The notes under the pieces: model-generated | The model's database searches: none | Told to the model about the DNA's origin: nothing | The model's input: only the letters and a program-made list of their open reading frames with translations | DNA from: a virus | Lineage: Duplodnaviria > Caudoviricetes | Virus record (IMG/VR): IMGVR_UViG_3300032270_000402 | Span: 1 to 54,757 of that record | Direction: 5' to 3' (one strand) | Length of the DNA stretch: 54,757 bases | Translations under genes and position numbers: made by a program | Shown: in pieces, positions 1 through 54,757 of the stretch | Numbering within the stretch: position 1 is the stretch's first letter | Layout: the number at the start of each line of letters is the position of its first letter

Positions 1-378
1 AGGGGTGCGGTCAACAAGGCCACAGCGAACGCTCGTGAGGCTATAGCGGCATTCGTCGATGACAACTCCAACCGGCTGGAGAGCTGGCTCGATCAGATCG
101 CAGACGGCGTGCCCAAGCGGCGGCTCGACACTGGCGACGTGATCACGAACAGTGATGGCTCAGTGTCGTGGGAAAAGCCACCAGATCCCAAGGGGGCCTT
201 CGACGCGATGCAGTCCGTGATCGAGTACCACATACCCAAGCTGGCCCGCGTGGAGCAGACGGGCGCCGATGGCGGCCCGATCACTCACGCGAGCCTAGTG
301 GCCAACCTTGACCTGAAGGGCGTGAGCGATAACGAGCTGGACAAGATCTTGGCCATACTGGGCAGGGCGGCGGAGTGA
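1..378 (+). CDS. terS: Terminase small subunit, 5'-truncated
   Basis: Frame 1 is open from base 1 (RGAVNKATANAREAIAAFVDDNSNRLESWLDQIADG...YHIPKLARVEQTGADGGPI). The E.TG.DGGPI tail is typical of TerS and the gene lies upstream of terL. Confidence 0.7.
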   Translation, partial: RGAVNKATANAREAIAAFVDDNSNRLESWLDQIADGVPKRRLDTGDVITNSDGSVSWEKPPDPKGAFDAMQSVIEYHIPKLARVEQTGADGGPITHASLVANLDLKGVSDNELDKILAILGRAAE

Positions 379-563
379 AGCGCAATGAGGTGGACTTCGT
401 GCTCGATGCGCTGGGCGAGATCTACGAGTACCTGCGCGAGTACGCCGACGAGCACGACGGTCGGACGAATGAGGAGCTTGACTTGCTGATGATGGTCATG
501 GCCGTCAGCGCGCTGATTGAGCGCGATGCCATCCATGAGCACCAGCTGGCACGTATACATTAA
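375..563 (+). CDS. Hypothetical protein (62 aa)
   Basis: GTGA overlap with the terS stop; codon usage matches neighbours. Confidence 0.6.
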   Translation: MKRNEVDFVLDALGEIYEYLREYADEHDGRTNEELDLLMMVMAVSALIERDAIHEHQLARIH

Positions 564-600
564 CCTTGACAATCAATAGGAGTTCGTATAGGTATAGATC

Positions 601-625
601 AACTACCGAGGAATCCTCGGTAGTT
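601..625. repeat. Perfect 12-bp inverted repeat
   Basis: AACTACCGAGGA-A-TCCTCGGTAGTT. Confidence 0.85.
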
Positions 626-660
626 CAGATGTCAAGTAATCCTTGACAACTGCCCAACTA

Positions 661-726
661 CCGACCCCGGACGCCTCTGCCAACTGCGTAGCGGAAGGCA
701 CGCGAACCATCGGGGTCTCTTTTTTG
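661..726 (+). ncRNA. Candidate structured RNA or long terminator
   Basis: Nested stems GACCCCG/CGGGGTC, CGC/GCG, TGCC/GGCA and CTGC/GCGG, followed by a T-tract. Confidence 0.35.
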
Positions 727-849
727 CTGGTTCCCATTCTAGAACGGGGTAAAGGGCGCAACCTTCCAGCATCTCTTTTTGAGAACAAATGTTGCGGCAA
801 CGGTTTAAGTTATGTTATAGTTTTCCACGTAAGTTTGGTTTGATTCTTG

Positions 850-885
850 GCCTCGGGCATTCTCAGTGCTCGGGGCTTTTTACTT
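850..885 (+). terminator. Rho-independent terminator
   Basis: GCCTCGGGCATT-CTC-AGTGCTCGGGGC stem (with GU pairs) followed by TTTTTACTTT. Confidence 0.7.
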
Positions 886-890
886 TACAC

Positions 891-937
891 TTCTTGACAA
901 TTCTCTTCGTGACATCGGGCGCCAGCAGGCGCATAGT
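891..937 (+). promoter_or_regulatory. Promoter with conserved upstream box (copy 1)
   Basis: TTCTTGACAATTCTCTTC, then GTGACA-N17-CATAGT; 21/23 identity to the box at 43655-43677 on the - strand. Confidence 0.65.
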
Positions 938-970
938 TCGTCTCAGGCAACGAACGAACGGGAGATCGAG

Positions 971-1138
971 ATGAACCAACCAACTACACACAACCGCTAC
1001 CACGTCACCATCCACTGCACCAACGGCAACTACTACGAGTTCAACTACTCAACGCCAGCGGACATCAAGGAGGCGGCCAACGAGCTGCGCCGCGACATCC
1101 GCGAGACCAAGCACCTGACCATCTATCCTATTGACTAG
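971..1138 (+). CDS. Small hypothetical protein (55 aa)
   Basis: GGAG RBS and ATG at 971 (MNQPTTHNRYHVTIHCTNGNYYEF...), downstream of the promoter above. Confidence 0.7.
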   Translation: MNQPTTHNRYHVTIHCTNGNYYEFNYSTPADIKEAANELRRDIRETKHLTIYPID

Positions 1139-1139
1139 C

Positions 1140-1168
1140 TTGCACCCACTGGCCGCCGCGCATACACT
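1140..1168 (+). promoter_or_regulatory. Sigma70-type promoter for terL (likely leaderless mRNA)
   Basis: TTGCAC-N17-TACACT ending 6 nt before the ATG at 1175; no SD sequence. Confidence 0.55.
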
Positions 1169-1174
1169 GCGCGG

Positions 1175-2740
1175 ATGGCAGCAGCTATCGACACAGCGGC
1201 TCTTAAGGCGCGAGTACAGTTTGAGGTAGACCGGCGCAGAGCGTCGGCCTCGCTGTATGAGTTCGTCAAGCAGGCGTGGCCGATCGTCGAGCCCGGCGCC
1301 GAGTTCGTCGATAGCTGGCACATCCAGACCATCTGCGAGCACCTCGAGGCCATCACCAGCGGCGAGCTGCGCAAGCTGCTGATCAACATCCCGCCACGTC
1401 ACTCGAAGTCGACCATCGTCAACGTGATGTGGCCGACGTGGGAATGGATCGCCGACCCGAGGCACCAGTACCTCACCGCATCGTTCAGCGGCCCGCTGTC
1501 CATCCGCGACAACCTCAAGGCCCGACGACTGATCCAGTCACCGTGGTACCAAGAGCGATGGGGCCATCTATACCAACTGGCAGGCGATCAGAACGCCAAG
1601 CAGCGATTCGAAAACGATCACATGGGACACCGCATCGCGACCTCAGTAGGCGGTACGACCACCGGCGAAGGCGGTAGCCGACTGATCCTCGATGACCCGC
1701 ACGGCGCGCAAGAGGCGCAGTCCGATGCGATGCGAGACGCGGCGCTGGAATGGTTCGATGCCGCATGGTCAACCCGTCTGAACAATCCCAAGACCGACGC
1801 GATGGTCGTGGTGATGCAGCGCCTGCACGAGCTGGACGTGAGCGGCCACATACTCAACGACCTATCAGGCTGGGAACATATCTGCATCCCTGCCGAGTGG
1901 GACGGCGTCAAGCGCAAGACCTTCCTCGGCAACTACGACCCGCGCACCAAGAAGGGCGAGCTCATCTGCCCCAACCGATTCGGGCCCGATGAAATCGCCA
2001 ACCTCAAGCAGATCCTCGGCACCTATGGCGCCAGCGGCCAGCTGCAACAAGATCCGACACCGGCCGAGGGCGGTATCCTCAAGGCCAAATATTTTGAGAT
2101 GTGGCCAGCCGATCAGGAGCTGCCGCCGTTCATGTACATCCTGCAGTCCTATGACTGTGCCTTCACCGAGAAGAACACGGGCGACCCGACCGCGTGCACG
2201 GTCTGGGGCATCTTCCAGCACAAGGGCAGGCGCAACGTGATGCTGATCGATGCGTGGGACGAGCACCTTGGCTATCCCGACCTGCGGCGCAGGGTGATAC
2301 AGGACTGGACGACCGAGTATGGCGGTGGCGGCAAGTCACTGCACCGCGGCCGACGACCTGACCGCATCCTGATCGAGGCGAAGGCAAGCGGCCAGTCACT
2401 GCTGCAGGATCTGCGTCAGGCCAATGTCCCTGCCGTGGGCTACAACCCCGGCAATGCCGACAAGATCTCACGCGCGCACCAAGCGGCGCCCACGCTGGAG
2501 ATGGGACTGGTATGGATACCTGAGTCCAAGAAGAACGATCGACACCCGGTCAGCTGGGCATCGGCATTCATCAAGCAGGTGGCCAAGTTCCCAGTGGCCG
2601 CGCACGATGACTACGTGGACACGTTCACGCAGGCAGTCATCTACCTGAAGGACGATGGCTGGTTCGAGCTGCCACGGGCGCGCGACATTGACGAGCCCAA
2701 GCCCTACAGCAAGCCGCTGATCAACCCTTACGCGATCTGA
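1175..2740 (+). CDS. terL: Terminase large subunit
   Basis: Walker A-like NIPPRHSKST, Walker B LILDDPH, VVVMQRLHE..D, nuclease QSYDCAF and C-terminal FPVAAHDDYVD. Confidence 0.95.
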   Translation: MAAAIDTAALKARVQFEVDRRRASASLYEFVKQAWPIVEPGAEFVDSWHIQTICEHLEAITSGELRKLLINIPPRHSKSTIVNVMWPTWEWIADPRHQYLTASFSGPLSIRDNLKARRLIQSPWYQERWGHLYQLAGDQNAKQRFENDHMGHRIATSVGGTTTGEGGSRLILDDPHGAQEAQSDAMRDAALEWFDAAWSTRLNNPKTDAMVVVMQRLHELDVSGHILNDLSGWEHICIPAEWDGVKRKTFLGNYDPRTKKGELICPNRFGPDEIANLKQILGTYGASGQLQQDPTPAEGGILKAKYFEMWPADQELPPFMYILQSYDCAFTEKNTGDPTACTVWGIFQHKGRRNVMLIDAWDEHLGYPDLRRRVIQDWTTEYGGGGKSLHRGRRPDRILIEAKASGQSLLQDLRQANVPAVGYNPGNADKISRAHQAAPTLEMGLVWIPESKKNDRHPVSWASAFIKQVAKFPVAAHDDYVDTFTQAVIYLKDDGWFELPRARDIDEPKPYSKPLINPYAI

Positions 2741-3312
2741 TGGCTTACCTGTACCGACTGACCTCGCCCTCGGGCAAGAGCTACATCGGTATCGCCAAAG
2801 ACTACCGCCGACGCTGGACGATTCACCGCTACCGCGCCAACCGCGACGCGCAGGGCGCGCTCTACGCCGCCATACGCAAATACAAATGGGAATCATTCTC
2901 ATCTACAATTCTGGCCATCGGTAGCTTTGAGTATGTCAAGGAGATGGAGGTCAAGGCTATTGCCGCCTTCAACACGTACCAACCGCATGGCTACAACCTG
3001 ACCCGTGGCGGTGACGGGGCGACAGGGCGACCGACGCCCAAGGCGGTGCGTGACAAGATCGCCGCAGGCAACCGTGGCAAGGTGATGACCGCCGCCTCAC
3101 GCAAGAAGCTATCCATCGCGCGCAAGGGCGGCACCGTATCGAAAGAGCAGCGCGCCCTGATCAGTGTCAAGATGAAGCAAGTGTGCGACGCCGAGTGGCG
3201 CAGGCGCAGGGCAGAGACACAGCGCAGGCTGTGGGCAGATCCTGAGTACCGTGCGATGATGCTTGCCAAGCGCAGCGATCGTGCGCTAAAATCCAGCAAA
3301 CCTGCGCCCTAA
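2740..3312 (+). CDS. Free-standing GIY-YIG homing endonuclease with NUMOD3-like DNA-binding repeats
   Basis: YLYRLTSPSGKSYIG...RRW..H, E..AI, GYNLTRGGDG, then R.KI/LS...G repeats; coupled to the terL stop by a TGATG overlap. Confidence 0.85.
   Translation: MAYLYRLTSPSGKSYIGIAKDYRRRWTIHRYRANRDAQGALYAAIRKYKWESFSSTILAIGSFEYVKEMEVKAIAAFNTYQPHGYNLTRGGDGATGRPTPKAVRDKIAAGNRGKVMTAASRKKLSIARKGGTVSKEQRALISVKMKQVCDAEWRRRRAETQRRLWADPEYRAMMLAKRSDRALKSSKPAP
3263..3292 (+). promoter_or_regulatory. Possible sigma70 promoter for the polyvalent-protein/portal genes
   Basis: TTGCCA-N18-TAAAAT inside the 3' end of the GIY-YIG gene. Confidence 0.4.
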
Positions 3313-3327
3313 CCCCACGGTGCCTAC

Positions 3328-6300
3328 ATGGCCGACGCCCCTCCCAAAACCAACATCCGAGACCGTGGCGTTCTTGCGAACCTGCTTGACTTCAACAAGA
3401 TGCGCGATGATTCCGCCGAGGTTGGCAATGCATTCTTCAACAAGAGCACCGAGCACAACGGCCCGTCCGACGCGATGCGTCATGTGATCTTCAACGCCAA
3501 GCTGACCACTGGCACGGGCTCGCGCTTCATCCCGTGGCTATTGGATAAGTTGCACGAGTACGGCGAGACTGCCGCTGGCCAGCCGCGTGCTGAGATGGAG
3601 ATGGACTTGGCGAATGGTGAGCTAGGCCGTGAAATCGGGAAGCTAGGGCTGAGCGATGCGGAAATGGTTGACCTTGCGCAGCGTGCGGTGCAAGGCGGCA
3701 AGGCCGTGTACATGACCAAGCCACCGCAGAAGACTGACTACGCAACCGGCGGTGAGGTGGACACCGAGCCGACCGATCTTGAGCAGGCAGTGCAGGAGCA
3801 GTTCGGTCTTGAGCCCAACCTAGACCGCGCGACACTGCTCCCGTACAAGAGCAAGGACAAGGGCTGGATCGCGCCAGAGGCGCTATACCAAGCCGCCAAG
3901 TTGGTCGCCTCACCGATCACCGCATTGCACGGCAAGTACATATCACCCGAAGAGACGGTCGAGGGCGCGCTGACACTGGGCAGTCCGAGCACCGCCGCTG
4001 GGCTGGTCTCCAAGGCCGAGCCCGGCGTTGCGCGCATGTTCATCGGTCAGAATTCAAATGCATGGGATACTGGCTCACACGCGCTGGCGCTGAAGATGGA
4101 AGACGAAGGCGCAAGCCCGCGCACGATCTGGGAGCAGACCATGAACTGGCGCACGCCAGAAGGCAAGTGGGCGCAAGAGATTAGTGACAAGGGCGCCGTA
4201 TACACGCCAGAGAATGCGCTCGACATTGCAAAAGAAAAGTACAAGAAAGCAACCACTGACATCAAGGCGCGAGCCAAGCAATATCAAGAAGCGCGCGACA
4301 TCAACTTGATGTACAGGGGGCTGCTACAAGATGAGCCCAATCCGTTTGTGCATACGCACACTGAAGGGCCACTAGCAGGCCAGCGCATGCTGCATCCGCA
4401 AACGGGAATGCCAATGATCAAGGAAGGCATGGAAGATGCCTATACAGAATTTAACTCTGCGCTTAAAGATAAAGCGATTCAGAAGTATTCAGAATCAACT
4501 GGCAAGCCAGTCTCTGAGGATGCGCGCTGGATCTTTAGAACGACACCGCTGTGGCAGATTGAAGATGCAATGAGCACCACACCGGCAAGCATTGGTCTTG
4601 TTCGTCCGAGCAAGACGACAATCAGGGACAGCACTGTCGGCAGCACGCTTGAGCATCCTGAACTGTACAGCGCCTATCCTCGTATGGCGAACTATCCTTT
4701 TGACCTACGCGTCAAAGGACAGATGAGCGGATATGCTGCATCGTTCAATCCGTATAGTCGAAAAGTGACCTTATCGGCCGCTTCAAAAGAGCCAACAGCA
4801 TCTATGCTGCACGAGCTGCAGCACGCGGTGCAGGAGCGTGAAGGATGGGAAGGCGGCGCAAGCACAAGTCAATTTTCTCACTTAAACCCAAGCATGGCCA
4901 TGCAGCTTTACCTGCGTAATCTAGGCGAAGGCATGGCGCGCGCCACCGAGGCGCGTAAAGATCTGACGATGGCGCAGCGTAACGCAATCTTCCCTGCCGA
5001 ATCATTCTCATTGCCGAATGTCAGCCCATCTACCACGATGGAGCAGTTTATGTGGCAGGGCATGGATCCCGCCAAGAGATCTTTGATCCTGAAGTATCTC
5101 AACAACAACATTGACGACCTGACATGGAAAGCGCGTATGACAGGCAAGGATGTGGACATCCCGCTGGCCTATGATCCAGATAAGGTCAGCTCGATTACTG
5201 ATAGCCTGAAGGCTGAGATGGCCGAGCCTAAGCCTAAGTTTGCAGAAGGCGGCGAGGTAAGCCTGCCACCCGTGCCGACATTGAACGATGCGCCTACTGA
5301 GTACCGCCAGCGCAAGGACACGCTCAGTGACAAGCTGACCGACCTGAGCATTGGTCTGGGCGAAGGATTAACCAACCAGCTCAAGGGATATTCCGAATTG
5401 ATTGAGCGTCCTATTGACACGGGCAAGGCCATGTACCAAGGCTTGAAGGCTGTGATCAACGATCCATCGGTCATCAAGGATGCGCTGCAGAGCATAGCCA
5501 CCAAGGCAACAGAGTCCCCAGTGGGACTGGGCACGGTCATTGGTGAGAATATCAGCCCAACTGGTTTGGCCAAGCGACTGGCTGGTGTGGGCAAGCCTGT
5601 GCTGAAGGAGCTGACCGTTTATCACGGATCACCGCATACATTTGAGCCTACGCCTAACAATCCTTTGGGTGAGTTCACCGCCAATAAGATTGGAACGGGA
5701 GAGGGCGCACAATCTTATGGCCACGGAATTTATGTAGCCGAAAATCCAGATGTAGCCAAAGGCTATCAGTTTATGGAGAAAAATTGGTTCGATACGGACG
5801 AGGCAACCTACAATGGCAAGTCAATCCAGCATTGGTATGATCAGGCGCAGAAAGATCAAGACCGCGCACACCGTCTAAATAACAAAGCAATGATCAATGA
5901 TGCCAATGCAAAGTTGGCATTCTGGGAAGACATCATGACGCACACTCACCCTGAAAAGGCCGTGAACACGATGCTCAGTCCAGAGTATGACTGGCCAGAG
6001 GCGGCTAAGTTTGCCAAGACCATCAAGCTGGATAAGTTCAAGGGCATACCAGAACCCGGTAATTTGTATACTGTAGATCTGCCTGACGAACACATCGCGC
6101 GTATGCTGGACTGGGATAAGCCGTTGAATGAGCAGCATCCTCATGTGCAGAATGTTATAAAAACAGGAATCTCTGCTGATGCTTTTTATAATCTTGGAAT
6201 CACTAATGATTTCAAAGATGCTTATAACGGGAAAACATTAACCGGAGGGGATCTGGTTGGATTCATGGGAAATCAATTTGATAAAAGCAACGCATCCGCT

Positions 6301-6528
6301 GTTCTTCGAGGTGCAGGCATTCCCGGCATCAAGTATTTGGATGCAGGATCAAGAGACAAGGCAACGGGCACGCGCAACTTCGTCATGTTCCCCGGCGAAG
6401 AGCACAATCTAAAGATACTGGAACGCAAAGCCAAAGGAGGCCTCGTTGCGCAACCGTCCAGTATAGAGTATGATTCGTCAAAGGTACAGTCCATCGTGGA
6501 TCAGCTACGTCAGGAAATCCATGCCTAA
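3328..6528 (+). CDS. Large polyvalent protein: DUF6973/Wnt-like domain + LPD23 + HExxH metallopeptidase + ADP-ribosyltransferase-like domain
   Basis: DAMRH...HE...MDLAN...GR; IWEQTMNWRTPEGKWAQEISD; HPELYSAYP...LHELQHAVQEREGW...GE..AR; YHGSPH...GTGEGAQSYGHGIYVAE...GIPGIKYLD...NFVMF. Confidence 0.75.
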   Translation: MADAPPKTNIRDRGVLANLLDFNKMRDDSAEVGNAFFNKSTEHNGPSDAMRHVIFNAKLTTGTGSRFIPWLLDKLHEYGETAAGQPRAEMEMDLANGELGREIGKLGLSDAEMVDLAQRAVQGGKAVYMTKPPQKTDYATGGEVDTEPTDLEQAVQEQFGLEPNLDRATLLPYKSKDKGWIAPEALYQAAKLVASPITALHGKYISPEETVEGALTLGSPSTAAGLVSKAEPGVARMFIGQNSNAWDTGSHALALKMEDEGASPRTIWEQTMNWRTPEGKWAQEISDKGAVYTPENALDIAKEKYKKATTDIKARAKQYQEARDINLMYRGLLQDEPNPFVHTHTEGPLAGQRMLHPQTGMPMIKEGMEDAYTEFNSALKDKAIQKYSESTGKPVSEDARWIFRTTPLWQIEDAMSTTPASIGLVRPSKTTIRDSTVGSTLEHPELYSAYPRMANYPFDLRVKGQMSGYAASFNPYSRKVTLSAASKEPTASMLHELQHAVQEREGWEGGASTSQFSHLNPSMAMQLYLRNLGEGMARATEARKDLTMAQRNAIFPAESFSLPNVSPSTTMEQFMWQGMDPAKRSLILKYLNNNIDDLTWKARMTGKDVDIPLAYDPDKVSSITDSLKAEMAEPKPKFAEGGEVSLPPVPTLNDAPTEYRQRKDTLSDKLTDLSIGLGEGLTNQLKGYSELIERPIDTGKAMYQGLKAVINDPSVIKDALQSIATKATESPVGLGTVIGENISPTGLAKRLAGVGKPVLKELTVYHGSPHTFEPTPNNPLGEFTANKIGTGEGAQSYGHGIYVAENPDVAKGYQFMEKNWFDTDEATYNGKSIQHWYDQAQKDQDRAHRLNNKAMINDANAKLAFWEDIMTHTHPEKAVNTMLSPEYDWPEAAKFAKTIKLDKFKGIPEPGNLYTVDLPDEHIARMLDWDKPLNEQHPHVQNVIKTGISADAFYNLGITNDFKDAYNGKTLTGGDLVGFMGNQFDKSNASAVLRGAGIPGIKYLDAGSRDKATGTRNFVMFPGEEHNLKILERKAKGGLVAQPSSIEYDSSKVQSIVDQLRQEIHA

Positions 6529-9103
6529 AGAATTTTTAGAAGACGAACAAGACGACGAGCAAGAGGCGGGGGAGACCGTTGAGCTTGAAGACGAGGACGT
6601 GTCGGTTGAAGATACTGACGACGGCGGCGCCGTCATTCGTCTTGACAATGCAGAAGACCTGAAGAAGAACACCGAGCACTTTGCCAACATTGTCGATGAG
6701 GTAGACCAATCCTCATTGCGCGTGGCCGTGAGCCAGCTGCTTGATAAGATCGACAAGGACAAAGAGGCGCGCGAGAAACGCGACAAACTGTACGAAGAAG
6801 GCCTGCGACGCACTGGCCTTGGTGACGACGCGCCCGGCGGCGCGCAGTTCACTGGCGCCAACAAGGTCGTGCACCCGATGCTGGTCGAGGCGTGCGTAGA
6901 CTTCTCGGCGCGCATGATGAAGGAGATCTTCCCACCGACTGGGCCTGTGAAGTCCAAGATCGTCGGCAAGGTCGAGAAAGACAAACAGATTAAGGCTCAG
7001 CGTAAGGCTGACTTCATGAATTGGCAGACCACGGAGCAGATGACTGAATTCCGTGGCGAGCTTGAGCAACTGAGCACGCAACTGCCACTAGGTGGCGCCC
7101 AGTACCTCAAGATGATGTGGAACGCGCAATACCGCCGCCCATCAACCGAATTTATTCCTATTGATGACGTATACCTGCCATTTGCGGCTACCAATTTCTA
7201 CACTGCTGAAAGAAAAACGCATGTGCAATACGTCACCAGTATGGAATACGACCGGCGGGTAGCTGCCGGAATGTACATTGATGTCGATGTCGGCATGCCT
7301 GATGAGGTAGATTTCAGTCAGGCGACCAAGGCAAACGACAAGATCGAAGGCAGAAAGGACACCGCTTACAACGAAGACGGCCTGCGCACCGTGTTTGAGG
7401 TGTACACGTACCTCGAATTTGATGAGGGCATGGCGCCATACATCATCAGCATCGATAAATCCAGCGGTAAGGCGCTAAACCTGTACCGAAACTGGGACGA
7501 AGGCGATGACATGAAGAAGGAATTGGACTGGATCGTCGAATTCCCGTTCATTCCGTGGCGCGGAGCCTACCCAATCGGCCTGACGCACATGCTTGGCGGC
7601 CTTTCTGGCGCCGCGACTGGCGCATTGCGCGCACTTTTGGACTCTGCGCACATCCAAAACATCCCGACCATGCTGAAATTGAAGGGCGGCCCGAATGGCC
7701 AGACCATCAACGTGCAGCCGACCGAGGTGATTGAGATCGAAGGCGGCGCGATGGTCGATGACGTGCGCAAAATTGCGATGCCATTGCCATTTAATCAGCC
7801 TAGTCCGGTGCTTTTCCAGCTCTTAGGCTTCTTGGTTGACGCTGGTAAGGGCGTCGTGCAGACATCCTTCGAGAAATTGTCTGATCAGAACCCAAATCAG
7901 CCCGTCGGGACGACGATGGCGCTGATTGAGCAGGGCATGGTCGTGTTTAGCTCGATCCATTCGCGCCTGCACAACTCTGTTGATCGCGTATTCAAGATTC
8001 TGCACCGAATTAACTCGGCATACTTGACCGAAGAGGACATTAAGGCGCAGGCGGGTGACTTTGAGATCAATCCTGCCGACTTTGATGGCCCAATGGACAT
8101 CATCCCGGTCAGCGACCCTGCAATTTTCAGCGAGACGCAACGATTTGCGCAGATTCAGGCCATCATGCAGCGCGCTCAGGCGATGCCGCAGATGTACGAC
8201 CTGCGCAAGGTCGAGGAAATGTTCCTGCGCGTAATGAAGGTACCGGATGACATTTTGGTAGAGAAGCCCGGCCAAGAGAATCGCGACCCTGTCAGTGAAA
8301 ATGTTGCCGCCTCATTAGGGCAGCCGATTTATGTATTGCCGTCTCAAGATCATATGGCGCACATCAAGACGCACCTTGCCTTCTTGCAGTCGCCACTGTT
8401 TGGCCAGAACCCTGCGATTGTCAAGACGTACCTGTACCCAATGGCCAATCACTTGCGCGATCACTTGCTGAACTACTACCTGACACAGGCGCATAAGGCC
8501 GTGAAAGATGCGACTGACAAGGACTTAATCGGCGCGGATCCACAAGAGCAGACGGACGTCATCCTGCGCACGCAACAATTCCTTGAGCAGCAGATGGGCA
8601 GCTTCGCGCCGATGCTGGCACAGATCGATCAGCAGGCTCAGCAATTTGCGCCACGCCCACCGATGCCACCAGACAACACCATTCAAGTGGCTCAGATGAA
8701 TGCTCAGCTGCAGCAACAATTGGCGCAGCAGCGCATGCAGGCAGATCAGGCAAAGTTGCAGCAGACCACGCAGTTCAAGCAGCTTGAGATGCAGCAGAAG
8801 TCGCAATCTGATCAGGCCAAGATGCAGCTTGAGATGGCCAAGCTTCAGCAGGGCACGCAAGCCAAGCAGATGGATGCGCAGGCATCGATCGAGGAGCAGA
8901 TGCGCGCGCTACAGGCTCAGCAGCAGCTGGAGCAGTTTAGACAGATGCAAGAAAATCAACGCAACACCGAGAGCAACCAGACTCGTGCTGCGATGAATAG
9001 TGCAGACAATGACACCGCGATGCGGCTTGCGTCTGCAGAGATTCTATCTGGTGAGAAGACTGCCCTTAGCACGGGCACTGGCATTAACCCCGGCACGAGG
9101 TAA
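6521..9103 (+). CDS. Portal protein (P22-like, Q-rich C-terminal barrel)
   Basis: ATG at 6521 after AGGA; acidic N-terminus, GANKVVHPMLVEAC, PVGTTMALIEQG..VFSSIHSRLH, DIIPVSDP and a long Q-rich coiled coil; lies between terminase and scaffold. Confidence 0.85.
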   Translation: MPKEFLEDEQDDEQEAGETVELEDEDVSVEDTDDGGAVIRLDNAEDLKKNTEHFANIVDEVDQSSLRVAVSQLLDKIDKDKEAREKRDKLYEEGLRRTGLGDDAPGGAQFTGANKVVHPMLVEACVDFSARMMKEIFPPTGPVKSKIVGKVEKDKQIKAQRKADFMNWQTTEQMTEFRGELEQLSTQLPLGGAQYLKMMWNAQYRRPSTEFIPIDDVYLPFAATNFYTAERKTHVQYVTSMEYDRRVAAGMYIDVDVGMPDEVDFSQATKANDKIEGRKDTAYNEDGLRTVFEVYTYLEFDEGMAPYIISIDKSSGKALNLYRNWDEGDDMKKELDWIVEFPFIPWRGAYPIGLTHMLGGLSGAATGALRALLDSAHIQNIPTMLKLKGGPNGQTINVQPTEVIEIEGGAMVDDVRKIAMPLPFNQPSPVLFQLLGFLVDAGKGVVQTSFEKLSDQNPNQPVGTTMALIEQGMVVFSSIHSRLHNSVDRVFKILHRINSAYLTEEDIKAQAGDFEINPADFDGPMDIIPVSDPAIFSETQRFAQIQAIMQRAQAMPQMYDLRKVEEMFLRVMKVPDDILVEKPGQENRDPVSENVAASLGQPIYVLPSQDHMAHIKTHLAFLQSPLFGQNPAIVKTYLYPMANHLRDHLLNYYLTQAHKAVKDATDKDLIGADPQEQTDVILRTQQFLEQQMGSFAPMLAQIDQQAQQFAPRPPMPPDNTIQVAQMNAQLQQQLAQQRMQADQAKLQQTTQFKQLEMQQKSQSDQAKMQLEMAKLQQGTQAKQMDAQASIEEQMRALQAQQQLEQFRQMQENQRNTESNQTRAAMNSADNDTAMRLASAEILSGEKTALSTGTGINPGTR

Positions 9104-9108
9104 TTGAG

Positions 9109-9249
9109 ATGGCTGACAAACCAAGCACTGGCACTGTTCCGATGAACAGCGCCGCCGTTCGCCAAAAGCACCGTATGGCTGCTGGCTTGCCTGTTGATGG
9201 CAAGACACTACCTGCCGCGCCAAACAACGGCCCTAAAACACCCGCATGA
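9109..9249 (+). CDS. Small hypothetical protein (46 aa)
   Basis: MADKPSTGTVPMNSAAVRQKHRMAAGLPVDGK...; fills the gap and overlaps the next ATG (ATGA). Confidence 0.6.
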   Translation: MADKPSTGTVPMNSAAVRQKHRMAAGLPVDGKTLPAAPNNGPKTPA

Positions 9250-9443
9250 ATTTAGAGACCGCGTTACTCAATAAGCTGAAAAGCTTGCAGGCGCAGTACG
9301 CGGTCGATGCGTTGCGCTCACCCAGTGATAAGTCAGAATTTGACTTTGGTTATAGGGTGGGCTACTTCGCGGGAATGGAAAGAGCGATTGAATGTCTTCT
9401 ATCAGTTGTAGAAGACGAAAAGTACAGCGACCCTGACTTGTAA
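9246..9443 (+). CDS. Hypothetical head-module protein (65 aa)
   Basis: Coupled ORF between portal and GroES. Confidence 0.7.
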   Translation: MNLETALLNKLKSLQAQYAVDALRSPSDKSEFDFGYRVGYFAGMERAIECLLSVVEDEKYSDPDL

Positions 9444-9463
9444 TCGGACGAATACGTCCGGTT
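9442..9463 (+). terminator. Hairpin, possible weak terminator
   Basis: AATCGGACG-AATA-CGTCCGGTT. Confidence 0.4.
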
Positions 9464-9482
9464 GTGTTGATTCATTAACCAC

Positions 9483-9498
9483 CTGCTGAAAGGAGCAG
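9483..9498 (+). promoter_or_regulatory. RBS hairpin (copy 1)
   Basis: CTGCT-GAAAGG-AGCAG; the 14-nt core is repeated at 10899-10912. Confidence 0.5.
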
Positions 9499-9500
9499 AT

Positions 9501-9899
9501 ATGAAAAACCCCGCGCTTGAAGAAGCGTTTCCCGTGTGCGACCCCGGTGTTCATCCGCTTGGCTCGCGAATCCTAGTCCAAATCAGAACGCCTGAGACCA
9601 AATCAAAAGGCGGCATCATCCTCACCGAAAGCGATAAAGACACGCAGATGTGGAACACCACAGTTGCCAAGGTTATTGCGACCGGCCCACTTGCCTTTCA
9701 CAACCGCGACACATTGAAGCGTTGGCCAGAAGGCGACTGGTGCAAGCAGGGTGATTATGTTCGAGTCCCCAAGTACGGCGGTGACCGATGGGTCACGACC
9801 AACAGCAAGGGCGAGAAGGCTTACTACATCCTGATCAATGATCTGGACGTACTGGCACTTGTGACAACCGATCCGCTTGAACTAAAAGCGTTTTTCTAA
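9501..9899 (+). CDS. groES: GroES/Cpn10-like co-chaperonin
   Basis: HPLGSRILV...KSKGGIILT...AKVIATGP...GDYV..PKYGG...ILINDLDVLA. Confidence 0.85.
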   Translation: MKNPALEEAFPVCDPGVHPLGSRILVQIRTPETKSKGGIILTESDKDTQMWNTTVAKVIATGPLAFHNRDTLKRWPEGDWCKQGDYVRVPKYGGDRWVTTNSKGEKAYYILINDLDVLALVTTDPLELKAFF

Positions 9900-9911
9900 C
9901 CGAGGTGTATC

Positions 9912-10847
9912 ATGGCAAGAGATGAATTACTGACAGAGTCAGATGAGAATGAGAATCACAATGAGAATGATTCTCAAGAAGAATTGGTCATTGTCGAGGA
10001 CAAACCCGATGATGAAGATGATGAGGTTGTCTCTAGGCAGTCTGCCGATGACGATCAAGACAATAATGACGACGAACGTGCCGCGATTCGTGAGCGACGC
10101 CGTAAGGAAAAGCTTGAACGTAAAGAGCGCAAAGAGAAGGCCATCACCCGCGATAAGCTAGAGCTGGACTTTCTACGTAAGCGCAATGATGACCTTGAGC
10201 GTCGCGTATCTGTTCAAGAGACACGCGCCTATCAAAGCGACCTCAGCAACATTGATGCTCACTATGCGCAGGCAAACAAAGAAGTGCAGATGGCCGAGCG
10301 CGTGATTGCACAGGCAGTCGCAGCCGGTAATGGTGACGATGTCGCTCAGGCATTGCGCTATCGTGACGAGGCCATGGCCAAGGCGCATCAATTAGCTCAA
10401 TACAAGCAACAAGCCTCACAACAGCCTGCGCAACAGTCTGCTGTGGATGACATGATGATGGTGCATGCTAAGGAATTCTTAGCAGACAACCCATGGTATG
10501 ACATCAATGGCGGCGACGAAGACTCGGCAATTGTGATGGCAATTGACCGCACCATTGCAAAAGAAGGCCTCGACCCTCGATCTGAAGAGTACTGGGATGA
10601 GCTACGTGATCGCGTCGCCAAGCGCCTGCCGGGTAAGTTCGGCAAGCAGTCGGCACCTGCGCGCACTCCGCGCGGCGGCCCTGCTGTCGGATCGGGCAAG
10701 GAGCATGCGCCTACGTCCACTCGCAAGGAGATCTATATCTCCCCAGAGCGTAAGCAAGCCCTTGTAGATGCTGGTGTTTGGGACGATCCAGTGCTTCGCA
10801 TGAAGTACGTCAAGCGGTACGCCGCTTACGATCGCGACAAACGGTAA
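9912..10847 (+). CDS. Putative capsid scaffolding protein
   Basis: Acidic N-terminus, long charged coiled coil, NPWY motif; upstream of the capsid genes. Confidence 0.6.
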   Translation: MARDELLTESDENENHNENDSQEELVIVEDKPDDEDDEVVSRQSADDDQDNNDDERAAIRERRRKEKLERKERKEKAITRDKLELDFLRKRNDDLERRVSVQETRAYQSDLSNIDAHYAQANKEVQMAERVIAQAVAAGNGDDVAQALRYRDEAMAKAHQLAQYKQQASQQPAQQSAVDDMMMVHAKEFLADNPWYDINGGDEDSAIVMAIDRTIAKEGLDPRSEEYWDELRDRVAKRLPGKFGKQSAPARTPRGGPAVGSGKEHAPTSTRKEIYISPERKQALVDAGVWDDPVLRMKYVKRYAAYDRDKR

Positions 10848-10858
10848 ATGCGAATCAT

Positions 10859-10888
10859 TTGCATTACCACTCTCATTTGTGTTATAAC
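10859..10888 (+). promoter_or_regulatory. Sigma70 promoter for capsid genes
   Basis: TTGCAT-N18-TATAAC with TGTG just upstream of the -10. Confidence 0.6.
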
Positions 10889-10896
10889 TTGTAGCA

Positions 10897-10914
10897 ATTG
10901 CTGAAAGGAGCAAT
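10897..10914 (+). promoter_or_regulatory. RBS hairpin (copy 2)
   Basis: ATTGCT-GAAAGG-AGCAAT. Confidence 0.5.
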
Positions 10915-10917
10915 ATT

Positions 10918-11448
10918 ATGTCAGACGAACGCTTAAAGAAATCCGCTGGCGAAGGCCGCGACAGTCGTGTGATGAAAGATCGCGCAGTGACTGAAAATCG
11001 TGCCCTTAGCGATGAAGATCGGGTTGCAATGTTCCGTCAACAGTTTTTTCAGTCCAGTTTACCGGACTTGCCTAAGATCCCCGGCTGGCACATGTGCTGG
11101 CTAACCACGACTAACCCTCGTGATTCCATCCAGACGAGAATTCGTCTGGGCTACGAGCCTGTAAAGCCGGAAGATGTCCCCGGCTGGGAATACGCCACAC
11201 TCAAGACGGGTGACTGGGCAGGCTTCATTGGGGTGAACGAGATGCTTGCGTTTAAGTTGCCGATCTCATTGTACGAAATGTACATGAAGGAAGCACATCA
11301 CGATGCGCCGCTGCGCGAGGAAGAGAAGCTGACCGATACGGCTGAATTCCTTGAGGAGCAGGCAAAGGCATCTAAATCGCGGCTGACAATGGGTGATGGG
11401 CACGCCGAAATTGGACAGCAACGGAAAGCTCAGTTTGATCTTTCCTGA
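10918..11448 (+). CDS. Hypothetical head-module protein
   Basis: AGGAG RBS; LPDLPKIPGWHMCWL...GYEPV motif; lies between scaffold and capsid genes. Confidence 0.75.
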   Translation: MSDERLKKSAGEGRDSRVMKDRAVTENRALSDEDRVAMFRQQFFQSSLPDLPKIPGWHMCWLTTTNPRDSIQTRIRLGYEPVKPEDVPGWEYATLKTGDWAGFIGVNEMLAFKLPISLYEMYMKEAHHDAPLREEEKLTDTAEFLEEQAKASKSRLTMGDGHAEIGQQRKAQFDLS

Positions 11449-11476
11449 TTTAACCCATTAACCATTAGGAGCTACT

Positions 11477-12088
11477 ATGGCCTCTGTTAGCGCACCTTTT
11501 GGCTTTCGTCCTTCTTTCCACAACAGTGGACAGATTCGGCCGAAGGCCTATGTGATCGCTTCGGGATACGCCACAAGCGTATTCTCTGGCGACCCCGTGA
11601 AACTCACCGTCAACGGCGTTGTGCAACTTGGCACTAGCGATGGCACCCGTTCGGGTACTGCTGCTGGCGTTCAATTGCTTGGCGTGTTCCAAGGCGTTGA
11701 GTACCGTGATTCAACCGGCAAACCAACCATTTCCCCATTCTGGACTGGCAGCACGTCTGTCTATAACAGCGATGGTGCAACGGCTTGGGTGTTGGACGAT
11801 CCTGAAGCAATCTATGATGTTCAGTACACAAATCCGGGCACTGTCGGTACCACCAGCATGCAAGTTGCTGTTGGCCAGCAATGTGACTGGGTTGTTGCAA
11901 GTCCCGGCGGCTCTACGGCCACTGGTATTTCCAGCACTCAACTGAGCGCCATTCAATCCGGTACTGGCCAGTTCCAGATCACTGGGTTCCAAGGCAACAT
12001 CAACGATTCCCTGACAGATGCTTACGCTATTGTGACCGTTCGCTTGAACGAAGCTCAATACAAGTACCCTGTTGCGGCTCCAGTCTAA
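11477..12088 (+). CDS. Putative head decoration/minor capsid protein
   Basis: APFGFRP N-terminus, FSGDPV, GVFQGVEY, DDPEAIY; beta-rich; immediately upstream of the MCP. Confidence 0.6.
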   Translation: MASVSAPFGFRPSFHNSGQIRPKAYVIASGYATSVFSGDPVKLTVNGVVQLGTSDGTRSGTAAGVQLLGVFQGVEYRDSTGKPTISPFWTGSTSVYNSDGATAWVLDDPEAIYDVQYTNPGTVGTTSMQVAVGQQCDWVVASPGGSTATGISSTQLSAIQSGTGQFQITGFQGNINDSLTDAYAIVTVRLNEAQYKYPVAAPV

Positions 12089-12107
12089 CTAGAGGAGGCT
12101 AACTTAA

Positions 12108-13022
12108 ATGGCTACCCCAATGCGTAGTACTGACTTTCGGTCAGTAGTTGAGCCCATCCTGAACGAAGTGTTCGATGGCGTTTATGATCAGCGTGCTGAT
12201 GAATGGAAGATGGTCTTCAAAGAACAGAAGGGCATCCCACGTAATTACCACGAAGAGCCTGTGCTGTACGGGTTCGGTGCTGCCCCTGAGCTACCGGACG
12301 GCATGGCAGTAAGCTACCAGTCTGGTGGCGTGCTGTTCCTGCAACGCTACCTCTACAAGGTCTATGGCTTGGCATTTGCCTTGACCAAAGTACTTGTGGA
12401 AGACGGCGACCATATCCGCATCGGCCAGACCTATGCCAAGCACTTGGCACAGTCTCTGATCGAAACGAAAGAAACTCTGTCAGCTAACGTCCTGAACCGT
12501 GCCTTCAACGGCGCGTATCTTGGCGGTGACGGCGTTTCCTTGATCGCAACCAACCACCCGATCGTTAGCGGCACGTTCAGCAATCAGCTGACCACTGCAG
12601 CTAACCTGTCCCAGACTTCTCTGGAGCAGATGCTGGTTCAAATCCGCAACGCTGTTGACAACAACGGTAAGCGTATCCGCTTGAACCCAATGCAGATCGT
12701 TGCTGGCCCATCAAACGTGTTCCAAGCCGAAGTTCTGTTAAAGAGCGTTCTGCGTACGGGCACTGCTGATAACGACATCAACCCAATCAAATCGATGGGT
12801 CTGTTGGCGAAGGGTCAGGCCAATCTGAGCCGTATCACGAGCACCACCGCATGGTGGGTGCAGACGGATGCGCCAGAAGGCTTGAAGTTGCTCATGCGTC
12901 GTGGCCTCGAAAAGTCAATGGAAGGCGACTTCGAGACTGACAGCATGCGCTACAAAGCGACCGAGCGTTACACTGTTGGCTGGACTGACCCACGGGGTCT
13001 TTTTGGAACGGCAGGGGTTTGA
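12108..13022 (+). CDS. Major capsid protein (Mu gpT-like HK97 fold)
   Basis: EPILNEVF, GFGAAPE, YGLAFALT, GGDGVSL...HP, GDFETDSMRYKATERY..GWTDPRG; strongly biased codons. Confidence 0.9.
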   Translation: MATPMRSTDFRSVVEPILNEVFDGVYDQRADEWKMVFKEQKGIPRNYHEEPVLYGFGAAPELPDGMAVSYQSGGVLFLQRYLYKVYGLAFALTKVLVEDGDHIRIGQTYAKHLAQSLIETKETLSANVLNRAFNGAYLGGDGVSLIATNHPIVSGTFSNQLTTAANLSQTSLEQMLVQIRNAVDNNGKRIRLNPMQIVAGPSNVFQAEVLLKSVLRTGTADNDINPIKSMGLLAKGQANLSRITSTTAWWVQTDAPEGLKLLMRRGLEKSMEGDFETDSMRYKATERYTVGWTDPRGLFGTAGV

Positions 13023-13037
13023 CCGACCCGCGTTTGA

Positions 13038-13066
13038 TTGACAGGATGCGTCCAAGTAGGTATATT
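13038..13066 (+). promoter_or_regulatory. Near-consensus sigma70 promoter of the endonuclease cassette
   Basis: TTGACA-N17-TATATT. Confidence 0.7.
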
Positions 13067-13096
13067 GAGGAGACTTAATATGCCTATGAGGATCTC

Positions 13097-13750
13097 ATGC
13101 CAATCAAATGTTATGTTGTAAATTGCACGGCCCCTGTAATTGCGCAGGGGCTGTGTTCTACTCACTACAAGCGCAAGCAGCGCCATAATTCAACAGAACA
13201 AACCCGCCCAGCAGACTGGGGGCAACGGGAAAAGCATCCTGCATATAAAACATGGTGCGGGCTAATTAGATACCATAAAAATAATATGGATCCTCGTTGG
13301 CAAGAGGATTTTTGGGCATTTGCATCCGATATTCCTGAAAAAATAAATCGCGCACGAGGTTTTAGGATTAATGCTTTACTTCCGTGGAATAAAGATAATT
13401 TTTATTGGAAAGAAACAAGGGTATCAACAGAAGGGGCAAAGCAATATCAACGCAATTTAAGAAAAGCAAATCCAAAATACGGGAAAAACACTTTCTTAAA
13501 AAAACACTACGGCGTAGATCTTGACTGGTTTAACGCAAAATTTGCCGAACAGGGTGGTGTTTGTGCGATCTGTAAGAAGCCAGAGACGGCCGTAATACGA
13601 GGGGTTGCGATCTCACTATCGGTAGATCATTGTCATACCACTGGGAAGGCGCGCGGGTTACTGTGTAGGTCTTGCAACAATGCTCTTGGCATGTTATATC
13701 ACGATCGTGCTATACTTGCTGCCGCGATACTCTATTTGGAGCAATCGTAA
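13097..13750 (+). CDS. EndoVII-family (HNH-like) free-standing homing endonuclease
   Basis: QGGVCAIC...LSVDHCHTTGKARGLLCRSCNNALG; N-terminal C..C..GLCSTHY zinc motif; AT-rich relative to its flanks. Confidence 0.85.
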   Translation: MPIKCYVVNCTAPVIAQGLCSTHYKRKQRHNSTEQTRPADWGQREKHPAYKTWCGLIRYHKNNMDPRWQEDFWAFASDIPEKINRARGFRINALLPWNKDNFYWKETRVSTEGAKQYQRNLRKANPKYGKNTFLKKHYGVDLDWFNAKFAEQGGVCAICKKPETAVIRGVAISLSVDHCHTTGKARGLLCRSCNNALGMLYHDRAILAAAILYLEQS

Positions 13751-13755
13751 TAATT

Positions 13756-13830
13756 TTCTGGGTTTTTTTGGTGTGCCTGACAGTCCCAGCTGACGCTATG
13801 CAGACAGTCACGCCTTTAATCGCATAGGAG
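13756..13830 (+). ncRNA. Candidate Mu-gpT-DE RNA motif (double pseudoknot)
   Basis: CTGGG/CCCAG (13758-62/13785-89), GGTGTG.CTG/CAG.CACGCC (13770-79/13805-14) and CTATGC/GCATAG (13796-801/13822-27); downstream of a Mu gpT-like capsid gene. Confidence 0.6.
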
Positions 13831-13836
13831 ATTTTC

Positions 13837-14184
13837 ATGGCCTCTACTACTTTTACCGGCCCCGTTACCTCATTGAATGGTTTCGTTGGCCAAATGTTCA
13901 TGGACAACCAAGCCTTATCTGGCGCTGGCGCTGTCAACCTGACCGATGCATTAACCTCATTGACCACGACTGGTGCCTCACAGGCTCTGACGTTGGCTGA
14001 TGGTACGGTTGGTCAGTGTAAGAGCATTGTGCACGTTGTCGATGGCGGCAGCGCGATCCTTACCCCAACCACCAAGATTGGCTTCAGCACGATCACTTTC
14101 ACCAATGTTGGCGACTCTGTATCTCTTGTCTACACCTCTGTTGGTTGGGCAGTTGTTGGCTCTAAGGGCGTAACGATTGCTTAA
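13837..14184 (+). CDS. Virion structural protein (cement/head-fibre-like)
   Basis: MASTTFTGPV N-terminus, T/G/S-rich, AGGAG RBS, followed by a terminator. Confidence 0.65.
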   Translation: MASTTFTGPVTSLNGFVGQMFMDNQALSGAGAVNLTDALTSLTTTGASQALTLADGTVGQCKSIVHVVDGGSAILTPTTKIGFSTITFTNVGDSVSLVYTSVGWAVVGSKGVTIA

Positions 14185-14190
14185 TTTTAG

Positions 14191-14213
14191 TGAGGGCTTC
14201 GGCCCTCATTTTT
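14191..14213 (+). terminator. Rho-independent terminator
   Basis: TGAGGGC-TTCG-GCCCTCA-TTTTT. Confidence 0.9.
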
Positions 14214-14226
14214 ACGGGAGATAGAG

Positions 14227-14628
14227 ATGGCAATTGCTACACAGACACTTCTTGATGGTGAACGCTTAGCGATCCTGAAGTTCACGAATGACAGCGGCAC
14301 TTCTGAAACAGCGGCGCTGAAGGTTGATGTATCGACACTGGCACGCAGCGCGGCAGGCTTTGCCTGTAATGGCGTCGTGATCAATAAAATTTGGTCTGTT
14401 TCTCATGGGATGGAAGTACAAATTTTATGGGACGCGACCACTGACGTCTTTGCGTGGGGCATTCCTCAGAACAGCAACTACCTGATGGACTTTTCTAGCT
14501 TCGGCGGTTTGCCCAACAATGCAAACAGCGGCAAGACAGGAAATGTTTTATTCACTACCTTGGACGCAAGTCCCGGCGATTTTTACGCCATCACGATTGA
14601 GTTCATCAAGACCTACGCGACAGTATAA
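14227..14628 (+). CDS. Hypothetical virion protein
   Basis: GGAG RBS; beta-rich; in the structural module. Confidence 0.7.
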   Translation: MAIATQTLLDGERLAILKFTNDSGTSETAALKVDVSTLARSAAGFACNGVVINKIWSVSHGMEVQILWDATTDVFAWGIPQNSNYLMDFSSFGGLPNNANSGKTGNVLFTTLDASPGDFYAITIEFIKTYATV

Positions 14629-14637
14629 GGAACAGTC

Positions 14638-15078
14638 ATGAAAGGCCCTAAATACGTCAAAGACTTTGACTTTAACGAAAAACCCTGCAACTACAGCTAC
14701 GGCGGCGATGTAAAGATGGCCAGCGGTGGCTATTACGCAAAGGGCGGAAAAGTCTCCAAGATGGTCAAAAAAGAAAGTGTCGCCACGCCGACAATGCGCA
14801 AAGAAGAATCAGTGCGCAGAGTCTCTGTGAAGGCGCCTGCTCGTAAGAGCGTTCCAGTGGCACCATCGCAGCCTATCCTATCTCGTCTCGCAGCAGCGGC
14901 AGCGCCAGAGGCTCCTATGGGACTAAAGAAAGGTGGCATGGCTAAGGTTGGCAAGGTGATGGGCGAGTTTAAGGCAGGCGAGCTGCACTCTGGCAGCAAG
15001 AAAGGGCCTGCAGTGACCAGTCGCAAACAGGCCGTGGCGATTGCGCTCTCTGAGGCGCGTAAGGGCAAGAAGGGCTAA
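14638..15078 (+). CDS. Basic protein with AxGG repeats and a C-terminal DUF6496-like domain
   Basis: YSYGG, MASGG, YAKGG, LKKGG; KVGKVMGEFKAGELHSGSKKGPAVTSRKQAVAIALSEARK. Confidence 0.7.
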   Translation: MKGPKYVKDFDFNEKPCNYSYGGDVKMASGGYYAKGGKVSKMVKKESVATPTMRKEESVRRVSVKAPARKSVPVAPSQPILSRLAAAAAPEAPMGLKKGGMAKVGKVMGEFKAGELHSGSKKGPAVTSRKQAVAIALSEARKGKKG

Positions 15079-15108
15079 CTTGCCCTTCTTTTAGCATTAG
15101 AATATACT
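15061..15108 (+). promoter_or_regulatory. Overlapping terminator hairpin and sigma70 promoter
   Basis: AAGGGCAAG/CTTGCCCTT stem followed by CTTTT; TTGCCC-N17-TATACT (15080-15108). Confidence 0.5.
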
Positions 15109-15160
15109 TGGGCAAGAGGGCGCTGTACCAGCGGCTATTCTGACTCAATCGTGAGGTAGT

Positions 15161-16144
15161 ATGGCTTTTTCTGGCAATATCAGCGGCACCACATTCAATG
15201 CGCTGAAGGTCGTTGATCACGCCTTCCGTCGCTGCCGCATGGCTGCCCAACAGATCACGTCCGAGATGCAGACCTATGCGCTCGAATCGTTATATCTCAT
15301 GCTCTCCGAGATGGCCAACATCAAGACACCAAGCTGGTGTATTGAGCGCGTCATTCTTCCCCTGTACCAGAATCAGCCAATTGTCCCGCTGCCCGTGGGG
15401 ACGGTTGATGTGCTGAACCTGAACTATCTTGTGCTTCAGCAGCTGGATGGCATTGAGACCACGGTCACCTCAACATCATACAAGGTTGAGTTTGACGATA
15501 CGACTGTTGTGAACACTGTTGGGATCAAGTGGGCGGATGATGCTGTGTCCGTGACCTTTGAGGTCAGTAATGATGACTTGACATGGCACACGGTGGGCGG
15601 TAGCTCTGCCGTCGCGGCCGCTGGCGAGATCACATGGACAGACATTAACGCGGCCTTGGCGTACAGCTATTTCCGCATCACCAGCACCGAGCCATTTTTA
15701 TATTCTGTGGTGACGCTGGGCAACATGCCGCAAGAGATTCCTCTTGGCACATTGAACCGCGACACGTACGTGCAGCAGTCAAACAAAGTCTTCCCAAGTC
15801 GCCCAAACAGCTACTGGTTCCAGCGCGACATCCCAATTCCTGTGCTGCACATCTGGCCTGCGCCCTTCCCTGCCGCTGAGCAGGCGCAGTTGATCTTATG
15901 GCGCCATCGTCAAATAATGGATACGGAAAATTTACAGCAGGAAGTTGAGATTCCGCAGAGATGGATTGAGGCCATCGTCAATGGTTTGGCCGCTCGTATG
16001 GCAGCAGAGACTCCACAGGTTGACGCTAATTTGATACCTGTCTTAGAGCAGCGAGCCGCAATGTCCATGCAACGCGCATGGGATGGGGATAATGACGGCT
16101 CTCCGACGTACATTAACCCCGGCATTGGGTGCTATACAAAATGA
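15161..16144 (+). CDS. Head-tail adaptor-like protein with inserted discoidin-like domain
   Basis: Helical N-terminus (AFRRC...A.ESL.LML.E.AN), central FEVSNDDLTW...YSYFRI insert, C-terminal LHIWPAP...EIPQRWIEAIV.GLA. Confidence 0.6.
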   Translation: MAFSGNISGTTFNALKVVDHAFRRCRMAAQQITSEMQTYALESLYLMLSEMANIKTPSWCIERVILPLYQNQPIVPLPVGTVDVLNLNYLVLQQLDGIETTVTSTSYKVEFDDTTVVNTVGIKWADDAVSVTFEVSNDDLTWHTVGGSSAVAAAGEITWTDINAALAYSYFRITSTEPFLYSVVTLGNMPQEIPLGTLNRDTYVQQSNKVFPSRPNSYWFQRDIPIPVLHIWPAPFPAAEQAQLILWRHRQIMDTENLQQEVEIPQRWIEAIVNGLAARMAAETPQVDANLIPVLEQRAAMSMQRAWDGDNDGSPTYINPGIGCYTK

Positions 16145-16452
16145 GCGGCCGCTTTCTTGACCCAACTGGCCAGCCTACATTTGGCATTGGCATTTGTGCA
16201 AGATGCTCTCGCAAGATGCCACTGGCATCATTGCACTCAGATCCGAATTACCCAAACCTTATGGTCTGTGATGAAGACACCGACCAGTATGATCCTTATC
16301 GCTTGGCGCCACGCCGCCCTGATCAAATTGTGCTACCATTTACACGTCCTGATGTTCCGCTTACCACCAATCCTAGCGGCCTGATTCCACAAGACGGGAC
16401 GCAATTTGTGATCTCGGAAGATGGGCAACGCTTCATATTCTTGATTGATTAA
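16141..16452 (+). CDS. Neck-associated protein with CxxC...C motif
   Basis: ATGA overlap; GICARCS...LMVCDED.D..DP...RPD. Confidence 0.7.
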   Translation: MSGRFLDPTGQPTFGIGICARCSRKMPLASLHSDPNYPNLMVCDEDTDQYDPYRLAPRRPDQIVLPFTRPDVPLTTNPSGLIPQDGTQFVISEDGQRFIFLID

Positions 16453-16455
16453 AAT

Positions 16456-19400
16456 ATGGCACAAGTACCATCAAATTTAATTCCTACTCGCATCACTCAG
16501 CTGCAGTATGCGCCTACCGCATCTGAAGATAGCCTGCTGCTGATTGTCTATAACGGGTCATCGTACAAGATCCGCGCAGGAGACTTGCTCGCCGTCGCTG
16601 GTGTGCCTACCAGCCGTCAGGTGCTTGCAGGCACGGGACTGACTGGTGGCGGTGCACTAACTAGCAATGTCACGCTCAGCATCGCGAACGGTGGCGTTGG
16701 CCCGACCCAATTGTCAATCACTGGCGTATCTGCGGGTGCATACGGCAGCGCAACGGCGATCCCTGTGCTGACGATTGATGCGAACGGACGTGTCACGGCC
16801 GCGACCACGATCGCGCCGGTGATCTCGAATGTCGCAGGCGGCGCCGCGAACCGCATCCTGTACCAAACATCCGCTGATAACACGGGCTTTATCTCCGCGC
16901 CGACTTTGGCAAATACCGTGCTGCAATGGAATGGCACAGGGTTTATCTGGTCTCCAGCGGCCGCTGGCAACGTCGCCTCGGTCACTGCCAGCCTGCCTAT
17001 TAGCTCATCTGGTGGGACTACGCCTAATATCAGTATCAGTCAAGCCACTGCTACGACCAATGGATACCTGAGCAGCTCAGACTGGAGCACGTTCAATAAC
17101 AAGCAAGAAGGCTTGACGCTGACCACTGTCGGAACATCTGGCCCTGCGACTTTAGTTGGCGGCATCTTAAATGTCCCCAATTATAACCCGGGCTCTGCGG
17201 TCGTTACCGCAGTGACGGCTACATCGCCTATCGTGTCAACTGGTGGCTCAACGCCTAATATCAGCCTGCCAGCGGCTGACGGGCTAACTGATGGATATTT
17301 AGCAAGCACTGATTGGACTACCTTCAACAATAAGGTTACGTCTGTTAGCGGCACCAGTGGGCGAATCACAAGTACAGGTGGCACAACACCGGCACTGGAT
17401 CTTACCAGTGGAATTGTTTCCGCTGGCACAACTGGCTCAAGCAGCGTCATCCCTGTGGTGACGGTAGATACCTATGGCCGTGTGACAAGCATCACCACAG
17501 CCGCCAACCCACAAGGCACGGTGACATCTATCAATGGCACTGGCTCAGTGAATGGCATTACCTTGACAGGGACAGTGACTAGCACAGGCAATTTGACGCT
17601 TGGCGGCACATTGTCAAATGTCAGCCTTGCCACACAAGTCACAGGCAATCTTCCGGTCACTAATCTCAATAATGGACTTAGCGCCTCTGCTACTACTTTT
17701 TGGCGCGGAGATGGTACGTGGGCAACGCCTATTGATACAGGCATTACAAGCATCTCAATTGCGTCAAGCAATGGTCTAGCAGGGACATCTAGTGGTGGTA
17801 CAACACCTATATTAACACTGTCTACAACCGTTACTGGTTTGCTAAAAGGGAATGGCACATCCATTAGTGCCGCAACTTCTGGTACAGATTACGCCCCTGC
17901 TACATCTGGTACTTCTATTCTTTATGGTAATGGTACTGGCGGGTTTAGTAATGTAACTATTGGTAGCGGCGTCAGTTTTGTTGGGGGGACATTATCTGCT
18001 ACTGGTTCTGGTGGTACGGTTACTTCAGTTACTGGTACAAGTCCTATTGTTTCTTCTGGGGGTACTACTCCAGCAATTAGTATTCCAGCAGCAACCTCTA
18101 CTGTAAGCGGTTATCTGACAAGCACTGACTGGACTACATTTAACAATAAAGGGTCAGGATCAGTAACCTCCGTAGCTGCTCTAACTCTTGGTACAACAGG
18201 TACAGATTTAAGCTCTACTGTTGCCAATGGGACGACTACTCCAGTAATTACTTTGAATGTCCCAACTGCCTCGGCAACAAATCGAGGAGCATTAAGCTCC
18301 ACTGACTGGACTATATTTAACAATAAAGTTACATCTGTTAGCGGTACTGCTGGTCGTATTACAAGCACTGGGGGTAATACCCCAGTTATTGATCTTGCAA
18401 GCGGCGTCGCTACTGCGGGTACAACAGGTTCTAGTACACTGATCCCAGTAGTTACAATTGATACTTACGGGCGCGTAACAAGTATTACCACTGCTTCCAA
18501 TCCGCAGGGTACGGTTACTTCTGTCGCTACATCTGGTAGTGTTAATGGGATTACGTTAACCGGTGGAACAATTACTAGTTCCGGCACAATTACTCTTGGT
18601 GGTACTTTATCCGGCGTTAGCCTGACGACTCAGGTTACTGGGACTTTGCCTGTTGGTAACGGCGGTACTGGAGCTATAACGCTCACTGGGTACGTACAGG
18701 GTAGCGGTACATCTGCGTTTACAGCTTCAAGCACGATCCCCAACACTGACATCACCGGTTTGGGTACGATGTCTACTCAGAACGCATCTAGTGTTGCAAT
18801 CACTGGTGGATCAATCAATGGCACGACCATTGGTGCTGGTACGGCTGCAGCGGGTACATTTACTAATATTACATTAACTACTGGTACGATCAGTACGACG
18901 CCAACCTCTGGCACTGATATTGTCAACAAGTCGTACGCGGATTCGATTTCTTCTGGTGTGAATTATCACCCTTCAGTTCAATATGCTTCTGCCGCTACCC
19001 TGACCAGCACTAGCGGTGCGTATACTTATAGCAATGGCACTGGCGGTGTCGGTGCTACGATTACCGGGCCTGTTAATACTGCGCTAATTATTGATGGTCA
19101 CACAATGGTTGCTGGCGATGTCACTGCCGGTACCCGCGTATTGATCAAGGACGAAACTGGCGCATATGTCAACACGACCACGCCAAGTGCAGCATTTAAC
19201 GGTGCGTATGTTGTCACTCAGGTCGCCACGGTATCTGTTGGTTGGGTTTTAACTCGCGCTACCGACTATGACACTAGCGGCTCTGGCACAAATGAAATCG
19301 ATCAGGGCGATTTCTTCTATGTTGTCTACGGCACTGCCAATACCAATACGTCTTGGATTCAGCAGACTGCTCTGCCTATTACGGTTGGCACTACGCAACT

Positions 19401-22400
19401 TTCATTTGTGCAGTTTGGTGCTGCTACGTTCTACACGGCGGGTACAGGACTGACACTTTCTGGCTCTAACCAGTTCAGCATCACCAACACTGGTGTAACG
19501 GCAAATACCTACGGAAGTGCATCCAATGTGCCTGTGCTGACGGTTAATGCACAGGGTCAGCTAACCAGCGTGACAAACACGCCGATTGCGATCAATGTCT
19601 CTGCCGTTACTGGCGCTGTCACGGGTGTTACAGCTACGGCCCCAGTTGTATCAAGCGGCGGTACAGCTCCTGTTATTAGTATGGCAGCCGCCAGCGGGTC
19701 AACAAATGGTTACCTGACATCAACCGACTGGACTACGTTTAATAATAAAGGCACGGGCACAGTTACGGCAGTTTCTATTGTTTCTGCTAATGGTTTTGCG
19801 GGTACTTCAAGCGGTGGGGCTACTCCTGCACTAACTTTAACTACATCTGTTACCGGTCTACTGAAGGGTAATGGCACTGCAATTAGCGCGGCTACATCGG
19901 GTACAGACTATGCACCAGCCACAAGCGGCAGTAGTATCCTTTACGGCAACAGTTCTGGTGGCTTTAGCAACGTCACCATCGGCAGTGGTGTAAGTTTCGT
20001 TGGCGGTACGTTATCTGCTACGGGTTCTGGCGGTACGGTGACGTCGGTCACTGCAACGTCGCCTGTTGCATCTACTGGGGGTACAACCCCTGTTATTAGT
20101 ATGCCAGCCGCTACATCTACTGTTAGTGGGTATCTAACTTCAACGGATTGGAATACATTTAATAGCAAAGGTACAGTTACTTCAGTTACTGGTACGAGTC
20201 CTATTGTTTCTTCTGGGGGTAATACCCCAGCAATTAGTATTCCAGCAGCAACTTCATTAGCTGGTGGTTATTTGACTTCAACGGATTGGAGTACTTTTAA
20301 TAGTAAAGTTACTTCGGTTACTGCGACATCTCCTGTTGCCTCCACGGGCGGCACAACTCCAGTGATCAGCATGCCAGCCGCGTCGTCTGCTGTTAGCGGG
20401 TATCTGACTTCAACAGACTGGAACACATTTAACAGCAAGGGATCAGGCACGGTGACATCTGTTACCGCAACAAGTCCCGTTGCATCAAGTGGTGGCACGA
20501 CGCCTGCAATCAGCCTGTCCAGCGGTTATGGCGATACACAAAACCCGTATGCAAGCAAGAGTGCAAACTACTTTTTAGCCGCACCGAATGGTGTCGCTGG
20601 AGTGCCTACATTCCGTTCGATTGTTGCTGCCGACATTCCAACACTTAATCAAAATACAACCGGCACAGCATCAAATGTAACCGGTACGGTCGCTATCGCC
20701 AATGGTGGCACAGGTGCAACTACTGCAGCCGCTGCACTGACAAGTCTTGGCGCATATCCTGCCTCAAATCCGAATGGGTATACCAGCAATACGGGCACGG
20801 TGACATCTGTAGCCGCATTAACCCTTGGCACGGCTGGTTCGGATTTAAGTTCTACTGTTGCGAACGGAACAACAACACCAGTCATTACATTAAATGTACC
20901 TACTGCATCCGCAACAAATCGCGGCGCGTTAAGTGCTGCTGACTGGACTACCTTTAACAATAAAGGCTCTGGCAATATCTCAGGCTCCGGTACGACCAAT
21001 TACGTCCCTAAATTTACCAGCTCTACGGCGATTGGTAACAGCTTAATTCAAGACAATGGCGTTGCTAATGTTGGTATCAATTTAGCCCCAGATTATGGTG
21101 CTGCGTTACAGGTTGGTCAGGGCGGTGGGTATTACGGAATTGCGGTCTATGATTCTACAGGACTAGCATCGACCAATGGTTTTACTGCTCTAACTCATTA
21201 CTCAAGCGGAGCATTTCTTTCTACTTATTTTGATACAAGTATCGGTGCAGATACTTTAAGGTTTGGTACGGATGGTACTGAACGTATGCGCATCGACCAC
21301 TACGGCAACGTGGGGATTGGGACGAGTAGTCCTACTGCCAAACTTACCATTACAGATGCAACATCCAGTATCCTTATTGACGGCGGTTCTATTTCAACAC
21401 CTCGCTCTGATGGTTTGTATATTCAAGCATCGGCGGCTGCTCCAATTAAGTTATATACAAACGGTTCAGAACGCCTACGCATCGACTCCTCCGGCAACGT
21501 GGGGATTGGGACGAGTAATCCGAGCTATAAGCTACATATAAGTGGTACGGGGTATGCAAGTTCAGATTTCCGTGCGCCGATTTTCTATGATTCAGACAAC
21601 ACCGCCTATTACGCTAATCCTGCCAGTACTTCTAATTTTTATGCCCTAAATGTAAGTCAATCTATCGGTGGTTATGTCAACGGAGCAAGTTTTGCTAATG
21701 ATAGCGAAGCCCAAGCAGACATCCGTAACCGAGTAACAAGCGGTTTTTACGAATATAGTGCAGCAACTACAGCACTAGGCTGGCCTGTTAATTCAGGAAG
21801 CTGGCAGCATCTATTAGCGTGTACTCACTCTAATGACTCAAATTACTACTCTATGCAGTTTGCTGCAACTTTCTTTGACCAAGGGCTATTTTATAGATCT
21901 ACTGCCGGTAGCGGTACTACTGGATGGTCAAGAGTTGCATTATATGGAAATAACTATGGCAGCAGTTTATATGCAACGATTTATTATGATTCTGACAACA
22001 CTGGGTATTACGTAGACCCAGCAAGCACATCCAATGTCAATGCGATGCTATCTTACTCTTATCAGGGTAATGGTAATGTTGGCGGTACAGGCAGCGCTTC
22101 GTGGCATCCAAGTGGTATTTACTCGGCTGGTACCAACTGGCTATATGGAACTAAATACTTCGGTAACGGAGGTTTATATGATGGAGCGGATGCTCGATTT
22201 ACAATTATCTACGATACTAACGATACCGCCTATTATTTAGATCCTGCCAGCACCGGTATCTCTCTTTCTAGCAATGGTATTGTTTCGTCAGGAGTAGGAA
22301 CAAACGGCGGGTTTCAGAATAGAGTATTTACATCTGGAAGAAATCGTATTTGGAGTTTTGGTAATGCAGACGCTTATGGCATCAGCTATTTCCAAGGTGG

Positions 22401-23472
22401 GCCCGATTATATTGGATTGCATTTTGGAACCGCAACCCAAGCTGCTTCTCAGTTCTGGGTGAGTGATTCAGGAATTTCGCAAACCAGCGGATCGTCTCGT
22501 GCACCAGTATTCTATGATTCTGACAACACTGGATATTACTTAAACCCAAATGGTGGATCAAATTTAGATAGTGTAGTAACAAACGAAGTCTATACCAATG
22601 GATGGTTCCGCAATAATTCAGCCAATTGTGGGTTATATAGTCAAGTACACTTGAACCACTGGTACGCTTCTACTTCTGGATATTGGAATCTTGCCGGAAC
22701 TAATAATAATTATTGTGGAATAGTATTTAGAACTGATGGGCATCAAACAACACCTCGTGGATTTGTTTACGCAGATAACGGTAACAATATAGGGTTCTTA
22801 AATCAAGATGCTAGTTGGAGACTTCGAGTTACTGGGGGAGATTATACTGAGGTCAATGGCTCCTCGATTCGCGCTCCTATTTATTATGACATTGACAACA
22901 CTGGATATTACATAGACCCAAATAATTCTTCTAACATAAATACCATTTATGCTGATAACTGGTTTAGATCATCTGGTAGTACGGGCTGGTATAATTCCAG
23001 TTATAGCGGTGGTATCTATATGCAAGATACTACGTGGGTGCGTGTTTATAATAGCAAAGCATTCTACGTTGATAACCAGATCGCGGCGACGGGCAATATC
23101 ACTGCGTACTACTCAGACGAACGCCTAAAGACTAAAACTAGCAAGATTGAAAATCCGCTAGAAAAGATCAGCAAGCTAGAGGGTTTCCATTACGTCGAAA
23201 ATGAACTAGCCAAGTCACTGGGGTACACTAATGACCGGCAGCAGGTGGGTCTATCTGCCCAGCAGGTACAGAGCGTTCTGCCAGAGGCGGTATCCCTTGC
23301 ACCAGTTGATATGCACACTGATAAGTTTTCTGGCAAAATAACGTCTAAATCTGGCGAGAACTATTTGACTGTTGACTACTCTCGGTTAGTCCCGCTACTT
23401 GTCGAGGCGATCAAAGCGCAGCAGGCTCAGATCGATGAACTAAAACAGCTAGTTGGAAAACTGTCCAGCTAA
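16456..23472 (+). CDS. Giant tail fibre (2338 aa) with C-terminal S74 intramolecular chaperone
   Basis: T/G/S-rich repeats, RMRID..GNVGIGT motifs, and YSDERLK...[13 protein letters not shown]...[15 protein letters not shown]. Confidence 0.9.
16960..20975 (+). repeat. Intragenic fibre repeats: 9 x G[YA]L...DW..FN[NS]K modules
   Basis: Counted in the translation; 18020-18099 and 20175-20255 are near-identical at DNA level. Confidence 0.85.
21571..22935 (+). repeat. Intragenic fibre repeats: 5 x (RAP)I[FY]YD.DNT.YY..P
   Basis: Counted in the translation; they separate variable knob-like domains. Confidence 0.8.
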
Positions 23473-23488
23473 ATACGAGGAAATTGAA

Positions 23489-23839
23489 ATGGCACTTACA
23501 TATACGTGGCAATTAAAGAATCTGAAAAAGACGAGCATCGGTGACTACAAAGACCTCGTCATCGGCACTCAATGGGACTGCACCGGCACCGACGAAAACG
23601 GGGACACCGGCACGTTCAACGGCGCGACCCCATTTAAGGCCGAAGACGTGATCGTCGGCGATTTTATCCCATTTAGCGATTTAACTCAGGACATCGTGCT
23701 TGGATGGGTGCAAAATGCCGTGAGCACTCAGCCGGGCTACCAGCAGCACATTGACGAACAGATCATGAAGCAGATTGAGGTGAAAAAGTACCCAGTCGAT
23801 GACGTCAATGCAGATGTATTGCCGGTGAATCTGGCCTAG
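23489..23839 (+). CDS. Tail-fibre-associated protein
   Basis: GAGG RBS; YTW.....W...GTD...FIPFSDLTQDIVLGWV motif, of a type often found after fibre genes. Confidence 0.7.
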   Translation: MALTYTWQLKNLKKTSIGDYKDLVIGTQWDCTGTDENGDTGTFNGATPFKAEDVIVGDFIPFSDLTQDIVLGWVQNAVSTQPGYQQHIDEQIMKQIEVKKYPVDDVNADVLPVNLA

Positions 23840-23884
23840 TTTTTACAACCCGCCGAGTAATCGGCATTTAATTTGGAGATTACA

Positions 23885-24106
23885 ATGGCTAAAGACACAA
23901 ACAATGCCATCATGATTGACGACGTTGAGTACAATTTCGATGAACTTAGCGACAAGGCTAAGGCATTGGTTCAGCACGTATCTGACCTTGACCGCAAGGT
24001 ATCAACCGCTCGCTTTAATGTCGATCAGCTGCAAGTGGGCCGTGACGCCTTCTACGCGATGCTGAAAGCAGAATTAGAGCCCAAGCCTGCAGAGCAGACG
24101 GAGTAG
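23885..24106 (+). CDS. Hypothetical coiled-coil protein
   Basis: GGAG RBS; IDDVEY..DELSD motif. Confidence 0.7.
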   Translation: MAKDTNNAIMIDDVEYNFDELSDKAKALVQHVSDLDRKVSTARFNVDQLQVGRDAFYAMLKAELEPKPAEQTE

Positions 24107-24108
24107 TC

Positions 24109-24453
24109 ATGATTGAGGAAATGATCAAGCGTTCTTTTGAGATCCGTAACTCGGCTCACGTTCAGCACTGGAAGACCAAATCCTACTCTGAGCATAAGAC
24201 GCTTGGTCATTTCTATGAGGATGTGATTGATACGATCGATAAATTCGTCGAATCGTATCAAGGCGGCGTTGAGTTGATCAAAGACGTCGAAGGCGTCGAT
24301 CCGGCCACGATCAAGATGATCGAAGAGGAGATGCTATGGATTGCCAAGAACCGCGCGGAGCTGAGCAAAGGAGCCCCTGCACTTGAGAACATTTTAGACG
24401 ATCTGGTCGGCATGTACGCCAGAACACTGTACAGACTTGAGAACTTGAGGTAG
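24109..24453 (+). CDS. Ferritin/Dps-like four-helix protein (DUF5856-like)
   Basis: AHVQHWKTKSYSEHKTLGHFYE...D.FVESYQG...LENILDD...LYRL. Confidence 0.7.
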   Translation: MIEEMIKRSFEIRNSAHVQHWKTKSYSEHKTLGHFYEDVIDTIDKFVESYQGGVELIKDVEGVDPATIKMIEEEMLWIAKNRAELSKGAPALENILDDLVGMYARTLYRLENLR

Positions 24454-24458
24454 CCATT

Positions 24459-25184
24459 ATGGCCCAGTCAGGATACACCCCCATTCAGCTCTATCGCAGC
24501 GCGACGGCCTCGGCCGCGCCTGTCTCCGGTAACCTCACGGCTGGCGAAATTGCGCTGAATTACAACACCGCCGACATGGCGCTGTACGCCAAGAATTCCG
24601 GCGGATCTGTCATCCGCATCATGAACAACCCATCGGGGCTCAAGTACCCGACAGTGGATGGTACCAGCGGGCAAGTGCTCAAAACAGATGGCGCCGGTAA
24701 TCTGTCATGGGTGAGTGTGACGAGCGGTACAGTTACTGGCTCAGGTACAACCAATTACGTTCCTAAATTCACCGGATCGACCGCGCTTGGGGATAGCTTA
24801 ATTTCTGACAATGGTACGAATGTCAATATTGGTACGACGACTTCTAATGGTTTAACGGTTACAGGTAACATCACTGCATATTATTCTGATGACCGCCTCA
24901 AAACTCGCAAAGGTAATATTGAAAATGCACTGGGTAAAGTCCTATCTCTGGACGGGTTTCATTACGAAGCCAACGAAGTTGCTCAAGCATTTGGGTATGA
25001 GGTGAAACCTGAAGTCGGTTTGTCTGCTCAACAAGTGCAAGCCGTGTTGCCTGAAGTGGTTGTTCCCGCCCCAATTGACGAACAGTATCTGACCGTTCAT
25101 TATGACCGTCTGATACCGTTACTGGTAGAGGCGATTAAGGAACTAAACGCTAAACTGGATCAAAAGTGCGAGTGCTGTAAATGA
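24459..25184 (+). CDS. Short tail fibre: Mtd_N-like anchor + S74 chaperone
   Basis: IQLYRS...P....L..GEIALN N-terminus, DGTSGQVLKTDGAGNLSW, and YSDDRLK...LLVEAIKEL. Confidence 0.75.
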   Translation: MAQSGYTPIQLYRSATASAAPVSGNLTAGEIALNYNTADMALYAKNSGGSVIRIMNNPSGLKYPTVDGTSGQVLKTDGAGNLSWVSVTSGTVTGSGTTNYVPKFTGSTALGDSLISDNGTNVNIGTTTSNGLTVTGNITAYYSDDRLKTRKGNIENALGKVLSLDGFHYEANEVAQAFGYEVKPEVGLSAQQVQAVLPEVVVPAPIDEQYLTVHYDRLIPLLVEAIKELNAKLDQKCECCK

Positions 25185-26563
25185 CACTGAACTCATCCGG
25201 CCCGATTAGTCTTGGTGGCTCGACTGCAGGGCAGTCTATTGCATTAGAACTTGGGTTATCTAGCACTGCCACCATCACATTAAATGACGCCGCAGTGCGC
25301 AGTCTGGCTGGTGTGCCAAGTGGTGCGATTGTGATGCCTAATGACTTTTGGGGTAAATCATCTGCTACGTATTACTTCACAGTTATTTATGCAAATGCTG
25401 GAGCTGGGCATCCTGTATCTACAGGGGCATTCTCTGTAAACTCCGATAAATCTGTAACCGTATACGGGCGGGTTGATAATACATATTTATTACAAGTTAA
25501 GCTTAATTCATCAGGGACAGCGACTGATTATAAAAAAGGTAGTTTAACTGCCGGTTCAAATCCTGCTCAAGCTGGGGTTAAGGATTCTTCAAATAATATA
25601 TATTTCCCAACCAGTCCTTACCTGTACAAATTTGATTCTACAGGTGCTTTACAATTGATTTATACAAGTACTACTGGTACTCAGAGTTTTACGATAGATA
25701 ATTCTGGATATATTTGGGGGATAGGTAACTCTGGTACTAATGGGTCTACTTTAACAAAATATAATTCATCATTTGTAGTATCCGCATCATATCTAGTAAT
25801 TTCAGGCACCTATACTGTTTCAACTTTGCCAAAACTTGCTAGAAACTATAGCAGCGCAGTTGGTCTTGTTTATACTGTAAATGGATATGCACCTTGTTGC
25901 TGTTACTGGTCACCTTATATAGAGGCCAAACCTAGCGGTGCAGGTGCAGTCGGATGGGCTGTTACTGGTAGTAATTCTGGGGAAGCAACGGGAGTTAATA
26001 CAGATTCTTCAGGTAATGTATATTGGTTTGATGGGGCTGGATATTTAACTAAGTTTAATTCTTCTGGTATAGAGCAGTGGTCAACGTACATCTCCGGATT
26101 TCCAGTTGACTATGCCAATGGGCCGCGCATAGAGATTGACTCGTCTAGTAATGTGTACTTGGTATCAGAAATTAACTGCGTTATCGTAAAATTTAATTCT
26201 TCCGGTGTAACTCAATGGACGAGAAAGCTAAACAATACGACTACGGGGGGGTATATTTATGTGTACGATGCACAAATCAGCCCTAACGACCCTAATGCTT
26301 TGTATATCACAGGGCTTGATTCAAGTACTCCTAGTGAACAGGGGTTTGTGTTTAAGATTCCTACAGATGGCTCATTGATGCAAACCTTTACGATACACGG
26401 TAATTCTTATAGTTATGTTAATCCGGGGTTAGCCACTTATTCATCTTCGGGGTATACTTCATATGCTGATGGTGGTCTACCTACTACTTCTGTTATAAGT
26501 ACAGCAACCTCTGAGACCATATCAACAACCACTGCTTATTCTAGCGCGGTGAAAGTATTATGA
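25181..26563 (+). CDS. Fibre-tip adhesin/receptor-binding protein (gp38-like N-terminus + beta-propeller)
   Basis: MTLNSSGPISLGG...VRSLAG...MPNDFWGKS, then DSS.N.Y and KFNSSG..QW repeats; AT-rich. Confidence 0.65.
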   Translation: MTLNSSGPISLGGSTAGQSIALELGLSSTATITLNDAAVRSLAGVPSGAIVMPNDFWGKSSATYYFTVIYANAGAGHPVSTGAFSVNSDKSVTVYGRVDNTYLLQVKLNSSGTATDYKKGSLTAGSNPAQAGVKDSSNNIYFPTSPYLYKFDSTGALQLIYTSTTGTQSFTIDNSGYIWGIGNSGTNGSTLTKYNSSFVVSASYLVISGTYTVSTLPKLARNYSSAVGLVYTVNGYAPCCCYWSPYIEAKPSGAGAVGWAVTGSNSGEATGVNTDSSGNVYWFDGAGYLTKFNSSGIEQWSTYISGFPVDYANGPRIEIDSSSNVYLVSEINCVIVKFNSSGVTQWTRKLNNTTTGGYIYVYDAQISPNDPNALYITGLDSSTPSEQGFVFKIPTDGSLMQTFTIHGNSYSYVNPGLATYSSSGYTSYADGGLPTTSVISTATSETISTTTAYSSAVKVL

Positions 26564-26904
26564 GCTATCTAAAATTGGCTACGATGGAATATCCACGTTA
26601 TGAGGGAGATATTCGGCTTGAGTATCCTGAGATCACTGAGGATCAGACTGGGGATACATTCCCTGTGCCAGACACTTACGTCAAAGTACAAGATACTACA
26701 CCCCCACAGTTTGATAAGAATACACAATTCCTAGCAGTGACTACGCCAGTTGAAGTTGACGGAGTGTGGCAGCAGGTATGGGCTGTGAATGAATTGCCAC
26801 CTGAAGAAATAGCCAGACGTAAAAAGTTTCGTGACGAGATGATGGCTAAGTCTGGCAGACCCAGTACTGACCTGAACGGAAGTGCGCCCGATGTTATTGC
26901 GTAA
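26560..26904 (+). CDS. Tail fibre assembly-like protein
   Basis: YP....IR...P...P..VDGVWQQVW.V.EL..EEIA. Confidence 0.6.
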   Translation: MSYLKLATMEYPRYEGDIRLEYPEITEDQTGDTFPVPDTYVKVQDTTPPQFDKNTQFLAVTTPVEVDGVWQQVWAVNELPPEEIARRKKFRDEMMAKSGRPSTDLNGSAPDVIA

Positions 26905-27211
26905 GCCCTTAGACGACTGCGGCGATATTCGCGGTACGATCTATGACTTTGAGAAGTCAGGTGACACTCTGCCAAAGCATAACCACGATGAGAATAGTGT
27001 GCATATCACCATTGTGGCGCGGGGTCGGTTTAAGGTCTATTCCCACGACTGGGAGATGGAGGCGACGACTGGGCAAGTGCTAAACTTCCAGCCTAACCAT
27101 CCGCACGAGTTTATGGCACTAGAAGATAATTCTCGTATTGTAAACATACTTAAAAAGCATGGCGGGGTCGTTAATGACTCTACTCCTTACATTGATGCAG
27201 AAGAGCGATGA
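26891..27211 (+). CDS. Cupin-fold protein
   Basis: GDTLPKHNH....HITIVARG...HEFMALEDNSR. Confidence 0.8.
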   Translation: MLLRKPLDDCGDIRGTIYDFEKSGDTLPKHNHDENSVHITIVARGRFKVYSHDWEMEATTGQVLNFQPNHPHEFMALEDNSRIVNILKKHGGVVNDSTPYIDAEER

Positions 27212-27214
27212 GTG

Positions 27215-27460
27215 ATGGAAGTGCAAATTAGTTTTGTCAACACAATAGCAATGATCATAGCCGGTTTGTTTGGCTGGGTTGGCCGTACCTTATGGACGGC
27301 CACTGCCGAGCTTAAGGACGATATTGCCAAGCTCAAAGAAGACATGCCAAAGACATACGTGCTCAAAGACGACTACCGTGATGACATTAAAGAGATCAAA
27401 GAAATGCTGAAAGGAATCCAGCAAGATCTCAAAAACAAAGAAGACAAGATCATCCGATGA
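27215..27460 (+). CDS. Single-TM + coiled-coil protein (holin/antiholin-like)
   Basis: N-terminal TM segment and YVLKDDYRDDIKEI; directly upstream of the endolysin. Confidence 0.55.
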   Translation: MEVQISFVNTIAMIIAGLFGWVGRTLWTATAELKDDIAKLKEDMPKTYVLKDDYRDDIKEIKEMLKGIQQDLKNKEDKIIR

Positions 27461-27891
27461 CTATCAAACTTACCGACCATTTCACGCTTGAAGACCTGAC
27501 GTTCACTGATCACCGTCAGTTTGACAATACGCCCAATGAGAAAGAGATTGCTAACCTAATCAGGCTGGCTCGCTTTCTTGAGCGGGTCAGGGTCGTGCTG
27601 GGCAACAGACCCATCATGATCAACTCGGCATTTCGCTCAAAGAAGGTCAATGACGCTGTCGGATCGTCTGACAAGTCGCAACATCGATTAGGATGCGCGG
27701 CAGACATCAGGGTTGTGGGCATGACCCCTGACGAAGTGGTTAAGGCCATTAAGGCCTCGAACTTAGGCTATGATCAGCTGATACGAGAATTCAACAGATG
27801 GACTCACATCAGTGTGCCAAATGTTGCTGAGGCGGCACCTAGAAAGCAGGTGCTTATTATCGATAATAATGGCCCACGGCCATATGCGTAG
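27457..27891 (+). CDS. Endolysin, peptidase M15A family
   Basis: HFTLEDL, INSAFRS...N.AVG...SQH..G.AADI, DQLIRE...WTHIS. Confidence 0.9.
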   Translation: MTIKLTDHFTLEDLTFTDHRQFDNTPNEKEIANLIRLARFLERVRVVLGNRPIMINSAFRSKKVNDAVGSSDKSQHRLGCAADIRVVGMTPDEVVKAIKASNLGYDQLIREFNRWTHISVPNVAEAAPRKQVLIIDNNGPRPYA

Positions 27892-27900
27892 GAGATTGAT

Positions 27901-28089
27901 ATGAACTCTTTAGTTGGTGCTTTGAAATCCAAGACGGTCTGGGCCGGTGTTGCTACCGCCGTCGCCGGTCAACTGTTCCCTGTAGTGGATGGTTGGGTGG
28001 CCACCAATCCAAGCAAGGCCTCTGCGGTCGTTGGAATGCTGATGATCGTGTTGCGCACGGTCACCACAACCAGCCTGTCTGACAAGTAA
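27901..28089 (+). CDS. Putative holin (2 TM)
   Basis: LKSKTVW, two hydrophobic segments, RTVTT; follows the endolysin. Confidence 0.6.
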   Translation: MNSLVGALKSKTVWAGVATAVAGQLFPVVDGWVATNPSKASAVVGMLMIVLRTVTTTSLSDK

Positions 28090-28099
28090 CACGACCAGA

Positions 28100-28126
28100 T
28101 CCCGCCTTGGAGACAGGGCGGGACTT
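28100..28126 (+). terminator. GNRA hairpin, possible terminator
   Basis: TCCCGCCTTG-GAGA-CAGGGCGGGA-CTTT. Confidence 0.5.
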
Positions 28127-28136
28127 TGGAGGGGTT

Positions 28137-28337
28137 ATGCCCAAAAAAGACCCGGTTCAGCAGCTATATGACAATACGTGGTACAAGATTGACGACATGT
28201 ACACGCATGAATGCTGCGACTGCAGCCTCGTCCACACCGTCAAGTACAAGATGGTTCGTGGGAATATCATGATGCAGTGGAACGTCAATACCCGCGAGAC
28301 CAAGGCCGCTCGCAAGTTGCGGGCAAATGTCAAGTAG
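28137..28337 (+). CDS. Small putative metal-binding protein
   Basis: GGAGG RBS; HECCDCSLVH motif. Confidence 0.65.
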   Translation: MPKKDPVQQLYDNTWYKIDDMYTHECCDCSLVHTVKYKMVRGNIMMQWNVNTRETKAARKLRANVK

Positions 28338-28394
28338 CATATACTCAAGACTGCGCGTGCTGTACCAGCTGCCAATCTGGCCATTGGAGCGATT

Positions 28395-29027
28395 ATGAGC
28401 TATGTGATGACATACGATAGCTTGCTGGTAGACCTACGGCGTTACCTAGAGCGCGGATTTACCCAAGAAAGCGATCAGATCGTCTACGACCAGCTGCCAA
28501 GGCTGGTTACGTTAGGCGAGCGTCGTATTGCGCGCGAGCTAAAGATCACCGCGTTTATTCGCGCCGTGACCACCCCGCTGCAGGCTGGGGTCTCTGTCTA
28601 TGCCAAGCCAGACCGCTGGCGCGACACGGTCTCAATGATCACCAACGGCAGGCCGTTGTTTGTCCGTTCGTATGAGTACATCCGCAACTACTGGCCAGAT
28701 CCTGAAGAAGTATCCACGCCTGAATTCTACGCCGACTACGACTTCCAGCACTGGCTGATCGGCCCGACGCCTGATACAGACAGCACGATTGAGATTCTGT
28801 ACTACGAGCAGCCACGTCTGCTGGCGCCTGACTTCCAGACCAATTGGGGGACAGAGTACGCGCCAGACCTCTTGCTATACGCCGCCCTACTTGAAGCGAC
28901 GCCATTCTTGAAGAATGACGAGCGCATTCAGACATGGCAGGGCATGTACGACCGCGCCGCGCAGGCCGTGAATGGTGAAGACCTGAAGCGCATCCTAGAC
29001 CGCGCATCGAACCGGAGTGAAGACTAA
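28395..29027 (+). CDS. Head-tail adaptor / tail tubular protein A-like
   Basis: MTYDSL, LGERRIAREL, IGPTPD, APDLLLYAALLEA.PFLKNDERI..W. Confidence 0.75.
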   Translation: MSYVMTYDSLLVDLRRYLERGFTQESDQIVYDQLPRLVTLGERRIARELKITAFIRAVTTPLQAGVSVYAKPDRWRDTVSMITNGRPLFVRSYEYIRNYWPDPEEVSTPEFYADYDFQHWLIGPTPDTDSTIEILYYEQPRLLAPDFQTNWGTEYAPDLLLYAALLEATPFLKNDERIQTWQGMYDRAAQAVNGEDLKRILDRASNRSED

Positions 29028-30292
29028 TGCCGATCTATCAAGACGTCTTTGGTGGCGCGACCATCTACCCAAGTGAGATCAGCTACAGCGAGCTGACGCT
29101 GACCGAGTCGGTGGTCTTGAGCTGGCCACAGGAAACGTCAGCCAATGCCAACCTTGCCACGCGGATCATGGACATCTCGTCCACCACCTCCGCATACGAG
29201 ATTTTCTTGCCAGAGGCTGACAAGACCGCCACCGGCCAGACCATTCTATTTAACAACATTGGCACGGCAACGATCACGGTTAAAGATTCTGCCGGTGTGC
29301 AGGTTGTCACCGTCGCCGCCAATGAGTTGTGGCAAGTTTATTTGACAGATAACAGCACCGCCGCAGGCGCGTGGAATGTGCTGCAATATGGTGCCTCTAC
29401 CTCGCAAGCTAATGCATCAGCATTGGCTGGGACAGGCATTATCGCCGTTGGCACGCTGCTTTCGCAGTCCATGCCAATCACCAGTTTTAACAGCAACTAC
29501 ACTGCAGGTGTACAAGATCGTGCCGTGATGTTCCTGTGGACAGGCGCCGGTGGCACGTTCACATTACCGTTGCCGACCGATGTTGGCGCGAACTGGTTTT
29601 GTTATCTGCGCAACGCCGGTACGGGCACCGTCGTCGCTGATCCATCTGGAACGATCCTGATCGATGGATCGTCTATCCTAAATTTCCAACCCGGTGAATC
29701 GGCAATCATCGCCACTGACGGCACTAGCTACTACACCATTGGCTATGGTCAGTCGGCGGTCTTTGCCTTCGACTTTACCGTGATCAATGTCGCTGGAACA
29801 GGCGCCTATACGCTTAGCGGTACTGAGCTTAATCGTATCGCGTATCGCTTTACAGGGGCACTCACTGGTAATCGTGAAATTATTGTGCCTGCCACAGTGC
29901 AGCAGTACTGGGTAGATAACCAGACCACGGGCGCTTATACGTTGCAGGTCAAGACCGCTACCTACACCGGTATCACGGTCAATCAAAGCGCACGGGCTAT
30001 TTTGTATTGCGACGGCACTACTGTGGTGAATGCCGATACCGCGACATTGTCATTCCCGATCGCCGTCTCGCAAGGTGGCACGGGCGCGACCAATGCCGCT
30101 GCCGCGTTGATCAACCTTAGCGGTACGCCAACAGGAATTGCCGTGTTTACGGCCGCGACACAAGCGGCTGCGGTCTCGGCATTAGGAGGCACGGCAGTTG
30201 GCGCTGGTGTGTTTACTGCTGCAAGCGGATCTGCTGCATATGCGGCGCTTGGTGTTGCGCCGTCTGGCGTTGTGGATGGAGGCACGTTCTGA
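29027..30292 (+). CDS. Tail structural protein
   Basis: Beta-rich, A/T/G-rich; lies between adaptor and nozzle genes. Confidence 0.65.
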   Translation: MPIYQDVFGGATIYPSEISYSELTLTESVVLSWPQETSANANLATRIMDISSTTSAYEIFLPEADKTATGQTILFNNIGTATITVKDSAGVQVVTVAANELWQVYLTDNSTAAGAWNVLQYGASTSQANASALAGTGIIAVGTLLSQSMPITSFNSNYTAGVQDRAVMFLWTGAGGTFTLPLPTDVGANWFCYLRNAGTGTVVADPSGTILIDGSSILNFQPGESAIIATDGTSYYTIGYGQSAVFAFDFTVINVAGTGAYTLSGTELNRIAYRFTGALTGNREIIVPATVQQYWVDNQTTGAYTLQVKTATYTGITVNQSARAILYCDGTTVVNADTATLSFPIAVSQGGTGATNAAAALINLSGTPTGIAVFTAATQAAAVSALGGTAVGAGVFTAASGSAAYAALGVAPSGVVDGGTF

Positions 30293-31821
30293 TGCCTGCA
30301 TCGACCATGATATTGAGGTCTGATCCCGGCATTAAGCGGGACGGGACTAAATTTGATGGTAACTTCTACACTGACGGGCAGTGGATGCGGTTTCAGCGTG
30401 GGCTGCCACGCAAGATAGGCGGGTATCGTGCAATCAGCAAATACTTGACCGAGATCAGCAGAGGCTTTGCCAACTACACGCAGCAGGACTTTATCTACTG
30501 CGTATCAGGCACGTTCAATCGTCTTGAGCAATTCACGATTGATGCCACGGCAAACTGCTCACCGATGTATGACCGCACGCCTAGTACATTGGTTGCGTCT
30601 AACAACAACAAGTGGGTGTTTGACTATCAGTATGACTCATCCACTAGCGCCAACTTTGTCTTGGCGCACGTCTCACCTAATGCAAACAGCATCGAGAACG
30701 CGACAGGCGGTCAGATATTTTACGGCGACGTCACTGCGACAACCGCGCTCACCGAGATCACATTACCTGCAGGCGCGAACGCAACTGGCGGCCTTGTCGT
30801 GTTGCACCCTTACCTGTTCTATTACGGCTCGGACGGCATCGTCGGATGGTCTGTCGCAGGAACGCCTACCGATTTAAGCGCCGCTGGCTCAGGCATCGCT
30901 CGCGTGTGGAGCAGTAAGATCATCAAGGGCATGCCATTGCGTGCAGGCTCAGGCACCGCGCCCGCTGGTTTGTTCTGGGCGTATGATGCCGTGATTCGTT
31001 GCACGTTCACGGGTGGTGATACTGTGTTCCAATTTGACACGATCGCCACCGACACGTCGATCATGTCCGAGAATTGCGTCATTGATTATGATGGCGTGTT
31101 CTATTGGGTTGGTGTGGATCGTTTCCTCATGTTCAACGGCGTGGTGCGTGAAGTGCCAAACCAGATGAACCTGAACTACTTTTTTGATGGCCTGAACAAG
31201 CAGCAACGCTCTAAGGTCTTCGTGTTTAAGGTGACCAAGTACGGCGAGATCTGGTGGGCGTATCCGCGCGGTGACGCTACCGAGTGCACGCACGCGGTGA
31301 TCTATAACGTGCGCGAGAACACATGGTACGACACACAGCTTCCAAACAATGGACGTGCATCAGGCTCGTTCAATAACTACTTTGCCGCGCCTATCCTAAC
31401 CGGTGTGGATCCTACGATTCACGGGTACAAGGTATGGATTCATGAGCAGGGAACGGACGAGATCGATGGGCAGGACATCTTCCCGATCAAGTCATACTTT
31501 GAGACTGCCGACCTTTCAAGCATCGCTCAAAGCGGTCAGAACAAGTACCTGCGCATCAGCACGATCGAGCCTGACTTTGTGCAATCTGGGCCGATGACCG
31601 TGCAGGTCACTGGCCGTGCTAATGCGCGCGCGCCTGAAGTGTACAGCTCAATCTTTACCTTCCCTGAGACAGCGTCGCAGCCGTTTGAGCAGATCGTGAT
31701 GCTTAAGGAGCAACGCCGAGAGTTACGTGTGCGGTTCCAGTCCGATGCGCTGTATGGCGACTATCAGATGGGTCAGATCATTGGCCATATTGAATCTGGT
31801 GACGGCACGGTGATCGCATGA
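30292..31821 (+). CDS. Tail nozzle / P22 gp10-like DNA stabilization protein
   Basis: PGIKRDGT...RF..GLPRKIGG, FYWVGVDRFL.FNG.V, EIWWAYP...YNVRENTW. Confidence 0.7.
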   Translation: MPASTMILRSDPGIKRDGTKFDGNFYTDGQWMRFQRGLPRKIGGYRAISKYLTEISRGFANYTQQDFIYCVSGTFNRLEQFTIDATANCSPMYDRTPSTLVASNNNKWVFDYQYDSSTSANFVLAHVSPNANSIENATGGQIFYGDVTATTALTEITLPAGANATGGLVVLHPYLFYYGSDGIVGWSVAGTPTDLSAAGSGIARVWSSKIIKGMPLRAGSGTAPAGLFWAYDAVIRCTFTGGDTVFQFDTIATDTSIMSENCVIDYDGVFYWVGVDRFLMFNGVVREVPNQMNLNYFFDGLNKQQRSKVFVFKVTKYGEIWWAYPRGDATECTHAVIYNVRENTWYDTQLPNNGRASGSFNNYFAAPILTGVDPTIHGYKVWIHEQGTDEIDGQDIFPIKSYFETADLSSIAQSGQNKYLRISTIEPDFVQSGPMTVQVTGRANARAPEVYSSIFTFPETASQPFEQIVMLKEQRRELRVRFQSDALYGDYQMGQIIGHIESGDGTVIA

Positions 31822-32051
31822 GGATCAGCGTCACGCTTCCTACGAACATGCAGGTACGTGACTGGGCTGATCAGATCGCGCTTGACTTGGATCCATATGG
31901 CGCCTTTGGCCGGTTGGATGATGAGAATCGATGGCAGGATTGGGCGATGCAGTTCTTAAACAACACATCCCTTAAGAACAACTTCCCTATTCCGTATAAT
32001 TTTGACAATTGGAAAGACTGGGCAGAGCGATTCTGCGAAGTTTTGGCATAG
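31818..32051 (+). CDS. Trp-rich hypothetical protein
   Basis: ATGA overlap; W.DWA repeats. Confidence 0.7.
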   Translation: MRISVTLPTNMQVRDWADQIALDLDPYGAFGRLDDENRWQDWAMQFLNNTSLKNNFPIPYNFDNWKDWAERFCEVLA

Positions 32052-32062
32052 AGGGTATTACG

Positions 32063-34819
32063 ATGGCATTTCTTCCTCCGCGCATAAATCAGATGCAACG
32101 TCCAATGCAGACGATGCAAAGGACTATGCAGCCTATGATGCCCGTGCAGAATCGCATGCAGGCTCCTGCACGAATGCAGCAGTTTTCTTCTCCTGCGGGG
32201 CAGGCACCGCTGCCCAATCCACAGGCTATGCCTCCTATGTTGCAACCTGCTCAGCAGTCGCCTTTAGCCCCGCAACAACCTATGGGGCAGATGGGGCAAC
32301 TACCTACCGGCATAGATCCCCGTGCCGTTGCTGCTAACCCTTCTGGATTTCAACAATGGCAACAACAAGCATTAGCGCAAGAAGCTGCTATGCCCGGCTC
32401 TACTATGTTTGCCCCGCAACAACCTGCGGGACAGATGGGGTTAGGTGGATTGGGTCAAGGCATGGGCGCACTGCCCCCACAAACTGCTGCAAATACACAA
32501 AATATGGCTCCTATGCTGCAACAGTATTTAGCATCTGGTAATCAACAATCAGCATTGCAACAACCTGCGGGGCAGATGACCGGATGGACTCCAGCAAATC
32601 AAATGCCATCTTCGCAAAATTTGGCAACACAAGGTATTACTCAACAACAATTACAAGCTATGCCTACAGCACAAAAAGCATACGCCGAAGGCGGCGCTGT
32701 AAACGCTCCCAGCCCGCAGGCGTGGATGCCTCCTCCTAATCGATTGCCTATGATGCCGCCACAGCGGCCAATCGGTCAGATGCCTCCACAGGGTATGCCG
32801 CAGCAACCTCCAATGGGGCAGATGCCGCAACAGATGCCAATGGGGCAGATGCCTCCTCAGATGCCACAACGATTTGCTGTTGGTGGTTCAGTTACGCCAA
32901 TGCCAACCCAAGATCAATTGGGAGGAACACAGATCGCGCCTGTGCGGCAGCATGCACAAGGCGGAATGCATCATGATACTTCCAGCACGCCTGTTGATGA
33001 TCAGATGCTTGCCCAGATGCAAAAAAATCCACAATTTGATCAAGTGATTTCCGCTACTCATGAGCAAATGGGAAATATTCCTCTTGATGCGCTCAATGAG
33101 CTGATCAAGATGGTTCGGTTTGCAATGCTTCATCCGAAAAAGTATCCAGAAATCCGTGCTGCGGCAATTAGAGATCATATGGTTGAGCCAGATGATATGC
33201 CTGAGCAGTTTGATGTGCAGTTCTTGGCCACTATGCTTTCAACAATGGTAGCACTAAAAAAACGACAAGAGGCCAAGGGCAAAGAAGGATTTGCAAGTGG
33301 CGGCTTGGCATCAGCTGCAAAACAATTGCAAGCAAAGGGTCGGTACCATGACACGATACTGGCTCACATTAGCCCGCAAGAGGCTGCGATGTTGCGCGCA
33401 AATGGTGGCGCTGGGACAATTAACCCTGCCACGGGGCTGCCTGAATATCTCAGTTTCAGCAGCGTATGGAAAGATATTAAGAATGCCGCAAAGATCGTTG
33501 CCCCAATTATTTTGACTGCATTAGTACCTGCTGCCGGTGCGTATTTAGGTACATTTTTGACCGGCACACTCGGCGCTACTGCAGCAGGCATTGTCGGCAC
33601 TACATTAGCAGGTGGATTGGCAGGTGCAGCTGGCGCCGCTATTCAAGGTACCGATATTGGTAAGGGCGCAATTTTCGGTGGTATCACCGGTGGTCTTGGT
33701 GGCGCTCTTGGCGCCGGGGCAAATGCTCTGGGTAAAGCCGCTGGTTTGACTAAGGGGCTTAGCACTGCCGCGCAAGGATATATTGGCGCAGGATTGGCGG
33801 GCGCAGGCGCCGCTAAACTAACCGGTGAAGACTGGAAACAGGGCGCGCTTAAGGGACTGGCGTCACGTTACGTCTCTAACAAGTTGCAAAACTTCGCGCC
33901 CGTGAAGAGTGCCAATGAGTGGATGCAGGGCAAGGTTGCGCAGCTGACCCCGCCACAATCTACGCCTGCTATGGAGGCAGTCAATTCACTAAAGGACGCT
34001 GGATTTGAGGGAAATACTTTTGTCGCAGGGCAGCAAGTTGACCCCGCTACTGGGGAGGTTTACAAGCCAAACATTGAGGCTGCATCCACATACACTAGCC
34101 CTGATGGCATGCCTAATCTTGATGCAAATGGCAATCCGGTTGTGGAGACGGGTGGGCGTTATATCAATCAAGGCCCAACGGCAGCTGCTGGTACGCCAGC
34201 CGCTCCTGCAGCGCCTCAGACGCTCGCAGGCAAGGCTATGGATGCCGTTGGCTCTGGTCTGCAGACCTCTGCGCTAGTCGGCGCTGTAGGCCTGCTAAGC
34301 GGTTCTGGAGCACCTCCTCCGCCAGCTGTAGAGGCTATCAAGACATTGTCACCTGAGCAACAGGCATACTTCAATCGACCTACGGTGAGACTTGACTACA
34401 ATCGCATGATGCAAAACGCAGCAGCGTCGGGCATGAGTCTCGCGCAATTTATGAATCAGAACTGGAGCACTATTCAGGGCGGCGCTTATAACGTCGCAGA
34501 AGGTGCCGCACCTCCAACGCCAAAGGCACGCGGTGGGCAGGCATATGCCACTGGCGGCGCGCTGTCAAAGATGGCATACTTGGCGCAGGGTTCTGGCTCA
34601 GGTCGTGCTGACACGATTGACGCCAAATTGTCTGATGGCGAGTTTGTTGTTGATGCCGAGACAGTTGCCCTGCTGGGAGACGGTTCCACCAAAGAAGGTG
34701 CACGCCGACTGAATATGATGAGAGAGCAGCTACGTCAACAAAAGGGTGCGGCGCTCTCAAAAGGTAAGTTCAGTCCTGCGGCCAAGTCGCCGCTGGCATA
34801 TATGGCAGGTGCACGATAA
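32063..34819 (+). CDS. Internal virion/ejection protein with Q/P/M-rich N-terminus, six AxGG motifs and a C-terminal G.G..D.I.A.LSDGEFV domain
   Basis: GAGG RBS before the ATG at 32063; DTILAHISPQEA...GTINPATGLPEY; G/A-rich hydrophobic helices. Confidence 0.65.
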   Translation: MAFLPPRINQMQRPMQTMQRTMQPMMPVQNRMQAPARMQQFSSPAGQAPLPNPQAMPPMLQPAQQSPLAPQQPMGQMGQLPTGIDPRAVAANPSGFQQWQQQALAQEAAMPGSTMFAPQQPAGQMGLGGLGQGMGALPPQTAANTQNMAPMLQQYLASGNQQSALQQPAGQMTGWTPANQMPSSQNLATQGITQQQLQAMPTAQKAYAEGGAVNAPSPQAWMPPPNRLPMMPPQRPIGQMPPQGMPQQPPMGQMPQQMPMGQMPPQMPQRFAVGGSVTPMPTQDQLGGTQIAPVRQHAQGGMHHDTSSTPVDDQMLAQMQKNPQFDQVISATHEQMGNIPLDALNELIKMVRFAMLHPKKYPEIRAAAIRDHMVEPDDMPEQFDVQFLATMLSTMVALKKRQEAKGKEGFASGGLASAAKQLQAKGRYHDTILAHISPQEAAMLRANGGAGTINPATGLPEYLSFSSVWKDIKNAAKIVAPIILTALVPAAGAYLGTFLTGTLGATAAGIVGTTLAGGLAGAAGAAIQGTDIGKGAIFGGITGGLGGALGAGANALGKAAGLTKGLSTAAQGYIGAGLAGAGAAKLTGEDWKQGALKGLASRYVSNKLQNFAPVKSANEWMQGKVAQLTPPQSTPAMEAVNSLKDAGFEGNTFVAGQQVDPATGEVYKPNIEAASTYTSPDGMPNLDANGNPVVETGGRYINQGPTAAAGTPAAPAAPQTLAGKAMDAVGSGLQTSALVGAVGLLSGSGAPPPPAVEAIKTLSPEQQAYFNRPTVRLDYNRMMQNAAASGMSLAQFMNQNWSTIQGGAYNVAEGAAPPTPKARGGQAYATGGALSKMAYLAQGSGSGRADTIDAKLSDGEFVVDAETVALLGDGSTKEGARRLNMMREQLRQQKGAALSKGKFSPAAKSPLAYMAGAR

Positions 34820-36285
34820 TGGCTGACAACCAAAACCCACTGGGCGGATTATTTCAAGGTACGGCACTTGCCGTGCCTACCAATCAGTACGTAAGCCAGT
34901 CCACCGAATACCCAAAATGGCTACAGGACGCGATCTATAATCAGATCAATACGGCTACGGCAATTGCTAATACGCCGTATCAAGAATATATGATGCCTAC
35001 CGTTGCTGAGCTGACGCCAGATCAGCAGCAGGCATATGCAGATATTCGCGCTGATCAAGGCGCATGGAAGCCAGAGATGGATTTTGCCACCAGTGGCATG
35101 GGCGCGCTATCGCAGACTCAGGCTCAGCAACAGGCATCTCAACCATACTTCGCGCAGACCGCTGGGATGAGCGGCGTGTCAGCTGCTCAGCCTGCATTTC
35201 AGCAGCAGGCCAGTCTATTGGGTAGCTTGAATTATAACAACCCAACTGAAAATCTTTACGCGGCACAGAATCAATACCTCAACCCACAGCTGGCCAATTA
35301 CGCGCTACAGTCTGGGCAACAGGCTTATGGCGCGGCAGGCGGCTTGGACATTGCCGGTGCCGCGAATCCTTACATGCAGAGAGCTGCGCAAACATCCGCC
35401 GCCGGTATTGGTCAGTACATGAACCCGTACCAGCAGTCTGTAATGGACACGATCGCTCAGCAGGGCGCGCGTAATCTTTCTGAGCACTTACTTCCAGCCG
35501 TGTCTGATGCATTCATCCGCGCCGGTCAGTTTGGCGGCACTCGTATGGGCGAGTTCGGCGAACGCGCCGTGCGTGACACCCAAGAGGCTGTTCTTGCTCA
35601 GCAGGCGCAGGCCGCTCAGCAGGGCTATGGGCAGGCGCTCTCTGCCTCGCAGGCAGATCTTGCGCGTCAGGCTCAGCTGGCAGGCACAGCCGGGCAGCTC
35701 ACTGGACAGCAATACTCTGCACTGACCAACTTAGGACAGGCGCAGACAGCCGCTGGGCAAGCTCAGCAACAGGCTGGCTTGGGCGCCGCGCAAAATGTCG
35801 CGACAGGCCAGCAGCAAGCCATTGCGCAGGCGATGCAGGCAGCGGGTCAGTATGGTCAATTGGGCGGCCAAATGGGCAGCTTAACCGCCGACCAACAGCG
35901 AATTTTGGCGGGTCTTGGCACCAGCGCAGGACAGATGGCAGGAGCCGACACCGCAAATCAAATGTCAGCACTTACCAATCTTGCAAATCTTGCAAAAACA
36001 GGTCAGGGCATGTCAGCGGCGGATGCGGCCGCATTGGAAGCAGTGGGACAGGCTCAGCAACAGAACATGCAGCAGCAACTCACCGCCGCTCAGAATCAAT
36101 ACCTGCAGCAGCAATTGTATCCACAGCAGCAAGCCGACTGGCTGGCGACACAGATTCGCGGCATGGCGCCAATCACCCCATCGCAGACCGCGACGACAAC
36201 ATCCGGCAATACGTACACGTATGGCCCATCGCCGTTGTCGCAATTGGTTGGTGGGTACTCGGCATACAAAGGTTTAACCGGTTAA
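34819..36285 (+). CDS. DNA pilot/ejection protein (Q/A/G-rich)
   Basis: YMNPYQQSV...AGQFGGTR...; C-terminal PSPLSQLVG. Confidence 0.6.
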   Translation: MADNQNPLGGLFQGTALAVPTNQYVSQSTEYPKWLQDAIYNQINTATAIANTPYQEYMMPTVAELTPDQQQAYADIRADQGAWKPEMDFATSGMGALSQTQAQQQASQPYFAQTAGMSGVSAAQPAFQQQASLLGSLNYNNPTENLYAAQNQYLNPQLANYALQSGQQAYGAAGGLDIAGAANPYMQRAAQTSAAGIGQYMNPYQQSVMDTIAQQGARNLSEHLLPAVSDAFIRAGQFGGTRMGEFGERAVRDTQEAVLAQQAQAAQQGYGQALSASQADLARQAQLAGTAGQLTGQQYSALTNLGQAQTAAGQAQQQAGLGAAQNVATGQQQAIAQAMQAAGQYGQLGGQMGSLTADQQRILAGLGTSAGQMAGADTANQMSALTNLANLAKTGQGMSAADAAALEAVGQAQQQNMQQQLTAAQNQYLQQQLYPQQQADWLATQIRGMAPITPSQTATTTSGNTYTYGPSPLSQLVGGYSAYKGLTG

Positions 36286-36309
36286 TCGCGGCGCACGTTT
36301 GGAGTAGTT

Positions 36310-39027
36310 ATGGGTTACGAATTACAGAAGCTGCAGAATTTATATGGCGTCAGCGATCCGACGTTGAGCTATATGGGCACGGCAATGCCTGTACGTCCAA
36401 CCGCGCCTACGGCATTGAAGTCTGGCGCTACAGCTGATGAGCAGACTGCGTATAACAAATCGATTGATGCATATAACACTGGTTTAGCCAATTACAATAC
36501 CAATTTACCTAAGTATCAAGAAGATCAGAAGCTCTATAATCAGTATCGTGATCTTTATTCTCAGCGTATGCTGGGCACAAAAATGTATGACCCTGCTGCC
36601 AATCGGCAGTTCTTAAGTGGGCCAGTTTACTCTGGCGCAGATGCAAATCTAGCAGCCGCTCCGCGTTACACTCAGAGCGTAATGCCAGCCAGTCAAGAAA
36701 CATTGCCAACTTTAGTTAGCAAGTACGCGACAGCAGGTGTGCCCGCAACAGGCGGCACGACTGATGGTACATTGTCACATGTCACCACAACTCAGGCACA
36801 GGCACAGGCGCAATATGATGCTGATTTAGCGGCCTACTTGAATACGTGGAAAGCTGCGCATCCATCCCCCATATTAGGAGGAACAACCGCTCAAAACGCA
36901 GCTGCAGAAGAATGGAAAGCACAACATCTATTCGGTCAGGGCAATTATGCTTACGGAGCGACAACCAGTGGCACGACTGGAGGCACGACCGGCGGCACGA
37001 CCGGCGGCACGACTGATGGCACATTGTCACACGCTGGAATGACACAGGCGCAAGCGCAGGCATTATATGATGCGGATAAAGCGGCCTTCTTGCAAAATTA
37101 TGGCCTTTACAATCCTGCGCCCAGTACCTCGTCTGTATATATTGCGCCGCAGACGTTGAGATCACAATTAGCAACGTATGGTGCCGCACAAAATCTCGCT
37201 TTAAGTAAGTGGCAGTCACTCAATCCATTTGGCCAAGGTAAATATATTTATACTTCAGCAACCGGTGGCCCTGTCAATCTTGCGCACGGCGGTCTTGCCA
37301 ATTTATCGCACAAGTATGCTGCAAAACAAGGCATGAATGACTTTTTGCATCCTGAAGAGGCCAAGGCGCGACAGGAAGCAGAAGCAAAAGCACCAGCAGA
37401 GGCACAAGCTAAGGCACAAGCAGATGCTGCTGCCGCTGCAGCTGCCGCTCAGCAACCGCCTGCGCAAGTAGAACAACCACCTGCACAAGTGACACCACCA
37501 GAACAAGTCGTTGTCCCACCATTGGGCGGCGTCACGGCAAAGCCTGCCACTCCTGCGCCGGACTTAGGCGCTAATACACCGCTGCCATTGAAGCCTGCGG
37601 TGAGTGCGCCTAATCCTAATGATCCTGTGGTCTCAGCGATTCGCTCAATGCCTACAGGCACGATGACCGCGCCTACAGTATCGACCAATCCATTGGCTGA
37701 CATGTATAGCAAGTATCAGTCAGTTGCCGCTGATCGTAACGCAACAGCCGCTCAGCAACGCTGGCAGGCTGATCGCAATAACTACATCCGTTCAATGTAT
37801 GGTCTAGGTACGTACACGCCTGATGCGGTCACGCAATGGGAAGCACAGAACGTGATCGGGCAGGGCAAATACAAATATGCCACTGGCGGCGCGGTAAAGA
37901 CCAACTATGCGGATGGAGATTCAGTGCAGACAGGGGCCGACACACTGCAGGCAATCATGGACGGATACATGGGCCAACAAGTTGAGCCTGCTGAAATTAA
38001 AACAGCTCGTGAAAAAGCAAATGCAGATACTCAGGCATTTAGTGATTTGCTGACCAAGTCAACTAGCCAAGAATACAAGCCAGATAAATCTGAAATGTAT
38101 TTCCGTTTGGCTGCTGCCTTCTTGACCCCCGGCAAGACTGGGTCTTTTGGCGAGGGTTTGGGACAGGCTGGCGCTGCAATGGCTGACTATACCAAGGGCG
38201 TGCGTGAAGCTAAACAAGCACAAGATCTGCGCAATGTACAATTAGGCTTAGAGGGTCAAAAACTTAAGATGGCAGCATCTAAGGAAGATCTATCTAGTCA
38301 ACTGGCATTGTACAAGCAAGATCAGTCCGACAAGCGCGCCATCATGAGCAAATTGATTGAGCAAGAAATTGCCTCTGGCAAGCCACAAAGTGAGGCGGGC
38401 AAGCAGGCTGCGGATGAGGGATTGACTCCCGGCACTCCTGACTACACGGCGCGAGTTAAAGCAATAGTCAATGAAAAACTTGCAGCAAGTGCTGACAGGC
38501 TCAATGCTACATTAGCTAATTACCAATCTGCTGGCGCATTACGTGATGCCCAACTAACGGCTTTGCTTAAAAAGCAAGGGCAATTGACACCTGCAGAAAT
38601 GCAGCTTAAAGATACGTCTCGTTCTCTGTTAAATTCATATGACCAATCTCTTTCTATGTTGACCAAGGTATACGAATTGAACAAGAACGCTTTTGGTGGC
38701 ACAAAGGCTGAGCAGGGGCAGCGATTGCTGTTAGATCAAACAGGATCAAAAGATCCGAAATTATTGAACACAAAAGAATTGGAAAACTTACTTGGCTTGG
38801 ATACTGTCAATCAGTTAAAAGCAACTTTCGGCGCTCAATTCACTGCAGCGGAAGGTGCCAAGTTGGAAGCATTGCGCGGTATCAACGCAAAGACAACCGA
38901 AGAACGACGTCGAATCATTATGGATGCTTACCAGTTGCTGAAAGACAAAAAGGCGCGCGAAGAGCAGCACTTTAATGATATTAGCCAAGGCCTCTATTCC
39001 AGAATTGACCAGCCGGAACTTCAATAA
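36310..39027 (+). CDS. Internal virion/ejection protein with internal repeats and AxGG motifs
   Basis: Three W....FGQG.Y.Y repeats, a duplicated GGTTDGTLSH block, AAFLTPGKTGSFGEGLG and a helical C-terminus. Confidence 0.6.
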   Translation: MGYELQKLQNLYGVSDPTLSYMGTAMPVRPTAPTALKSGATADEQTAYNKSIDAYNTGLANYNTNLPKYQEDQKLYNQYRDLYSQRMLGTKMYDPAANRQFLSGPVYSGADANLAAAPRYTQSVMPASQETLPTLVSKYATAGVPATGGTTDGTLSHVTTTQAQAQAQYDADLAAYLNTWKAAHPSPILGGTTAQNAAAEEWKAQHLFGQGNYAYGATTSGTTGGTTGGTTGGTTDGTLSHAGMTQAQAQALYDADKAAFLQNYGLYNPAPSTSSVYIAPQTLRSQLATYGAAQNLALSKWQSLNPFGQGKYIYTSATGGPVNLAHGGLANLSHKYAAKQGMNDFLHPEEAKARQEAEAKAPAEAQAKAQADAAAAAAAAQQPPAQVEQPPAQVTPPEQVVVPPLGGVTAKPATPAPDLGANTPLPLKPAVSAPNPNDPVVSAIRSMPTGTMTAPTVSTNPLADMYSKYQSVAADRNATAAQQRWQADRNNYIRSMYGLGTYTPDAVTQWEAQNVIGQGKYKYATGGAVKTNYADGDSVQTGADTLQAIMDGYMGQQVEPAEIKTAREKANADTQAFSDLLTKSTSQEYKPDKSEMYFRLAAAFLTPGKTGSFGEGLGQAGAAMADYTKGVREAKQAQDLRNVQLGLEGQKLKMAASKEDLSSQLALYKQDQSDKRAIMSKLIEQEIASGKPQSEAGKQAADEGLTPGTPDYTARVKAIVNEKLAASADRLNATLANYQSAGALRDAQLTALLKKQGQLTPAEMQLKDTSRSLLNSYDQSLSMLTKVYELNKNAFGGTKAEQGQRLLLDQTGSKDPKLLNTKELENLLGLDTVNQLKATFGAQFTAAEGAKLEALRGINAKTTEERRRIIMDAYQLLKDKKAREEQHFNDISQGLYSRIDQPELQ
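36970..37022 (+). repeat. 12-bp tandem repeat (GGCACGACYGRH x 4.4)
   Basis: Encodes GTTG/GTTD units. Confidence 0.85.
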
Positions 39028-41072
39028 TGGCCGATAACGCATTAAATGCTGCACGAGCCCTGATCGAACAGGGCTTGTTGATGGGATGGGGCGATGAGGC
39101 CGAAGCTAAATTGCGCTCAATGTTCGGCGATGAGACTTATGACGCCGCGCTTAAAGACATTAGTAAAAGTTATGGCCAGTTTGCCGAAGATCATGGCATC
39201 GTGCAGTCTGGGCTGGAATTTGCTGGTGGCGCGTTACCAACTGTAGCGGCCGTATTGGCTGATCCATTCACGGGCGGTGCGACTACCCCAGTGGCGGCTG
39301 CAGGGGCGGCGCGCTCAGCCGGTGCGTTGGGTCGATTGGTACGTAGCCCAATAACTCGTCGTGTGGCCGCAGGAGCAGGCGTTGGTGCTGCGACCGGTGC
39401 CGTATCTGGCGCAGGTAGCGCCACGCCAGAGATACGCGCAGAGGGCGCCACAAGCGGTGCATTGATGGGCGGTGTATTGGGTGGGGCTATTCCACTTGTC
39501 GCGCCTACTGCAGGTGCAGTGACACGATGGGCTAAAGAGCGTCTGTTACCAAGCGCAGAAGATGCAATCAATGCGGCTGCCCGTAAGCTCCAGCAGGCGC
39601 TACAACGGTCTGACATGACCACTGGTGATATTCGATCTATCATGATGGAAGATGCCAATCGTGGTATTCCTTCAACGATTGCCAATGTCTCTCCCGCTAC
39701 CGCCAAGCTAACAGAAGCAGTGGCGCAGCGCACTGGTGCCGGGGCTGAACAAATTGCAACAGACTTGGCAGAACAGCGCGCAGGTACCGCAGAGCGTGTG
39801 GTTCAGAAGGTGCGTTCTGGCATCGGTAAGGGCGGTGATTACTATGGAACCGAATCAAAGATGATGGAATCCATGCGTAAAAATGCCAACAAGCTTTATG
39901 ATGACGCCTACAGCATGGGATCTGTTAATGACCCGATGATCAATCAAATTCTTGAGCATCCAAAGTTCAAAGAATTTTATGATGAAGCGCGCAAGATTGC
40001 TGATGCTGATGCTTTGAATGAGCAATTAAGCGGCGGTGATCCTGCCAAGTTTCAATTGCAACAAATTTTTACTGTAGCGCCAGACGGCTCTACGGTTAGA
40101 ACGTCATTGCCTGATGTACGTACATTAGATTACATCAAGCGTGGCATGGATGCGTACATTGACAAGGGATATAAAGGAGCAAATCCATTAAGCACGCAAG
40201 AGGCACGGTCATTGCGCGAGACGCGCAGGCTATTTGTTAATGCGATTGATAATGCAACCATTGATCCTAAAACCGGTGTATCACCCTATCAACTCGCGCG
40301 CCAGAAATATTCAGGTGATCTTGAAACGCTTGATGCATTGCATATGGGGATGGATGATTTTCAAAAGTTAGATCATGAAGAAATTGCCAAGCTTGTATCT
40401 GGCATGAGCAACAATGAACAAGATGCATTCAAGACAGGTGTAGTGCGCAATATACTGGGCACAATATGGAGCAAGAAAAATCCATATAACGCTGCACGAG
40501 ATGTCATTGGCTCACCTGAAATGCAGGCAAAGTTAAAAGTGATGTTCCCCAGCAGTGGGCATTTCAATTTATTCAAAGCCGCTTTGCAGCGTGAATCTCA
40601 ATTGTTTGAACAGTCAAACAAGATATTGGGCGGATCTGCCACAGCACTGCGCAATCAAATGAAGCAAGACCTAGAGTCAGGCCCAGCGTTGTCATCTGCT
40701 ATTGCCGATACGATCACGGGCGGCCCTTGGACATCATTAACCAATCTTGTGATGAGAATGACTAGAGCAACACAAATGTCAGAAGAAGTGGCTGATAAGC
40801 TGGCAGGCATGTTGATGTCAAAGGATCCGCATGAAGTGGCCGCAGTTGTTAAAATTTTGGATGACTTTGATAAACAAGCGGCGCCACGCGCGCAAAAGTT
40901 TAATGCAGCAACCGCTGGCACAATTAGCGGCGCGGCAACAGCAATGCCAGTTGCACCGGCCAGTGAGCGTGATCAATCCACGATTGAATCTGCATCACAG
41001 GCACCAATGATGCCGTCAAATAGTACGATTGAAGATGACATTGCCGCTATGGAGCAAAACAATGGCCGATAA
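39027..41072 (+). CDS. Internal virion/DNA transfer protein
   Basis: QGLLMGWGDE, G/A-rich membrane helices, LDYIKR..D, Y..AR..Y, GGSATA. Confidence 0.6.
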   Translation: MADNALNAARALIEQGLLMGWGDEAEAKLRSMFGDETYDAALKDISKSYGQFAEDHGIVQSGLEFAGGALPTVAAVLADPFTGGATTPVAAAGAARSAGALGRLVRSPITRRVAAGAGVGAATGAVSGAGSATPEIRAEGATSGALMGGVLGGAIPLVAPTAGAVTRWAKERLLPSAEDAINAAARKLQQALQRSDMTTGDIRSIMMEDANRGIPSTIANVSPATAKLTEAVAQRTGAGAEQIATDLAEQRAGTAERVVQKVRSGIGKGGDYYGTESKMMESMRKNANKLYDDAYSMGSVNDPMINQILEHPKFKEFYDEARKIADADALNEQLSGGDPAKFQLQQIFTVAPDGSTVRTSLPDVRTLDYIKRGMDAYIDKGYKGANPLSTQEARSLRETRRLFVNAIDNATIDPKTGVSPYQLARQKYSGDLETLDALHMGMDDFQKLDHEEIAKLVSGMSNNEQDAFKTGVVRNILGTIWSKKNPYNAARDVIGSPEMQAKLKVMFPSSGHFNLFKAALQRESQLFEQSNKILGGSATALRNQMKQDLESGPALSSAIADTITGGPWTSLTNLVMRMTRATQMSEEVADKLAGMLMSKDPHEVAAVVKILDDFDKQAAPRAQKFNAATAGTISGAATAMPVAPASERDQSTIESASQAPMMPSNSTIEDDIAAMEQNNGR

Positions 41073-42750
41073 AAAACGCACTTTTAGCCAAAGATCAAAA
41101 GACATTGGTTTGGACAACTTGCTTTATGAAAGTGCCCGCGAACGCCAGCAGCGTATGGAAGAAGATGCGCTGGGAGCGGTGAGCGTACAGCAAACGCCAG
41201 AGACACAAGAAATAGAAAAGAATCTTGGAATTGGATTGTCTCGCCTGCCAATGCGCATGTTGGGCGCGCCCGTAGATATGTATACATCGCAGGGGTTGGA
41301 GACACTTGGCGCCAATCAAGAAGACCGCCGCCCTGTTATGGGCAGTGACTGGTTGATTGATCAGGCCATTAAGTATCGATTGGCGCCAGAGCGCACAGGT
41401 AGTATTGCAGAGTCAGTGGGTGATATTGCAGGGTCATTATTCAGCCCATCTAGCGAACTAAGAGCTGTTGCTCCATTAGGTAAAGTATTAAAAGCAGGAA
41501 AAGCCGCAAAAGCCGCGAAACAGATTGCAGAAGATGAAATTGAGCTGGTGTCGCCAAATGCGGCCACTGAGTTATTGCGCTCAGGCACCATCAAGCCAAC
41601 AGTATCTGATCCGATGCGTATCGCATTCCCAGATATTTACATGAACCCACGGGACTTGGTCGCCAAGGCTAACGTGGCACCAGAAAATCCATTGATGCAG
41701 CAGCTCTTTGGCGTGACGCGCAGAGACTTATTCGATATAGCTCAAGAAGGACAGCGCAAAGGTAATATCACAGAGCGCCCATTCGAGGCCGCTGCAAAGG
41801 CAAAGGGCGCGCGCATAGCTCCGCAGATCATGACTCCAGAGAATGAGCAGCGTCTACAAGACATTATCGCTGAATCCAAGCTCCGCCCAGATCTGTATGA
41901 AGGCATGGCCTCTTGGTACACGATGGATCCATTGTACGAGCTGTTTAAGCAGTACCATGGCGAGAACGCTCCAGAGATGTACCGTAAGTTCAACACGCTC
42001 ACCGGTATGGCATCGCCGGGCTCTGAGGTGCTGACAGAATTAAATCGCGGCACCGCCGCAAACTGGCTTGCCAATCAAGGTCGTTTTGAAGACTTCATTA
42101 AGTACGGCGGCAAGGCTACAAAAGGCGGCAGACGCAGACCAAAAGACCTGAGCGCCATCATGGGTCACCCATATCACAGCACCGCTCAAGCAGGCCCAAT
42201 GGAGGTATATCTAGAGACTGGCGAGCCACAGATGAAGTCTGCAAAGGTGCCTAGCTATATTGCCGCATCTAGCGTACCAGAGCTTGGATTCCAGACAGAA
42301 TGGCCGGTGGGCGACGCGCACTGGTCTAGGCTCGTTGGCCTGCCAGACGTTCGCGGCACAGCAAAGCGTAAAGGCAAGGAAGTGATACCGGGCGCCAGCG
42401 CCACAGTGCCTGAGATGGTCTCGCTTGCGCCTTGGTGGAAAGAAAAGATTGCTTCGAAAATGGGCCTAGAGTCTGTTCCAGCTCAGGCCATTGTATGGGG
42501 CGCAGGCTCACACGCCACTGGCGTGACGTCACCTATTGGCGCCACCAAGTTAGAGCTATTAGCTCAGCAGATTGGCAAGGCGGCTGATCGTATGGGCGTC
42601 TCTCCAGAGACTGCCCGCGACTTAATTATCGCGGGCAAGGCGCATGCAGGGTTTGCTGATCCTGCGCTACTGGGGACGCTTGGCGCAACTGGCGGCCTTG
42701 GCGCTTTGGCTTACAAGTACCTTTCGCCTGACGAAGACGAGACTGAATAA
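41062..42750 (+). CDS. Protein with HhH-GPD glycosylase-like (DUF7178-like) domain
   Basis: GGAG RBS; SWY...ASPG...AKVPSY...PVGDAHWSR...IASKMGL..VPAQAIVW. Confidence 0.5.
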   Translation: MADKKRTFSQRSKDIGLDNLLYESARERQQRMEEDALGAVSVQQTPETQEIEKNLGIGLSRLPMRMLGAPVDMYTSQGLETLGANQEDRRPVMGSDWLIDQAIKYRLAPERTGSIAESVGDIAGSLFSPSSELRAVAPLGKVLKAGKAAKAAKQIAEDEIELVSPNAATELLRSGTIKPTVSDPMRIAFPDIYMNPRDLVAKANVAPENPLMQQLFGVTRRDLFDIAQEGQRKGNITERPFEAAAKAKGARIAPQIMTPENEQRLQDIIAESKLRPDLYEGMASWYTMDPLYELFKQYHGENAPEMYRKFNTLTGMASPGSEVLTELNRGTAANWLANQGRFEDFIKYGGKATKGGRRRPKDLSAIMGHPYHSTAQAGPMEVYLETGEPQMKSAKVPSYIAASSVPELGFQTEWPVGDAHWSRLVGLPDVRGTAKRKGKEVIPGASATVPEMVSLAPWWKEKIASKMGLESVPAQAIVWGAGSHATGVTSPIGATKLELLAQQIGKAADRMGVSPETARDLIIAGKAHAGFADPALLGTLGATGGLGALAYKYLSPDEDETE

Positions 42751-42871
42751 AGTCCTCCACGGCGTCAATTGCCTCATGAGCGGTCATAGTCTCACCGGTC
42801 TCTGCCTCGCAGTTATCGGTGAGCTCTCGCAACTCATCAAGCATTTTCTGTACCGCACGTAGCTCGTTCAT
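42626..42871 (-). CDS. Hypothetical protein
   Basis: Coupled to the upstream - strand ORF; its 3' end overlaps the convergent gene by 125 nt. Confidence 0.45.
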   Translation of the reverse strand: MNELRAVQKMLDELRELTDNCEAETGETMTAHEAIDAVEDFIQSRLRQAKGTCKPKRQGRQLRQASPVAQDQQTLHAPCPR

Positions 42872-43074
42872 TTCCGTACCCTCTTAAGCATCGCCTTCAG
42901 CCTGCCCTTTAGATCAAGCGCGTCAAGCACAGCGCCACGGCTGGCCTTCAGCCTGTTCCGCTCTGCCTCAAGGTCTTCTACACGACGCAGTAGCGCCGCG
43001 ATCTGATTACGCAGGCGCTCGTTCTCACGTAGCGCGCTGTCATACACTGCCCTATAGGCATCTGTCTTACTCAT
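42868..43074 (-). CDS. Hypothetical coiled-coil protein
   Basis: ATGA-coupled chain of ORFs. Confidence 0.65.
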   Translation of the reverse strand: MSKTDAYRAVYDSALRENERLRNQIAALLRRVEDLEAERNRLKASRGAVLDALDLKGRLKAMLKRVRK

Positions 43075-43145
43075 AGTCTATCCCACAGTTGCATCATTAC
43101 CACGATCACCACAAAGGCAATCAGAATAGTCTGCAGCGGCGTCAT
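43071..43145 (-). CDS. 24-aa membrane peptide
   Basis: MTPLQTILIAFVVIVVMMQLWDRL; GAGGT RBS; ATGA overlaps on both sides. Confidence 0.55.
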   Translation of the reverse strand: MTPLQTILIAFVVIVVMMQLWDRL

Positions 43146-43279
43146 AACAGGCACCTCACCGCAGGACTCACCAGTATATATAGCGTCTGCAGCACCGCGC
43201 CAACGAATGCGACAATGCATCCGATGATGACAATGTCCACGACAAAATCCATGATCTTGTCCTTAGTCTCGGTTTTCAT
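43142..43279 (-). CDS. 45-aa membrane protein
   Basis: MKTETKDKIMDFVVDIVIIGCIVAFVGAVLQTLYILVSPAVRCLL; GAGG RBS; ATGA overlaps. Confidence 0.6.
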   Translation of the reverse strand: MKTETKDKIMDFVVDIVIIGCIVAFVGAVLQTLYILVSPAVRCLL

Positions 43280-43596
43280 ACTGCTTCCTCAACATTGTAT
43301 AGTTGCTCGGCGTTTTCAACGGCAAGCACTGCATTGATGGCATTCGATAACGAACCCAACAACCCGTCATATTCTTGAAATATGATACCACCGCCATATT
43401 TTTTGTTGTGGTACTTACGACCACCCCATTGACGTGATCGAGCCAAAGCAATCTCATACTTGCGGCTCAAGTCCCATCCATAGCCATATTGGCTACGTTC
43501 CCAATCCGTCAGCAAGTTTAAGAAATGTACGGCAAACCGTGGGTTGCCATTTACGTCATTCTTTTGGCGGGTAAAGTCGGTGGCTTCAACAGTCAT
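43276..43596 (-). CDS. Phage protein of unknown function (106 aa)
   Basis: GGAG RBS; NDVNGNPRFAVHF...GGRKYHNKKYGGGIIFQ motif. Confidence 0.75.
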   Translation of the reverse strand: MTVEATDFTRQKNDVNGNPRFAVHFLNLLTDWERSQYGYGWDLSRKYEIALARSRQWGGRKYHNKKYGGGIIFQEYDGLLGSLSNAINAVLAVENAEQLYNVEEAV

Positions 43597-43630
43597 TTCA
43601 GTACTCCGGTCAGTTGTGGTCGATGGAGAA

Positions 43631-43677
43631 ATTCTGCCAGCGACCACGTCCAAAGTCACGAAACGAATTGTCAAGAA
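43631..43677 (-). promoter_or_regulatory. Promoter with conserved upstream box (copy 2)
   Basis: On the - strand: TTCTTGACAATTCGTTTC, then GTGACT-N17-CAGAAT with an extended -10 TG. Confidence 0.65.
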
Positions 43678-43680
43678 ATG

Positions 43681-43887
43681 TCAAAAAGGCACCTCATTGA
43701 ATGTCCACGACAGGCAACCATTTTCCAGCACGTCAGGCGGCGGCAAATGATCGCCCGCTAGTTTACAGCCAATCCCAGTAAAATACTCGCAGTGCTGGCA
43801 GCTGGTGTTGATGCTTTCCAGCATGTTCAACTCCAGCTTTAGCTCAGTGATGCGCGCCACAATTTCAGACTTAATTTTCGGTATCAT
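43681..43887 (-). CDS. Small Cys-rich protein
   Basis: CQHCEY...C...PP.....GC..W...VPF; coupled to the helicase. Confidence 0.7.
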   Translation of the reverse strand: MIPKIKSEIVARITELKLELNMLESINTSCQHCEYFTGIGCKLAGDHLPPPDVLENGCLSWTFNEVPF

Positions 43888-45500
43888 CGCACGGCTCCTC
43901 GTAATGCTTGCTCTTCATCCAACTCTATATCAACAACCTTCCAGTACTTACCATCTGGCCTGACCAGTATCTTTACAGGCGACGGTATACGCCCCACACA
44001 GGACACCTTGTACGCCTCATCGACTGTCTTTGGGCACATCATCCCCCTGCGCCAGAACCACGTCACGGCGTGTTTACGGACGAATGGGCGCGGGTCTTCA
44101 ATTGGCACAAACTCCTCATAGGTCTTGAGCCCGGAGAAATAGGTCACGCGCAATGTCGGCGGGCGGTCTGCCTTGCGGTGTATACGGTACAGTGTGTCAC
44201 TAACAGAGCGCCAGATCGGTTCGTGCTTCATTGCCGCGACAATCACCCCATCGGCCGCCTCGGTGCCGTGCGTCTCACGCTCAGGCTCAGGGAACAGGTG
44301 CCCGCAGCCCGGACACTCCCGCACCGACACCGTAACAAGTTCATGACAATTTGAGCATTCCTTTACGGGTGCCACTGAAATCTCGCTCTTGCCGCGTTTC
44401 TTTTTGATCTTGATCTGATCAATTGGCCCGTGCCGCTCGATATTGCCCGCAAAGTCAAGCACCAGCGTGTTGGCCTTCTTGCCATCGTTACGCAATCCAC
44501 GGCCCAGTGTCTGCACGTACAGGCCTGTGGACTTCGTCGGGCGAAGCAGCACGATGCAGTCAATGGATGGGAAGTCGAAGCCGGTGGTGAGCAGCATCGC
44601 ATTAAAAAGGTAGCGGATCTTGCCCGACTTGAACGCGTTGATTTTGGCGTCACGCTCGGTGGCGTTCATCTCACCCGTGACATAGTCAGCCTTCCAGCCG
44701 CGTGCCTGTGCAAATTCTGCGCAGCGTCTGGAGTGCTCAATACCCGTGCAGAAGCCAAGCACATGCTCGCGATCGTGCGCGTACTGAGCGATCTCATTGA
44801 GCGCGCCATCGATCAGCTCGTCCTTGTCCATCGCATCCTGCAGCTCGCTCTCAATGTACTCACCGCCTCGCGTGTGCACGTCGGACAGATCCGCCTTGGT
44901 GACGCCATTCTTGGCCACCAAAGGGCACAGGAAGCCGTCATTGATGAGCTGACCCACCTCAGCCTCATAGGCTATGTCGGTGAAGATGCGCTCCTTGCCG
45001 TCGATCAGAAGCCCGCTGTCCATGCGGTACGGCGTCGCGGTCAAGCCAATGACCTTAAGATGCGGCGCGTATGATTTTAGGCCTGCGATGAAGCGGCCGT
45101 ACATCGTGTCAGAATTCTTGCTGAGCAGGTGCGCCTCGTCGATGATCACAAGATCCGTGCCTGAAAAGGTGGCGGGCAGGCGGTGGATAGACTGAATCCC
45201 GGCAACTGTAATCTGTGCCTGTTCCTTCTTACCCACGCCCGCCGACCATACTCCAACCGGTGCCTCTGGCCAGTAGCGTTTAATTGCGCTCACGTCTTGG
45301 ATGATTAGCTCCTTGACGTGAGTGAGGACGATGATTCTCGTCGTGGGGTACTGTTCCAGCGCCCCCTTAATAAATGCTGCCAGCGTGAGACTCTTACCCG
45401 CGCCAGTTGGCAATACGATCAATGGATTGCCATCCTGCGTCGCGAAGTAATCATAGACGGCTTGTACAGCCGACTGTTGATAGGGTCGAAGTGTTACCAT
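43884..45500 (-). CDS. Superfamily 2 DNA helicase (RadD/YejH-like) with zinc finger
   Basis: LRPYQ, PTGAGKS, DEAH, GLTATP, TTGFD.P, Q..GRGLR, CSNC..CPGC. Confidence 0.92.
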   Translation of the reverse strand: MVTLRPYQQSAVQAVYDYFATQDGNPLIVLPTGAGKSLTLAAFIKGALEQYPTTRIIVLTHVKELIIQDVSAIKRYWPEAPVGVWSAGVGKKEQAQITVAGIQSIHRLPATFSGTDLVIIDEAHLLSKNSDTMYGRFIAGLKSYAPHLKVIGLTATPYRMDSGLLIDGKERIFTDIAYEAEVGQLINDGFLCPLVAKNGVTKADLSDVHTRGGEYIESELQDAMDKDELIDGALNEIAQYAHDREHVLGFCTGIEHSRRCAEFAQARGWKADYVTGEMNATERDAKINAFKSGKIRYLFNAMLLTTGFDFPSIDCIVLLRPTKSTGLYVQTLGRGLRNDGKKANTLVLDFAGNIERHGPIDQIKIKKKRGKSEISVAPVKECSNCHELVTVSVRECPGCGHLFPEPERETHGTEAADGVIVAAMKHEPIWRSVSDTLYRIHRKADRPPTLRVTYFSGLKTYEEFVPIEDPRPFVRKHAVTWFWRRGMMCPKTVDEAYKVSCVGRIPSPVKILVRPDGKYWKVVDIELDEEQALRGAVR

Positions 45501-45503
45501 TTT

Positions 45504-46568
45504 TTAGCCTGCGATCGTTGCGTTAAAGTGTTTTCTGATTCGGTCAATGTCTGCGTCGCCAATTGCGTTGTGATCAGTCGCGGCGCTCAGTTCCATGCTC
45601 GTGTACGTCGGTAGCTCAGTATCTAAAAATCCAACAATAAACTCAATGCCATTGTTTTTGCGTTGAAACTTGATCCACCCATCGCCAGCGTCAATCGCAT
45701 CGGCAAAATTGATAAGCGATGGCAATGGCAGATGCTCTTCACACCCTGCGCGCTGGCGCTCGATACTCAGATCGCCATGCTTAGCGCATGACCATCGTGC
45801 ATCACCATTACGCTCAGGTGTCACATGCACGCAGGTGCGGCATGAGAATTTAGGTGTCTTGGTGCCGTGACAGACATCCTTAAAGCTACACATGTTGCAA
45901 ATATAAAACTTGCCGTCGTTGTGTATTTTTTCAGGTGGCCTATCCGCAAAGACAATCGACTCGGCCTTCTCATTGATCTTTTGATACAGCTCTTCATCAA
46001 ACTGTACGCAAGTTGCGTATAGCTCGTCGGTATCCTTGTTCTTGGCCATATACAAGCCCTTGGCCAATTTCATCTGCCCCATGTACCACTGCATCTGCCA
46101 GTAGTGCATTGGCTTTGCATCTTGCAGGCCCTTCTTCACCAACTCAGCAAACGACTTCGTCGAGTGTGTCTTGAACTCAAGAAGATGTGGTGAACGATCT
46201 GTTCCAACAATGTTCTTAGCAACACCATCGCAATGACCGCGCATATGACCGCCGTGACTTTGAGCACTAAACTGCTTACCCGTCGCAGGGTCACAGTCCC
46301 AGACCGTGGCGCCGGTGTTGCGCAGATCCGCGACCAGACGCGGCTCTTCGAGATGACCCGTCTGAAATAGGCGCAGCATGCGGCCGTCAAACTGCTCGCG
46401 ATCCACCCAGCGAAATGCGTACCAAAGTGCGCGCTTGCATTCTTTACCAATAACCGACGCGCCAATGTAACCGCGAGATAATTCAGTCGCCTCTTTCTTT
46501 TCGTACCATTCATAGATTGCCTTAACAACCGGTTCGATCTTGTCTTCTAGGTCAGATAAATTAGCCAT
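45504..46568 (-). CDS. Cas4-like PD-(D/E)XK exonuclease
   Basis: IGAS.IG.EC.R.LWY, GHCDG, LLEFKT, QMQWYM, C..C....C cluster. Confidence 0.85.
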   Translation of the reverse strand: MANLSDLEDKIEPVVKAIYEWYEKKEATELSRGYIGASVIGKECKRALWYAFRWVDREQFDGRMLRLFQTGHLEEPRLVADLRNTGATVWDCDPATGKQFSAQSHGGHMRGHCDGVAKNIVGTDRSPHLLEFKTHSTKSFAELVKKGLQDAKPMHYWQMQWYMGQMKLAKGLYMAKNKDTDELYATCVQFDEELYQKINEKAESIVFADRPPEKIHNDGKFYICNMCSFKDVCHGTKTPKFSCRTCVHVTPERNGDARWSCAKHGDLSIERQRAGCEEHLPLPSLINFADAIDAGDGWIKFQRKNNGIEFIVGFLDTELPTYTSMELSAATDHNAIGDADIDRIRKHFNATIAG

Positions 46569-46581
46569 GATGCCCTTTGAT

Positions 46582-46634
46582 AAAAGGGTGGCCTACTAGC
46601 GCTCCAATCACCTTCCATGACGCGTTCGGCCACC
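46582..46634 (-). terminator. Long hairpin terminator/attenuator
   Basis: On the - strand: GGTGGCC...GGCCACC with an inner GTCA/TGAT stem, followed by CTTTT. Confidence 0.45.
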
Positions 46635-46642
46635 ACACTAAC

Positions 46643-47113
46643 TTAACGCATCCAAGGAGGCGTAGAGTTACCGGTTACCGCGTCTTTCACGGCGTTGACT
46701 GCTTTGCTGACGATGCCACCAGCTGCGCTGTAGCCTTTAACGACATTGTTCTCGCGCTTTCGATCATCAATCTCGATACCGACATCCAGCGTCACTGGCT
46801 TGTTATGCAGGTCAGATGAATCGGACGGCAAGTCAGTGAAGCCCACGGCCTTGTAGAAGGCTTGGAACTCACGCTTGGCAATCCCCACGGCGGTCTGGTT
46901 TGGGTTCCAGAGATTCATACGAGCCCACAGCTTGCGGCCTTTCTGTGAACCGTCAATGATCTCGAACGTGAACTGCAGATAGTGGCCAGTGCCTGCCTTC
47001 GTCACTTTCTTTTCAGATTCAGTGGCGATGGCGGTGTAGCTACCTGCAGGCAGCGCGCGAAATTCACGTTGCTCGGCAACGTCATTCATATCCAAATCGG
47101 TTAAATTACCCAT
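46643..47113 (-). CDS. ssDNA-binding protein (DUF669-like)
   Basis: LPAGSY.A...E...TKAG.G.YL..TFEI..G...GRKLW; PPW C-terminus; adjacent to the Sak4-like gene. Confidence 0.8.
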   Translation of the reverse strand: MGNLTDLDMNDVAEQREFRALPAGSYTAIATESEKKVTKAGTGHYLQFTFEIIDGSQKGRKLWARMNLWNPNQTAVGIAKREFQAFYKAVGFTDLPSDSSDLHNKPVTLDVGIEIDDRKRENNVVKGYSAAGGIVSKAVNAVKDAVTGNSTPPWMR

Positions 47114-47126
47114 GATCAATACCTCG

Positions 47127-47867
47127 TTAAATTGCAGATGCGGTCAGTGCGTCAGAAAACGCGTCCCAAGAAAGCGGCAACACCGGTGGCAGCCCGTAGC
47201 GATTCTTCGCTAGGTATGCTGGTGTTTCCGACGTGTACAACAGTCTCTCGCCTGTTGTGATGCCACGCGACACAGACTTATTGAACCCCACATCATCCTT
47301 TTTAACGATGGTGCGGTAGTTGGCAAACAGTACTGCGTCTGCCCATTCCTGCACGAGCGCGCTCGCACGCGACTGCAGCTTGGGCTGGTAGCGGTCATAC
47401 GGCTCGACCTCGGGAGAGTCGAATCGTTTGATCTCAGTGTGGCCAATGATCACGACAATCATGTTCTTGTCGTTACGTAGCGCGCTAAACCCATCAAGGA
47501 TCTCACGCCACTTATCGGCCAGTATCAACGCGCCCTTGCCGAAGCTCAGCTCTTTCGCGTCATACTTAGTCTCAATCTCTTTCTGCAGGATGGCCTCAAG
47601 CCAGTCAGCAGAGTCCAGCACCACTGTCTGAAAGTCGTGCTGCTCTGTGTACAAGGACTTGATAGCAGACAGCACATCGTCAGATGACTTGGCCATCGGG
47701 AACGATGACGTGTCGATGCTGCCGAGACCATCTTCCGTGCGGATAAAGATCGGTTTAGGGGCACCCGCGGCAAAGGTCGATTTACCAATGCCGTGCGTGC
47801 TGTACAGGAAAATCCGAGGGGCATGTACGGACTTGCCCCGTCGGATGGAACTTAAATCAAATGCCAT
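47127..47867 (-). CDS. Sak4-like AAA_24 ATPase (recombinase)
   Basis: YSTHGIGKST, TEDG, VVLDSADWLE, IGH, EWADAVLFA, AKNRY. Confidence 0.85.
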   Translation of the reverse strand: MAFDLSSIRRGKSVHAPRIFLYSTHGIGKSTFAAGAPKPIFIRTEDGLGSIDTSSFPMAKSSDDVLSAIKSLYTEQHDFQTVVLDSADWLEAILQKEIETKYDAKELSFGKGALILADKWREILDGFSALRNDKNMIVVIIGHTEIKRFDSPEVEPYDRYQPKLQSRASALVQEWADAVLFANYRTIVKKDDVGFNKSVSRGITTGERLLYTSETPAYLAKNRYGLPPVLPLSWDAFSDALTASAI

Positions 47868-47882
47868 CTTCGATACCTCGGT

Positions 47883-48254
47883 TTATGCTACGACCACTAC
47901 TTTTACAGCGGTCTTCGCGGGTTTGATCTCCAGCGGCAAGAGCGCGTACAATTCCGGCTCATTCTGCTGAAGGTATTTCACGCCCTTTTCATCAAGCTCT
48001 TCTTTGATCTTGATTGGACGCAACTCGGTTGGAAACTGATCTTTAACCGCATCCCATGCAGCAAAGTCCAGCTTGCGGTTAATCTTTCCGACAATCTCAA
48101 TTTTGAACCCACCTACCTTGTGGGTCTGGGCTCCTTCCTCTTTTTGGCCAAGAGCGGCAATCAATTGCTCTTCGATCTTGACGCGTGCCTCGTTGGCACT
48201 GTGCTCAGCGGCTTTGGCGTCTAGCCATGCTGCGGATAATGCTTCGATGTTCAT
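47883..48254 (-). CDS. Hypothetical protein of the recombination operon
   Basis: GAGGT RBS; WLDAK..E..A...R..IE. Confidence 0.75.
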   Translation of the reverse strand: MNIEALSAAWLDAKAAEHSANEARVKIEEQLIAALGQKEEGAQTHKVGGFKIEIVGKINRKLDFAAWDAVKDQFPTELRPIKIKEELDEKGVKYLQQNEPELYALLPLEIKPAKTAVKVVVVA

Positions 48255-48289
48255 CTTCAGTACCTCGGTCAGTTGTTGAAAGTGTGGCC

Positions 48290-48318
48290 ACTGTATATCG
48301 GTCAATCGAAGAGTGCAA
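48290..48318 (-). promoter_or_regulatory. Leftward sigma70 promoter
   Basis: TTGCAC-N17-TACAGT on the - strand; AT-rich upstream tract. Confidence 0.65.
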
Positions 48319-48353
48319 CCCCTTTTTGAAAATATTTTTAATATTTATTTATG

Positions 48354-48382
48354 TTGACGCAGATTCAGCATTCGTGTAGGTT
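48354..48382 (+). promoter_or_regulatory. Rightward sigma70 promoter
   Basis: TTGACG-N17-TAGGTT. Confidence 0.6.
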
Positions 48383-48412
48383 GCAATTTTCGACATCACT
48401 ATTGGAGCTGAA

Positions 48413-48619
48413 ATGAACGACGAGCCGGTGGGTTTCACCGTAGAGGGCATCATTGCATTAGCGGGCGGCGTGGCGCCGGTTGCTGATAAGTGTGGCATCA
48501 CAACCCAGTCAGTGTACAAGTGGCGGCGCAGAATTCCAAGCGAACATGCGCGCGTGGTCGCGATTATGGCTGGCCTTCCACTTGCAATTGTGCGTCCCGA
48601 CATGGTCAAAGGTGAATGA
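48413..48619 (+). CDS. Cro-like HTH regulator
   Basis: GGVAPVADKCGITTQSVYKW..RIP...RPD. Confidence 0.85.
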   Translation: MNDEPVGFTVEGIIALAGGVAPVADKCGITTQSVYKWRRRIPSEHARVVAIMAGLPLAIVRPDMVKGE

Positions 48620-51021
48620 TGGACTCTGTATTTTCGCGTTTTGCGAATCAATTTGTTGAGCGCGGTATCTCTGTCATACCGATCGCGCCGAACACAAAAA
48701 AGCCCGGCTCATTCTCTAAGGCGCACGGCTGGCGTGGCATGTCCGACTGGACACGATTCACCGACCGATTGCCGACGCAGATGGAGATTGACTCGTGGTC
48801 TAACTGGCCCGATGCGCAGATCGGCGTCGTGCTCGGCCACACGTCCAACCTTGTCGCGCTCGATAAAGATTACGACTTAAACCCGAGACAAGAAGAGATC
48901 CTGCAGTCAATCATTCCGATGTCACCCGTCGCGAAGAAAGGCGAAAAGGGCTGGACACGATTCTATCGCTACAACGGCGAGCGCAGCTGCTCGTTTGACG
49001 TGCATGGCAAGCGGGTGCTTGACATCCTATCTGACGGACGCCAGACCGTGATGCCGCCATCGGCCCATCCAAGCGGCTGCACGTATGTCTATATCACGCT
49101 TGATGCATTAGATCAGTTTGACGTGAATGATCTGCCTCAGTTGCCTGACGATTTTATTATTCAGGTGCAGAACATTTTAAGGCCATTTCAAACAGAAGAA
49201 GACCAGAAAATACAGCGAAAAACCTTTACTCCTGCACACGAGACACTGCAACTATCTACTCACGTATCTATTCAGCAACAGTACTTTGCCGAATTGAACG
49301 CTGCCGCGTTGCAGCGTATGGATGAGTGGGTACCTAAGCTGATCCCTACCGCAAAACGCGAAGGCGAAGGCTATCGTTGCATTGCGACATGGCGCGGTGG
49401 CAAGGGCATGAACGTGGGCATCCATCCCACAGGCATACGCGACTGGGCTGGGCAATACGGCATGTCATCAATGGACTTGCTAATGTATTCAAGTGGCCTT
49501 TCATTTATGGAGGCGGCAGACAGTCTGGGCCGTGCATTGAATTACTTCGACACGACACCTGTCACGCTGACGATCAATGGCAAGTCAACGACGCTCGTCG
49601 GTGCTACGCCTGCGGTGGTGCACCCGTGGCAGAAGCTGCCACCTGCGCAGGTTCTGCAGCTGCCACCCGATGAGGATGGCGAGGCGCCAGTCTCGGCGAT
49701 ACCGACATTCATCACGGATCCGCCGGGCATACTGCGCGACATTTCGCAGTGGATCACGGCCACAGCGCCCAAGCCACAGCCTGAGCTGTCCACGGCGGCG
49801 GCCATTGCACTGGCGGCGGCGATCATGCAGCGCATCTATGTCAGTGACAAAAACAACTACACCAGCCTGTACACCGTGATGGTGGCCAAGTCTACTGAAG
49901 GTAAAGAACACCCACAGGCGTGCGTCGAGCGCGCACTGGTGAAGGCCGACATGTCCAACCTATTGGCAGGCTCAGGCTATACCAGTTCAGGCGCGGTGTT
50001 CTCTGCACTGATCAAGCAACCAAACCATCTGGCGATCATTGATGAGATCGGCAAGTTGATCAAGATGAGCCGCGCCAAGGGCAACAGCAACAGCGAGGCG
50101 GCGATTGATAAGTTGGTGGAGGCATTCGGCAAATTGCACAGCACGATACGACCGCCCATCTACTCGACGATGACGCTAAGCCGTAAGCAGGCATCAGAGA
50201 TGAACAACACTGACCTGATCATCTACAACCCGGCGATCAGCGTGCTAGGCGCCACAACACCAGCGACCTTCTTCGGCAACCTGACCGATGACTTGGTGAG
50301 TGACGGGTTTCTTGGCCGTCTACTGGTCGTGGAATCCAGCCAGCCACGGCAGCTGGCCAGACTGGTGCCCAGTACAGATCCGCCTGAGCGCATCATTGAC
50401 TGGATGAAGGCCGTGCACGCGCCTGCTCATCAGCAGGCGGGCGACTTGGCAGGATTGACTTTATCTGAGGCGCCTGCAGTGACCACCGGCATGACGTTCA
50501 AGCCAGCCTGTGAGGCGCCCATACGGGACTTCGAGATTGAGCTGAACAAGCTCAAGGATCAATTCGAGTCGGAGCGTCTGGACGTTCTTCTTGGACGTAC
50601 GTTCGAGAAAGCCTTGAGGCTGTCTATGATCGCCGCAAAAGCTCGCAGCATGTCCACGCTTGAGATCGAGGTCGAGGACGTGCTGTGGGCGATCCAGTAC
50701 GTGCGCCACTATGACATGGCACTGATCCGCGCCGTGCGTAAGCACCGCGTCTCAAGTCAGGTCGATGGCGACATCAAGAAGGCGGTTGAGTACATCAAGG
50801 GAAGCAAGCGCATTGCGGCCGAGAAGGCCAACGAGAAGTTTGCTCACGTCCTGTCGCGTGGGATGATGCCTCACCAGCTGCTGCTCAAGCGAATGCACAT
50901 GAACAAGCGGCAGTTCGAGGAATTGATCGACACGGCCATTGGTGCGGGGGTGATTGGCAAGGTACCCGGCGAGGAGTTTCACTACGCGGGGTATGTCTAC
51001 TGCAGTCTTGACGAATCTTGA
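48616..51021 (+). CDS. Prim-Pol primase fused to DUF3987-like helicase
   Basis: VIPI, IGVVLG..LVALD.D, GRQTVMPPSAHPSG..Y; AKSTEGKE, IIDEIG, LGATTP, DGFLGR. Confidence 0.85.
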   Translation: MMDSVFSRFANQFVERGISVIPIAPNTKKPGSFSKAHGWRGMSDWTRFTDRLPTQMEIDSWSNWPDAQIGVVLGHTSNLVALDKDYDLNPRQEEILQSIIPMSPVAKKGEKGWTRFYRYNGERSCSFDVHGKRVLDILSDGRQTVMPPSAHPSGCTYVYITLDALDQFDVNDLPQLPDDFIIQVQNILRPFQTEEDQKIQRKTFTPAHETLQLSTHVSIQQQYFAELNAAALQRMDEWVPKLIPTAKREGEGYRCIATWRGGKGMNVGIHPTGIRDWAGQYGMSSMDLLMYSSGLSFMEAADSLGRALNYFDTTPVTLTINGKSTTLVGATPAVVHPWQKLPPAQVLQLPPDEDGEAPVSAIPTFITDPPGILRDISQWITATAPKPQPELSTAAAIALAAAIMQRIYVSDKNNYTSLYTVMVAKSTEGKEHPQACVERALVKADMSNLLAGSGYTSSGAVFSALIKQPNHLAIIDEIGKLIKMSRAKGNSNSEAAIDKLVEAFGKLHSTIRPPIYSTMTLSRKQASEMNNTDLIIYNPAISVLGATTPATFFGNLTDDLVSDGFLGRLLVVESSQPRQLARLVPSTDPPERIIDWMKAVHAPAHQQAGDLAGLTLSEAPAVTTGMTFKPACEAPIRDFEIELNKLKDQFESERLDVLLGRTFEKALRLSMIAAKARSMSTLEIEVEDVLWAIQYVRHYDMALIRAVRKHRVSSQVDGDIKKAVEYIKGSKRIAAEKANEKFAHVLSRGMMPHQLLLKRMHMNKRQFEELIDTAIGAGVIGKVPGEEFHYAGYVYCSLDES

Positions 51022-51060
51022 CAATTCTCCGCTAACACCTATCGAACGAACGCTGATACC
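51016..51060 (+). promoter_or_regulatory. Degenerate third copy of the promoter box
   Basis: TCTTGACAATTCTC overlapping the primase stop, upstream of the small-gene cluster. Confidence 0.5.
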
Positions 51061-51095
51061 TTACCCCTACCGATCAACTGAACGAGGAACTGAAG

Positions 51096-51257
51096 ATGAA
51101 GACAGCATTTAACAAGACACGCGTCAAGTTAGCGAATCCGTACTTTGACCGTTACTACCGCGCCGTGCCAAAAGCACCTGTACAGCAAATTGTACATGTA
51201 TTGGTGCCGGTGGTTTTTGAACGATCCACTGACTCTCAAATCAAGGTGCTGCAATGA
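51096..51257 (+). CDS. Hypothetical protein (53 aa)
   Basis: GAGG RBS; MKTAFNKTRVKLANPYFD...; ATGA overlap. Confidence 0.6.
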   Translation: MKTAFNKTRVKLANPYFDRYYRAVPKAPVQQIVHVLVPVVFERSTDSQIKVLQ

Positions 51258-51463
51258 AAGCAAATTCTGGATATTTAGTTGACCCAAAATTCTTGGGACA
51301 ATTGGAAGCGTTATTTTATTTTCTTGAGCAAGCTGATATTCAGGATTTTGCTGTTAGGGAGACGTTGTCTGTTGTGAAAAACACATACAAGACCAATCCG
51401 CCGGTGTTTGTCTTTAATGTGCCGTCAATAAGCACTGAATCTGCAGCACAAGAGTCGCAATGA
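51254..51463 (+). CDS. Hypothetical protein
   Basis: Coupled ORF. Confidence 0.55.
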   Translation: MKANSGYLVDPKFLGQLEALFYFLEQADIQDFAVRETLSVVKNTYKTNPPVFVFNVPSISTESAAQESQ

Positions 51464-51663
51464 GATACGTCACCATCCAAAAAGAGACACGCGCCAATGG
51501 TGACGGTGAGCATTACATCGTGCGCTTTGAGCGCCGCAATAAGTGGCAGAAACACTGGGCGGCGCAGTTTGATGCTCGATACTCAACCCGTGCCGATGTG
51601 GTCGCATGGGTCAATAGACAACCTAACTTGACACTGAAGGAGCATGACAATGATCCCGCATGA
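51460..51663 (+). CDS. Hypothetical protein
   Basis: Coupled ORF. Confidence 0.6.
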   Translation: MRYVTIQKETRANGDGEHYIVRFERRNKWQKHWAAQFDARYSTRADVVAWVNRQPNLTLKEHDNDPA

Positions 51664-51796
51664 TTACGTACCTGAATATAGACGCCGACTGATTCGCCGC
51701 ATCAGACGACGTGAAAACCTTGAGGCGGCCATTGGCGCCATCGGTTGGTTATTGATTGTTGCTGGAATGTCTGTTGCAATTTTTATTCTACTGTAG
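51644..51796 (+). CDS. Small membrane protein (50 aa)
   Basis: AAGGAG RBS; Arg-rich stretch, then a C-terminal TM segment. Confidence 0.55.
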   Translation: MTMIPHDYVPEYRRRLIRRIRRRENLEAAIGAIGWLLIVAGMSVAIFILL

Positions 51797-51799
51797 GAG

Positions 51800-52009
51800 A
51801 TGATGATGAAGCAGTTAAGTACCCGTGGAAATGATCTGTTACGTGATGAATTGTATGGCCTGTCCATTCGTGAATACATGGCCACGCAGATCATGCAAGG
51901 CCTTGTGGCCAATTCAGAGATCAAGTTGGACAGCCGACTGGCGGCCAAGTTTGCCGTGAAATACACCGACCACCTGATCGAGGAGCTCAATGAAAGCCCC
52001 GCACCCTAA
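51800..52009 (+). CDS. Phage RDYFAAKAMQG-like family protein
   Basis: GLSIREYMATQIMQGL...AVKYTDHLIEEL. Confidence 0.7.
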   Translation: MMMKQLSTRGNDLLRDELYGLSIREYMATQIMQGLVANSEIKLDSRLAAKFAVKYTDHLIEELNESPAP

Positions 52010-52169
52010 CGAGGCCATTCTATTGCGCATACCTCCGCAGCTCTATGCGGAGGTTCGCAAGGCACTAGAAGACATAGGCTACAACCTAGAGGGTGATGGT
52101 AACTACCAGCGCCTAAGCACCGTACCGTATTTTTTGAGGCATGATTATGAGCGACGCATTATTAGTTGA
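51990..52169 (+). CDS. Hypothetical protein (59 aa)
   Basis: GAGGAG RBS; MKAPHPNEAILLRIPP... Confidence 0.55.
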   Translation: MKAPHPNEAILLRIPPQLYAEVRKALEDIGYNLEGDGNYQRLSTVPYFLRHDYERRIIS

Positions 52170-52530
52170 ATCTGAGCGATACCGAAAGCTGTGGTCGTCG
52201 GTGATCTTGAATGCATTCAGCGAGCTGAAGTTGCGCACTAATTCCAGTGACGATATTTCACCGCAGGCATTACGTGCGCAGGCGTTCAGCTGGATCAATA
52301 ACAAGTCAACCTACTCTAGGCATTTCAATCCTGAGACTCGAAAGTTCGAGCGGTTTGAGTACAAGACAGGCGAGGAGTGTGGGCTGGAATGGCTGTGTGA
52401 TCACCTTGACCTATCAGCTGAGTGGCTGCGACGTATGTCCATGACGCGCGAGGGCATCCAGCGTGTGCTGAATGGCCATAACAGAACACAGGCGAGACAT
52501 AAGGTTAAAGACGAGGAGGACGAAGAATGA
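52141..52530 (+). CDS. Hypothetical protein
   Basis: RKLWSSVILNAF...A.SW...WLCDHLDL. Confidence 0.7.
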   Translation: MIMSDALLVESERYRKLWSSVILNAFSELKLRTNSSDDISPQALRAQAFSWINNKSTYSRHFNPETRKFERFEYKTGEECGLEWLCDHLDLSAEWLRRMSMTREGIQRVLNGHNRTQARHKVKDEEDEE

Positions 52531-52685
52531 GTGCTAAAAACATTAACTTCATACAGCCACCATATGTTGGGCGGTGGATTTCTTCGTGTGGAAGTATAAA
52601 AGCTTCAGTGATGAAAAAACCACGTTGGTTTCATCGCAAAATGATGCTGTTGATACTCGGGATTGATTGGGAGGACATCAAGTGA
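52527..52685 (+). CDS. Hypothetical protein (52 aa)
   Basis: GGAGG RBS; KKPRWFHRKMMLLILGIDWED. Confidence 0.6.
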   Translation: MSAKNINFIQPPYVGRWISSCGSIKASVMKKPRWFHRKMMLLILGIDWEDIK

Positions 52686-52768
52686 ACAAACTGCAAGAAA
52701 AACTAGACAGCATAAACGAAGCAGCCATCGAATGTGCCGAAGCAATCAGAGCAAGAGGTATGAAATGA
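52682..52768 (+). CDS. 28-aa peptide
   Basis: GGAGG RBS, GTG start; ECAEAIRARG motif. Confidence 0.45.
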   Translation: MNKLQEKLDSINEAAIECAEAIRARGMK

Positions 52769-52950
52769 TCGCAATAGGTTTAATTGGTTTGTGTTTGTTT
52801 GCTCTTATTAGCACAATCCTGCGCGTACTTAATGCAGCAGGGCTAAAAATTATTGATTATGTGTGGTGGGCGATGATCATTCTTGGGCTTGGTTCTTTAG
52901 GTATGATATTTATCGGGCTGGCTGTTTTGGCGTGGAGGACTCTGCCGTGA
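52765..52950 (+). CDS. Two-TM membrane protein
   Basis: GAGGT RBS; two hydrophobic segments. Confidence 0.6.
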   Translation: MIAIGLIGLCLFALISTILRVLNAAGLKIIDYVWWAMIILGLGSLGMIFIGLAVLAWRTLP

Positions 52951-53447
52951 CTACGAATGAAACCTGCCCCTACTGCGGGGCTGAAAAAAAATACGAAAAC
53001 TCAGCTCGTGAAGCTACGCCTGAAAAGGCATGGCTGGCTGTGCTTAGGGCTGCTGACATGGCTGCAAGGGGCGGGCGCGGTTCGTCTAGTAAGGTTGCAC
53101 GTTTTGAAGTGCCGGATATGGAATTTAAGTGCGGTTCAACATATTTCTGCGATGGGTTATTCGTACGACATTATGCGTGCTATGAATCTCAGATAGCAGC
53201 TCAGGCTGCGGAGATTGAGAGGTTGAAGAAAGACGCTCGTGAAGAGCGTGCACAGTTGGTTGAAGAATTGAACTATTCTAGCAACAAATTGTGGGATTTA
53301 GCGCAAGCAATCAGAGAGAGGGCTACTGAAGAGTTTACTTCTTGCAACCCGCATCCAGCTGCGCCGCACGGATTTAATCGCACCGCCTCACACAATGAAG
53401 GTCGGTATGTATGTGATTGCGAGTATTGGAAAGAGGATCAAGAATGA
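52947..53447 (+). CDS. Cys-rich hypothetical protein
   Basis: GGAGG RBS, GTG start; CPYCG...HPAAPHGFNRTASHNEGRYVCDCEYW. Confidence 0.65.
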   Translation: MTTNETCPYCGAEKKYENSAREATPEKAWLAVLRAADMAARGGRGSSSKVARFEVPDMEFKCGSTYFCDGLFVRHYACYESQIAAQAAEIERLKKDAREERAQLVEELNYSSNKLWDLAQAIRERATEEFTSCNPHPAAPHGFNRTASHNEGRYVCDCEYWKEDQE

Positions 53448-53638
53448 ATATCACTGTACACAACATTTTAGAAAAACAAGCAAAGAAGGCCGCTATGGAG
53501 GAGCGTAGAGATCGAATTGCCATTGCGGCTATGCAGGGGAATATCGCTAGCGGAGGAACGTGCTTTGATTTAGAAAAATTGGCGAGATGGTCGTATGAAG
53601 TTGCTGACGCAATGATGAAGCAAAGAGGTGAAGCGTGA
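53444..53638 (+). CDS. Second RDYFAAKAMQG-like family protein
   Basis: RDRIAIAAMQG...SYEVADAMMKQR. Confidence 0.7.
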   Translation: MNITVHNILEKQAKKAAMEERRDRIAIAAMQGNIASGGTCFDLEKLARWSYEVADAMMKQRGEA

Positions 53639-53781
53639 TGAGTTTTTATTATAGAGAAGCATTAAGGGCTATGGCTAAATTATGGGTTCAGAGCGGTGGC
53701 ACTGCTCAGAATATCAAGGATTGTTTACTTGAATTAGAGCAGTATGTAAAAGCAGAGGAGCAATTAAATGAGCGCAAATGA
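53638..53781 (+). CDS. Hypothetical protein (47 aa)
   Basis: GAGGTG RBS; TGATG overlap. Confidence 0.5.
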   Translation: MSFYYREALRAMAKLWVQSGGTAQNIKDCLLELEQYVKAEEQLNERK

Positions 53782-53995
53782 TTATCAAGTAGACGGAAGC
53801 CATTACATGGAGATGAAGGTTCAGCCGTGGGATGTGCTGCCGATTGTGATGACCCATGAGGAGTACATCGGATTCCTCAAGGGCAACATCATCAAGTACA
53901 GCATGCGACAGGGGCGTAAGGCGAACAGTGACGACGCGGCAAAGGCCCGGCACTATATGGAGAAGCTGGCCGAGCTTCGCGTGGTGCACGGATGA
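53768..53995 (+). CDS. DUF3310 (T7 gp1.7-like) protein
   Basis: QVDGSHY....QPWD...GFLKGNIIKY..R.G.K...D..KARHY. Confidence 0.85.
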   Translation: MSANDYQVDGSHYMEMKVQPWDVLPIVMTHEEYIGFLKGNIIKYSMRQGRKANSDDAAKARHYMEKLAELRVVHG

Positions 53996-54315
53996 AAATT
54001 TACGCGTACAGATTGCTGACAAGTGACGACGACCAGATTGGCTATTTTGGTGTTGTGTTTGCTAGCAGCAAGAAGCAATTGTTTTGGGCCCTCGATGAAT
54101 TCTGTGACCCGTACAGATGCGAGATCAAGGAGCTTGACTTCTCATCTGGAATTGGCATGGCATACAACATTGAGCATGATGAGCCGGTCACCGATCGATT
54201 AGAGATCGGTTCCGGGATCTTAGATACCGTGCTTAATGATGAAGACGGGTGGACGCTGGCGTTTGATGCAGACTACGACGTCACAAAAACGGTGAGGAGA
54301 TCTAGAGATGGTTAG
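53992..54315 (+). CDS. Hypothetical acidic protein
   Basis: ATGA-coupled ORF; LFWALDEFCDPY. Confidence 0.65.
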   Translation: MKIYAYRLLTSDDDQIGYFGVVFASSKKQLFWALDEFCDPYRCEIKELDFSSGIGMAYNIEHDEPVTDRLEIGSGILDTVLNDEDGWTLAFDADYDVTKTVRRSRDG

Positions 54316-54757
54316 CCTAGACATACTCACCCCACGCGGGCAGGAATCCCTCCGGCAGGAGCGGATCCTGCTGGACGCTGTCAGCAAGGCCTACGGGTTC
54401 GATATACTGGAGACGGCCAAAGACCAGCCCTGTGAGGTCGATGGCTTTCTGGCGCGCGATGGCGTGATCTGTGGCGTGTTTGAGAGCAAGTGCCGCAAGC
54501 TCACCCGTGCCCAGATGCGCAAGTTTGATGACCGGTGGCTCGTGACCTTTGAGAAGATCTTAGCCGGGTTGCGGTTCAGCAAGTTGCTGATGGTGCCGTT
54601 CTACGGCCTCGTGTACCTGACGGAGGAGCCCGTTGGGCTCATGATTCAGATCAGCGATGCCACGGGCAGCCCTATTGTGAATATGGAGGTGGCGCAGACC
54701 ACCACGCAGCGCACGGTAAATGGCGGGACGATCCAGCGAGCCAATGCGTACATCGAT
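54308..54757 (+). CDS. PD-(D/E)XK nuclease-like protein, 3'-truncated
   Basis: AGGAG RBS; MVSLDILTPRGQES...EVDGFL...VFESKCR; open to the window end. Confidence 0.6.
   Translation, partial: MVSLDILTPRGQESLRQERILLDAVSKAYGFDILETAKDQPCEVDGFLARDGVICGVFESKCRKLTRAQMRKFDDRWLVTFEKILAGLRFSKLLMVPFYGLVYLTEEPVGLMIQISDATGSPIVNMEVAQTTTQRTVNGGTIQRANAYID

Follow-up and report, generated by a model that had tools for sequence, protein, structure and literature searches.

The window that we analyzed is a whole IMG/VR record of 54,757 nt from an uncultured phage. Four of its genes encode proteins carrying copies of a five-residue peptide with the core A-x-G-G. One is a polyvalent cargo protein and one a small basic protein; the other two are ejection proteins, the first of them tape-measure-like. 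With flanking positions the consensus can be written [KR]-Phi-A-x-G-G-x-V (Phi stands for Y, F, M, L, K or H). All 17 copies listed in a first-pass annotation of this DNA are present in frame (Table 1), that at 37906 (YADGD) being a variant form.

Table 1. Motif-bearing proteins of the window and their features
Feature	Coordinates or residues	Strand	Basis or position
Polyvalent cargo protein, 1066 aa	3328..6528	+	slot before portal gene
DUF6973 domain, polyvalent protein	residues 20-120	+	Pfam, 34 bits against cut-off of 27
LPD23 domain, polyvalent protein	residues 237-290	+	Pfam, 24.5 bits, under cut-off of 27
HExxH zincin, polyvalent protein	residues 495-499	+	sequence motif
YATGG, residues 138-142	3739..3753	+	directly after N-terminal DUF6973 block
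FAEGG, residues 638-642	5239..5253	+	YDP-type helix 617-632 upstream
C-terminal tag: KAKGG (1034-1038) plus 28-residue tail with amphipathic helix	6427..6525	+	invariant columns
AxGG-type copies, polyvalent protein	3739, 5239, 6427	+	in-frame check
Small basic protein, 146 aa	14638..15078	+	C-terminal DUF6496
AxGG-type copies, basic protein: YSYGG, MASGG, YAKGG, LKKGG	14692, 14716, 14734, 14923	+	in-frame check
Tape-measure-like ejection protein, 936 aa from TTG start	32009..34819	+	PHROG, phmmer, AF2
YAEGG 32681, FAVGG 32873, HAQGG 32951	32681..32965	+	low-complexity N-terminal extension
FASGG, residues 428-432	33290..33304	+	directly behind folded helical domain
KARGG (839-843) and YATGG (846-850) pair	34523..34558	+	behind second folded domain
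Predicted end piece A847-R936, 90 residues	34547..34816	+	candidate anchor if cut before A847 (putative cut)
AxGG-type copies, tape-measure-like protein	32681, 32873, 32951, 33290, 34523, 34544	+	in-frame check
Second motif-bearing ejection protein, 905 aa	36310..39027	+	motif content
AxGG-type copies, second ejection protein: SATGG, LAHGG, YATGG, YADGD	37255, 37279, 37876, 37906	+	in-frame check

The four motif-bearing proteins

The polyvalent gene lies between the TerL/GIY-YIG and portal genes. Like the polyvalent proteins of Iyer, Burroughs, Anand, de Souza and Aravind (2017; PMC5512222), its product joins several unrelated domains (the LPD23 match being below the cut-off), includes an HExxH zincin and is encoded by a late gene beside terminase and portal. 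A search for homologues returned 458 at E ≤ 0.001, the best 120 of the 458 being listed, and phmmer of the protein against the PDB gave no match at all. Six columns are invariant in an alignment of 13 divergent polyvalent proteins. Y615 is invariant, and five of the six (A1035, G1037, G1038, V1040 and Y1048) lie in the C-terminal tag; the motif itself supplies four of them. Tails like this tag terminate many polyvalent homologues. Among polyvalent proteins 54 of 221 motifs are no more than 50 aa from the C-terminus, against about 9 expected, while the 9 of 221 within the same distance of the N-terminus equal the expected number. Of 188 copies, 86 have K or R at position -1. The motif also coincides with the edges of homology blocks, 3,536 of 22,724 internal BLAST-alignment ends being no more than 10 aa from a copy where 781 are expected.

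Is the motif found in the same slot when the cargo is different? Five related complete genomes have portals 66-71% identical to that of the window (tblastn), and the window polyvalent protein gave no match in any of them by tblastn at E ≤ 1e-3. The pre-portal proteins of all five contain the motif and lack HExxH, and in four of the five the C-terminus consists of [FY]AxGG and a YD/FD-type tail. One module is fused in one genome (G003) and stands alone in another (G004), where its motif is 20 residues from the end. The occurrence of the motif and a short amphipathic tail on cargo dissimilar to that of the window may be taken as indirect support for a docking function.

The tape-measure-like protein (alternative ATG starts are possible at 32063 and 32174) runs from a Q/P/M-rich N-terminus through a helical domain, a Gly-rich hydrophobic body and a second small domain to a C-terminal module. 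It matches PHROG 17300 (tape measure; E = 1.2e-4) and, by phmmer against the PDB, two stretches of the Douge TMP (Douge gp16, 8zdo_S; E = 0.0017), which is also the only PDB match of its end piece. The modelled residues of the Douge chain, 1658-1699, exclude its motif regions (PMC13033339). By tblastn the protein matches four Caulobacter phages (6e-19), in one of which the product is annotated as a TMP. A scan of viral contigs with the single protein found no relative; an alignment-based scan found relatives encoded in more than 460 IMG/VR loci. In all, 623 homologues were found, of which 120 form the alignment.

In the AF2 model the two conserved motifs of this protein directly follow folded domains. 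The pLDDT exceeds 90 for the domain ahead of each of these sites, and at FASGG it does so through model residue 97, with the motif at model residues 99-103. Over the 120 sequences the GG and the next L of this site are invariant and the Ala is at least 90% conserved; a DT-x-LAH-x-x-P-x-EA element comes next. The motifs of the N-terminal extension have counterparts in the closest homologues (P0004-P0006). The end piece contains a D-T-I-x-A-x-L-S-x-G-E-F-V element and, at its end, a helix; pLDDT here is low in the monomer model, the region being predicted helical or disordered. Its length is fixed: 90 residues follow the first residue of the last motif in the 120 members (interquartile range 90-90). 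We define a TMP-type C-terminal module as Phi-A-x-G-G followed after some 10-30 residues by an element of the type [ST]-D-[ST]-I-x-A-x-[LV]-S-x-G-E-[FY]-V. The window protein has this module, with D-T-I-D-A-K-L-S-D-G-E-F-V-V placed 17 residues beyond the YATGG at 846, and the same Phi-A-x-G-G / GE[FY]V arrangement is seen in gp066 of the cultured relative Caulobacter phage RLK, a protein with one motif 85 residues from its end, in the JBD30 TMP and in lambda gpH. No Pfam family covers the modules compared, at E ≤ 10.

The annotation had placed the copies between folded domains. This holds for the tape-measure-like protein, on the AF2 model and the 120-row alignment, and weakly for the polyvalent protein, whose model has a mean pLDDT of 51; there YATGG 138-142 lies within a low-pLDDT segment (130-235) behind a helix at 110-122.

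The DUF6496 domain of the small basic protein (Pfam PF20106, E = 6.4e-10) scores 39.7 bits, where the cut-off is 24; it covers residues 98-143 at the C-terminus, and a conserved 18-residue N-terminus precedes the first motif. phmmer against the PDB gave nothing significant, with one weak match at E = 0.48. In this family the motifs occur in tandem, 6-10 residues apart, with 3 to 8 per protein among the members listed.

Enrichment and conservation of the motif

We compared motif counts in 44 ORFs (16,370 aa) with those in shuffled proteins, each protein being shuffled 2000 times with its composition preserved. AxGG occurs 30 times against 14.5 expected, [YFWHMLK]AxGG 14 times against 3.15, [YF]AxGG 9 times against 0.89, and [YF]AxGGx[VLMI] 7 times against 0.18; none of the 2000 shuffles was as high for any of these patterns. 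GG dipeptides as such show no enrichment (144, with 130 expected; p = 0.10), so that G/A richness does not explain the excess of the motif. The four proteins hold 13 of the 14 copies of [YFWHMLK]AxGG, where 0.91 would be expected; the remaining strict copy is a YADGG in a tail-fibre-like protein (25181-26563). TerL, the portal, the major capsid protein and the replication proteins are without a strict copy. Thus the concentration in four proteins, and the absence from capsid, portal, terminase and replication proteins, are as first described.

The excess extends to homologues of all four proteins, in which [FY]AxGG is enriched 11- to 52-fold in metagenomic sequences. It occurs 104 times against 2.0 expected in the basic family (72 of 150 proteins) and 91 times against 4.8 in the family of the second ejection protein (72 of 92 proteins), where tandem pairs are frequent; in the two other homologue sets, of 120 proteins each, the counts are 129 against 10.8 and 84 against 7.5. 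The reversed sequence GGxA[FY] occurs in the same four sets 6, 1, 13 and 0 times where 10.8, 4.8, 7.5 and 2.0 are expected, and scrambled controls were likewise near or under expectation. In 80 related IMG/VR loci, homologues of the tape-measure-like protein contain the motif 174 times against 33 expected, with at least one copy in 80 of 80 ORFs, and those of the second ejection protein 36 times against 8.6, in 27 of 55 ORFs. The neighboring virion groups of these loci are different, with 0 against 8.3 (29027), 2 against 8.6 (30292), 2 against 10.9 (34819) and 0 against 9.4 (39027).

The four proteins are fairly G/A-rich, and the motif might be regarded as an accident of their composition. This explanation can be discarded: it is refuted by the composition-preserving shuffles, by the reversed and scrambled controls, and by the conservation of the motif positions in hundreds of homologues. 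The codons also vary between copies, with GCA, GCC, GCG and GCT for Ala and GGC, GGT, GGA and GGG for Gly, about as in the genes as a whole. The signal is consequently at the level of protein rather than DNA, and a DNA repeat or recombination signal is ruled out. We read the motif as a short linear protein motif that sits at the C-terminal junctions of modules, in proteins leaving the virion with the DNA.

Processed tape-measure proteins and other known systems

The tape-measure protein pb2 of phage T5 is cleaved after R1127, as mapped by mass spectrometry (PMC10038345; data in its fig. S5G and table S3). This protein of 1219 aa contains two AxGG sequences, and the cut bond directly precedes A1128 of A-E-G-G, a coincidence with a chance of about 2 in 1218. 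The C-terminal product pb2C has 92 residues, compared with the 90 after the last motif in the tape-measure-like family. The match that links pb2 to the window is four residues long, a counterpoint to any reading that invokes a cleavable tether. The idea of cleavage, part of the first-pass annotation, gains by analogy a precedent in T5. If the site is taken as A-x-G-G just C-terminal of the scissile bond, 13 strict sites of this type occur by sequence in the four window proteins.

The parallel with lambda gpH that the annotation had drawn is correct. FATGG is present at 733, GEFV comes next and YATGG is at 778. gpH is cut near these sequences, and a 2025 paper describes neither site nor catalyst as known (PMC12617516). 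A cut at 733/734 would give a product of about 80 kDa, against a published estimate of about 78 kDa for the unmapped site. The C-terminal fragment remains bound in the tail tip in T5 as in lambda (PMC10038345, PMC12617516).

The window protein is like these tape-measure proteins in its order of a Gly-rich hydrophobic segment, Phi-A-x-G-G, a GE[FY]V-type element and a terminal helix. Unlike T5 and lambda, however, the window phage is podovirus-like, with an SU10-type adaptor (PF24175, E = 6.4e-28), and its motif is also present on proteins that do not resemble tape measures. Neither PHROGs nor Pfam recognized tail-tube or chaperone genes in the window, and on these searches the protein is not a true TMP in the sense of one from a long-tailed phage with such genes. 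Alignment of its family profile with the C-termini of T5 pb2 and lambda gpH (hhalign) gave probabilities of 0.2% and 1.7%, showing no homology at the profile level. The five large genes that follow the tail genes in the window phage are reminiscent of the set of five ejection proteins in SU10 (PMC9509320).

What might cut such a site? As first noted, no canonical prohead protease is visible: Pfam and PHROGs find none in the head module (9501-13022), and matches of the capsid protein to protease fusions span the capsid part only. The ESM Atlas gave no name for the 10918 or 11477 proteins, and an NCBIfam search gave nothing useful. Pfam found no C5, C39 or deubiquitinase-type domain in 28 window proteins; processing of the double-glycine leader/C39 kind does not fit, there being no C39 in the 28 proteins and no N-terminal excess of the motif. 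Autoprocessing by HExxH is rejected as a general mechanism, since the pre-portal proteins of all five relatives keep the motif without HExxH. S24/LexA-like folds have strands of the form G-D-S-M...G-D-x-V, to which the GE[FY]V element bears some likeness. A self-cleaving fold of this kind was rejected for the element, which gave no S24 match in Pfam at E ≤ 10, is predicted helical or disordered, and lacks a Ser or Thr at the corresponding place in lambda. Mimicry of the GroES mobile loop was also rejected, because the residues after GG mostly form no hydrophobic triplet. The GroES-like protein of the window phage itself contains K-S-K-G-G-I-I.

In phage T4 unrelated proteins enter the head by way of a short N-terminal capsid targeting sequence, which the prohead protease then removes. 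A cleavable tether would resemble it as a short terminal peptide on unrelated cargo; the motif that is cut differs, and no prohead protease was found in the window. The cargo-loading peptides of encapsulins are short conserved C-terminal sequences on unrelated cargo that dock to the HK97-fold shell and are not cut. The window clade likewise appears to have a conserved C-terminal peptide on otherwise unrelated cargo, but the AxGG motif is also found in tape-measure proteins resident in the tail. In the adenovirus protease, ubiquitin-type LRGG and double-glycine bacteriocin systems, GG with an upstream hydrophobic residue is cut after GG, whereas the mapped T5 cut is three residues before it. 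The leader of the P22 ejection protein gp7 is removed by host oligopeptidase A (GenBank NC_002371), a case of a host enzyme trimming a short peptide from the end of an ejection protein, as might happen to a cleavable tether. The cut, after residue 20 and one residue before K-G-G, adjoins a GG pair; it is N-terminal and its register differs from that of A-x-G-G. Strict copies of the motif are absent from the P22 ejection proteins. N4 vRNAP, which is reported to be packaged uncut (PMC5512222), has no motif in 3500 aa, compatible with either cleavage or docking. The passages of PMC5512222 on motif, cleavage, processing, portal and C-terminus mention neither a junction motif of the AxGG type nor a C-terminal tail in common. 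Literature searches for the motif and for GEFV in tape-measure proteins found no description of the motif among the papers listed.

A possible cleavable tether and its alternatives

The reading that we tentatively prefer, with a probability of about 0.4, is that the motif is the hinge of a cleavable tether, with an anchor downstream and a cut before the Ala. Downstream of the motif, the chain would fix the protein within the particle during assembly. For the tape-measure-like protein the anchor would be the fixed 90-residue end piece, and for pre-portal cargo the tail of about 30 residues with its amphipathic helix. Cutting the bond before the Ala, as in T5 pb2, would release the upstream module for ejection. 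Internal copies would lie between the cassettes that were combined to make the polyvalent protein. Cleavage in the window phage, the anchoring role of the tails and the identity of the cutting agent are what we infer. The phage HExxH domain seems a less likely agent of the cut than a host enzyme or self-cleavage.

Might the motif instead be a docking or assembly signal that is never cut, a multivalent peptide that gathers cargo and ejection proteins on one shared partner, be it the portal, the scaffold, the capsid interior or one another, and keeps them together for exit in order? We think this unlikely, though it accounts for several of the observations. The tag ends cargo with no detectable similarity to that of the window, stand-alone modules retain motif and tail, which would be needless for a pure separator, and shell, portal, terminase and nozzle proteins lack the motif. 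The dense tandem copies in the basic proteins suit avidity; tandems so closely spaced would be odd as release sites and fit multivalent binding better. Against docking, T5 is cut exactly at the motif, no partner was found, and the motif is also found in long-tailed phages, on tape-measure proteins that stay outside the head throughout, so a receptor in the capsid interior cannot be general. A complex prediction for the portal and polyvalent residues 1020-1066 scored 0.00 against a mark of 0.32, and bears neither way.

A pure cleavage code of the polyprotein type, a protease site splitting multi-domain precursors with tails that have no anchoring role, is decidedly less probable again. The R|AEGG cut in T5 and the position of the motif at homology-block junctions agree with it, as does the zincin HExxH of the window polyvalent protein, autoproteolytic processing and packaging of polyvalent proteins having been proposed by Iyer et al. 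(2017; PMC5512222). Yet single-module proteins keep a near-C-terminal motif and conserved tail, the relatives' pre-portal proteins do without HExxH, neither prohead nor cysteine protease was found, and the tandems of the basic family speak against it too. Slightly less probable still is a structural element with no specific partner, either a tight Gly-Gly turn or helix cap between the aromatic residue and Val, favored in long, partly unfolded proteins threading the tail channel, or an aromatic/Gly sticker driving co-condensation of internal proteins with DNA. The location of copies between helices or within low-confidence linkers, the commonness of basic flanks and aromatics, and the wealth of copies in DUF6496 proteins are in keeping with this. 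But the Ala and Val are conserved and the spacing of 90 residues is fixed, which points to specific recognition, and other internal proteins (the 34819 and 39027 groups) are at or below expectation.

As for the first-pass interpretation, which proposed a cleavage or docking signal for the loading and release of unrelated proteins, it is partly supported: the motif is genuine and not a product of chance, homologues retain it, and it is located at module boundaries.

A broader extension of the cleavable tether, possible but rather doubtful, is that a single Phi|A-x-G-G release code operates across tailed-phage morphotypes, in the tape-measure proteins of long-tailed phages and in the ejection proteins and polyvalent cargo of podophages, leaving a C-terminal anchor and freeing the body. 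Lambda gpH would then be cut at 733/734 or 778/779, and the motif thus offers two specific candidate bonds for a cut that is unmapped. If the cut were made by a host enzyme that is conserved, or by the protein itself once assembly triggers it, one would understand why the motif is not accompanied by a phage protease.

The IMG/VR loci that encode a relative of the tape-measure-like protein form a large uncultured clade of which the motif is a marker. If the tether is correct, a tag of some 30 residues that can be moved between proteins would answer the question of how large, unrelated anti-host effectors are loaded into the head and released, and it would be a tool for putting foreign proteins into capsids. 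A signal shared by tape-measure proteins and podovirus ejection proteins would, if true, connect long-tailed with short-tailed phages in their machinery for DNA delivery.

Organization of the phage genome

The 54,757-base window is the full record of an uncultured, podovirus-like phage. Its nearest cultured relatives are the Caulobacter phages RLK, RW, KcrB and GB2A, with 56% identity in the protein encoded at 30292. Comparison by tblastn with five complete related genomes gave portal identities of 66-71% and capsid protein identities of 85-93%. In the same five, identities of the ejection proteins are lower, at 27-64%. Judged from these identities, the capsid shell is apparently under unusually strong constraint. 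The five large genes after the tail genes lie where SU10 has its ejection proteins, likewise five in number (PMC9509320).

Coordinates of features in the window
Feature	Position	Remarks
TerL	1175-2740	
GIY-YIG homing endonuclease	2740-3312	
Polyvalent protein, 1066 aa	3328-6528	DUF6973; LPD23 slightly under its cut-off; HExxH at 495
Portal	6470-9103	
GroES-like gene	9501-9899	
Scaffold-like protein	9912-10847	acidic/coiled
Two head-module proteins	between scaffold-like and capsid genes	no family assignment
HK97-fold capsid protein	12108-13022	
Small basic protein	14638-15078	DUF6496
Fibre, 2338 aa	16456-23472	
SU10-type adaptor	28395-29027	
Two tail proteins	between SU10-type adaptor and 32009	
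Five large genes	32009-42750	after tail genes

The GroES-like co-chaperonin gene (PHROG 3188, E=3.6e-13) lies between the portal and scaffold-like genes, and is kept in 5/5 related genomes with 56-60% identity. Two homing-type endonuclease genes are found within the structural module, one of GIY-YIG type following TerL and one of EndoVII/HNH type (13097-13750) downstream of the capsid gene. The latter is present in only one of the five relatives (G004), and is therefore probably a mobile insertion. Only the first ~112-124 residues of the fibre match relatives (63-75% identity) and the remainder is replaced, as would be expected when receptor-binding parts are swapped. The 176-aa protein of 10918-11448, encoded in the stretch from scaffold to capsid, matches its counterparts in the five relatives with 71-87% identity, yet could be placed in no family by Pfam, PHROGs or ESM Atlas. 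The last of the five large genes (41029-42750) gave no tblastn match (E<=1e-3) in these relatives and has no Pfam or PHROG family.

Frequency and conservation of the AxGG motif

The first-pass annotation had listed 17 copies of a Phi-A-x-G-G motif (Phi = Y, F, M, L, K or H) or close variants in four proteins: the polyvalent protein, the small basic protein, a tape-measure-like protein (32009) and a second ejection protein (36310). All 17 were found in place. Expected counts were obtained by shuffling every window protein 2000 times. The strict form [YF]AxGG clearly exceeds expectation (9 observed, 0.89 expected), as do [YFWHMLK]AxGG (14 against 3.15, 13 of them falling within the four proteins) and [YF]AxGGx[VLMI] (7 against 0.18), and no shuffle equalled any of these observed counts. 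The GG dipeptide alone is not enriched (144 observed, 130 expected). Codon usage at the motif does not depart from the general pattern, so that the signal is at the level of the peptide, and a DNA repeat as its source was rejected.

The motif is also conserved among homologues. In the sets analysed [FY]AxGG exceeds composition by 12-fold (32009), 19-fold (36310), 11-fold (polyvalent) and 52-fold (basic), ratios that are not independent counts because the sequences within each set are related. A reversed-pattern control did not exceed expectation in three of the sets; in the polyvalent set it gave 13 against 7.5 expected. Across the 120 analysed homologues of 32009, both core motifs have a GG that is fixed or kept in more than 90% of sequences. 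In 13 divergent polyvalent proteins the sole invariant columns are Y615, A1035, G1037, G1038, V1040 and Y1048. Pooling the copies gives the consensus [KR]-Phi-A-x-G-G-x-V-[KR].

To assess specificity, a simple custom ORF caller was applied to 80 related IMG/VR loci. Among the 1274 ORFs obtained, the motif is restricted to the groups of 32009 and 36310 homologues. It is present in 0/5 TerL, 0/5 portal and 0/5 capsid proteins of the five complete relatives.

Homologue sets of the motif proteins, and motif counts by protein group in the 80 related loci
Protein or group	Homologues found	Homologues analysed	Motifs observed	Motifs expected	ORFs with a copy
32009	623	120	174	33	80/80
36310	92	92	36	8.6	27/55
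Polyvalent	458	120			
Basic	1905	150			
29027			0	8.3	
30292			2	8.6	
34819			2	10.9	
39027			0	9.4	
Unassigned ORFs (745)			36	26.7	

Other conserved elements lie close to copies of the motif. Downstream of FASGG in 32009, window 33335-33470 (residues ~443-487) encodes a second strongly conserved element, D-T-x-L-A-H-I-x-P-x-E-A ... G-G-x-G-T-I-N-P-x-T-G-L-P-E-Y, many columns of which are invariant among the 120 homologues analysed; its sequence suggests a variant form of GE[FY]V, the element located after the last motif. The first ~18 residues of the basic protein (14638-14691; K-Y-V-K-D-F-D-F type), immediately before its first motif, are conserved in many family members and may be an N-terminal targeting leader. 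The GroES-like protein has a loop, K-S-K-G-G-I-I, that matches the relaxed motif pattern.

Position of the motif at module ends

The position of the motif is more informative than the enrichment ratios: it marks module ends. In the polyvalent homologues analysed, 3,536 of 22,724 internal BLAST-alignment ends fall within 10 aa of a motif, compared with 781 expected, and homology depth drops across the motif, with 0.42 on its upstream side and 0.15 downstream. Of 221 motifs, 54 are located in the last 50 aa of their protein (~9 expected), and only 9 in the first 50 aa.

Does the motif lie between folded domains, as had been proposed from the sequence? The 32009 core, modelled with AF2 from an alignment of 120 rows (mean pLDDT 63), has confident domains at model residues 1-97 and 441-500, with motifs immediately after each, at 99-103 and 510-521; the module downstream of the second has low confidence. 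For this protein the model supports the proposal. The polyvalent protein gives it weak support, its model being poor (mean pLDDT 51) with all three motifs in low-confidence stretches beside helices.

Searching the five complete relatives by tblastn (E<=1e-3) gave no match to the window's polyvalent protein, whose own 32-residue tail is encoded at 6427-6525. In four of the five the protein encoded before the portal gene has at its C-terminus [FY]AxGG and an apparently amphipathic tail of YD/FD type, and HExxH is present in 0/5. In one relative (G003) the main pre-portal protein carries a fused N-terminal block; in another (G004) this block is encoded on its own, as a protein of 166 aa with the motif retained 20 residues from its end. 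Many polyvalent homologues likewise finish with the motif and a short tail, of which a few types occur. The conclusion that emerges is that a module brings its own C-terminal tag, whether fused or free.

Tape-measure proteins and a possible cleavable tether

The end of 32009 matches PHROG 17300, the mycobacteriophage Douge tape-measure protein (8zdo_S, E=0.0017, at two places) and Caulobacter phage proteins, one annotated as a tape-measure protein. The likeness to lambda gpH noted in the first-pass annotation was confirmed, with FATGG at 733 followed by GEFV and then YATGG at 778. The JBD30 tape-measure protein has the same kind of order, FASGG, an S-D-S-I...D-E-F-M element and HATGG. The lambda and Douge models show the extreme C-terminal helix only, so that there is no structural model for the motif region. 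Alignment of the 32009 profile with the T5 and lambda C-terminal ends by hhalign gave no homology, and no Pfam model covers any of the three end modules; the link to T5 and lambda is therefore at the level of the motif only.

PMC10038345 places the cut in T5 pb2 'after R1127' by LC-ESI-TOF-MS, and a 1973 paper by Zweig and Cummings reports in its title that the host takes part in cutting the T5 tail protein. The 1219-residue protein translated from the T5 record contains two AxGG, one starting at A1128, and thus the scissile bond is that between the preceding position and Ala. The chance of a cut at that bond is ~2 in 1218, or ~1 in 100 when every bond within or next to a motif is counted. The freed piece of 92 residues begins A-E-G-G, followed by an H-x-x-E-V-V element resembling the H-R-G-E-F-V of lambda. 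In the 120 proteins of the 32009 family analysed, 90 residues lie beyond the initial residue of the final motif copy (interquartile range 90-90). A cut at 733/734 in lambda gpH would yield ~80 kDa; the published estimate is ~78 kDa, and a 2025 paper gives both cut site and catalyst as unknown (PMC12617516).

We tentatively propose, with a probability of about 0.4, that the motif is a cleavable tether. The stretch downstream would anchor the protein during assembly, the chain would be cut before the Ala of the motif, and the upstream body, once freed, would leave with the DNA. A tether of this kind would explain why the motif sits at junctions, why stand-alone modules carry tags and why the end piece has a fixed length. 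It also accounts for the C-terminal fragments of the T5 and lambda proteins, which remain in the tail tip (PMC10038345; PMC12617516). It does not fit well with the tandem copies in basic proteins, 6-10 residues apart. These would be expected of an uncleaved motif that serves for multivalent docking, the leading alternative, which we consider less likely than the tether. With regard to a protease for the tether, the HExxH domain of this phage is not retained along with the motif. A GenBank note to P22 gene 7 (9369-10058 of the P22 record) states that host OpdA removes the first 20 residues, and the new N-terminus starts K-G-G-K-G-G; a host peptidase thus can trim an ejection protein beside a GG pair, but in a register that differs from AxGG.

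The components are of known kinds, namely tape-measure protein processing, polyvalent proteins and targeting peptides. Searches of open-access main text did not find a motif joining these systems in print. What appears to be new is a single conserved motif that joins all three, and its coincidence with the only mapped cut in a tape-measure protein, that of T5 pb2.

Follow-up and report, generated by a model that had tools for sequence, protein, structure and literature searches.

A predicted three-enzyme polyvalent protein with conserved seam peptides in the terminase-portal slot of an uncultured tailed phage

The question raised by this locus is what kind of protein lies between the terminase and the portal of the phage, how it is built, and where it acts. 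The window is the whole IMG/VR virus record IMGVR_UViG_3300032270_000402 (54,757 nucleotides, CheckV completeness of 100), which derives from an uncultured phage. The initial annotation had placed an open reading frame at 3328-6528 between these two head genes; that is its position, with a GIY-YIG endonuclease gene also beside terL. The genes of the slot are:

1175..2740, + strand: terminase large subunit gene terL, the left anchor of the slot (phrog_38, E 3.2e-89; Pfam Terminase_6C, E 5.1e-9)
2740..3312, + strand: GIY-YIG homing endonuclease gene, between terL and the polyvalent gene (Pfam GIY-YIG, 23.7 bits with a cut-off of 22.6; phrog_314, E 2.2e-24)
3328..6528, + strand: polyvalent protein ORF P0001, 1066 aa
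6521..9103, + strand: portal gene, the right anchor of the slot (phrog_1216, E 1.7e-16)

The longest portal frame opens at 6470, and an ATG at 6521, read directly from the sequence, has AGGAA before it and overlaps the stop of the polyvalent gene as ATGCCTAA, so the portal gene may be translationally coupled to the polyvalent gene. The GC content inside the polyvalent gene goes from 0.62 down to 0.46. The single 1066-aa frame contains unrelated domains of the effector type (DUF6973/lipocone, HExxH zincin-like, and ADP-ribosyltransferase [ART] folds), and we regard it as very probably a polyvalent multienzyme protein, as Iyer et al. 2017 use the term, in a variable slot. It would fill a hypervariable cargo slot running from terL to the portal. 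Its parts are:

3328..3738, + strand: module 1 (aa 1-137), DUF6973 lipocone/Wnt-like five-helix domain (Pfam PF22322 and fold matches)
3739..3753, + strand: seam tag 1, YATGG (aa 138-142) then EV (model residues 132-148, pLDDT < 50)
3754..4035, + strand: linker 1 (aa 143-236), conserved leader that moves together with the tag (duplicated with the tag in relative P0008)
4036..5238, + strand: module 2 (aa 237-637), LPD23-like segment (aa 237-290) plus HExxH...E zincin-like metallopeptidase (profile, motif, and model)
5170..5220, + strand: YDPDKVSSITDSLKAEM helix, first copy of Y-D-x-x-K-V-x-S-I, immediately 5' of tag 2 (model helix 617-632)
5239..5253, + strand: seam tag 2, FAEGG (aa 638-642) then EV (model residues 634-660, pLDDT < 50)
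5254..5604, + strand: linker 2 (aa 643-759), conserved leader found 5' of module 3 elsewhere (tblastn)
5605..6426, + strand: module 3 (aa 760-1033), ART-PolyVal-type ADP-ribosyltransferase fold containing helical inserts (model and fold matches)
6427..6441, + strand: seam tag 3, KAKGG (aa 1034-1038) then LV, a variant in which K takes the place of the aromatic residue (model residues 299-309, pLDDT < 50)
6469..6525, + strand: C-terminal YDSSKVQSIVDQLRQEIHA helix, the constant tail (A, GG, V, and Y invariant in the A5 alignment)

Every motif marked in the initial annotation was recovered at its position, and profile and fold searches gave lipocone/Wnt-like, zincin-like, and ADP-ribosyltransferase matches for modules 1, 2, and 3, in keeping with the three enzymes it had proposed. 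Module 1, with DAMRH at aa 48-52, LHEYGE at aa 75-80, and MDLAN at aa 92-96, matches PF22322 (DUF6973) over aa 20-120 with 34 bits, above the gathering cut-off of 27, and its ESM Atlas features are DUF6973 and SAA clusters. The best structural match in VIA-align was BteO (9uu0_B, Z 11.4 over 122 aa, rmsd 4.0), followed by WNT8A (7kc4_D, Z 8.4 over 121 aa) and WntD (Z 6.3), while the SAA3 match in Foldseek was weak (E 1.9); helical folds score high by chance, so these matches argue moderately for a Wnt/SAA fold. BteO itself is described in PMC12541434 as a nonenzymatic binder of OmpA. The model has helices at residues 22-36, 46-63, 67-82, 87-104, and 110-122, and His52, Glu77, and Asp93, which are kept in relatives P0005-P0013, sit on successive ones. 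A lipocone domain of this kind (Min-Wnt/SAA-like) would be expected to attack phosphate-linked lipid head groups.

The other two predicted enzymes are an LPD23-like segment with a zincin-like metallopeptidase and an ADP-ribosyltransferase of the H-Y-D type. The first segment of module 2, starting at nt 4036, scores 24.5 bits against LPD23 (Pfam PF18838), below the gathering cut-off of 27, so we call it LPD23-like; the aligned segment exceeds the cut-off in P0019 (68.7 bits) and P0010 (29.5 bits), and P0005 and other relatives carry a precomputed PF18838 annotation. Farther on, HELQH (nt 4810-4824) introduces the predicted zincin-like set His495, Glu496, His499, and the downstream Glu ligand Glu534, and H495, E496, H499, G533, E534, and R538 are nearly invariant in an alignment of 25 sequences. 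The model of this module has a pLDDT of about 85-98 across aa 240-600. DUF6782 was matched in Pfam with an E of 0.037, and the fold matches were weak: a search with the whole 660-aa model returned PprI (Z 5.8), anthrax lethal factor (5.1), VgrG2b (5.0), and 6mdx (4.4), values of 5.0-5.8 being within the range that VIA-align terms common.

Module 3 contains YHGS (nt 5620-5631) and TRNFVMF (aa 1015-1021), and was modeled with a pLDDT of 85 and a pTM of 0.75. Its top solved match in VIA-align comes from the pre-ejectosome of cyanophage A4 (9k3a_B, Z 10.8 over 153 aa, rmsd 3.3), followed by diphtheria toxin (Z 8.3, 127 aa, rmsd 3.8), tankyrase (7.3), PARP1 (6.6), ParT (6.6), and MbcT (6.4); the top 30 rows are mostly ART entries, including PARPs and ART toxins, and the best Foldseek match is to PE-like toxins (E 0.019). 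The module has no Pfam ART match of its own at E <= 0.01, and among the 89 sequences of its aligned family, 60 match PF18760 (ART-PolyVal; best E 1.7e-8) and 24 match DUF3990. The family is large, with 18,194 cluster representatives at E <= 0.001 and up to 8 copies per protein. The key residues are His766, Tyr802, Tyr813, and the candidate Asp1005. In the ART-PolyVal/Tox-ART-HYD2 pattern outlined in the text of PMC5512222, a His lies in strand 1, a Tyr in strand 2, and an Asp in strand 5; His766 (model strand 23-29) and Tyr802 (model strand 62-65) are conserved at the expected places, and Asp1005, conserved in at least 90% of the family, is a candidate, not aligned residue by residue, for the strand-5 acid. 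Asn1017 occupies the position of the Glu of PARP.

The modules end at short tags that follow the consensus K-[FY]-A-x-G-G-x-V, a pattern whose enrichment was 4- to 8-fold when two sets of relatives were counted. We counted 97 occurrences of [FYW][AS]xGG in 121 relatives (129,537 aa), where shuffles gave 11.7 +/- 3.4, and 90 in 137 family representatives (218,079 aa), where 21.1 +/- 5.0 were expected, so the tags noticed in the single protein are above the chance level in both sets. They are restricted by lineage, as only 36 of the 137 family representatives have one, and a single relative protein carries up to 9. Across 67 tags, K precedes the aromatic residue (position 0) in 28, Ala is at +1, and Val is at +6 in 49. 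The third tag of our phage, KAKGG, is aligned with [FY]AxGG in 13 of 14 other sequences of the A5 alignment, although K replaces the aromatic residue of the other tags. Codon choice varies between tags, which points to conservation of the peptide and not of the DNA. In both AlphaFold models the tags fall in low-confidence, disordered stretches, and of 186 internal ART-domain ends, 23 have a tag at -14 to +11 aa, with 2 more over the next 100 aa.

The adjoining sequences are also conserved. At 17 other loci, linker 2 has tblastn matches of 35-51% immediately 5' of module 3, and in P0013 it precedes a PcfJ-like block instead. The constant tail is 51-76% identical in P0011, P0012, and P0013 despite a different preceding module, and the last 60 residues contain 28 of 100 tags. 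We use the term cassette for what would be a domain that follows its conserved leader or linker and is closed by a K-[FY]-A-x-G-G-x-V seam in a disordered stretch; the sole constant part would be the C-terminal unit, a tag followed by a Y-D-x-x-x-V/I-x-x-I helix.

Seam tags also occur in several other late proteins of this phage, large and unrelated ones among them:

14629..15078, + strand: small basic protein frame with tags YSYGG, MASGG, and YAKGG and a C-terminal DUF6496 (sequence and profile)
32009..34819, + strand: late protein of 936 aa with four tags; after the fourth comes a tape-measure-like block, SDGEFVVD, at the C terminus (phrog_17300, E 1.2e-4 over aa 824-885)
36310..39027, + strand: 905-aa late protein with one YATGG tag (sequence)

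A further conceivable role for the tags starts from their likeness to another protein of the phage. The phage codes for its own Cpn10 (9501-9899; Pfam E 2.7e-11), whose loop ETKSKGGIIL resembles KAKGGLV, and the tags could mimic the GroES mobile loop and recruit host GroEL to the cargo proteins; T5 tail assembly also needs the host groE genes. The likeness spans just 4-5 residues, the GroEL-binding hydrophobic triplet is not kept (+5 is mostly E/A/L/S and +7 mostly K/S/A/E), and the conserved aromatic-Ala pair has no GroES counterpart, so that we find this mimicry barely credible.

The polyvalent ORF has 458 relatives with E <= 0.001 among 8000 candidates scored. Relatives keep the order terL-ORF-portal, with ORFs of 529 to 1868 aa. 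At all 28 loci whose portals are 67-71% identical to ours, the portal is adjoined by an ORF frame of 529-1639 codons with 1-7 tags, and terL is upstream wherever the contig extends that far. Modules 1 and 3 are absent from all 28 of these ORFs, and PcfJ-like blocks are present in 18. Nine further loci, found via module 3, have terL-to-portal ORFs of 537-1868 aa. In the closest relative (L002, with a 100% identical terL), aa 1-91 are exchanged for a 280-aa block that ends in YATGGSVIV and runs directly into DLANGEL, placing the swap junction right after a tag. In P0008, an inserted ART-PolyVal block is flanked on both sides by a repeat of the tag plus about 100 aa of linker 1 (93 of 109 aligned positions identical).

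The architecture of the ORF, whose invariance, together with absence from virions, the initial annotation had named as grounds against its own reading, thus varies. The swaps at AxGG junctions that it had anticipated do occur, several of them at tags, but not only there. The mosaic also has edges within modules, at nt 4196/4197 and 6149/6150, and homology breakpoints fall within 10 aa of tags in 12% versus 5%, only about a twofold enrichment and a count biased by the tag itself being a conserved island. Since related phages swap enzyme blocks, the protein looks like an exchangeable kit carried into the host, and its cassettes would be exchanged between phages. These junctions, and the position of the tags in disordered linkers at the joints, are also what would be seen if the tags had no recognition role and were flexible Gly-Gly hinges left over from cassette-shuffling recombination. 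A hinge, however, has no need of an aromatic residue (0) with K before it and Ala after it, nor of Val at +6; the tag codons differ, so DNA homology is not what is conserved; the motif is kept at the extreme C terminus, where nothing is hinged, and T5-like tape measures conserve it down to 37% identity. We consider this origin very unlikely.

As for where the protein acts, it is probably packaged in the virion or ejected, by analogy with gp27 of the A4 pre-ejectosome. The C-terminal unit could be the handle that takes the protein into the head beside the portal, and the protein would most likely be delivered with the DNA. Alternatively, it could be a late cytoplasmic protein involved in superinfection exclusion, late host takeover, or head assembly that is merely located between terL and the portal. 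Phage Min-Wnt domains, according to passages of PMC12419801, may limit superinfection, and no MuF domain was among the Pfam matches of the ORF at E <= 1. Yet the gene is inside the head-morphogenesis block and coupled to the portal gene, its tags recur in tape-measure-like and other large late proteins, an ART-fold domain is part of a solved pre-ejectosome protein, and packaging has been inferred for phage polyvalent proteins in such a context (Iyer et al., PMC5512222), all of which makes a purely cytoplasmic protein quite improbable. On balance, we lean toward a packaged, cassette-built polyvalent effector, a reading that requires no cleavage step.

Whether the seams are processing sites that separate the modules is a further point. 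We recognized no prohead protease in the head module, and the module 2 peptidase was matched in none of five near-complete tag-bearing relatives (a single-sequence search with no positive control), so if the seams are cut, this peptidase would not be the general cutter. The seams could instead stay uncut and act as short handles for docking or packing: a head component, a scaffold, or a chaperone would bind them, and the polyvalent protein and other cargo would thereby be loaded uncut into the prohead or remain threadable at ejection. The tags do behave as disordered linear motifs, found in unrelated late proteins and often (28 of 100) near the C terminus; the C-terminal unit stays constant while modules change, the polyvalent gene overlaps the portal start, and the N4 virion RNA polymerase is packaged unprocessed, as noted by Iyer et al. 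in the text of PMC5512222. One handle per protein would not explain a tag at nearly every module joint, with up to 9 copies, and in the tape-measure precedents the cut falls within the motif region or close to it, which leaves uncut handles somewhat unlikely.

Among known systems, the closest are the polyvalent proteins covered in PMC5512222, which likewise have several unrelated effector domains per polypeptide in portal-terminase phages, with LPD, zincin-like MPTase, and H-Y-D ART as a typical domain set. Packaging and autoproteolytic release have been proposed for this class (Iyer, Burroughs, Anand, de Souza, and Aravind 2017, PMC5512222). Particular to our phage are the fixed terL-portal slot, the lipocone/DUF6973 module, the conserved seam peptide, and the constant C-terminal unit, of which we found no mention in the main text of that article, supplementary lists aside; the word "linker" does not occur in its text, and the passages with "cleav" and "autoproteoly" name no motif. 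Module 1 resembles the lipocone SAA-Wnt clade in having a core of five helices, successive ones of which bear His, Glu, and Asp; in the clade pattern the conserved residues are His on H2, Glu on H3, and Asp on H4 (PMC12419801, section 7). As described there, SAA-Wnt domains are toxin tips in conflict systems, and some tailed phages encode Min-Wnt domains; DUF6973 is not named in the text, source-data tables aside. The difference is that here the lipocone-like domain forms the N-terminal part of a polyvalent protein.

The A4 protein gp27 (PDB 9k3a chain B), the top solved match of module 3, is a large podophage ejection protein with an ART-fold domain and is part of the solved pre-ejectosome inside the capsid, according to PMC12002296, whose available text does not mention ADP-ribosylation. 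It contains YHGT...GSGTYFS at residue 1425, within the range matched by module 3, with no detectable sequence similarity to the module. It differs in that its gene is in the ejection-protein cluster and not between terL and the portal, and the seam tags are absent from the A4 ejection proteins gp26-29. In adenovirus, ASFV, and poxviruses, structural or core polyproteins are cut at x-x-G-G motifs during maturation by a dedicated viral cysteine protease; we recognized none of this kind in our phage.

A parallel for the seams comes from tape measures, in which a C-terminal module is cut off (lambda gpH to gpH* plus gpHC, and T5 pb2 to pb2* plus pb2C). They have the A-x-G-G core in common with our tags, as FATGG (733) and YATGG (778) in gpH and RAEGG in pb2, and the 936-aa protein of our phage resembles them in having a tag and then a tape-measure-like GEFV block. 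Processing of gpH removes about 14 kDa of peptide from the C-terminal region, which is Gly-rich, with the site and the catalyst given as unknown in PMC12617516; residues 734-853 have a calculated mass of 12.5 kDa. The pb2 cut was mapped after R1127 (PMC10038345), where the site reads VPR|AEGG, and is disputed, as an earlier report had placed it after V1148 +/- 1 and trypsin, too, cuts at R1127 (PMC11937520). R-A-x-G-G is kept in four of four T5-like tape measures, down to 37% identity. These precedents differ in being tail proteins and not head cargo, and pb2 has R at the aromatic position. The mapped, if disputed, cut at R|AEGG weakly favors reading our seams as processing sites, and we take their cutting to be possible but short of probable. 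More broadly, tailed phages in general could use K-[FY/R]-A-x-G-G-x-V as a processing code: tape measures, like the cargo or polyvalent proteins carried in the head, would be cut there into their working parts by a protease not recognizably phage encoded, possibly of the host. We think this unlikely; if true, it would account for how gpH* arises, still called unknown in a 2025 paper, and effector boundaries could be read from sequence in thousands of uncultured phages.

Last, T4 Alt and the MuF-fused polymorphic toxins, as presented in PMC5512222, are enzymes, ARTs included, that are carried in the head and enter the host along with the DNA, with variable toxin domains on a constant head-incorporation part. 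T4 Alt differs in being an R-S-E ART, and the constant part of our phage is a C-terminal peptide of about 30 aa, whereas that of the MuF toxins is a folded N-terminal domain.

Together with its neighbours in the complete 54,757-bp virus (IMG/VR record), the polyvalent protein P0001 is coded in the following order:
1175-2740, large terminase (terL), upstream of the polyvalent ORF (phrog_38, E 3.2e-89)
2740-3312, + strand, GIY-YIG homing endonuclease, between terL and the polyvalent gene
3328-6528, + strand, polyvalent protein, 1066 aa
downstream of the polyvalent ORF, portal (phrog_1216, E 1.7e-16)
9501-9899, + strand, homologue of Cpn10/GroES, directly following the portal within the head module (Pfam E 2.7e-11)

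Position 6470 is the start of the longest portal frame; a further ATG, at 6521, is preceded by AGGAA. Because this ATG overlaps the stop codon of the polyvalent gene (ATGCCTAA), the polyvalent and portal genes appear to be coupled in translation. Directly 3' of the capsid gene is an HNH/endonuclease VII-like ORF (13097-13750, + strand), so that two homing-type endonucleases (2740-3312 and 13097-13750) are found within the morphogenesis block, where they may aid local mosaicism. GC content is 0.60 to 0.63 between terL and nt 4200 or so; beyond that it falls to 0.49, and to 0.46 to 0.48 in module 3, with the remaining head genes at 0.51 to 0.57. We also found, further downstream, a 2338-aa ORF (16456-23472, + strand) whose C-terminal part matches tail-fibre PHROGs, followed by fibre-like ORFs at 24459-26563. 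Among named phages, the first 12 kb had no megablast match, and tblastn returned only partial, distant matches, all below 60% identity. P0001 had no meaningful match in NCBIfam and none in a PDB sequence search, and a PDB search with an alignment profile (A2) retrieved only gp41 noise at E of about 0.04.

Every motif named in the initial annotation lies where it had been placed. Foldseek against the PDB returned nothing at E <= 0.001 for either AlphaFold model, and the structural matches below come from the VIA-align wide search used in its place. Module 1 (aa 1-137) is a Pfam DUF6973 domain (34 bits; cut-off, 27), which appears as a bundle of five main helices in the model of residues 1 to 660 (alignment of 25 rows; mean pLDDT 77, pTM 0.55). 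Its top VIA-align match is the Bacteroides T6SS effector BteO (9uu0_B; Z 11.4, 122 aa, rmsd 4.0), followed by human WNT8A (Z 8.4, 121 aa) and Drosophila WntD (Z 6.3), and its ESM Atlas features correspond to DUF6973 clusters (0.90) and serum-amyloid-A clusters (0.87 to 0.88). The lipocone pattern, as given in passages of the source paper, consists of His in H2, Glu in H3, and Asp in H4 (PMC12419801); His52, Glu77, and Asp93 of module 1 sit on successive helices and are conserved in relatives. As BteO is reported to be non-catalytic and to act through OmpA binding (PMC12541434), caution is needed with the predicted enzymatic role of module 1.

Module 2 (aa 237-637) had been annotated with an LPD23-like segment. 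The query itself falls short of the LPD23 cut-off (24.5 bits; cut-off, 27), but the assignment stands in the relatives P0019 (68.7 bits) and P0010 (29.5 bits). HELQH (residues 495-499) and Gly533-Glu534-Arg538 are near-invariant among 25 sequences, the model is at pLDDT of about 85 to 98, and the fold matches, although weak, are zincins throughout (PprI, Z 5.8; anthrax lethal factor, Z 5.1; VgrG2b, Z 5.0). From motif and fold we predict, with moderate confidence, a zincin-like peptidase. Stand-alone short forms number only nine, and a single-sequence search run without a positive control did not find the peptidase in five related complete tag-carrying genomes. IMG/VR relatives found by pattern search were likewise few (two loci for module 1, three for module 2).

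Module 3 (aa 760-1033) has no Pfam match in the query, but across an 89-sequence alignment from viral loci ART-PolyVal was matched by 60 sequences (best E 1.7e-8) and DUF3990 by 24. The model (pLDDT 85, pTM 0.75) retrieves ADP-ribosyltransferases at the top of the VIA-align list, namely, diphtheria toxin (Z 8.3), tankyrase (7.3), PARP1 (6.6), ParT (6.6), and MbcT (6.4); by fold, the module is of the proposed ADP-ribosyltransferase (ART) kind. According to passages of Iyer et al., polyvalent-protein ARTs carry His in strand 1, Tyr in strand 2, and Asp in strand 5 (PMC5512222). His766 and Tyr802 agree with the first two positions, and the conserved Asp1005 is a candidate for the catalytic acid; in hhalign of A2 with the relative P0008 the alignment was confined to the C-terminal tail (probability 23), leaving the catalytic Asp unplaced. 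The best structural match, at Z 10.8 (153 aa, rmsd 3.3), was chain B of the cyanophage A4 pre-ejectosome. This chain is gp27 (1717 aa) and contains YHGT...GSGTYFS at residue 1425, inside the range matching module 3:
20116-25269 of Anabaena phage A-4L (KF356198), minus strand, gene of the pre-ejectosome protein gp27

According to the A4 structure paper, which makes no mention of ADP-ribosylation or an ADP-ribosyltransferase-like domain, gp27 lies in the pre-ejectosome's outer layer (PMC12002296). The module 3 family comprises 18,194 cluster representatives (E <= 0.001); their proteins range from 288 to 7242 aa and show as many as eight matched stretches. Three giants of 5727 to 7242 aa (P0137 to P0139) have seven or eight stretches matching this family.

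The slot between terL and portal is fixed, and its content varies. Only two full-length collinear relatives were identified, P0005 (90%) and P0006 (79%). P0007 and P0010 retain modules 1 and 2, with PcfJ-like blocks at their ends. In P0008, module 1 is followed by an inserted ART-PolyVal block, and P0013 consists of DUF6973, linker 2 (aa 643-759 in P0001), a PcfJ-like block, and the same tail. At IMG/VR loci with portals 67 to 71% identical, a frame of 529 to 1639 codons ends at the portal in 28/28, with one to seven tags each; PcfJ-like matches occur in 18 of these frames and module 1 or module 3 in none. Four loci with portals 46 to 61% identical have slot ORFs of 507 to 534 codons without tags, and ten more distant portal loci had no slot ORF by the criterion used. 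Nine loci found via module 3 show the order terL-[537-1868 aa]-portal, with tags in five of the ORFs and none in the other four. A C-terminal unit, [FY]AxGGxV followed after a few residues by YDxxx(V/I)xxI, is common to these slot groups and often duplicated. In phages with portals about 70% identical (L105 to L154, e.g., L106:1498-4500), the first 100 or so residues of the slot protein form a conserved basic domain (...KIIRFGEQG...YWANKVKWADGG) that has a tag at its end, and similar ...KVKK[YF]AxGG N termini were seen in P0043, P0057, and P0122.

The swaps at AxGG junctions suggested by the initial annotation were found in relatives, and other breaks fall elsewhere. The closest relative, L002, has a terL identical in protein (97% in DNA) and a slot ORF of 1272 aa in which a 280-aa block, also the N terminus of P0009, P0012, and P0024, takes the place of the first 91 aa of DUF6973. 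The block ends in ...YATGGSVIV and is fused directly to DLANGEL, leaving a remnant of DUF6973 between two YATGG tags. The ART-PolyVal insert of P0008 is flanked by a repeat of the tag plus about 100 aa of linker (93/109 positions identical by direct alignment; self-BLAST for internal repeats returned nothing). A strict rule of swaps at tags alone is contradicted by the blastn mosaic against L002, which has further breaks within modules, at nt 4196/4197 and at 6149/6150, and by the GC content, which drops from 0.62 to 0.49 near nt 4200 and to 0.46 in module 3. Of 427 BLAST breakpoints, 50 (12%) were no more than 10 aa away from a tag; for random positions the share is 5%. This measure is inflated because the tag itself is a conserved island.

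The tag is enriched, as [FYW][AS]xGG occurs 97 times in 121 relatives (11.7 ± 3.4 expected) and 90 times in an independent set of 137 representatives (21.1 ± 5.0 expected). Only 36 of the 137 carry one, so the tag is a lineage trait. Non-redundant tags give the consensus K-[YF]-A-x-G-G-x-V (K at -1 in 28/67, V at +6 in 49/67), and a second motif, Y-D-x-x-K/R-V-x-S-I, stands before tag 2 (FAEGG) and after tag 3 (KAKGG). We counted tag positions for 232 ART domains with a complete C-terminal part, 46 of which end their protein; among the 186 internal ones, a tag was located between -14 and +11 aa relative to the domain end in 23, and the next 100 aa add only two more. As codons differ from tag to tag, it is the peptide and not the DNA that is conserved, and on the same ground we rejected the tags as a DNA-level recombination signal. 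Both AlphaFold models place the tags in disordered stretches. We consider it very improbable that the tags are plain hinges. Other carriers in the same phage are as follows:
14629-15078, small basic protein with two tags plus MASGG
25181-26563, ORF with one tag
32009-34819, + strand, 936-aa late protein with four tags and Pro/Gln/Met-rich repeats
905-aa protein with one tag
49338-49673, frame with YACGG, possibly a chance occurrence

The last tag of the 936-aa protein is followed by a block matching a tape-measure PHROG. In its C-terminal block, SDGEFVVD can be set beside HRGEFVFT of lambda gpH and GTEVVTP of T5 pb2.

Tape-measure proteins also carry the motif: lambda gpH contains FATGG at 733, YATGG at 778, and FSGGG at 848. 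A 2025 paper states that cleavage removes about 14 kDa from the Gly-rich C-terminal part of gpH and that both the precise site and the catalysis are unknown (PMC12617516); residues 734-853 compute to 12.5 kDa. For T5 pb2, a passage of Linares et al. places the cut after R1127 (PMC10038345), which in the sequence reads VPR|AEGGMMYPG, and R-A-x-G-G is conserved in 4/4 T5-like tape measures compared, down to 37% identity. A published reply counters that trypsin, too, cleaves at R1127 and that previous work had located the cut after V1148 ± 1 (PMC11937520); V1148 lies in GTEV|VTP, 21 residues beyond R1127. The exact bond is thus disputed in print, but either way both sites are inside the conserved block that starts with A-x-G-G:
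residues 1127-1151 of T5 pb2 (L181, NC_005859), conserved block RAEGG...GEHGTEVVTP

We tentatively read the tags as cut sites, at somewhat less than even confidence. Neither PHROGs nor Pfam revealed a prohead protease in ORFs 9501-13022 of this phage, and ORF 9912-10847 is scaffold-like at best, a weak lead. That the tags are instead uncut docking or loading handles seems to us unlikely. A complex prediction pairing the C-terminal tail (47 aa, alignment A5) with portal residues 50-745 (alignment A4) scored 0.00 and, being without controls, is uninformative either way. KAKGGLV resembles ETKSKGGIIL, the mobile loop of the Cpn10 that the phage encodes, and mimicry of this loop is a long shot.

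If the seam is a processing signal, as in the cut-site reading, or a loading signal, it would give a sequence rule for dividing giant proteins into testable effectors, a handle to load foreign proteins into phage heads, and a candidate solution to an old problem, the site and mechanism of tape-measure cleavage. Should it prove a hinge only, the locus would still be useful as a list of effectors that can be exchanged, with lipocone, zincin, ART, and PcfJ-like types among them. Of all phage weapons, polyvalent proteins are believed to reach the host first, and to our knowledge almost none has been put to the test. The terL-portal slot is a clean natural experiment in this respect, with a fixed position, conserved neighbours, a content that varies even with identical terminases, and blocks whose borders are readable.

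In the open-access literature, none of the papers listed for the literal motifs (YAEGG, FAEGG, YAKGG, FAKGG, YAxGG, and FAxGG) concerned phages, and we found no description of the seam in work on Gly-Gly processing or tape-measure cleavage sites and no report combining the seam peptide, the constant C-terminal unit, and a fixed terL-portal slot with cassette exchange. Compared with known systems, P0001 taken as one protein belongs to an established class, the polyvalent proteins, and its ART family is very common. What is new is the very recent swap in L002 with its junction at a tag, the positional statistics of tags at ART-domain ends, the structural tie of module 3 to a solved pre-ejectosome protein, and the comparison of the motif with the lambda and T5 cleavage literature, dispute included.

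Follow-up and report, generated by a model that had tools for sequence, protein, structure and literature searches.

A Min-Wnt (DUF6973) domain at the N-terminus of a probable phage polyvalent protein encoded beside the portal gene

The terminase-portal region and its polyvalent gene

The window analysed here is a complete stretch of 54,757 nucleotides. It corresponds to a virus record of 54.8 kb, rated 100% complete, in which terminase, portal and capsid genes are present, in agreement with an earlier note that had taken the domain described below to be phage-encoded. Pfam and PHROG profiles gave the gene order terminase, GIY-YIG, polyvalent gene, portal and capsid genes. No T6SS gene was found in the phage genome. 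The features of the region are as follows.

1175..2740, + strand: large terminase subunit (Pfam Terminase_6C, E 5.1e-9)
2740..3312, + strand: GIY-YIG homing-endonuclease-like gene, following the terminase gene and preceding the polyvalent gene (Pfam GIY-YIG, 23.7 bits; cut-off 22.6)
3328..6528, + strand: probable phage polyvalent protein P0001, 1066 aa (open reading frame; domain matches; relatives with shuffled modules)
3328..3738, + strand: Min-Wnt / DUF6973 lipocone domain, aa 1-137 (Pfam, 38.8 bits; AF2 model; structural matches)
3382..3690, + strand: part matched by Pfam DUF6973, aa 19-121
3469..3483, + strand: DAMRH in helix 2, aa 48-52 (D48, R51 and H52, the predicted H2 catalytic His)
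3550..3567, + strand: LHEYGE in helix 3, aa 75-80 (H76 and E77, the predicted H3 catalytic Glu)
3601..3630, + strand: MDLANGELGR in helix 4, aa 92-101 (D93, the predicted H4 Asp; N96; G97; G100; R101)
3739..3759, + strand: YATGGEV, copy 1 of the border motif (pattern [FYK]A.GG.V)
4036..4197, + strand: LPD23-like module, aa 237-290 (24.5 and 26 bits, just under the Pfam cut-off of 27)
4519..5007, + strand: zincin-like module, aa 398-560 (phrog_21376, E 7.3e-8), with HELQH at nt 4810-4824 (aa 495-499)
5239..5259, + strand: FAEGGEV, copy 2 of the border motif, preceded by a YDPDKV...L helix (nt 5170-5220)
5608..6426, + strand: C-terminal module, possibly ART-PolyVal-like, a weak assignment (YHGSPH at nt 5620-5637, GHGIY at nt 5719-5733)
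6427..6525, + strand: KAKGGLV, copy 3 of the border motif, and the C-terminal tail YD..KVQSI.DQL..E, common to 7/7 aligned relatives
6470..9103, + strand: portal protein, its start overlapping the end of the polyvalent ORF (phrog_1216 portal, E 1.7e-16)

The portal protein is 50% identical to gp094c of Caulobacter phage RW, the nearest cultured relative. In phage RW, the order is terminase, tRNA and portal, and the polyvalent gene is absent at this site; it is therefore an accessory gene. Its product, P0001, displays no transmembrane segment, signal peptide or cysteine, the top mean hydropathy over 19 residues being 0.77.

The earlier note had described a minimal Wnt-like domain at positions 3328-3738. 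This interval does cover the domain (aa 1-137), but it accounts for no more than the initial eighth of an ORF of 1066 aa, and the domain is not a stand-alone protein but the N-terminal module of a probable polyvalent protein. In P0001 itself only DUF6973 passes the Pfam cut-off, the LPD23, zincin and ART matches all falling below. The zincin-like module matches Pfam DUF6782 weakly (E 0.011-0.037) and, in tblastn searches, resembles proteins of F116-like Pseudomonas phages with 28-33% identity. For the C-terminal module, Pfam ART-PolyVal gave an E of 0.039 (15.2 bits against a cut-off of 31.2), a custom HMM made of four ART-PolyVal sequences gave about 0 bits, and the Atlas gave a score of 0.92 to a cluster with 11% ART-PolyVal, which is a lead only. 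The [FYK]A.GG.V motif is over-represented and located at module borders of P0001; three further late proteins of the phage contain it, and among 155 scanned sequences (P0001 and related DUF6973 proteins) 53 have it. We also considered a polymorphic toxin with a Min-Wnt tip. This possibility was rejected: the domain is N-terminal, P0001 gave no match to PAAR, RHS, LXG or HINT, and the next gene encodes the portal.

Sequence and predicted fold of the N-terminal domain

The strings DAMRH, LHEYGE and MDLANGELGR, from which a likeness to DUF6973 had been suspected, are indeed read in frame +1 of ORF 3328..6528, and the profile HMM confirmed this likeness. DUF6973 (PF22322, cut-off 27) matches the whole of P0001 with 34 bits (E 2.5e-8) and residues 1-137 alone with 38.8 bits (E 7.9e-10), over profile positions 11-120 of 124. 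The same match was recovered with 38.1 bits in a search of genomes. The DUF6973 match is far above chance level, and residues 1-137 of P0001 belong to the Min-Wnt family (Pfam DUF6973), in the SAA-Wnt clade of the lipocone superfamily.

A scan of 1.84 billion cluster representatives yielded 162 proteins at E<=1e-3. Conservation was counted in 145 homologues, leaving out the phage clade, which itself has 8 members. In helix 2, D48 is present in 144/145, R51 in 141/145 and H52 in 145/145 homologues; in helix 3, H76 is found in 124/145 and E77 in 145/145, and E80 is invariant in the clade (7/7 and 6/6 rows of two alignments). Helix 4 carries M92 (144/145), R101 (124/145) and three residues, D93, N96 and G100, that are each conserved in all 145. 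H52, E77 and D93 are also invariant in a second, diverse alignment.

Position 97 departs from this pattern. The replacement of the second Asn by Gly had been pointed out in the earlier note, and it turned out to be peculiar to the phage clade: this position is N in 86, D in 59 and G in none of the 145 homologues outside the clade, whereas G is present in 8/8 clade members. The sNxxGR motif of H4, placed with the help of the Asn four residues after the Asp described in PMC12419801, is consequently incomplete (N-G-E-L-G-R), Gly occupying the Asn position 97 and the G100-R101 end being kept. As judged from the sequence, G97 in place of the conserved N/D could mean that activity is altered or lost. 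The pocket residues of the phage clade are otherwise invariant, indicating purifying selection on the pocket, and the clade-specific N97G change probably reflects a pocket that has been retuned rather than killed.

An alignment of the phage clade found no match in IMG/VR, and the 137-aa domain found no real match by tblastn in 50,697 GenBank phage records. Two tblastn matches at E 0.05 to a haloarchaeal virus capsid gene were discarded as chance level. The whole 1066-aa protein matched GenBank phage records only via its zincin and C-terminal modules. A scan of metagenome contigs gave a single weak match, a 23-residue fragment. No prophage relative was present among 185,579 species genomes, which gave one spurious archaeal fragment only, so that no prophage host was identified. 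A sequence search of the PDB detected nothing with the single domain sequence, and only BteO, at E 0.3, with the clade profile.

We then turn to the predicted structure. The AF2 model of the domain (pLDDT 89.8, pTM 0.82) is a five-helix bundle, consisting of a four-helix core and a fifth helix, with predicted helices at residues 22-36, 46-63, 67-81, 87-104 and 110-122. Compared with 48,161 chains, the model gave BteO (Z 11.8), WNT8A (9.1), WntD (6.3) and PSS1 (6.0), with PSS2 (5.7) at rank 7. A second structural comparison gave BteO (Z 12.0), Wnt3a (9.8) and five SAA chains (SAA3/SAA1, 8.4-7.0), the next row being at 5.4. The comparison with Wnt and serum amyloid A suggested in the earlier note thus returned BteO, Wnt3a/Wnt8A, WntD and SAA1/SAA3 as the best matches. 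The domain model and BteO align over 122 residues with an rmsd of 3.6 and 15% identity. The fold was seen only with the VIA aligner and not with Foldseek, which found no PDB match at E<=0.001, although SAA3/SAA1 were top-ranked (SAA3 E 0.4). The model supports a Wnt/SAA-like lipocone core as the fold of the domain.

Module shuffling and exchange of the N-terminal head

Relatives of P0001 keep the N-terminal domain with 62-99% identity, and six of them carry different downstream modules. These comprise PcfJ (31.3 bits, cut-off 25), ART-PolyVal (34.9 bits, cut-off 31.2) and, in the relative P0005, LPD23 (29.5 bits, cut-off 27). The eight phage clade members are 62-78% identical overall. Among more distant DUF6973 proteins, the domain is combined with ART-PolyVal in P0043 and P0027 (P0148, with 31.0 bits, is just under the cut-off of 31.2), with SLT in P0109 and P0039, or with PcfJ. 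Judging from these sequences, P0001 is probably a phage polyvalent protein made of an N-terminal Min-Wnt domain and other modules, and is subject to module shuffling.

Exchange also affects the N-terminal head itself. When IMG/VR was scanned with the single protein, only two phages, L002 and L003, were recovered, via a 46-residue remnant. They are 97% identical in nucleotide sequence to the source phage in the terminase region, and L002 has the same order of terminase, polyvalent and portal genes. In both, nt 3310-3603 have been exchanged for 891 nt encoding a different N-terminal module. The breakpoint is at the D93 codon: the first 92 residues are lost and helices 4-5 are left. The swapped N-module of L003 has no Pfam or PHROG match, and its Atlas score (0.82) was uninformative. 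In the structural comparison, its poor model (pLDDT 50.9) came closest to lytic transglycosylases and to enzymes of lysozyme type (best Z 5.8), which suggests that the module swapped into L002 and L003 is probably lysozyme-like.

Possible function and comparison with known systems

Because its gene adjoins the portal gene, P0001 is probably a virion-borne effector directed at the host cell envelope. It would most likely be ejected from the virion and act on lipid-linked cell-wall precursors or outer membrane-peptidoglycan tethers. The explanation that we prefer, with slightly better than even confidence, is that the Min-Wnt head is packaged, ejected with the DNA, and cleaves a lipid-linked envelope precursor at the host envelope. 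P0001, synthesized late and lacking an export signal, would be harmless in the producing cell; it would be packed in the head close to the portal and ejected together with the DNA. The Min-Wnt head would then become active at the host envelope, where the conserved R51/H52, H76/E77, E89 and D93 pocket would cleave a phosphate-linked head group. The substrate could be an undecaprenyl-linked precursor, for example lipid II, or another lipid-linked glycan, and wall synthesis would be locally weakened or stalled during entry. TelC and YfiM, two lipocone enzymes, are reported to perform this chemistry. As described in PMC12419801, TelC is a lipid II-cleaving enzyme without activity inside the cytoplasm; according to preprint 10.64898/2026.09.16.752124, YfiM is a Ca2+-dependent lipid-linked-oligosaccharide pyrophosphatase that needs K28, H31, E72 and D91. 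For Min-Wnt domains, enzymatic action on phosphate-linked lipid head groups is a prediction put forward in PMC12419801.

We infer the packaging, ejection, site of action, substrate and catalysis of P0001, the first two from its gene position and by analogy with the polyvalent proteins described in PMC5512222. The earlier note had left the choice between entry and superinfection exclusion; the context favours the former, since the gene lies in a virion module and its cassette exchanges with a lysozyme-like module. A cytoplasmic action would be expected of the other modules (zincin and ART-like here, PcfJ in the relatives), so that it is uncertain where the N-terminal head acts. One could go further and suppose that phages of this lineage equip a polyvalent protein ejected from the virion with exchangeable heads for breaching the envelope, a Min-Wnt enzyme that attacks undecaprenyl-linked precursors taking the place of the usual lytic transglycosylase and [FYK]A.GG.V being a shared processing/packaging signal. 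We consider this extension rather doubtful.

The pocket may also bind rather than catalyse, because the closest solved relative, BteO, is reported in PMC12541434 to be non-enzymatic and to act by binding OmpA C-domains; by analogy, the conserved pocket of the phage domain could be a binding groove. Delivered to the periplasm at ejection, a non-enzymatic BteO-like protein would clamp in this groove the C-terminal peptidoglycan-binding domain of an OmpA-family protein, or another envelope protein, and would either loosen the outer membrane-peptidoglycan tether or dock the ejection apparatus. BteO is the top structural match in both comparisons (Z 11.8 and 12.0; 122 residues aligned). According to PMC12541434, its toxicity requires periplasmic targeting, and alanine changes at R143/H144, H167/E168, D187 and D191 abolish both its OmpA binding and its toxicity. 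When their numbering is shifted by 296, they coincide with the RH, HE, E89-equivalent and D93 alignment positions, all of which are kept in the phage domain. However, the same residues correspond to the catalytic set of YfiM (preprint 10.64898/2026.09.16.752124), and the assays of BteO described in PMC12541434 concerned peptidoglycan hydrolase and amidase activity, and not the cleavage of a lipid-linked precursor. Sequence identity between the phage domain and BteO is only 15%, and H, E and D do not vary in 145 diverse homologues whose partners differ widely, which fits catalysis better than the binding of one protein. A pure binder is unlikely in our opinion.

A similarly low probability is given to an unpackaged protein acting late inside the cell, where depletion of lipid-linked precursors of wall or surface polysaccharides would block superinfection or aid lysis. 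The cytoplasmic face is where lipid II and other carriers are put together, and P0001 has no export signal, both of which would suit such an action. Some tailed phages have intracellular Min-Wnt domains possibly limiting superinfection, as described in PMC12419801. Against this, TelC and BteO are described as inert in the cytoplasm (PMC12419801; PMC12541434), the gene forms part of the head-morphogenesis block, its end overlapping the portal gene, and polyvalent proteins in a virion-gene context are predicted in PMC5512222 to be packaged. The conserved C-terminal tail and the border motif common to other large late proteins also suggest a common handling signal. Finally, the domain could be catalytically dead or decaying, its retention in the polyvalent protein being due only to a spacer role in structure or packaging. 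Gly at position 97, against N/D in 145/145 other homologues, would agree with this, as would the apparent dispensability of the module, since L002/L003 discarded its first 92 residues and left helices 4-5. But the other pocket residues do not vary among the eight clade members, whose overall identity is only 62-78%, and G97 itself is invariant in the clade, as would be expected of a fixed functional variant rather than of decay; we regard a dead domain as very improbable.

Animal Wnt descends from bacterial Min-Wnt domains, none of which, to our knowledge, has so far been biochemically shown to be an enzyme. BteO has been called non-enzymatic, yet its essential residues are the predicted catalytic set of the family. 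A phage Min-Wnt delivered without secretion signals or an immunity gene would offer a simple system to test the function of the pocket, and the natural exchange of Min-Wnt and lysozyme-like heads in near-identical phages provides a ready-made comparison. If our preferred explanation is true, a lipid-carrier-directed activity joins the repertoire of virion-borne effectors. If the interchangeable-head reading is true, there would be an unrecognised route for the virion through or against the cell wall at entry. If the function is ordinary, what stands is a well-supported annotation in a family already known from metagenomic phages.

The presence of Min-Wnt domains in tailed phages has already been noted by Burroughs, Nicastro and Aravind (eLife 2025, PMC12419801). 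The phage domain shares with the family described there the H2 His, H3 Glu, H4 Asp, Gly-Arg end and soluble character, and differs in the Gly that the phage clade has for the Asn of sNxxGR. Rather than forming a C-terminal toxin tip, being fused to DUF3892 or being secreted on its own, it heads a probable polyvalent protein; the main text of PMC12419801 contains the word 'polyvalent' 0 times, and 6 of its supplementary files contain 'polyval' 0 times. BteO, a T6SS effector of Bacteroides fragilis (PDB 9uu0; PNAS 2025, PMC12541434), has the RH, HE and D..NN..GR motifs in common with the phage domain. It differs by its N-terminal TM helix, cognate OmpA-mimic immunity protein, T6SS locus and NN pair, all four of which are missing from the phage domain. 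Neither Wnt nor DUF6973 occurs in the BteO paper.

Like the polyvalent proteins described by Iyer et al. (J Bacteriol 2017, PMC5512222), P0001 appears to combine several unrelated effector-type modules in one polypeptide, belongs to a portal-terminase phage, is encoded next to virion genes and has shuffled modules. LPD23, zincin-type peptidase, ART-PolyVal and PcfJ modules are found in P0001 or its relatives. In contrast, a Wnt-like/lipocone module, which P0001 has, is not among the domains given in PMC5512222, where 'Wnt' occurs 0 times. The lipid II phosphatase TelC of Streptococcus intermedius and YfiM of E. coli are described as sharing the superfamily and the His/Glu/Asp pocket positions and as acting on undecaprenyl-pyrophosphate-linked envelope precursors. 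They belong to other lipocone clades, TelC being delivered by a T7SS and YfiM being a membrane protein, and both are absent among the structural matches listed for the domain model.

Lytic-transglycosylase heads on ejected phage proteins, such as T7 gp16, offer a further parallel, in which a large virion-borne protein begins with an envelope-acting enzyme. In comparison with heads of this type, the Min-Wnt head has a different fold, its presumed target is a lipid-carrier head group and not the glycan strand, and a role in the ejection channel is not implied; it is exchanged for a probable lysozyme-like head in L002/L003, and more distant DUF6973 proteins (P0109, P0039) are SLT fusions.

The N-terminal Min-Wnt domain

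The domain under study, assigned to the Min-Wnt (DUF6973) family, occupies residues 1-137 of a long protein, P0001, encoded in the window, which is one entire virus record of 54,757 bp (completeness rating 100%, GC 51.8%):

3328..6528, + strand: ORF of P0001 (1066 aa), with the Min-Wnt domain at its start

All motif strings quoted in the earlier note were recovered (aa 48-52, DAMRH; aa 75-80, LHEYGE; aa 92-101, MDLANGELGR), and the profile search that it proposed was positive: Pfam DUF6973 (PF22322, curated cut-off 27 bits) matched the domain alone at aa 19-121 with 38.8 bits (E 7.9e-10) and the whole of P0001 with 34 bits. An exhaustive phmmer search of 1.84 billion cluster representatives returned 162 proteins at E<=1e-3; a threshold of E<=1e-10 left 13 of them, and one of E<=1e-30 left 3.

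AlphaFold2, given a 64-sequence alignment, produced a model with mean pLDDT 89.8 and pTM 0.82. Its predicted helices (22-36, 46-63, 67-81, 87-104 and 110-122) form the lipocone core of four helices, to which the SAA-Wnt clade adds a fifth. A Foldseek search of the PDB gave nothing significant, SAA3 (E 0.4) and SAA1 (E 1.0) being top-ranked. VIA-align against 48,161 representative chains, with the aligner's caveat that chance alone can give helical bundles such Z values, placed BteO, a Bacteroides fragilis T6SS effector (PDB 9uu0), first (Z 11.8, rmsd 3.6, 122 residues), followed by human WNT8A (9.1), Drosophila WntD (6.3) and human PSS1 (6.0), with PSS2 at rank 7 (5.7). Realignment of Foldseek's 243 candidates gave BteO 12.0, Wnt3a 9.8 and five SAA chains 8.4 to 7.0, the row below dropping to 5.4. 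The caveat is countered by the top ranks, which are known superfamily members together with BteO, a protein with the same motifs; the structural comparison with Wnt and SAA proposed in the earlier note was positive. In a viral structure library, the best matches were 'DUF6973 domain-containing protein' entries of uncultured Caudovirales, a protein of 1438 aa and a 'PcfJ-like protein' of 900 aa. Assignment to this family and this fold is secure. Papers and databases already document the domain type and its occurrence in phages, and phage proteins of this kind already stand in public databases under automatic names.

Conservation was measured on a 153-row alignment of matching regions of at least 70 residues, from 150 listed phmmer matches (of 162) and the relatives of P0001 within its phage clade; counts refer to the 145 rows of listed homologues outside that clade. 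H52, E77, D93, N96 and G100 occur in 145/145, D48 and M92 in 144, R51 in 141, H76 and R101 in 124, and the window's domain carries every one. At position 97 these homologues have N (86) or D (59) and in no case G, and the window and all 7 other clade members (P0002-P0008) have G. The replacement of the second N by G, remarked on in the earlier note, is therefore clade-specific (8/8 against 0/145). PMC12419801 describes a conserved Asn that follows the H4 Asp by four residues and has a small residue before it; on that description D93 would correspond to the pocket Asp of H4, and position 97 to the accessory polar site in the sNxxGR motif. The clade-wide Gly is a new point of the present analysis.

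A probable polyvalent gene of the head module, between terminase and portal

The surroundings and further modules of P0001 are as follows:

1175..2740: large terminase, upstream of the P0001 gene
2740..3312: GIY-YIG endonuclease-like (homing-endonuclease-like) gene, directly after the terminase gene and before the P0001 gene
6470..9103: portal, downstream, overlapping the end of the P0001 ORF
P0001 aa 237-290: LPD23-like stretch, 24.5-26 bits, just below the cut-off of 27
P0001 aa 495-499: HELQH of a zincin-like module (phrog_21376, E 7.3e-8; Pfam DUF6782 only weakly, E 0.011-0.037)
P0001 C-terminal module: weak ART-PolyVal match, E 0.039

The ART assignment was unsupported by a purpose-built small ART profile, and an Atlas search gave a lead only. 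P0001 contains no cysteine. Past the portal come a GroES-like gene and then the capsid gene; the GroES-like co-chaperonin gene (9501-9899) has the same place in Caulobacter phage RW. Two homing-endonuclease-like genes lie inside the structural block, the GIY-YIG gene at 2740-3312, also found in the related phage contig L002, and an HNH/endonuclease VII-like gene at 13097-13750, directly after the capsid gene.

Six relatives share the N-domain of P0001 (62-99% identity) and differ in downstream cargo, with PcfJ in P0004 (31.3 bits against 25), LPD23 in P0005 (29.5 against 27) and ART-PolyVal in P0007 (34.9 against 31.2). Among more distant homologues, DUF6973 is combined with ART-PolyVal (P0043 and P0027; P0148 just below the cut-off, 31.0 against 31.2 bits; P0065 weakly), SLT transglycosylase (P0109, P0039), PcfJ (P0011, P0015, P0024, P0039 and P0095; P0018 and P0048 just below the cut-off), PT-HINT (P0023) and LysM (P0062). 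These combinations are the pattern that Iyer et al. (PMC5512222) gave for polyvalent proteins, which they predicted to be packed in the capsids of portal-terminase phages and then injected. 'Wnt' does not occur in that paper, nor 'polyvalent' in the main text and six readable supplementary files of the lipocone paper PMC12419801 (one further PDF was unreadable); a literature search found no paper combining 'Min-Wnt' with 'polyvalent', and none with 'DUF6973'. The polyvalent, portal-adjacent setting of Min-Wnt is new here.

By portal, the closest cultured relatives are Caulobacter phages RW, KcrB, RLK and GB2A (50% identity), and phages of Roseobacter and Pelagibacter come next. Phage RW has the order terminase, tRNA-Val, portal, with no polyvalent gene at this site; the gene of the window is therefore an insertion. 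The RW terminase gene is annotated as two pieces flanking a methyltransferase gene. Two IMG/VR contigs, L002 and L003, belong to the same kind of phage as the window: a terminase of 521 aa is followed by a GIY-YIG protein of 186 aa, a polyvalent protein of 1272 aa and a portal of 877 aa, and aligned stretches of this region are 90-97% identical. By blastn, window and L002 compare as follows:

1139-3309: 97.1% identical
3310-3603: unmatched, 891 other bases standing in L002 (replacing module at L002 4107-4997; L003 369-1232)
From 3604, the D93 codon: match restarts, 94.3% identical

The first 92 Min-Wnt residues are thus replaced in L002/L003 by a 297-residue head, behind which only helices 4-5 remain (46 identical residues, 3 synonymous differences). 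This remnant implies that the form with Min-Wnt came first. For the head that replaces it, Pfam and PHROG gave no match; its 7 homologues all lie in PcfJ- or LPD23-bearing proteins. Its AlphaFold2 model is poor (pLDDT 50.9), and its best 11 structural matches include 10 that are a lytic transglycosylase, a lysozyme-like chitinase or a muramidase effector (Z, among others: MltF 5.8, a chitinase 5.7, Slt 4.9, Tse3 4.9, MltD 4.8), which is only suggestive of a lysozyme-like head. A natural swap of Min-Wnt with a probably lysozyme-like head is likewise first described here. Window positions 4197-4788 and 6150-6315, inside the polyvalent gene, also lack a megablast match in L002, with flanks 91-94% identical; the mosaic make-up of this gene thus shows at several points, the head being only one of them.

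A motif at module borders

The motif [FYK]A.GG.V occurs three times in P0001, each time at a module border, and four more times in three other ORFs of the same strand:

3739-3759, 5239-5259 and 6427-6447, +: P0001 (aa 138, 638 and 1034)
14734-14754, +: ORF 14638..15078
32681-32701 and 32873-32893, +: ORF 32009..34819
37876-37896, +: ORF 36310..39027

These 7 copies in 15,863 residues compare with a shuffle mean of 0.09 and maximum of 2 (2000 shuffles), and none was found in other reading frames of the window. Of the 155 proteins scanned (P0001 and DUF6973 homologues), 53 contain a slightly wider motif, usually beside the DUF6973 domain or close to the C-terminus, and a C-terminal tail, YD..[KR][VA]Q.I.D.L, is common to 7/7 aligned relatives. 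The border motif, another new point of this analysis, could be a signal for processing or packaging.

Positions 32009-42750 of the window hold five successive large ORFs (936, 488, 905, 681 and 573 aa), two of them with the border motif; none matched Pfam, and only one matched PHROG (function unknown). They may encode internal or ejection proteins. In a 2338-aa ORF at 16456-23472, tail-fibre PHROG matches are confined to the final ~340 residues, and aa 2220-2279 match Peptidase_S74 (endosialidase chaperone); the first ~2000 residues had no match.

Proposed function and comparison with BteO, TelC and YfiM

BteO is toxic only on periplasmic targeting (PMC12541434), and the reported activity of TelC is confined to the outside of the cell (PMC12419801). 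As these two studied relatives, which act on the envelope, are both harmless in the cytoplasm, the phage could make P0001 late without an immunity gene. The protein would then be packed into the virion and delivered to the cell from outside, where its Min-Wnt head would release a phosphate-linked head group from an undecaprenyl-linked precursor of the wall. The packaging and the site of action are inferred, as are the substrate and the catalysis; we give this reading somewhat better than an even chance. Neither a transmembrane segment nor a signal peptide was found in P0001. PMC12419801 places intracellular Min-Wnt domains in some tailed phages, perhaps limiting superinfection; that P0001 is such an enzyme, unpackaged and acting inside the cell, appears unlikely to us. 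We hold it very improbable that the domain is an inactive remnant.

It could also be a binder in the manner of BteO, which we consider improbable. Alanine changes at R143/H144, H167/E168, D187 and D191 abolish BteO toxicity, and its authors assign the same residues to an OmpA-binding groove (PMC12541434). With an offset of 296 to chain 9uu0_A they land on the RH, HE, E89-equivalent and D93 positions, residue identities fitting in 5/5 checked; an additional residue of the phage clade at position 67 puts the HMMER alignment with BteO out of register by one in helix 3. The reported groove residues are therefore the conserved pocket residues of Min-Wnt (window positions 3469-3630). This overlap of 'binding' residues with the family's predicted catalytic set has its first description here; 'Wnt' and 'DUF6973' are not mentioned in the BteO paper. 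The 'non-enzymatic' label of BteO may deserve a second look, since the assays that we found there cover sacculus degradation and amidase activity, with no lipid-linked substrate among them. In the lipocone protein YfiM, whose overexpression leads to osmotic lysis, K28, H31, E72 and D91 are reported to be needed for Ca2+-dependent cleavage of lipid-linked oligosaccharide (10.64898/2026.09.16.752124, preprint), and these four are the equivalents of the BteO and Min-Wnt pocket residues.
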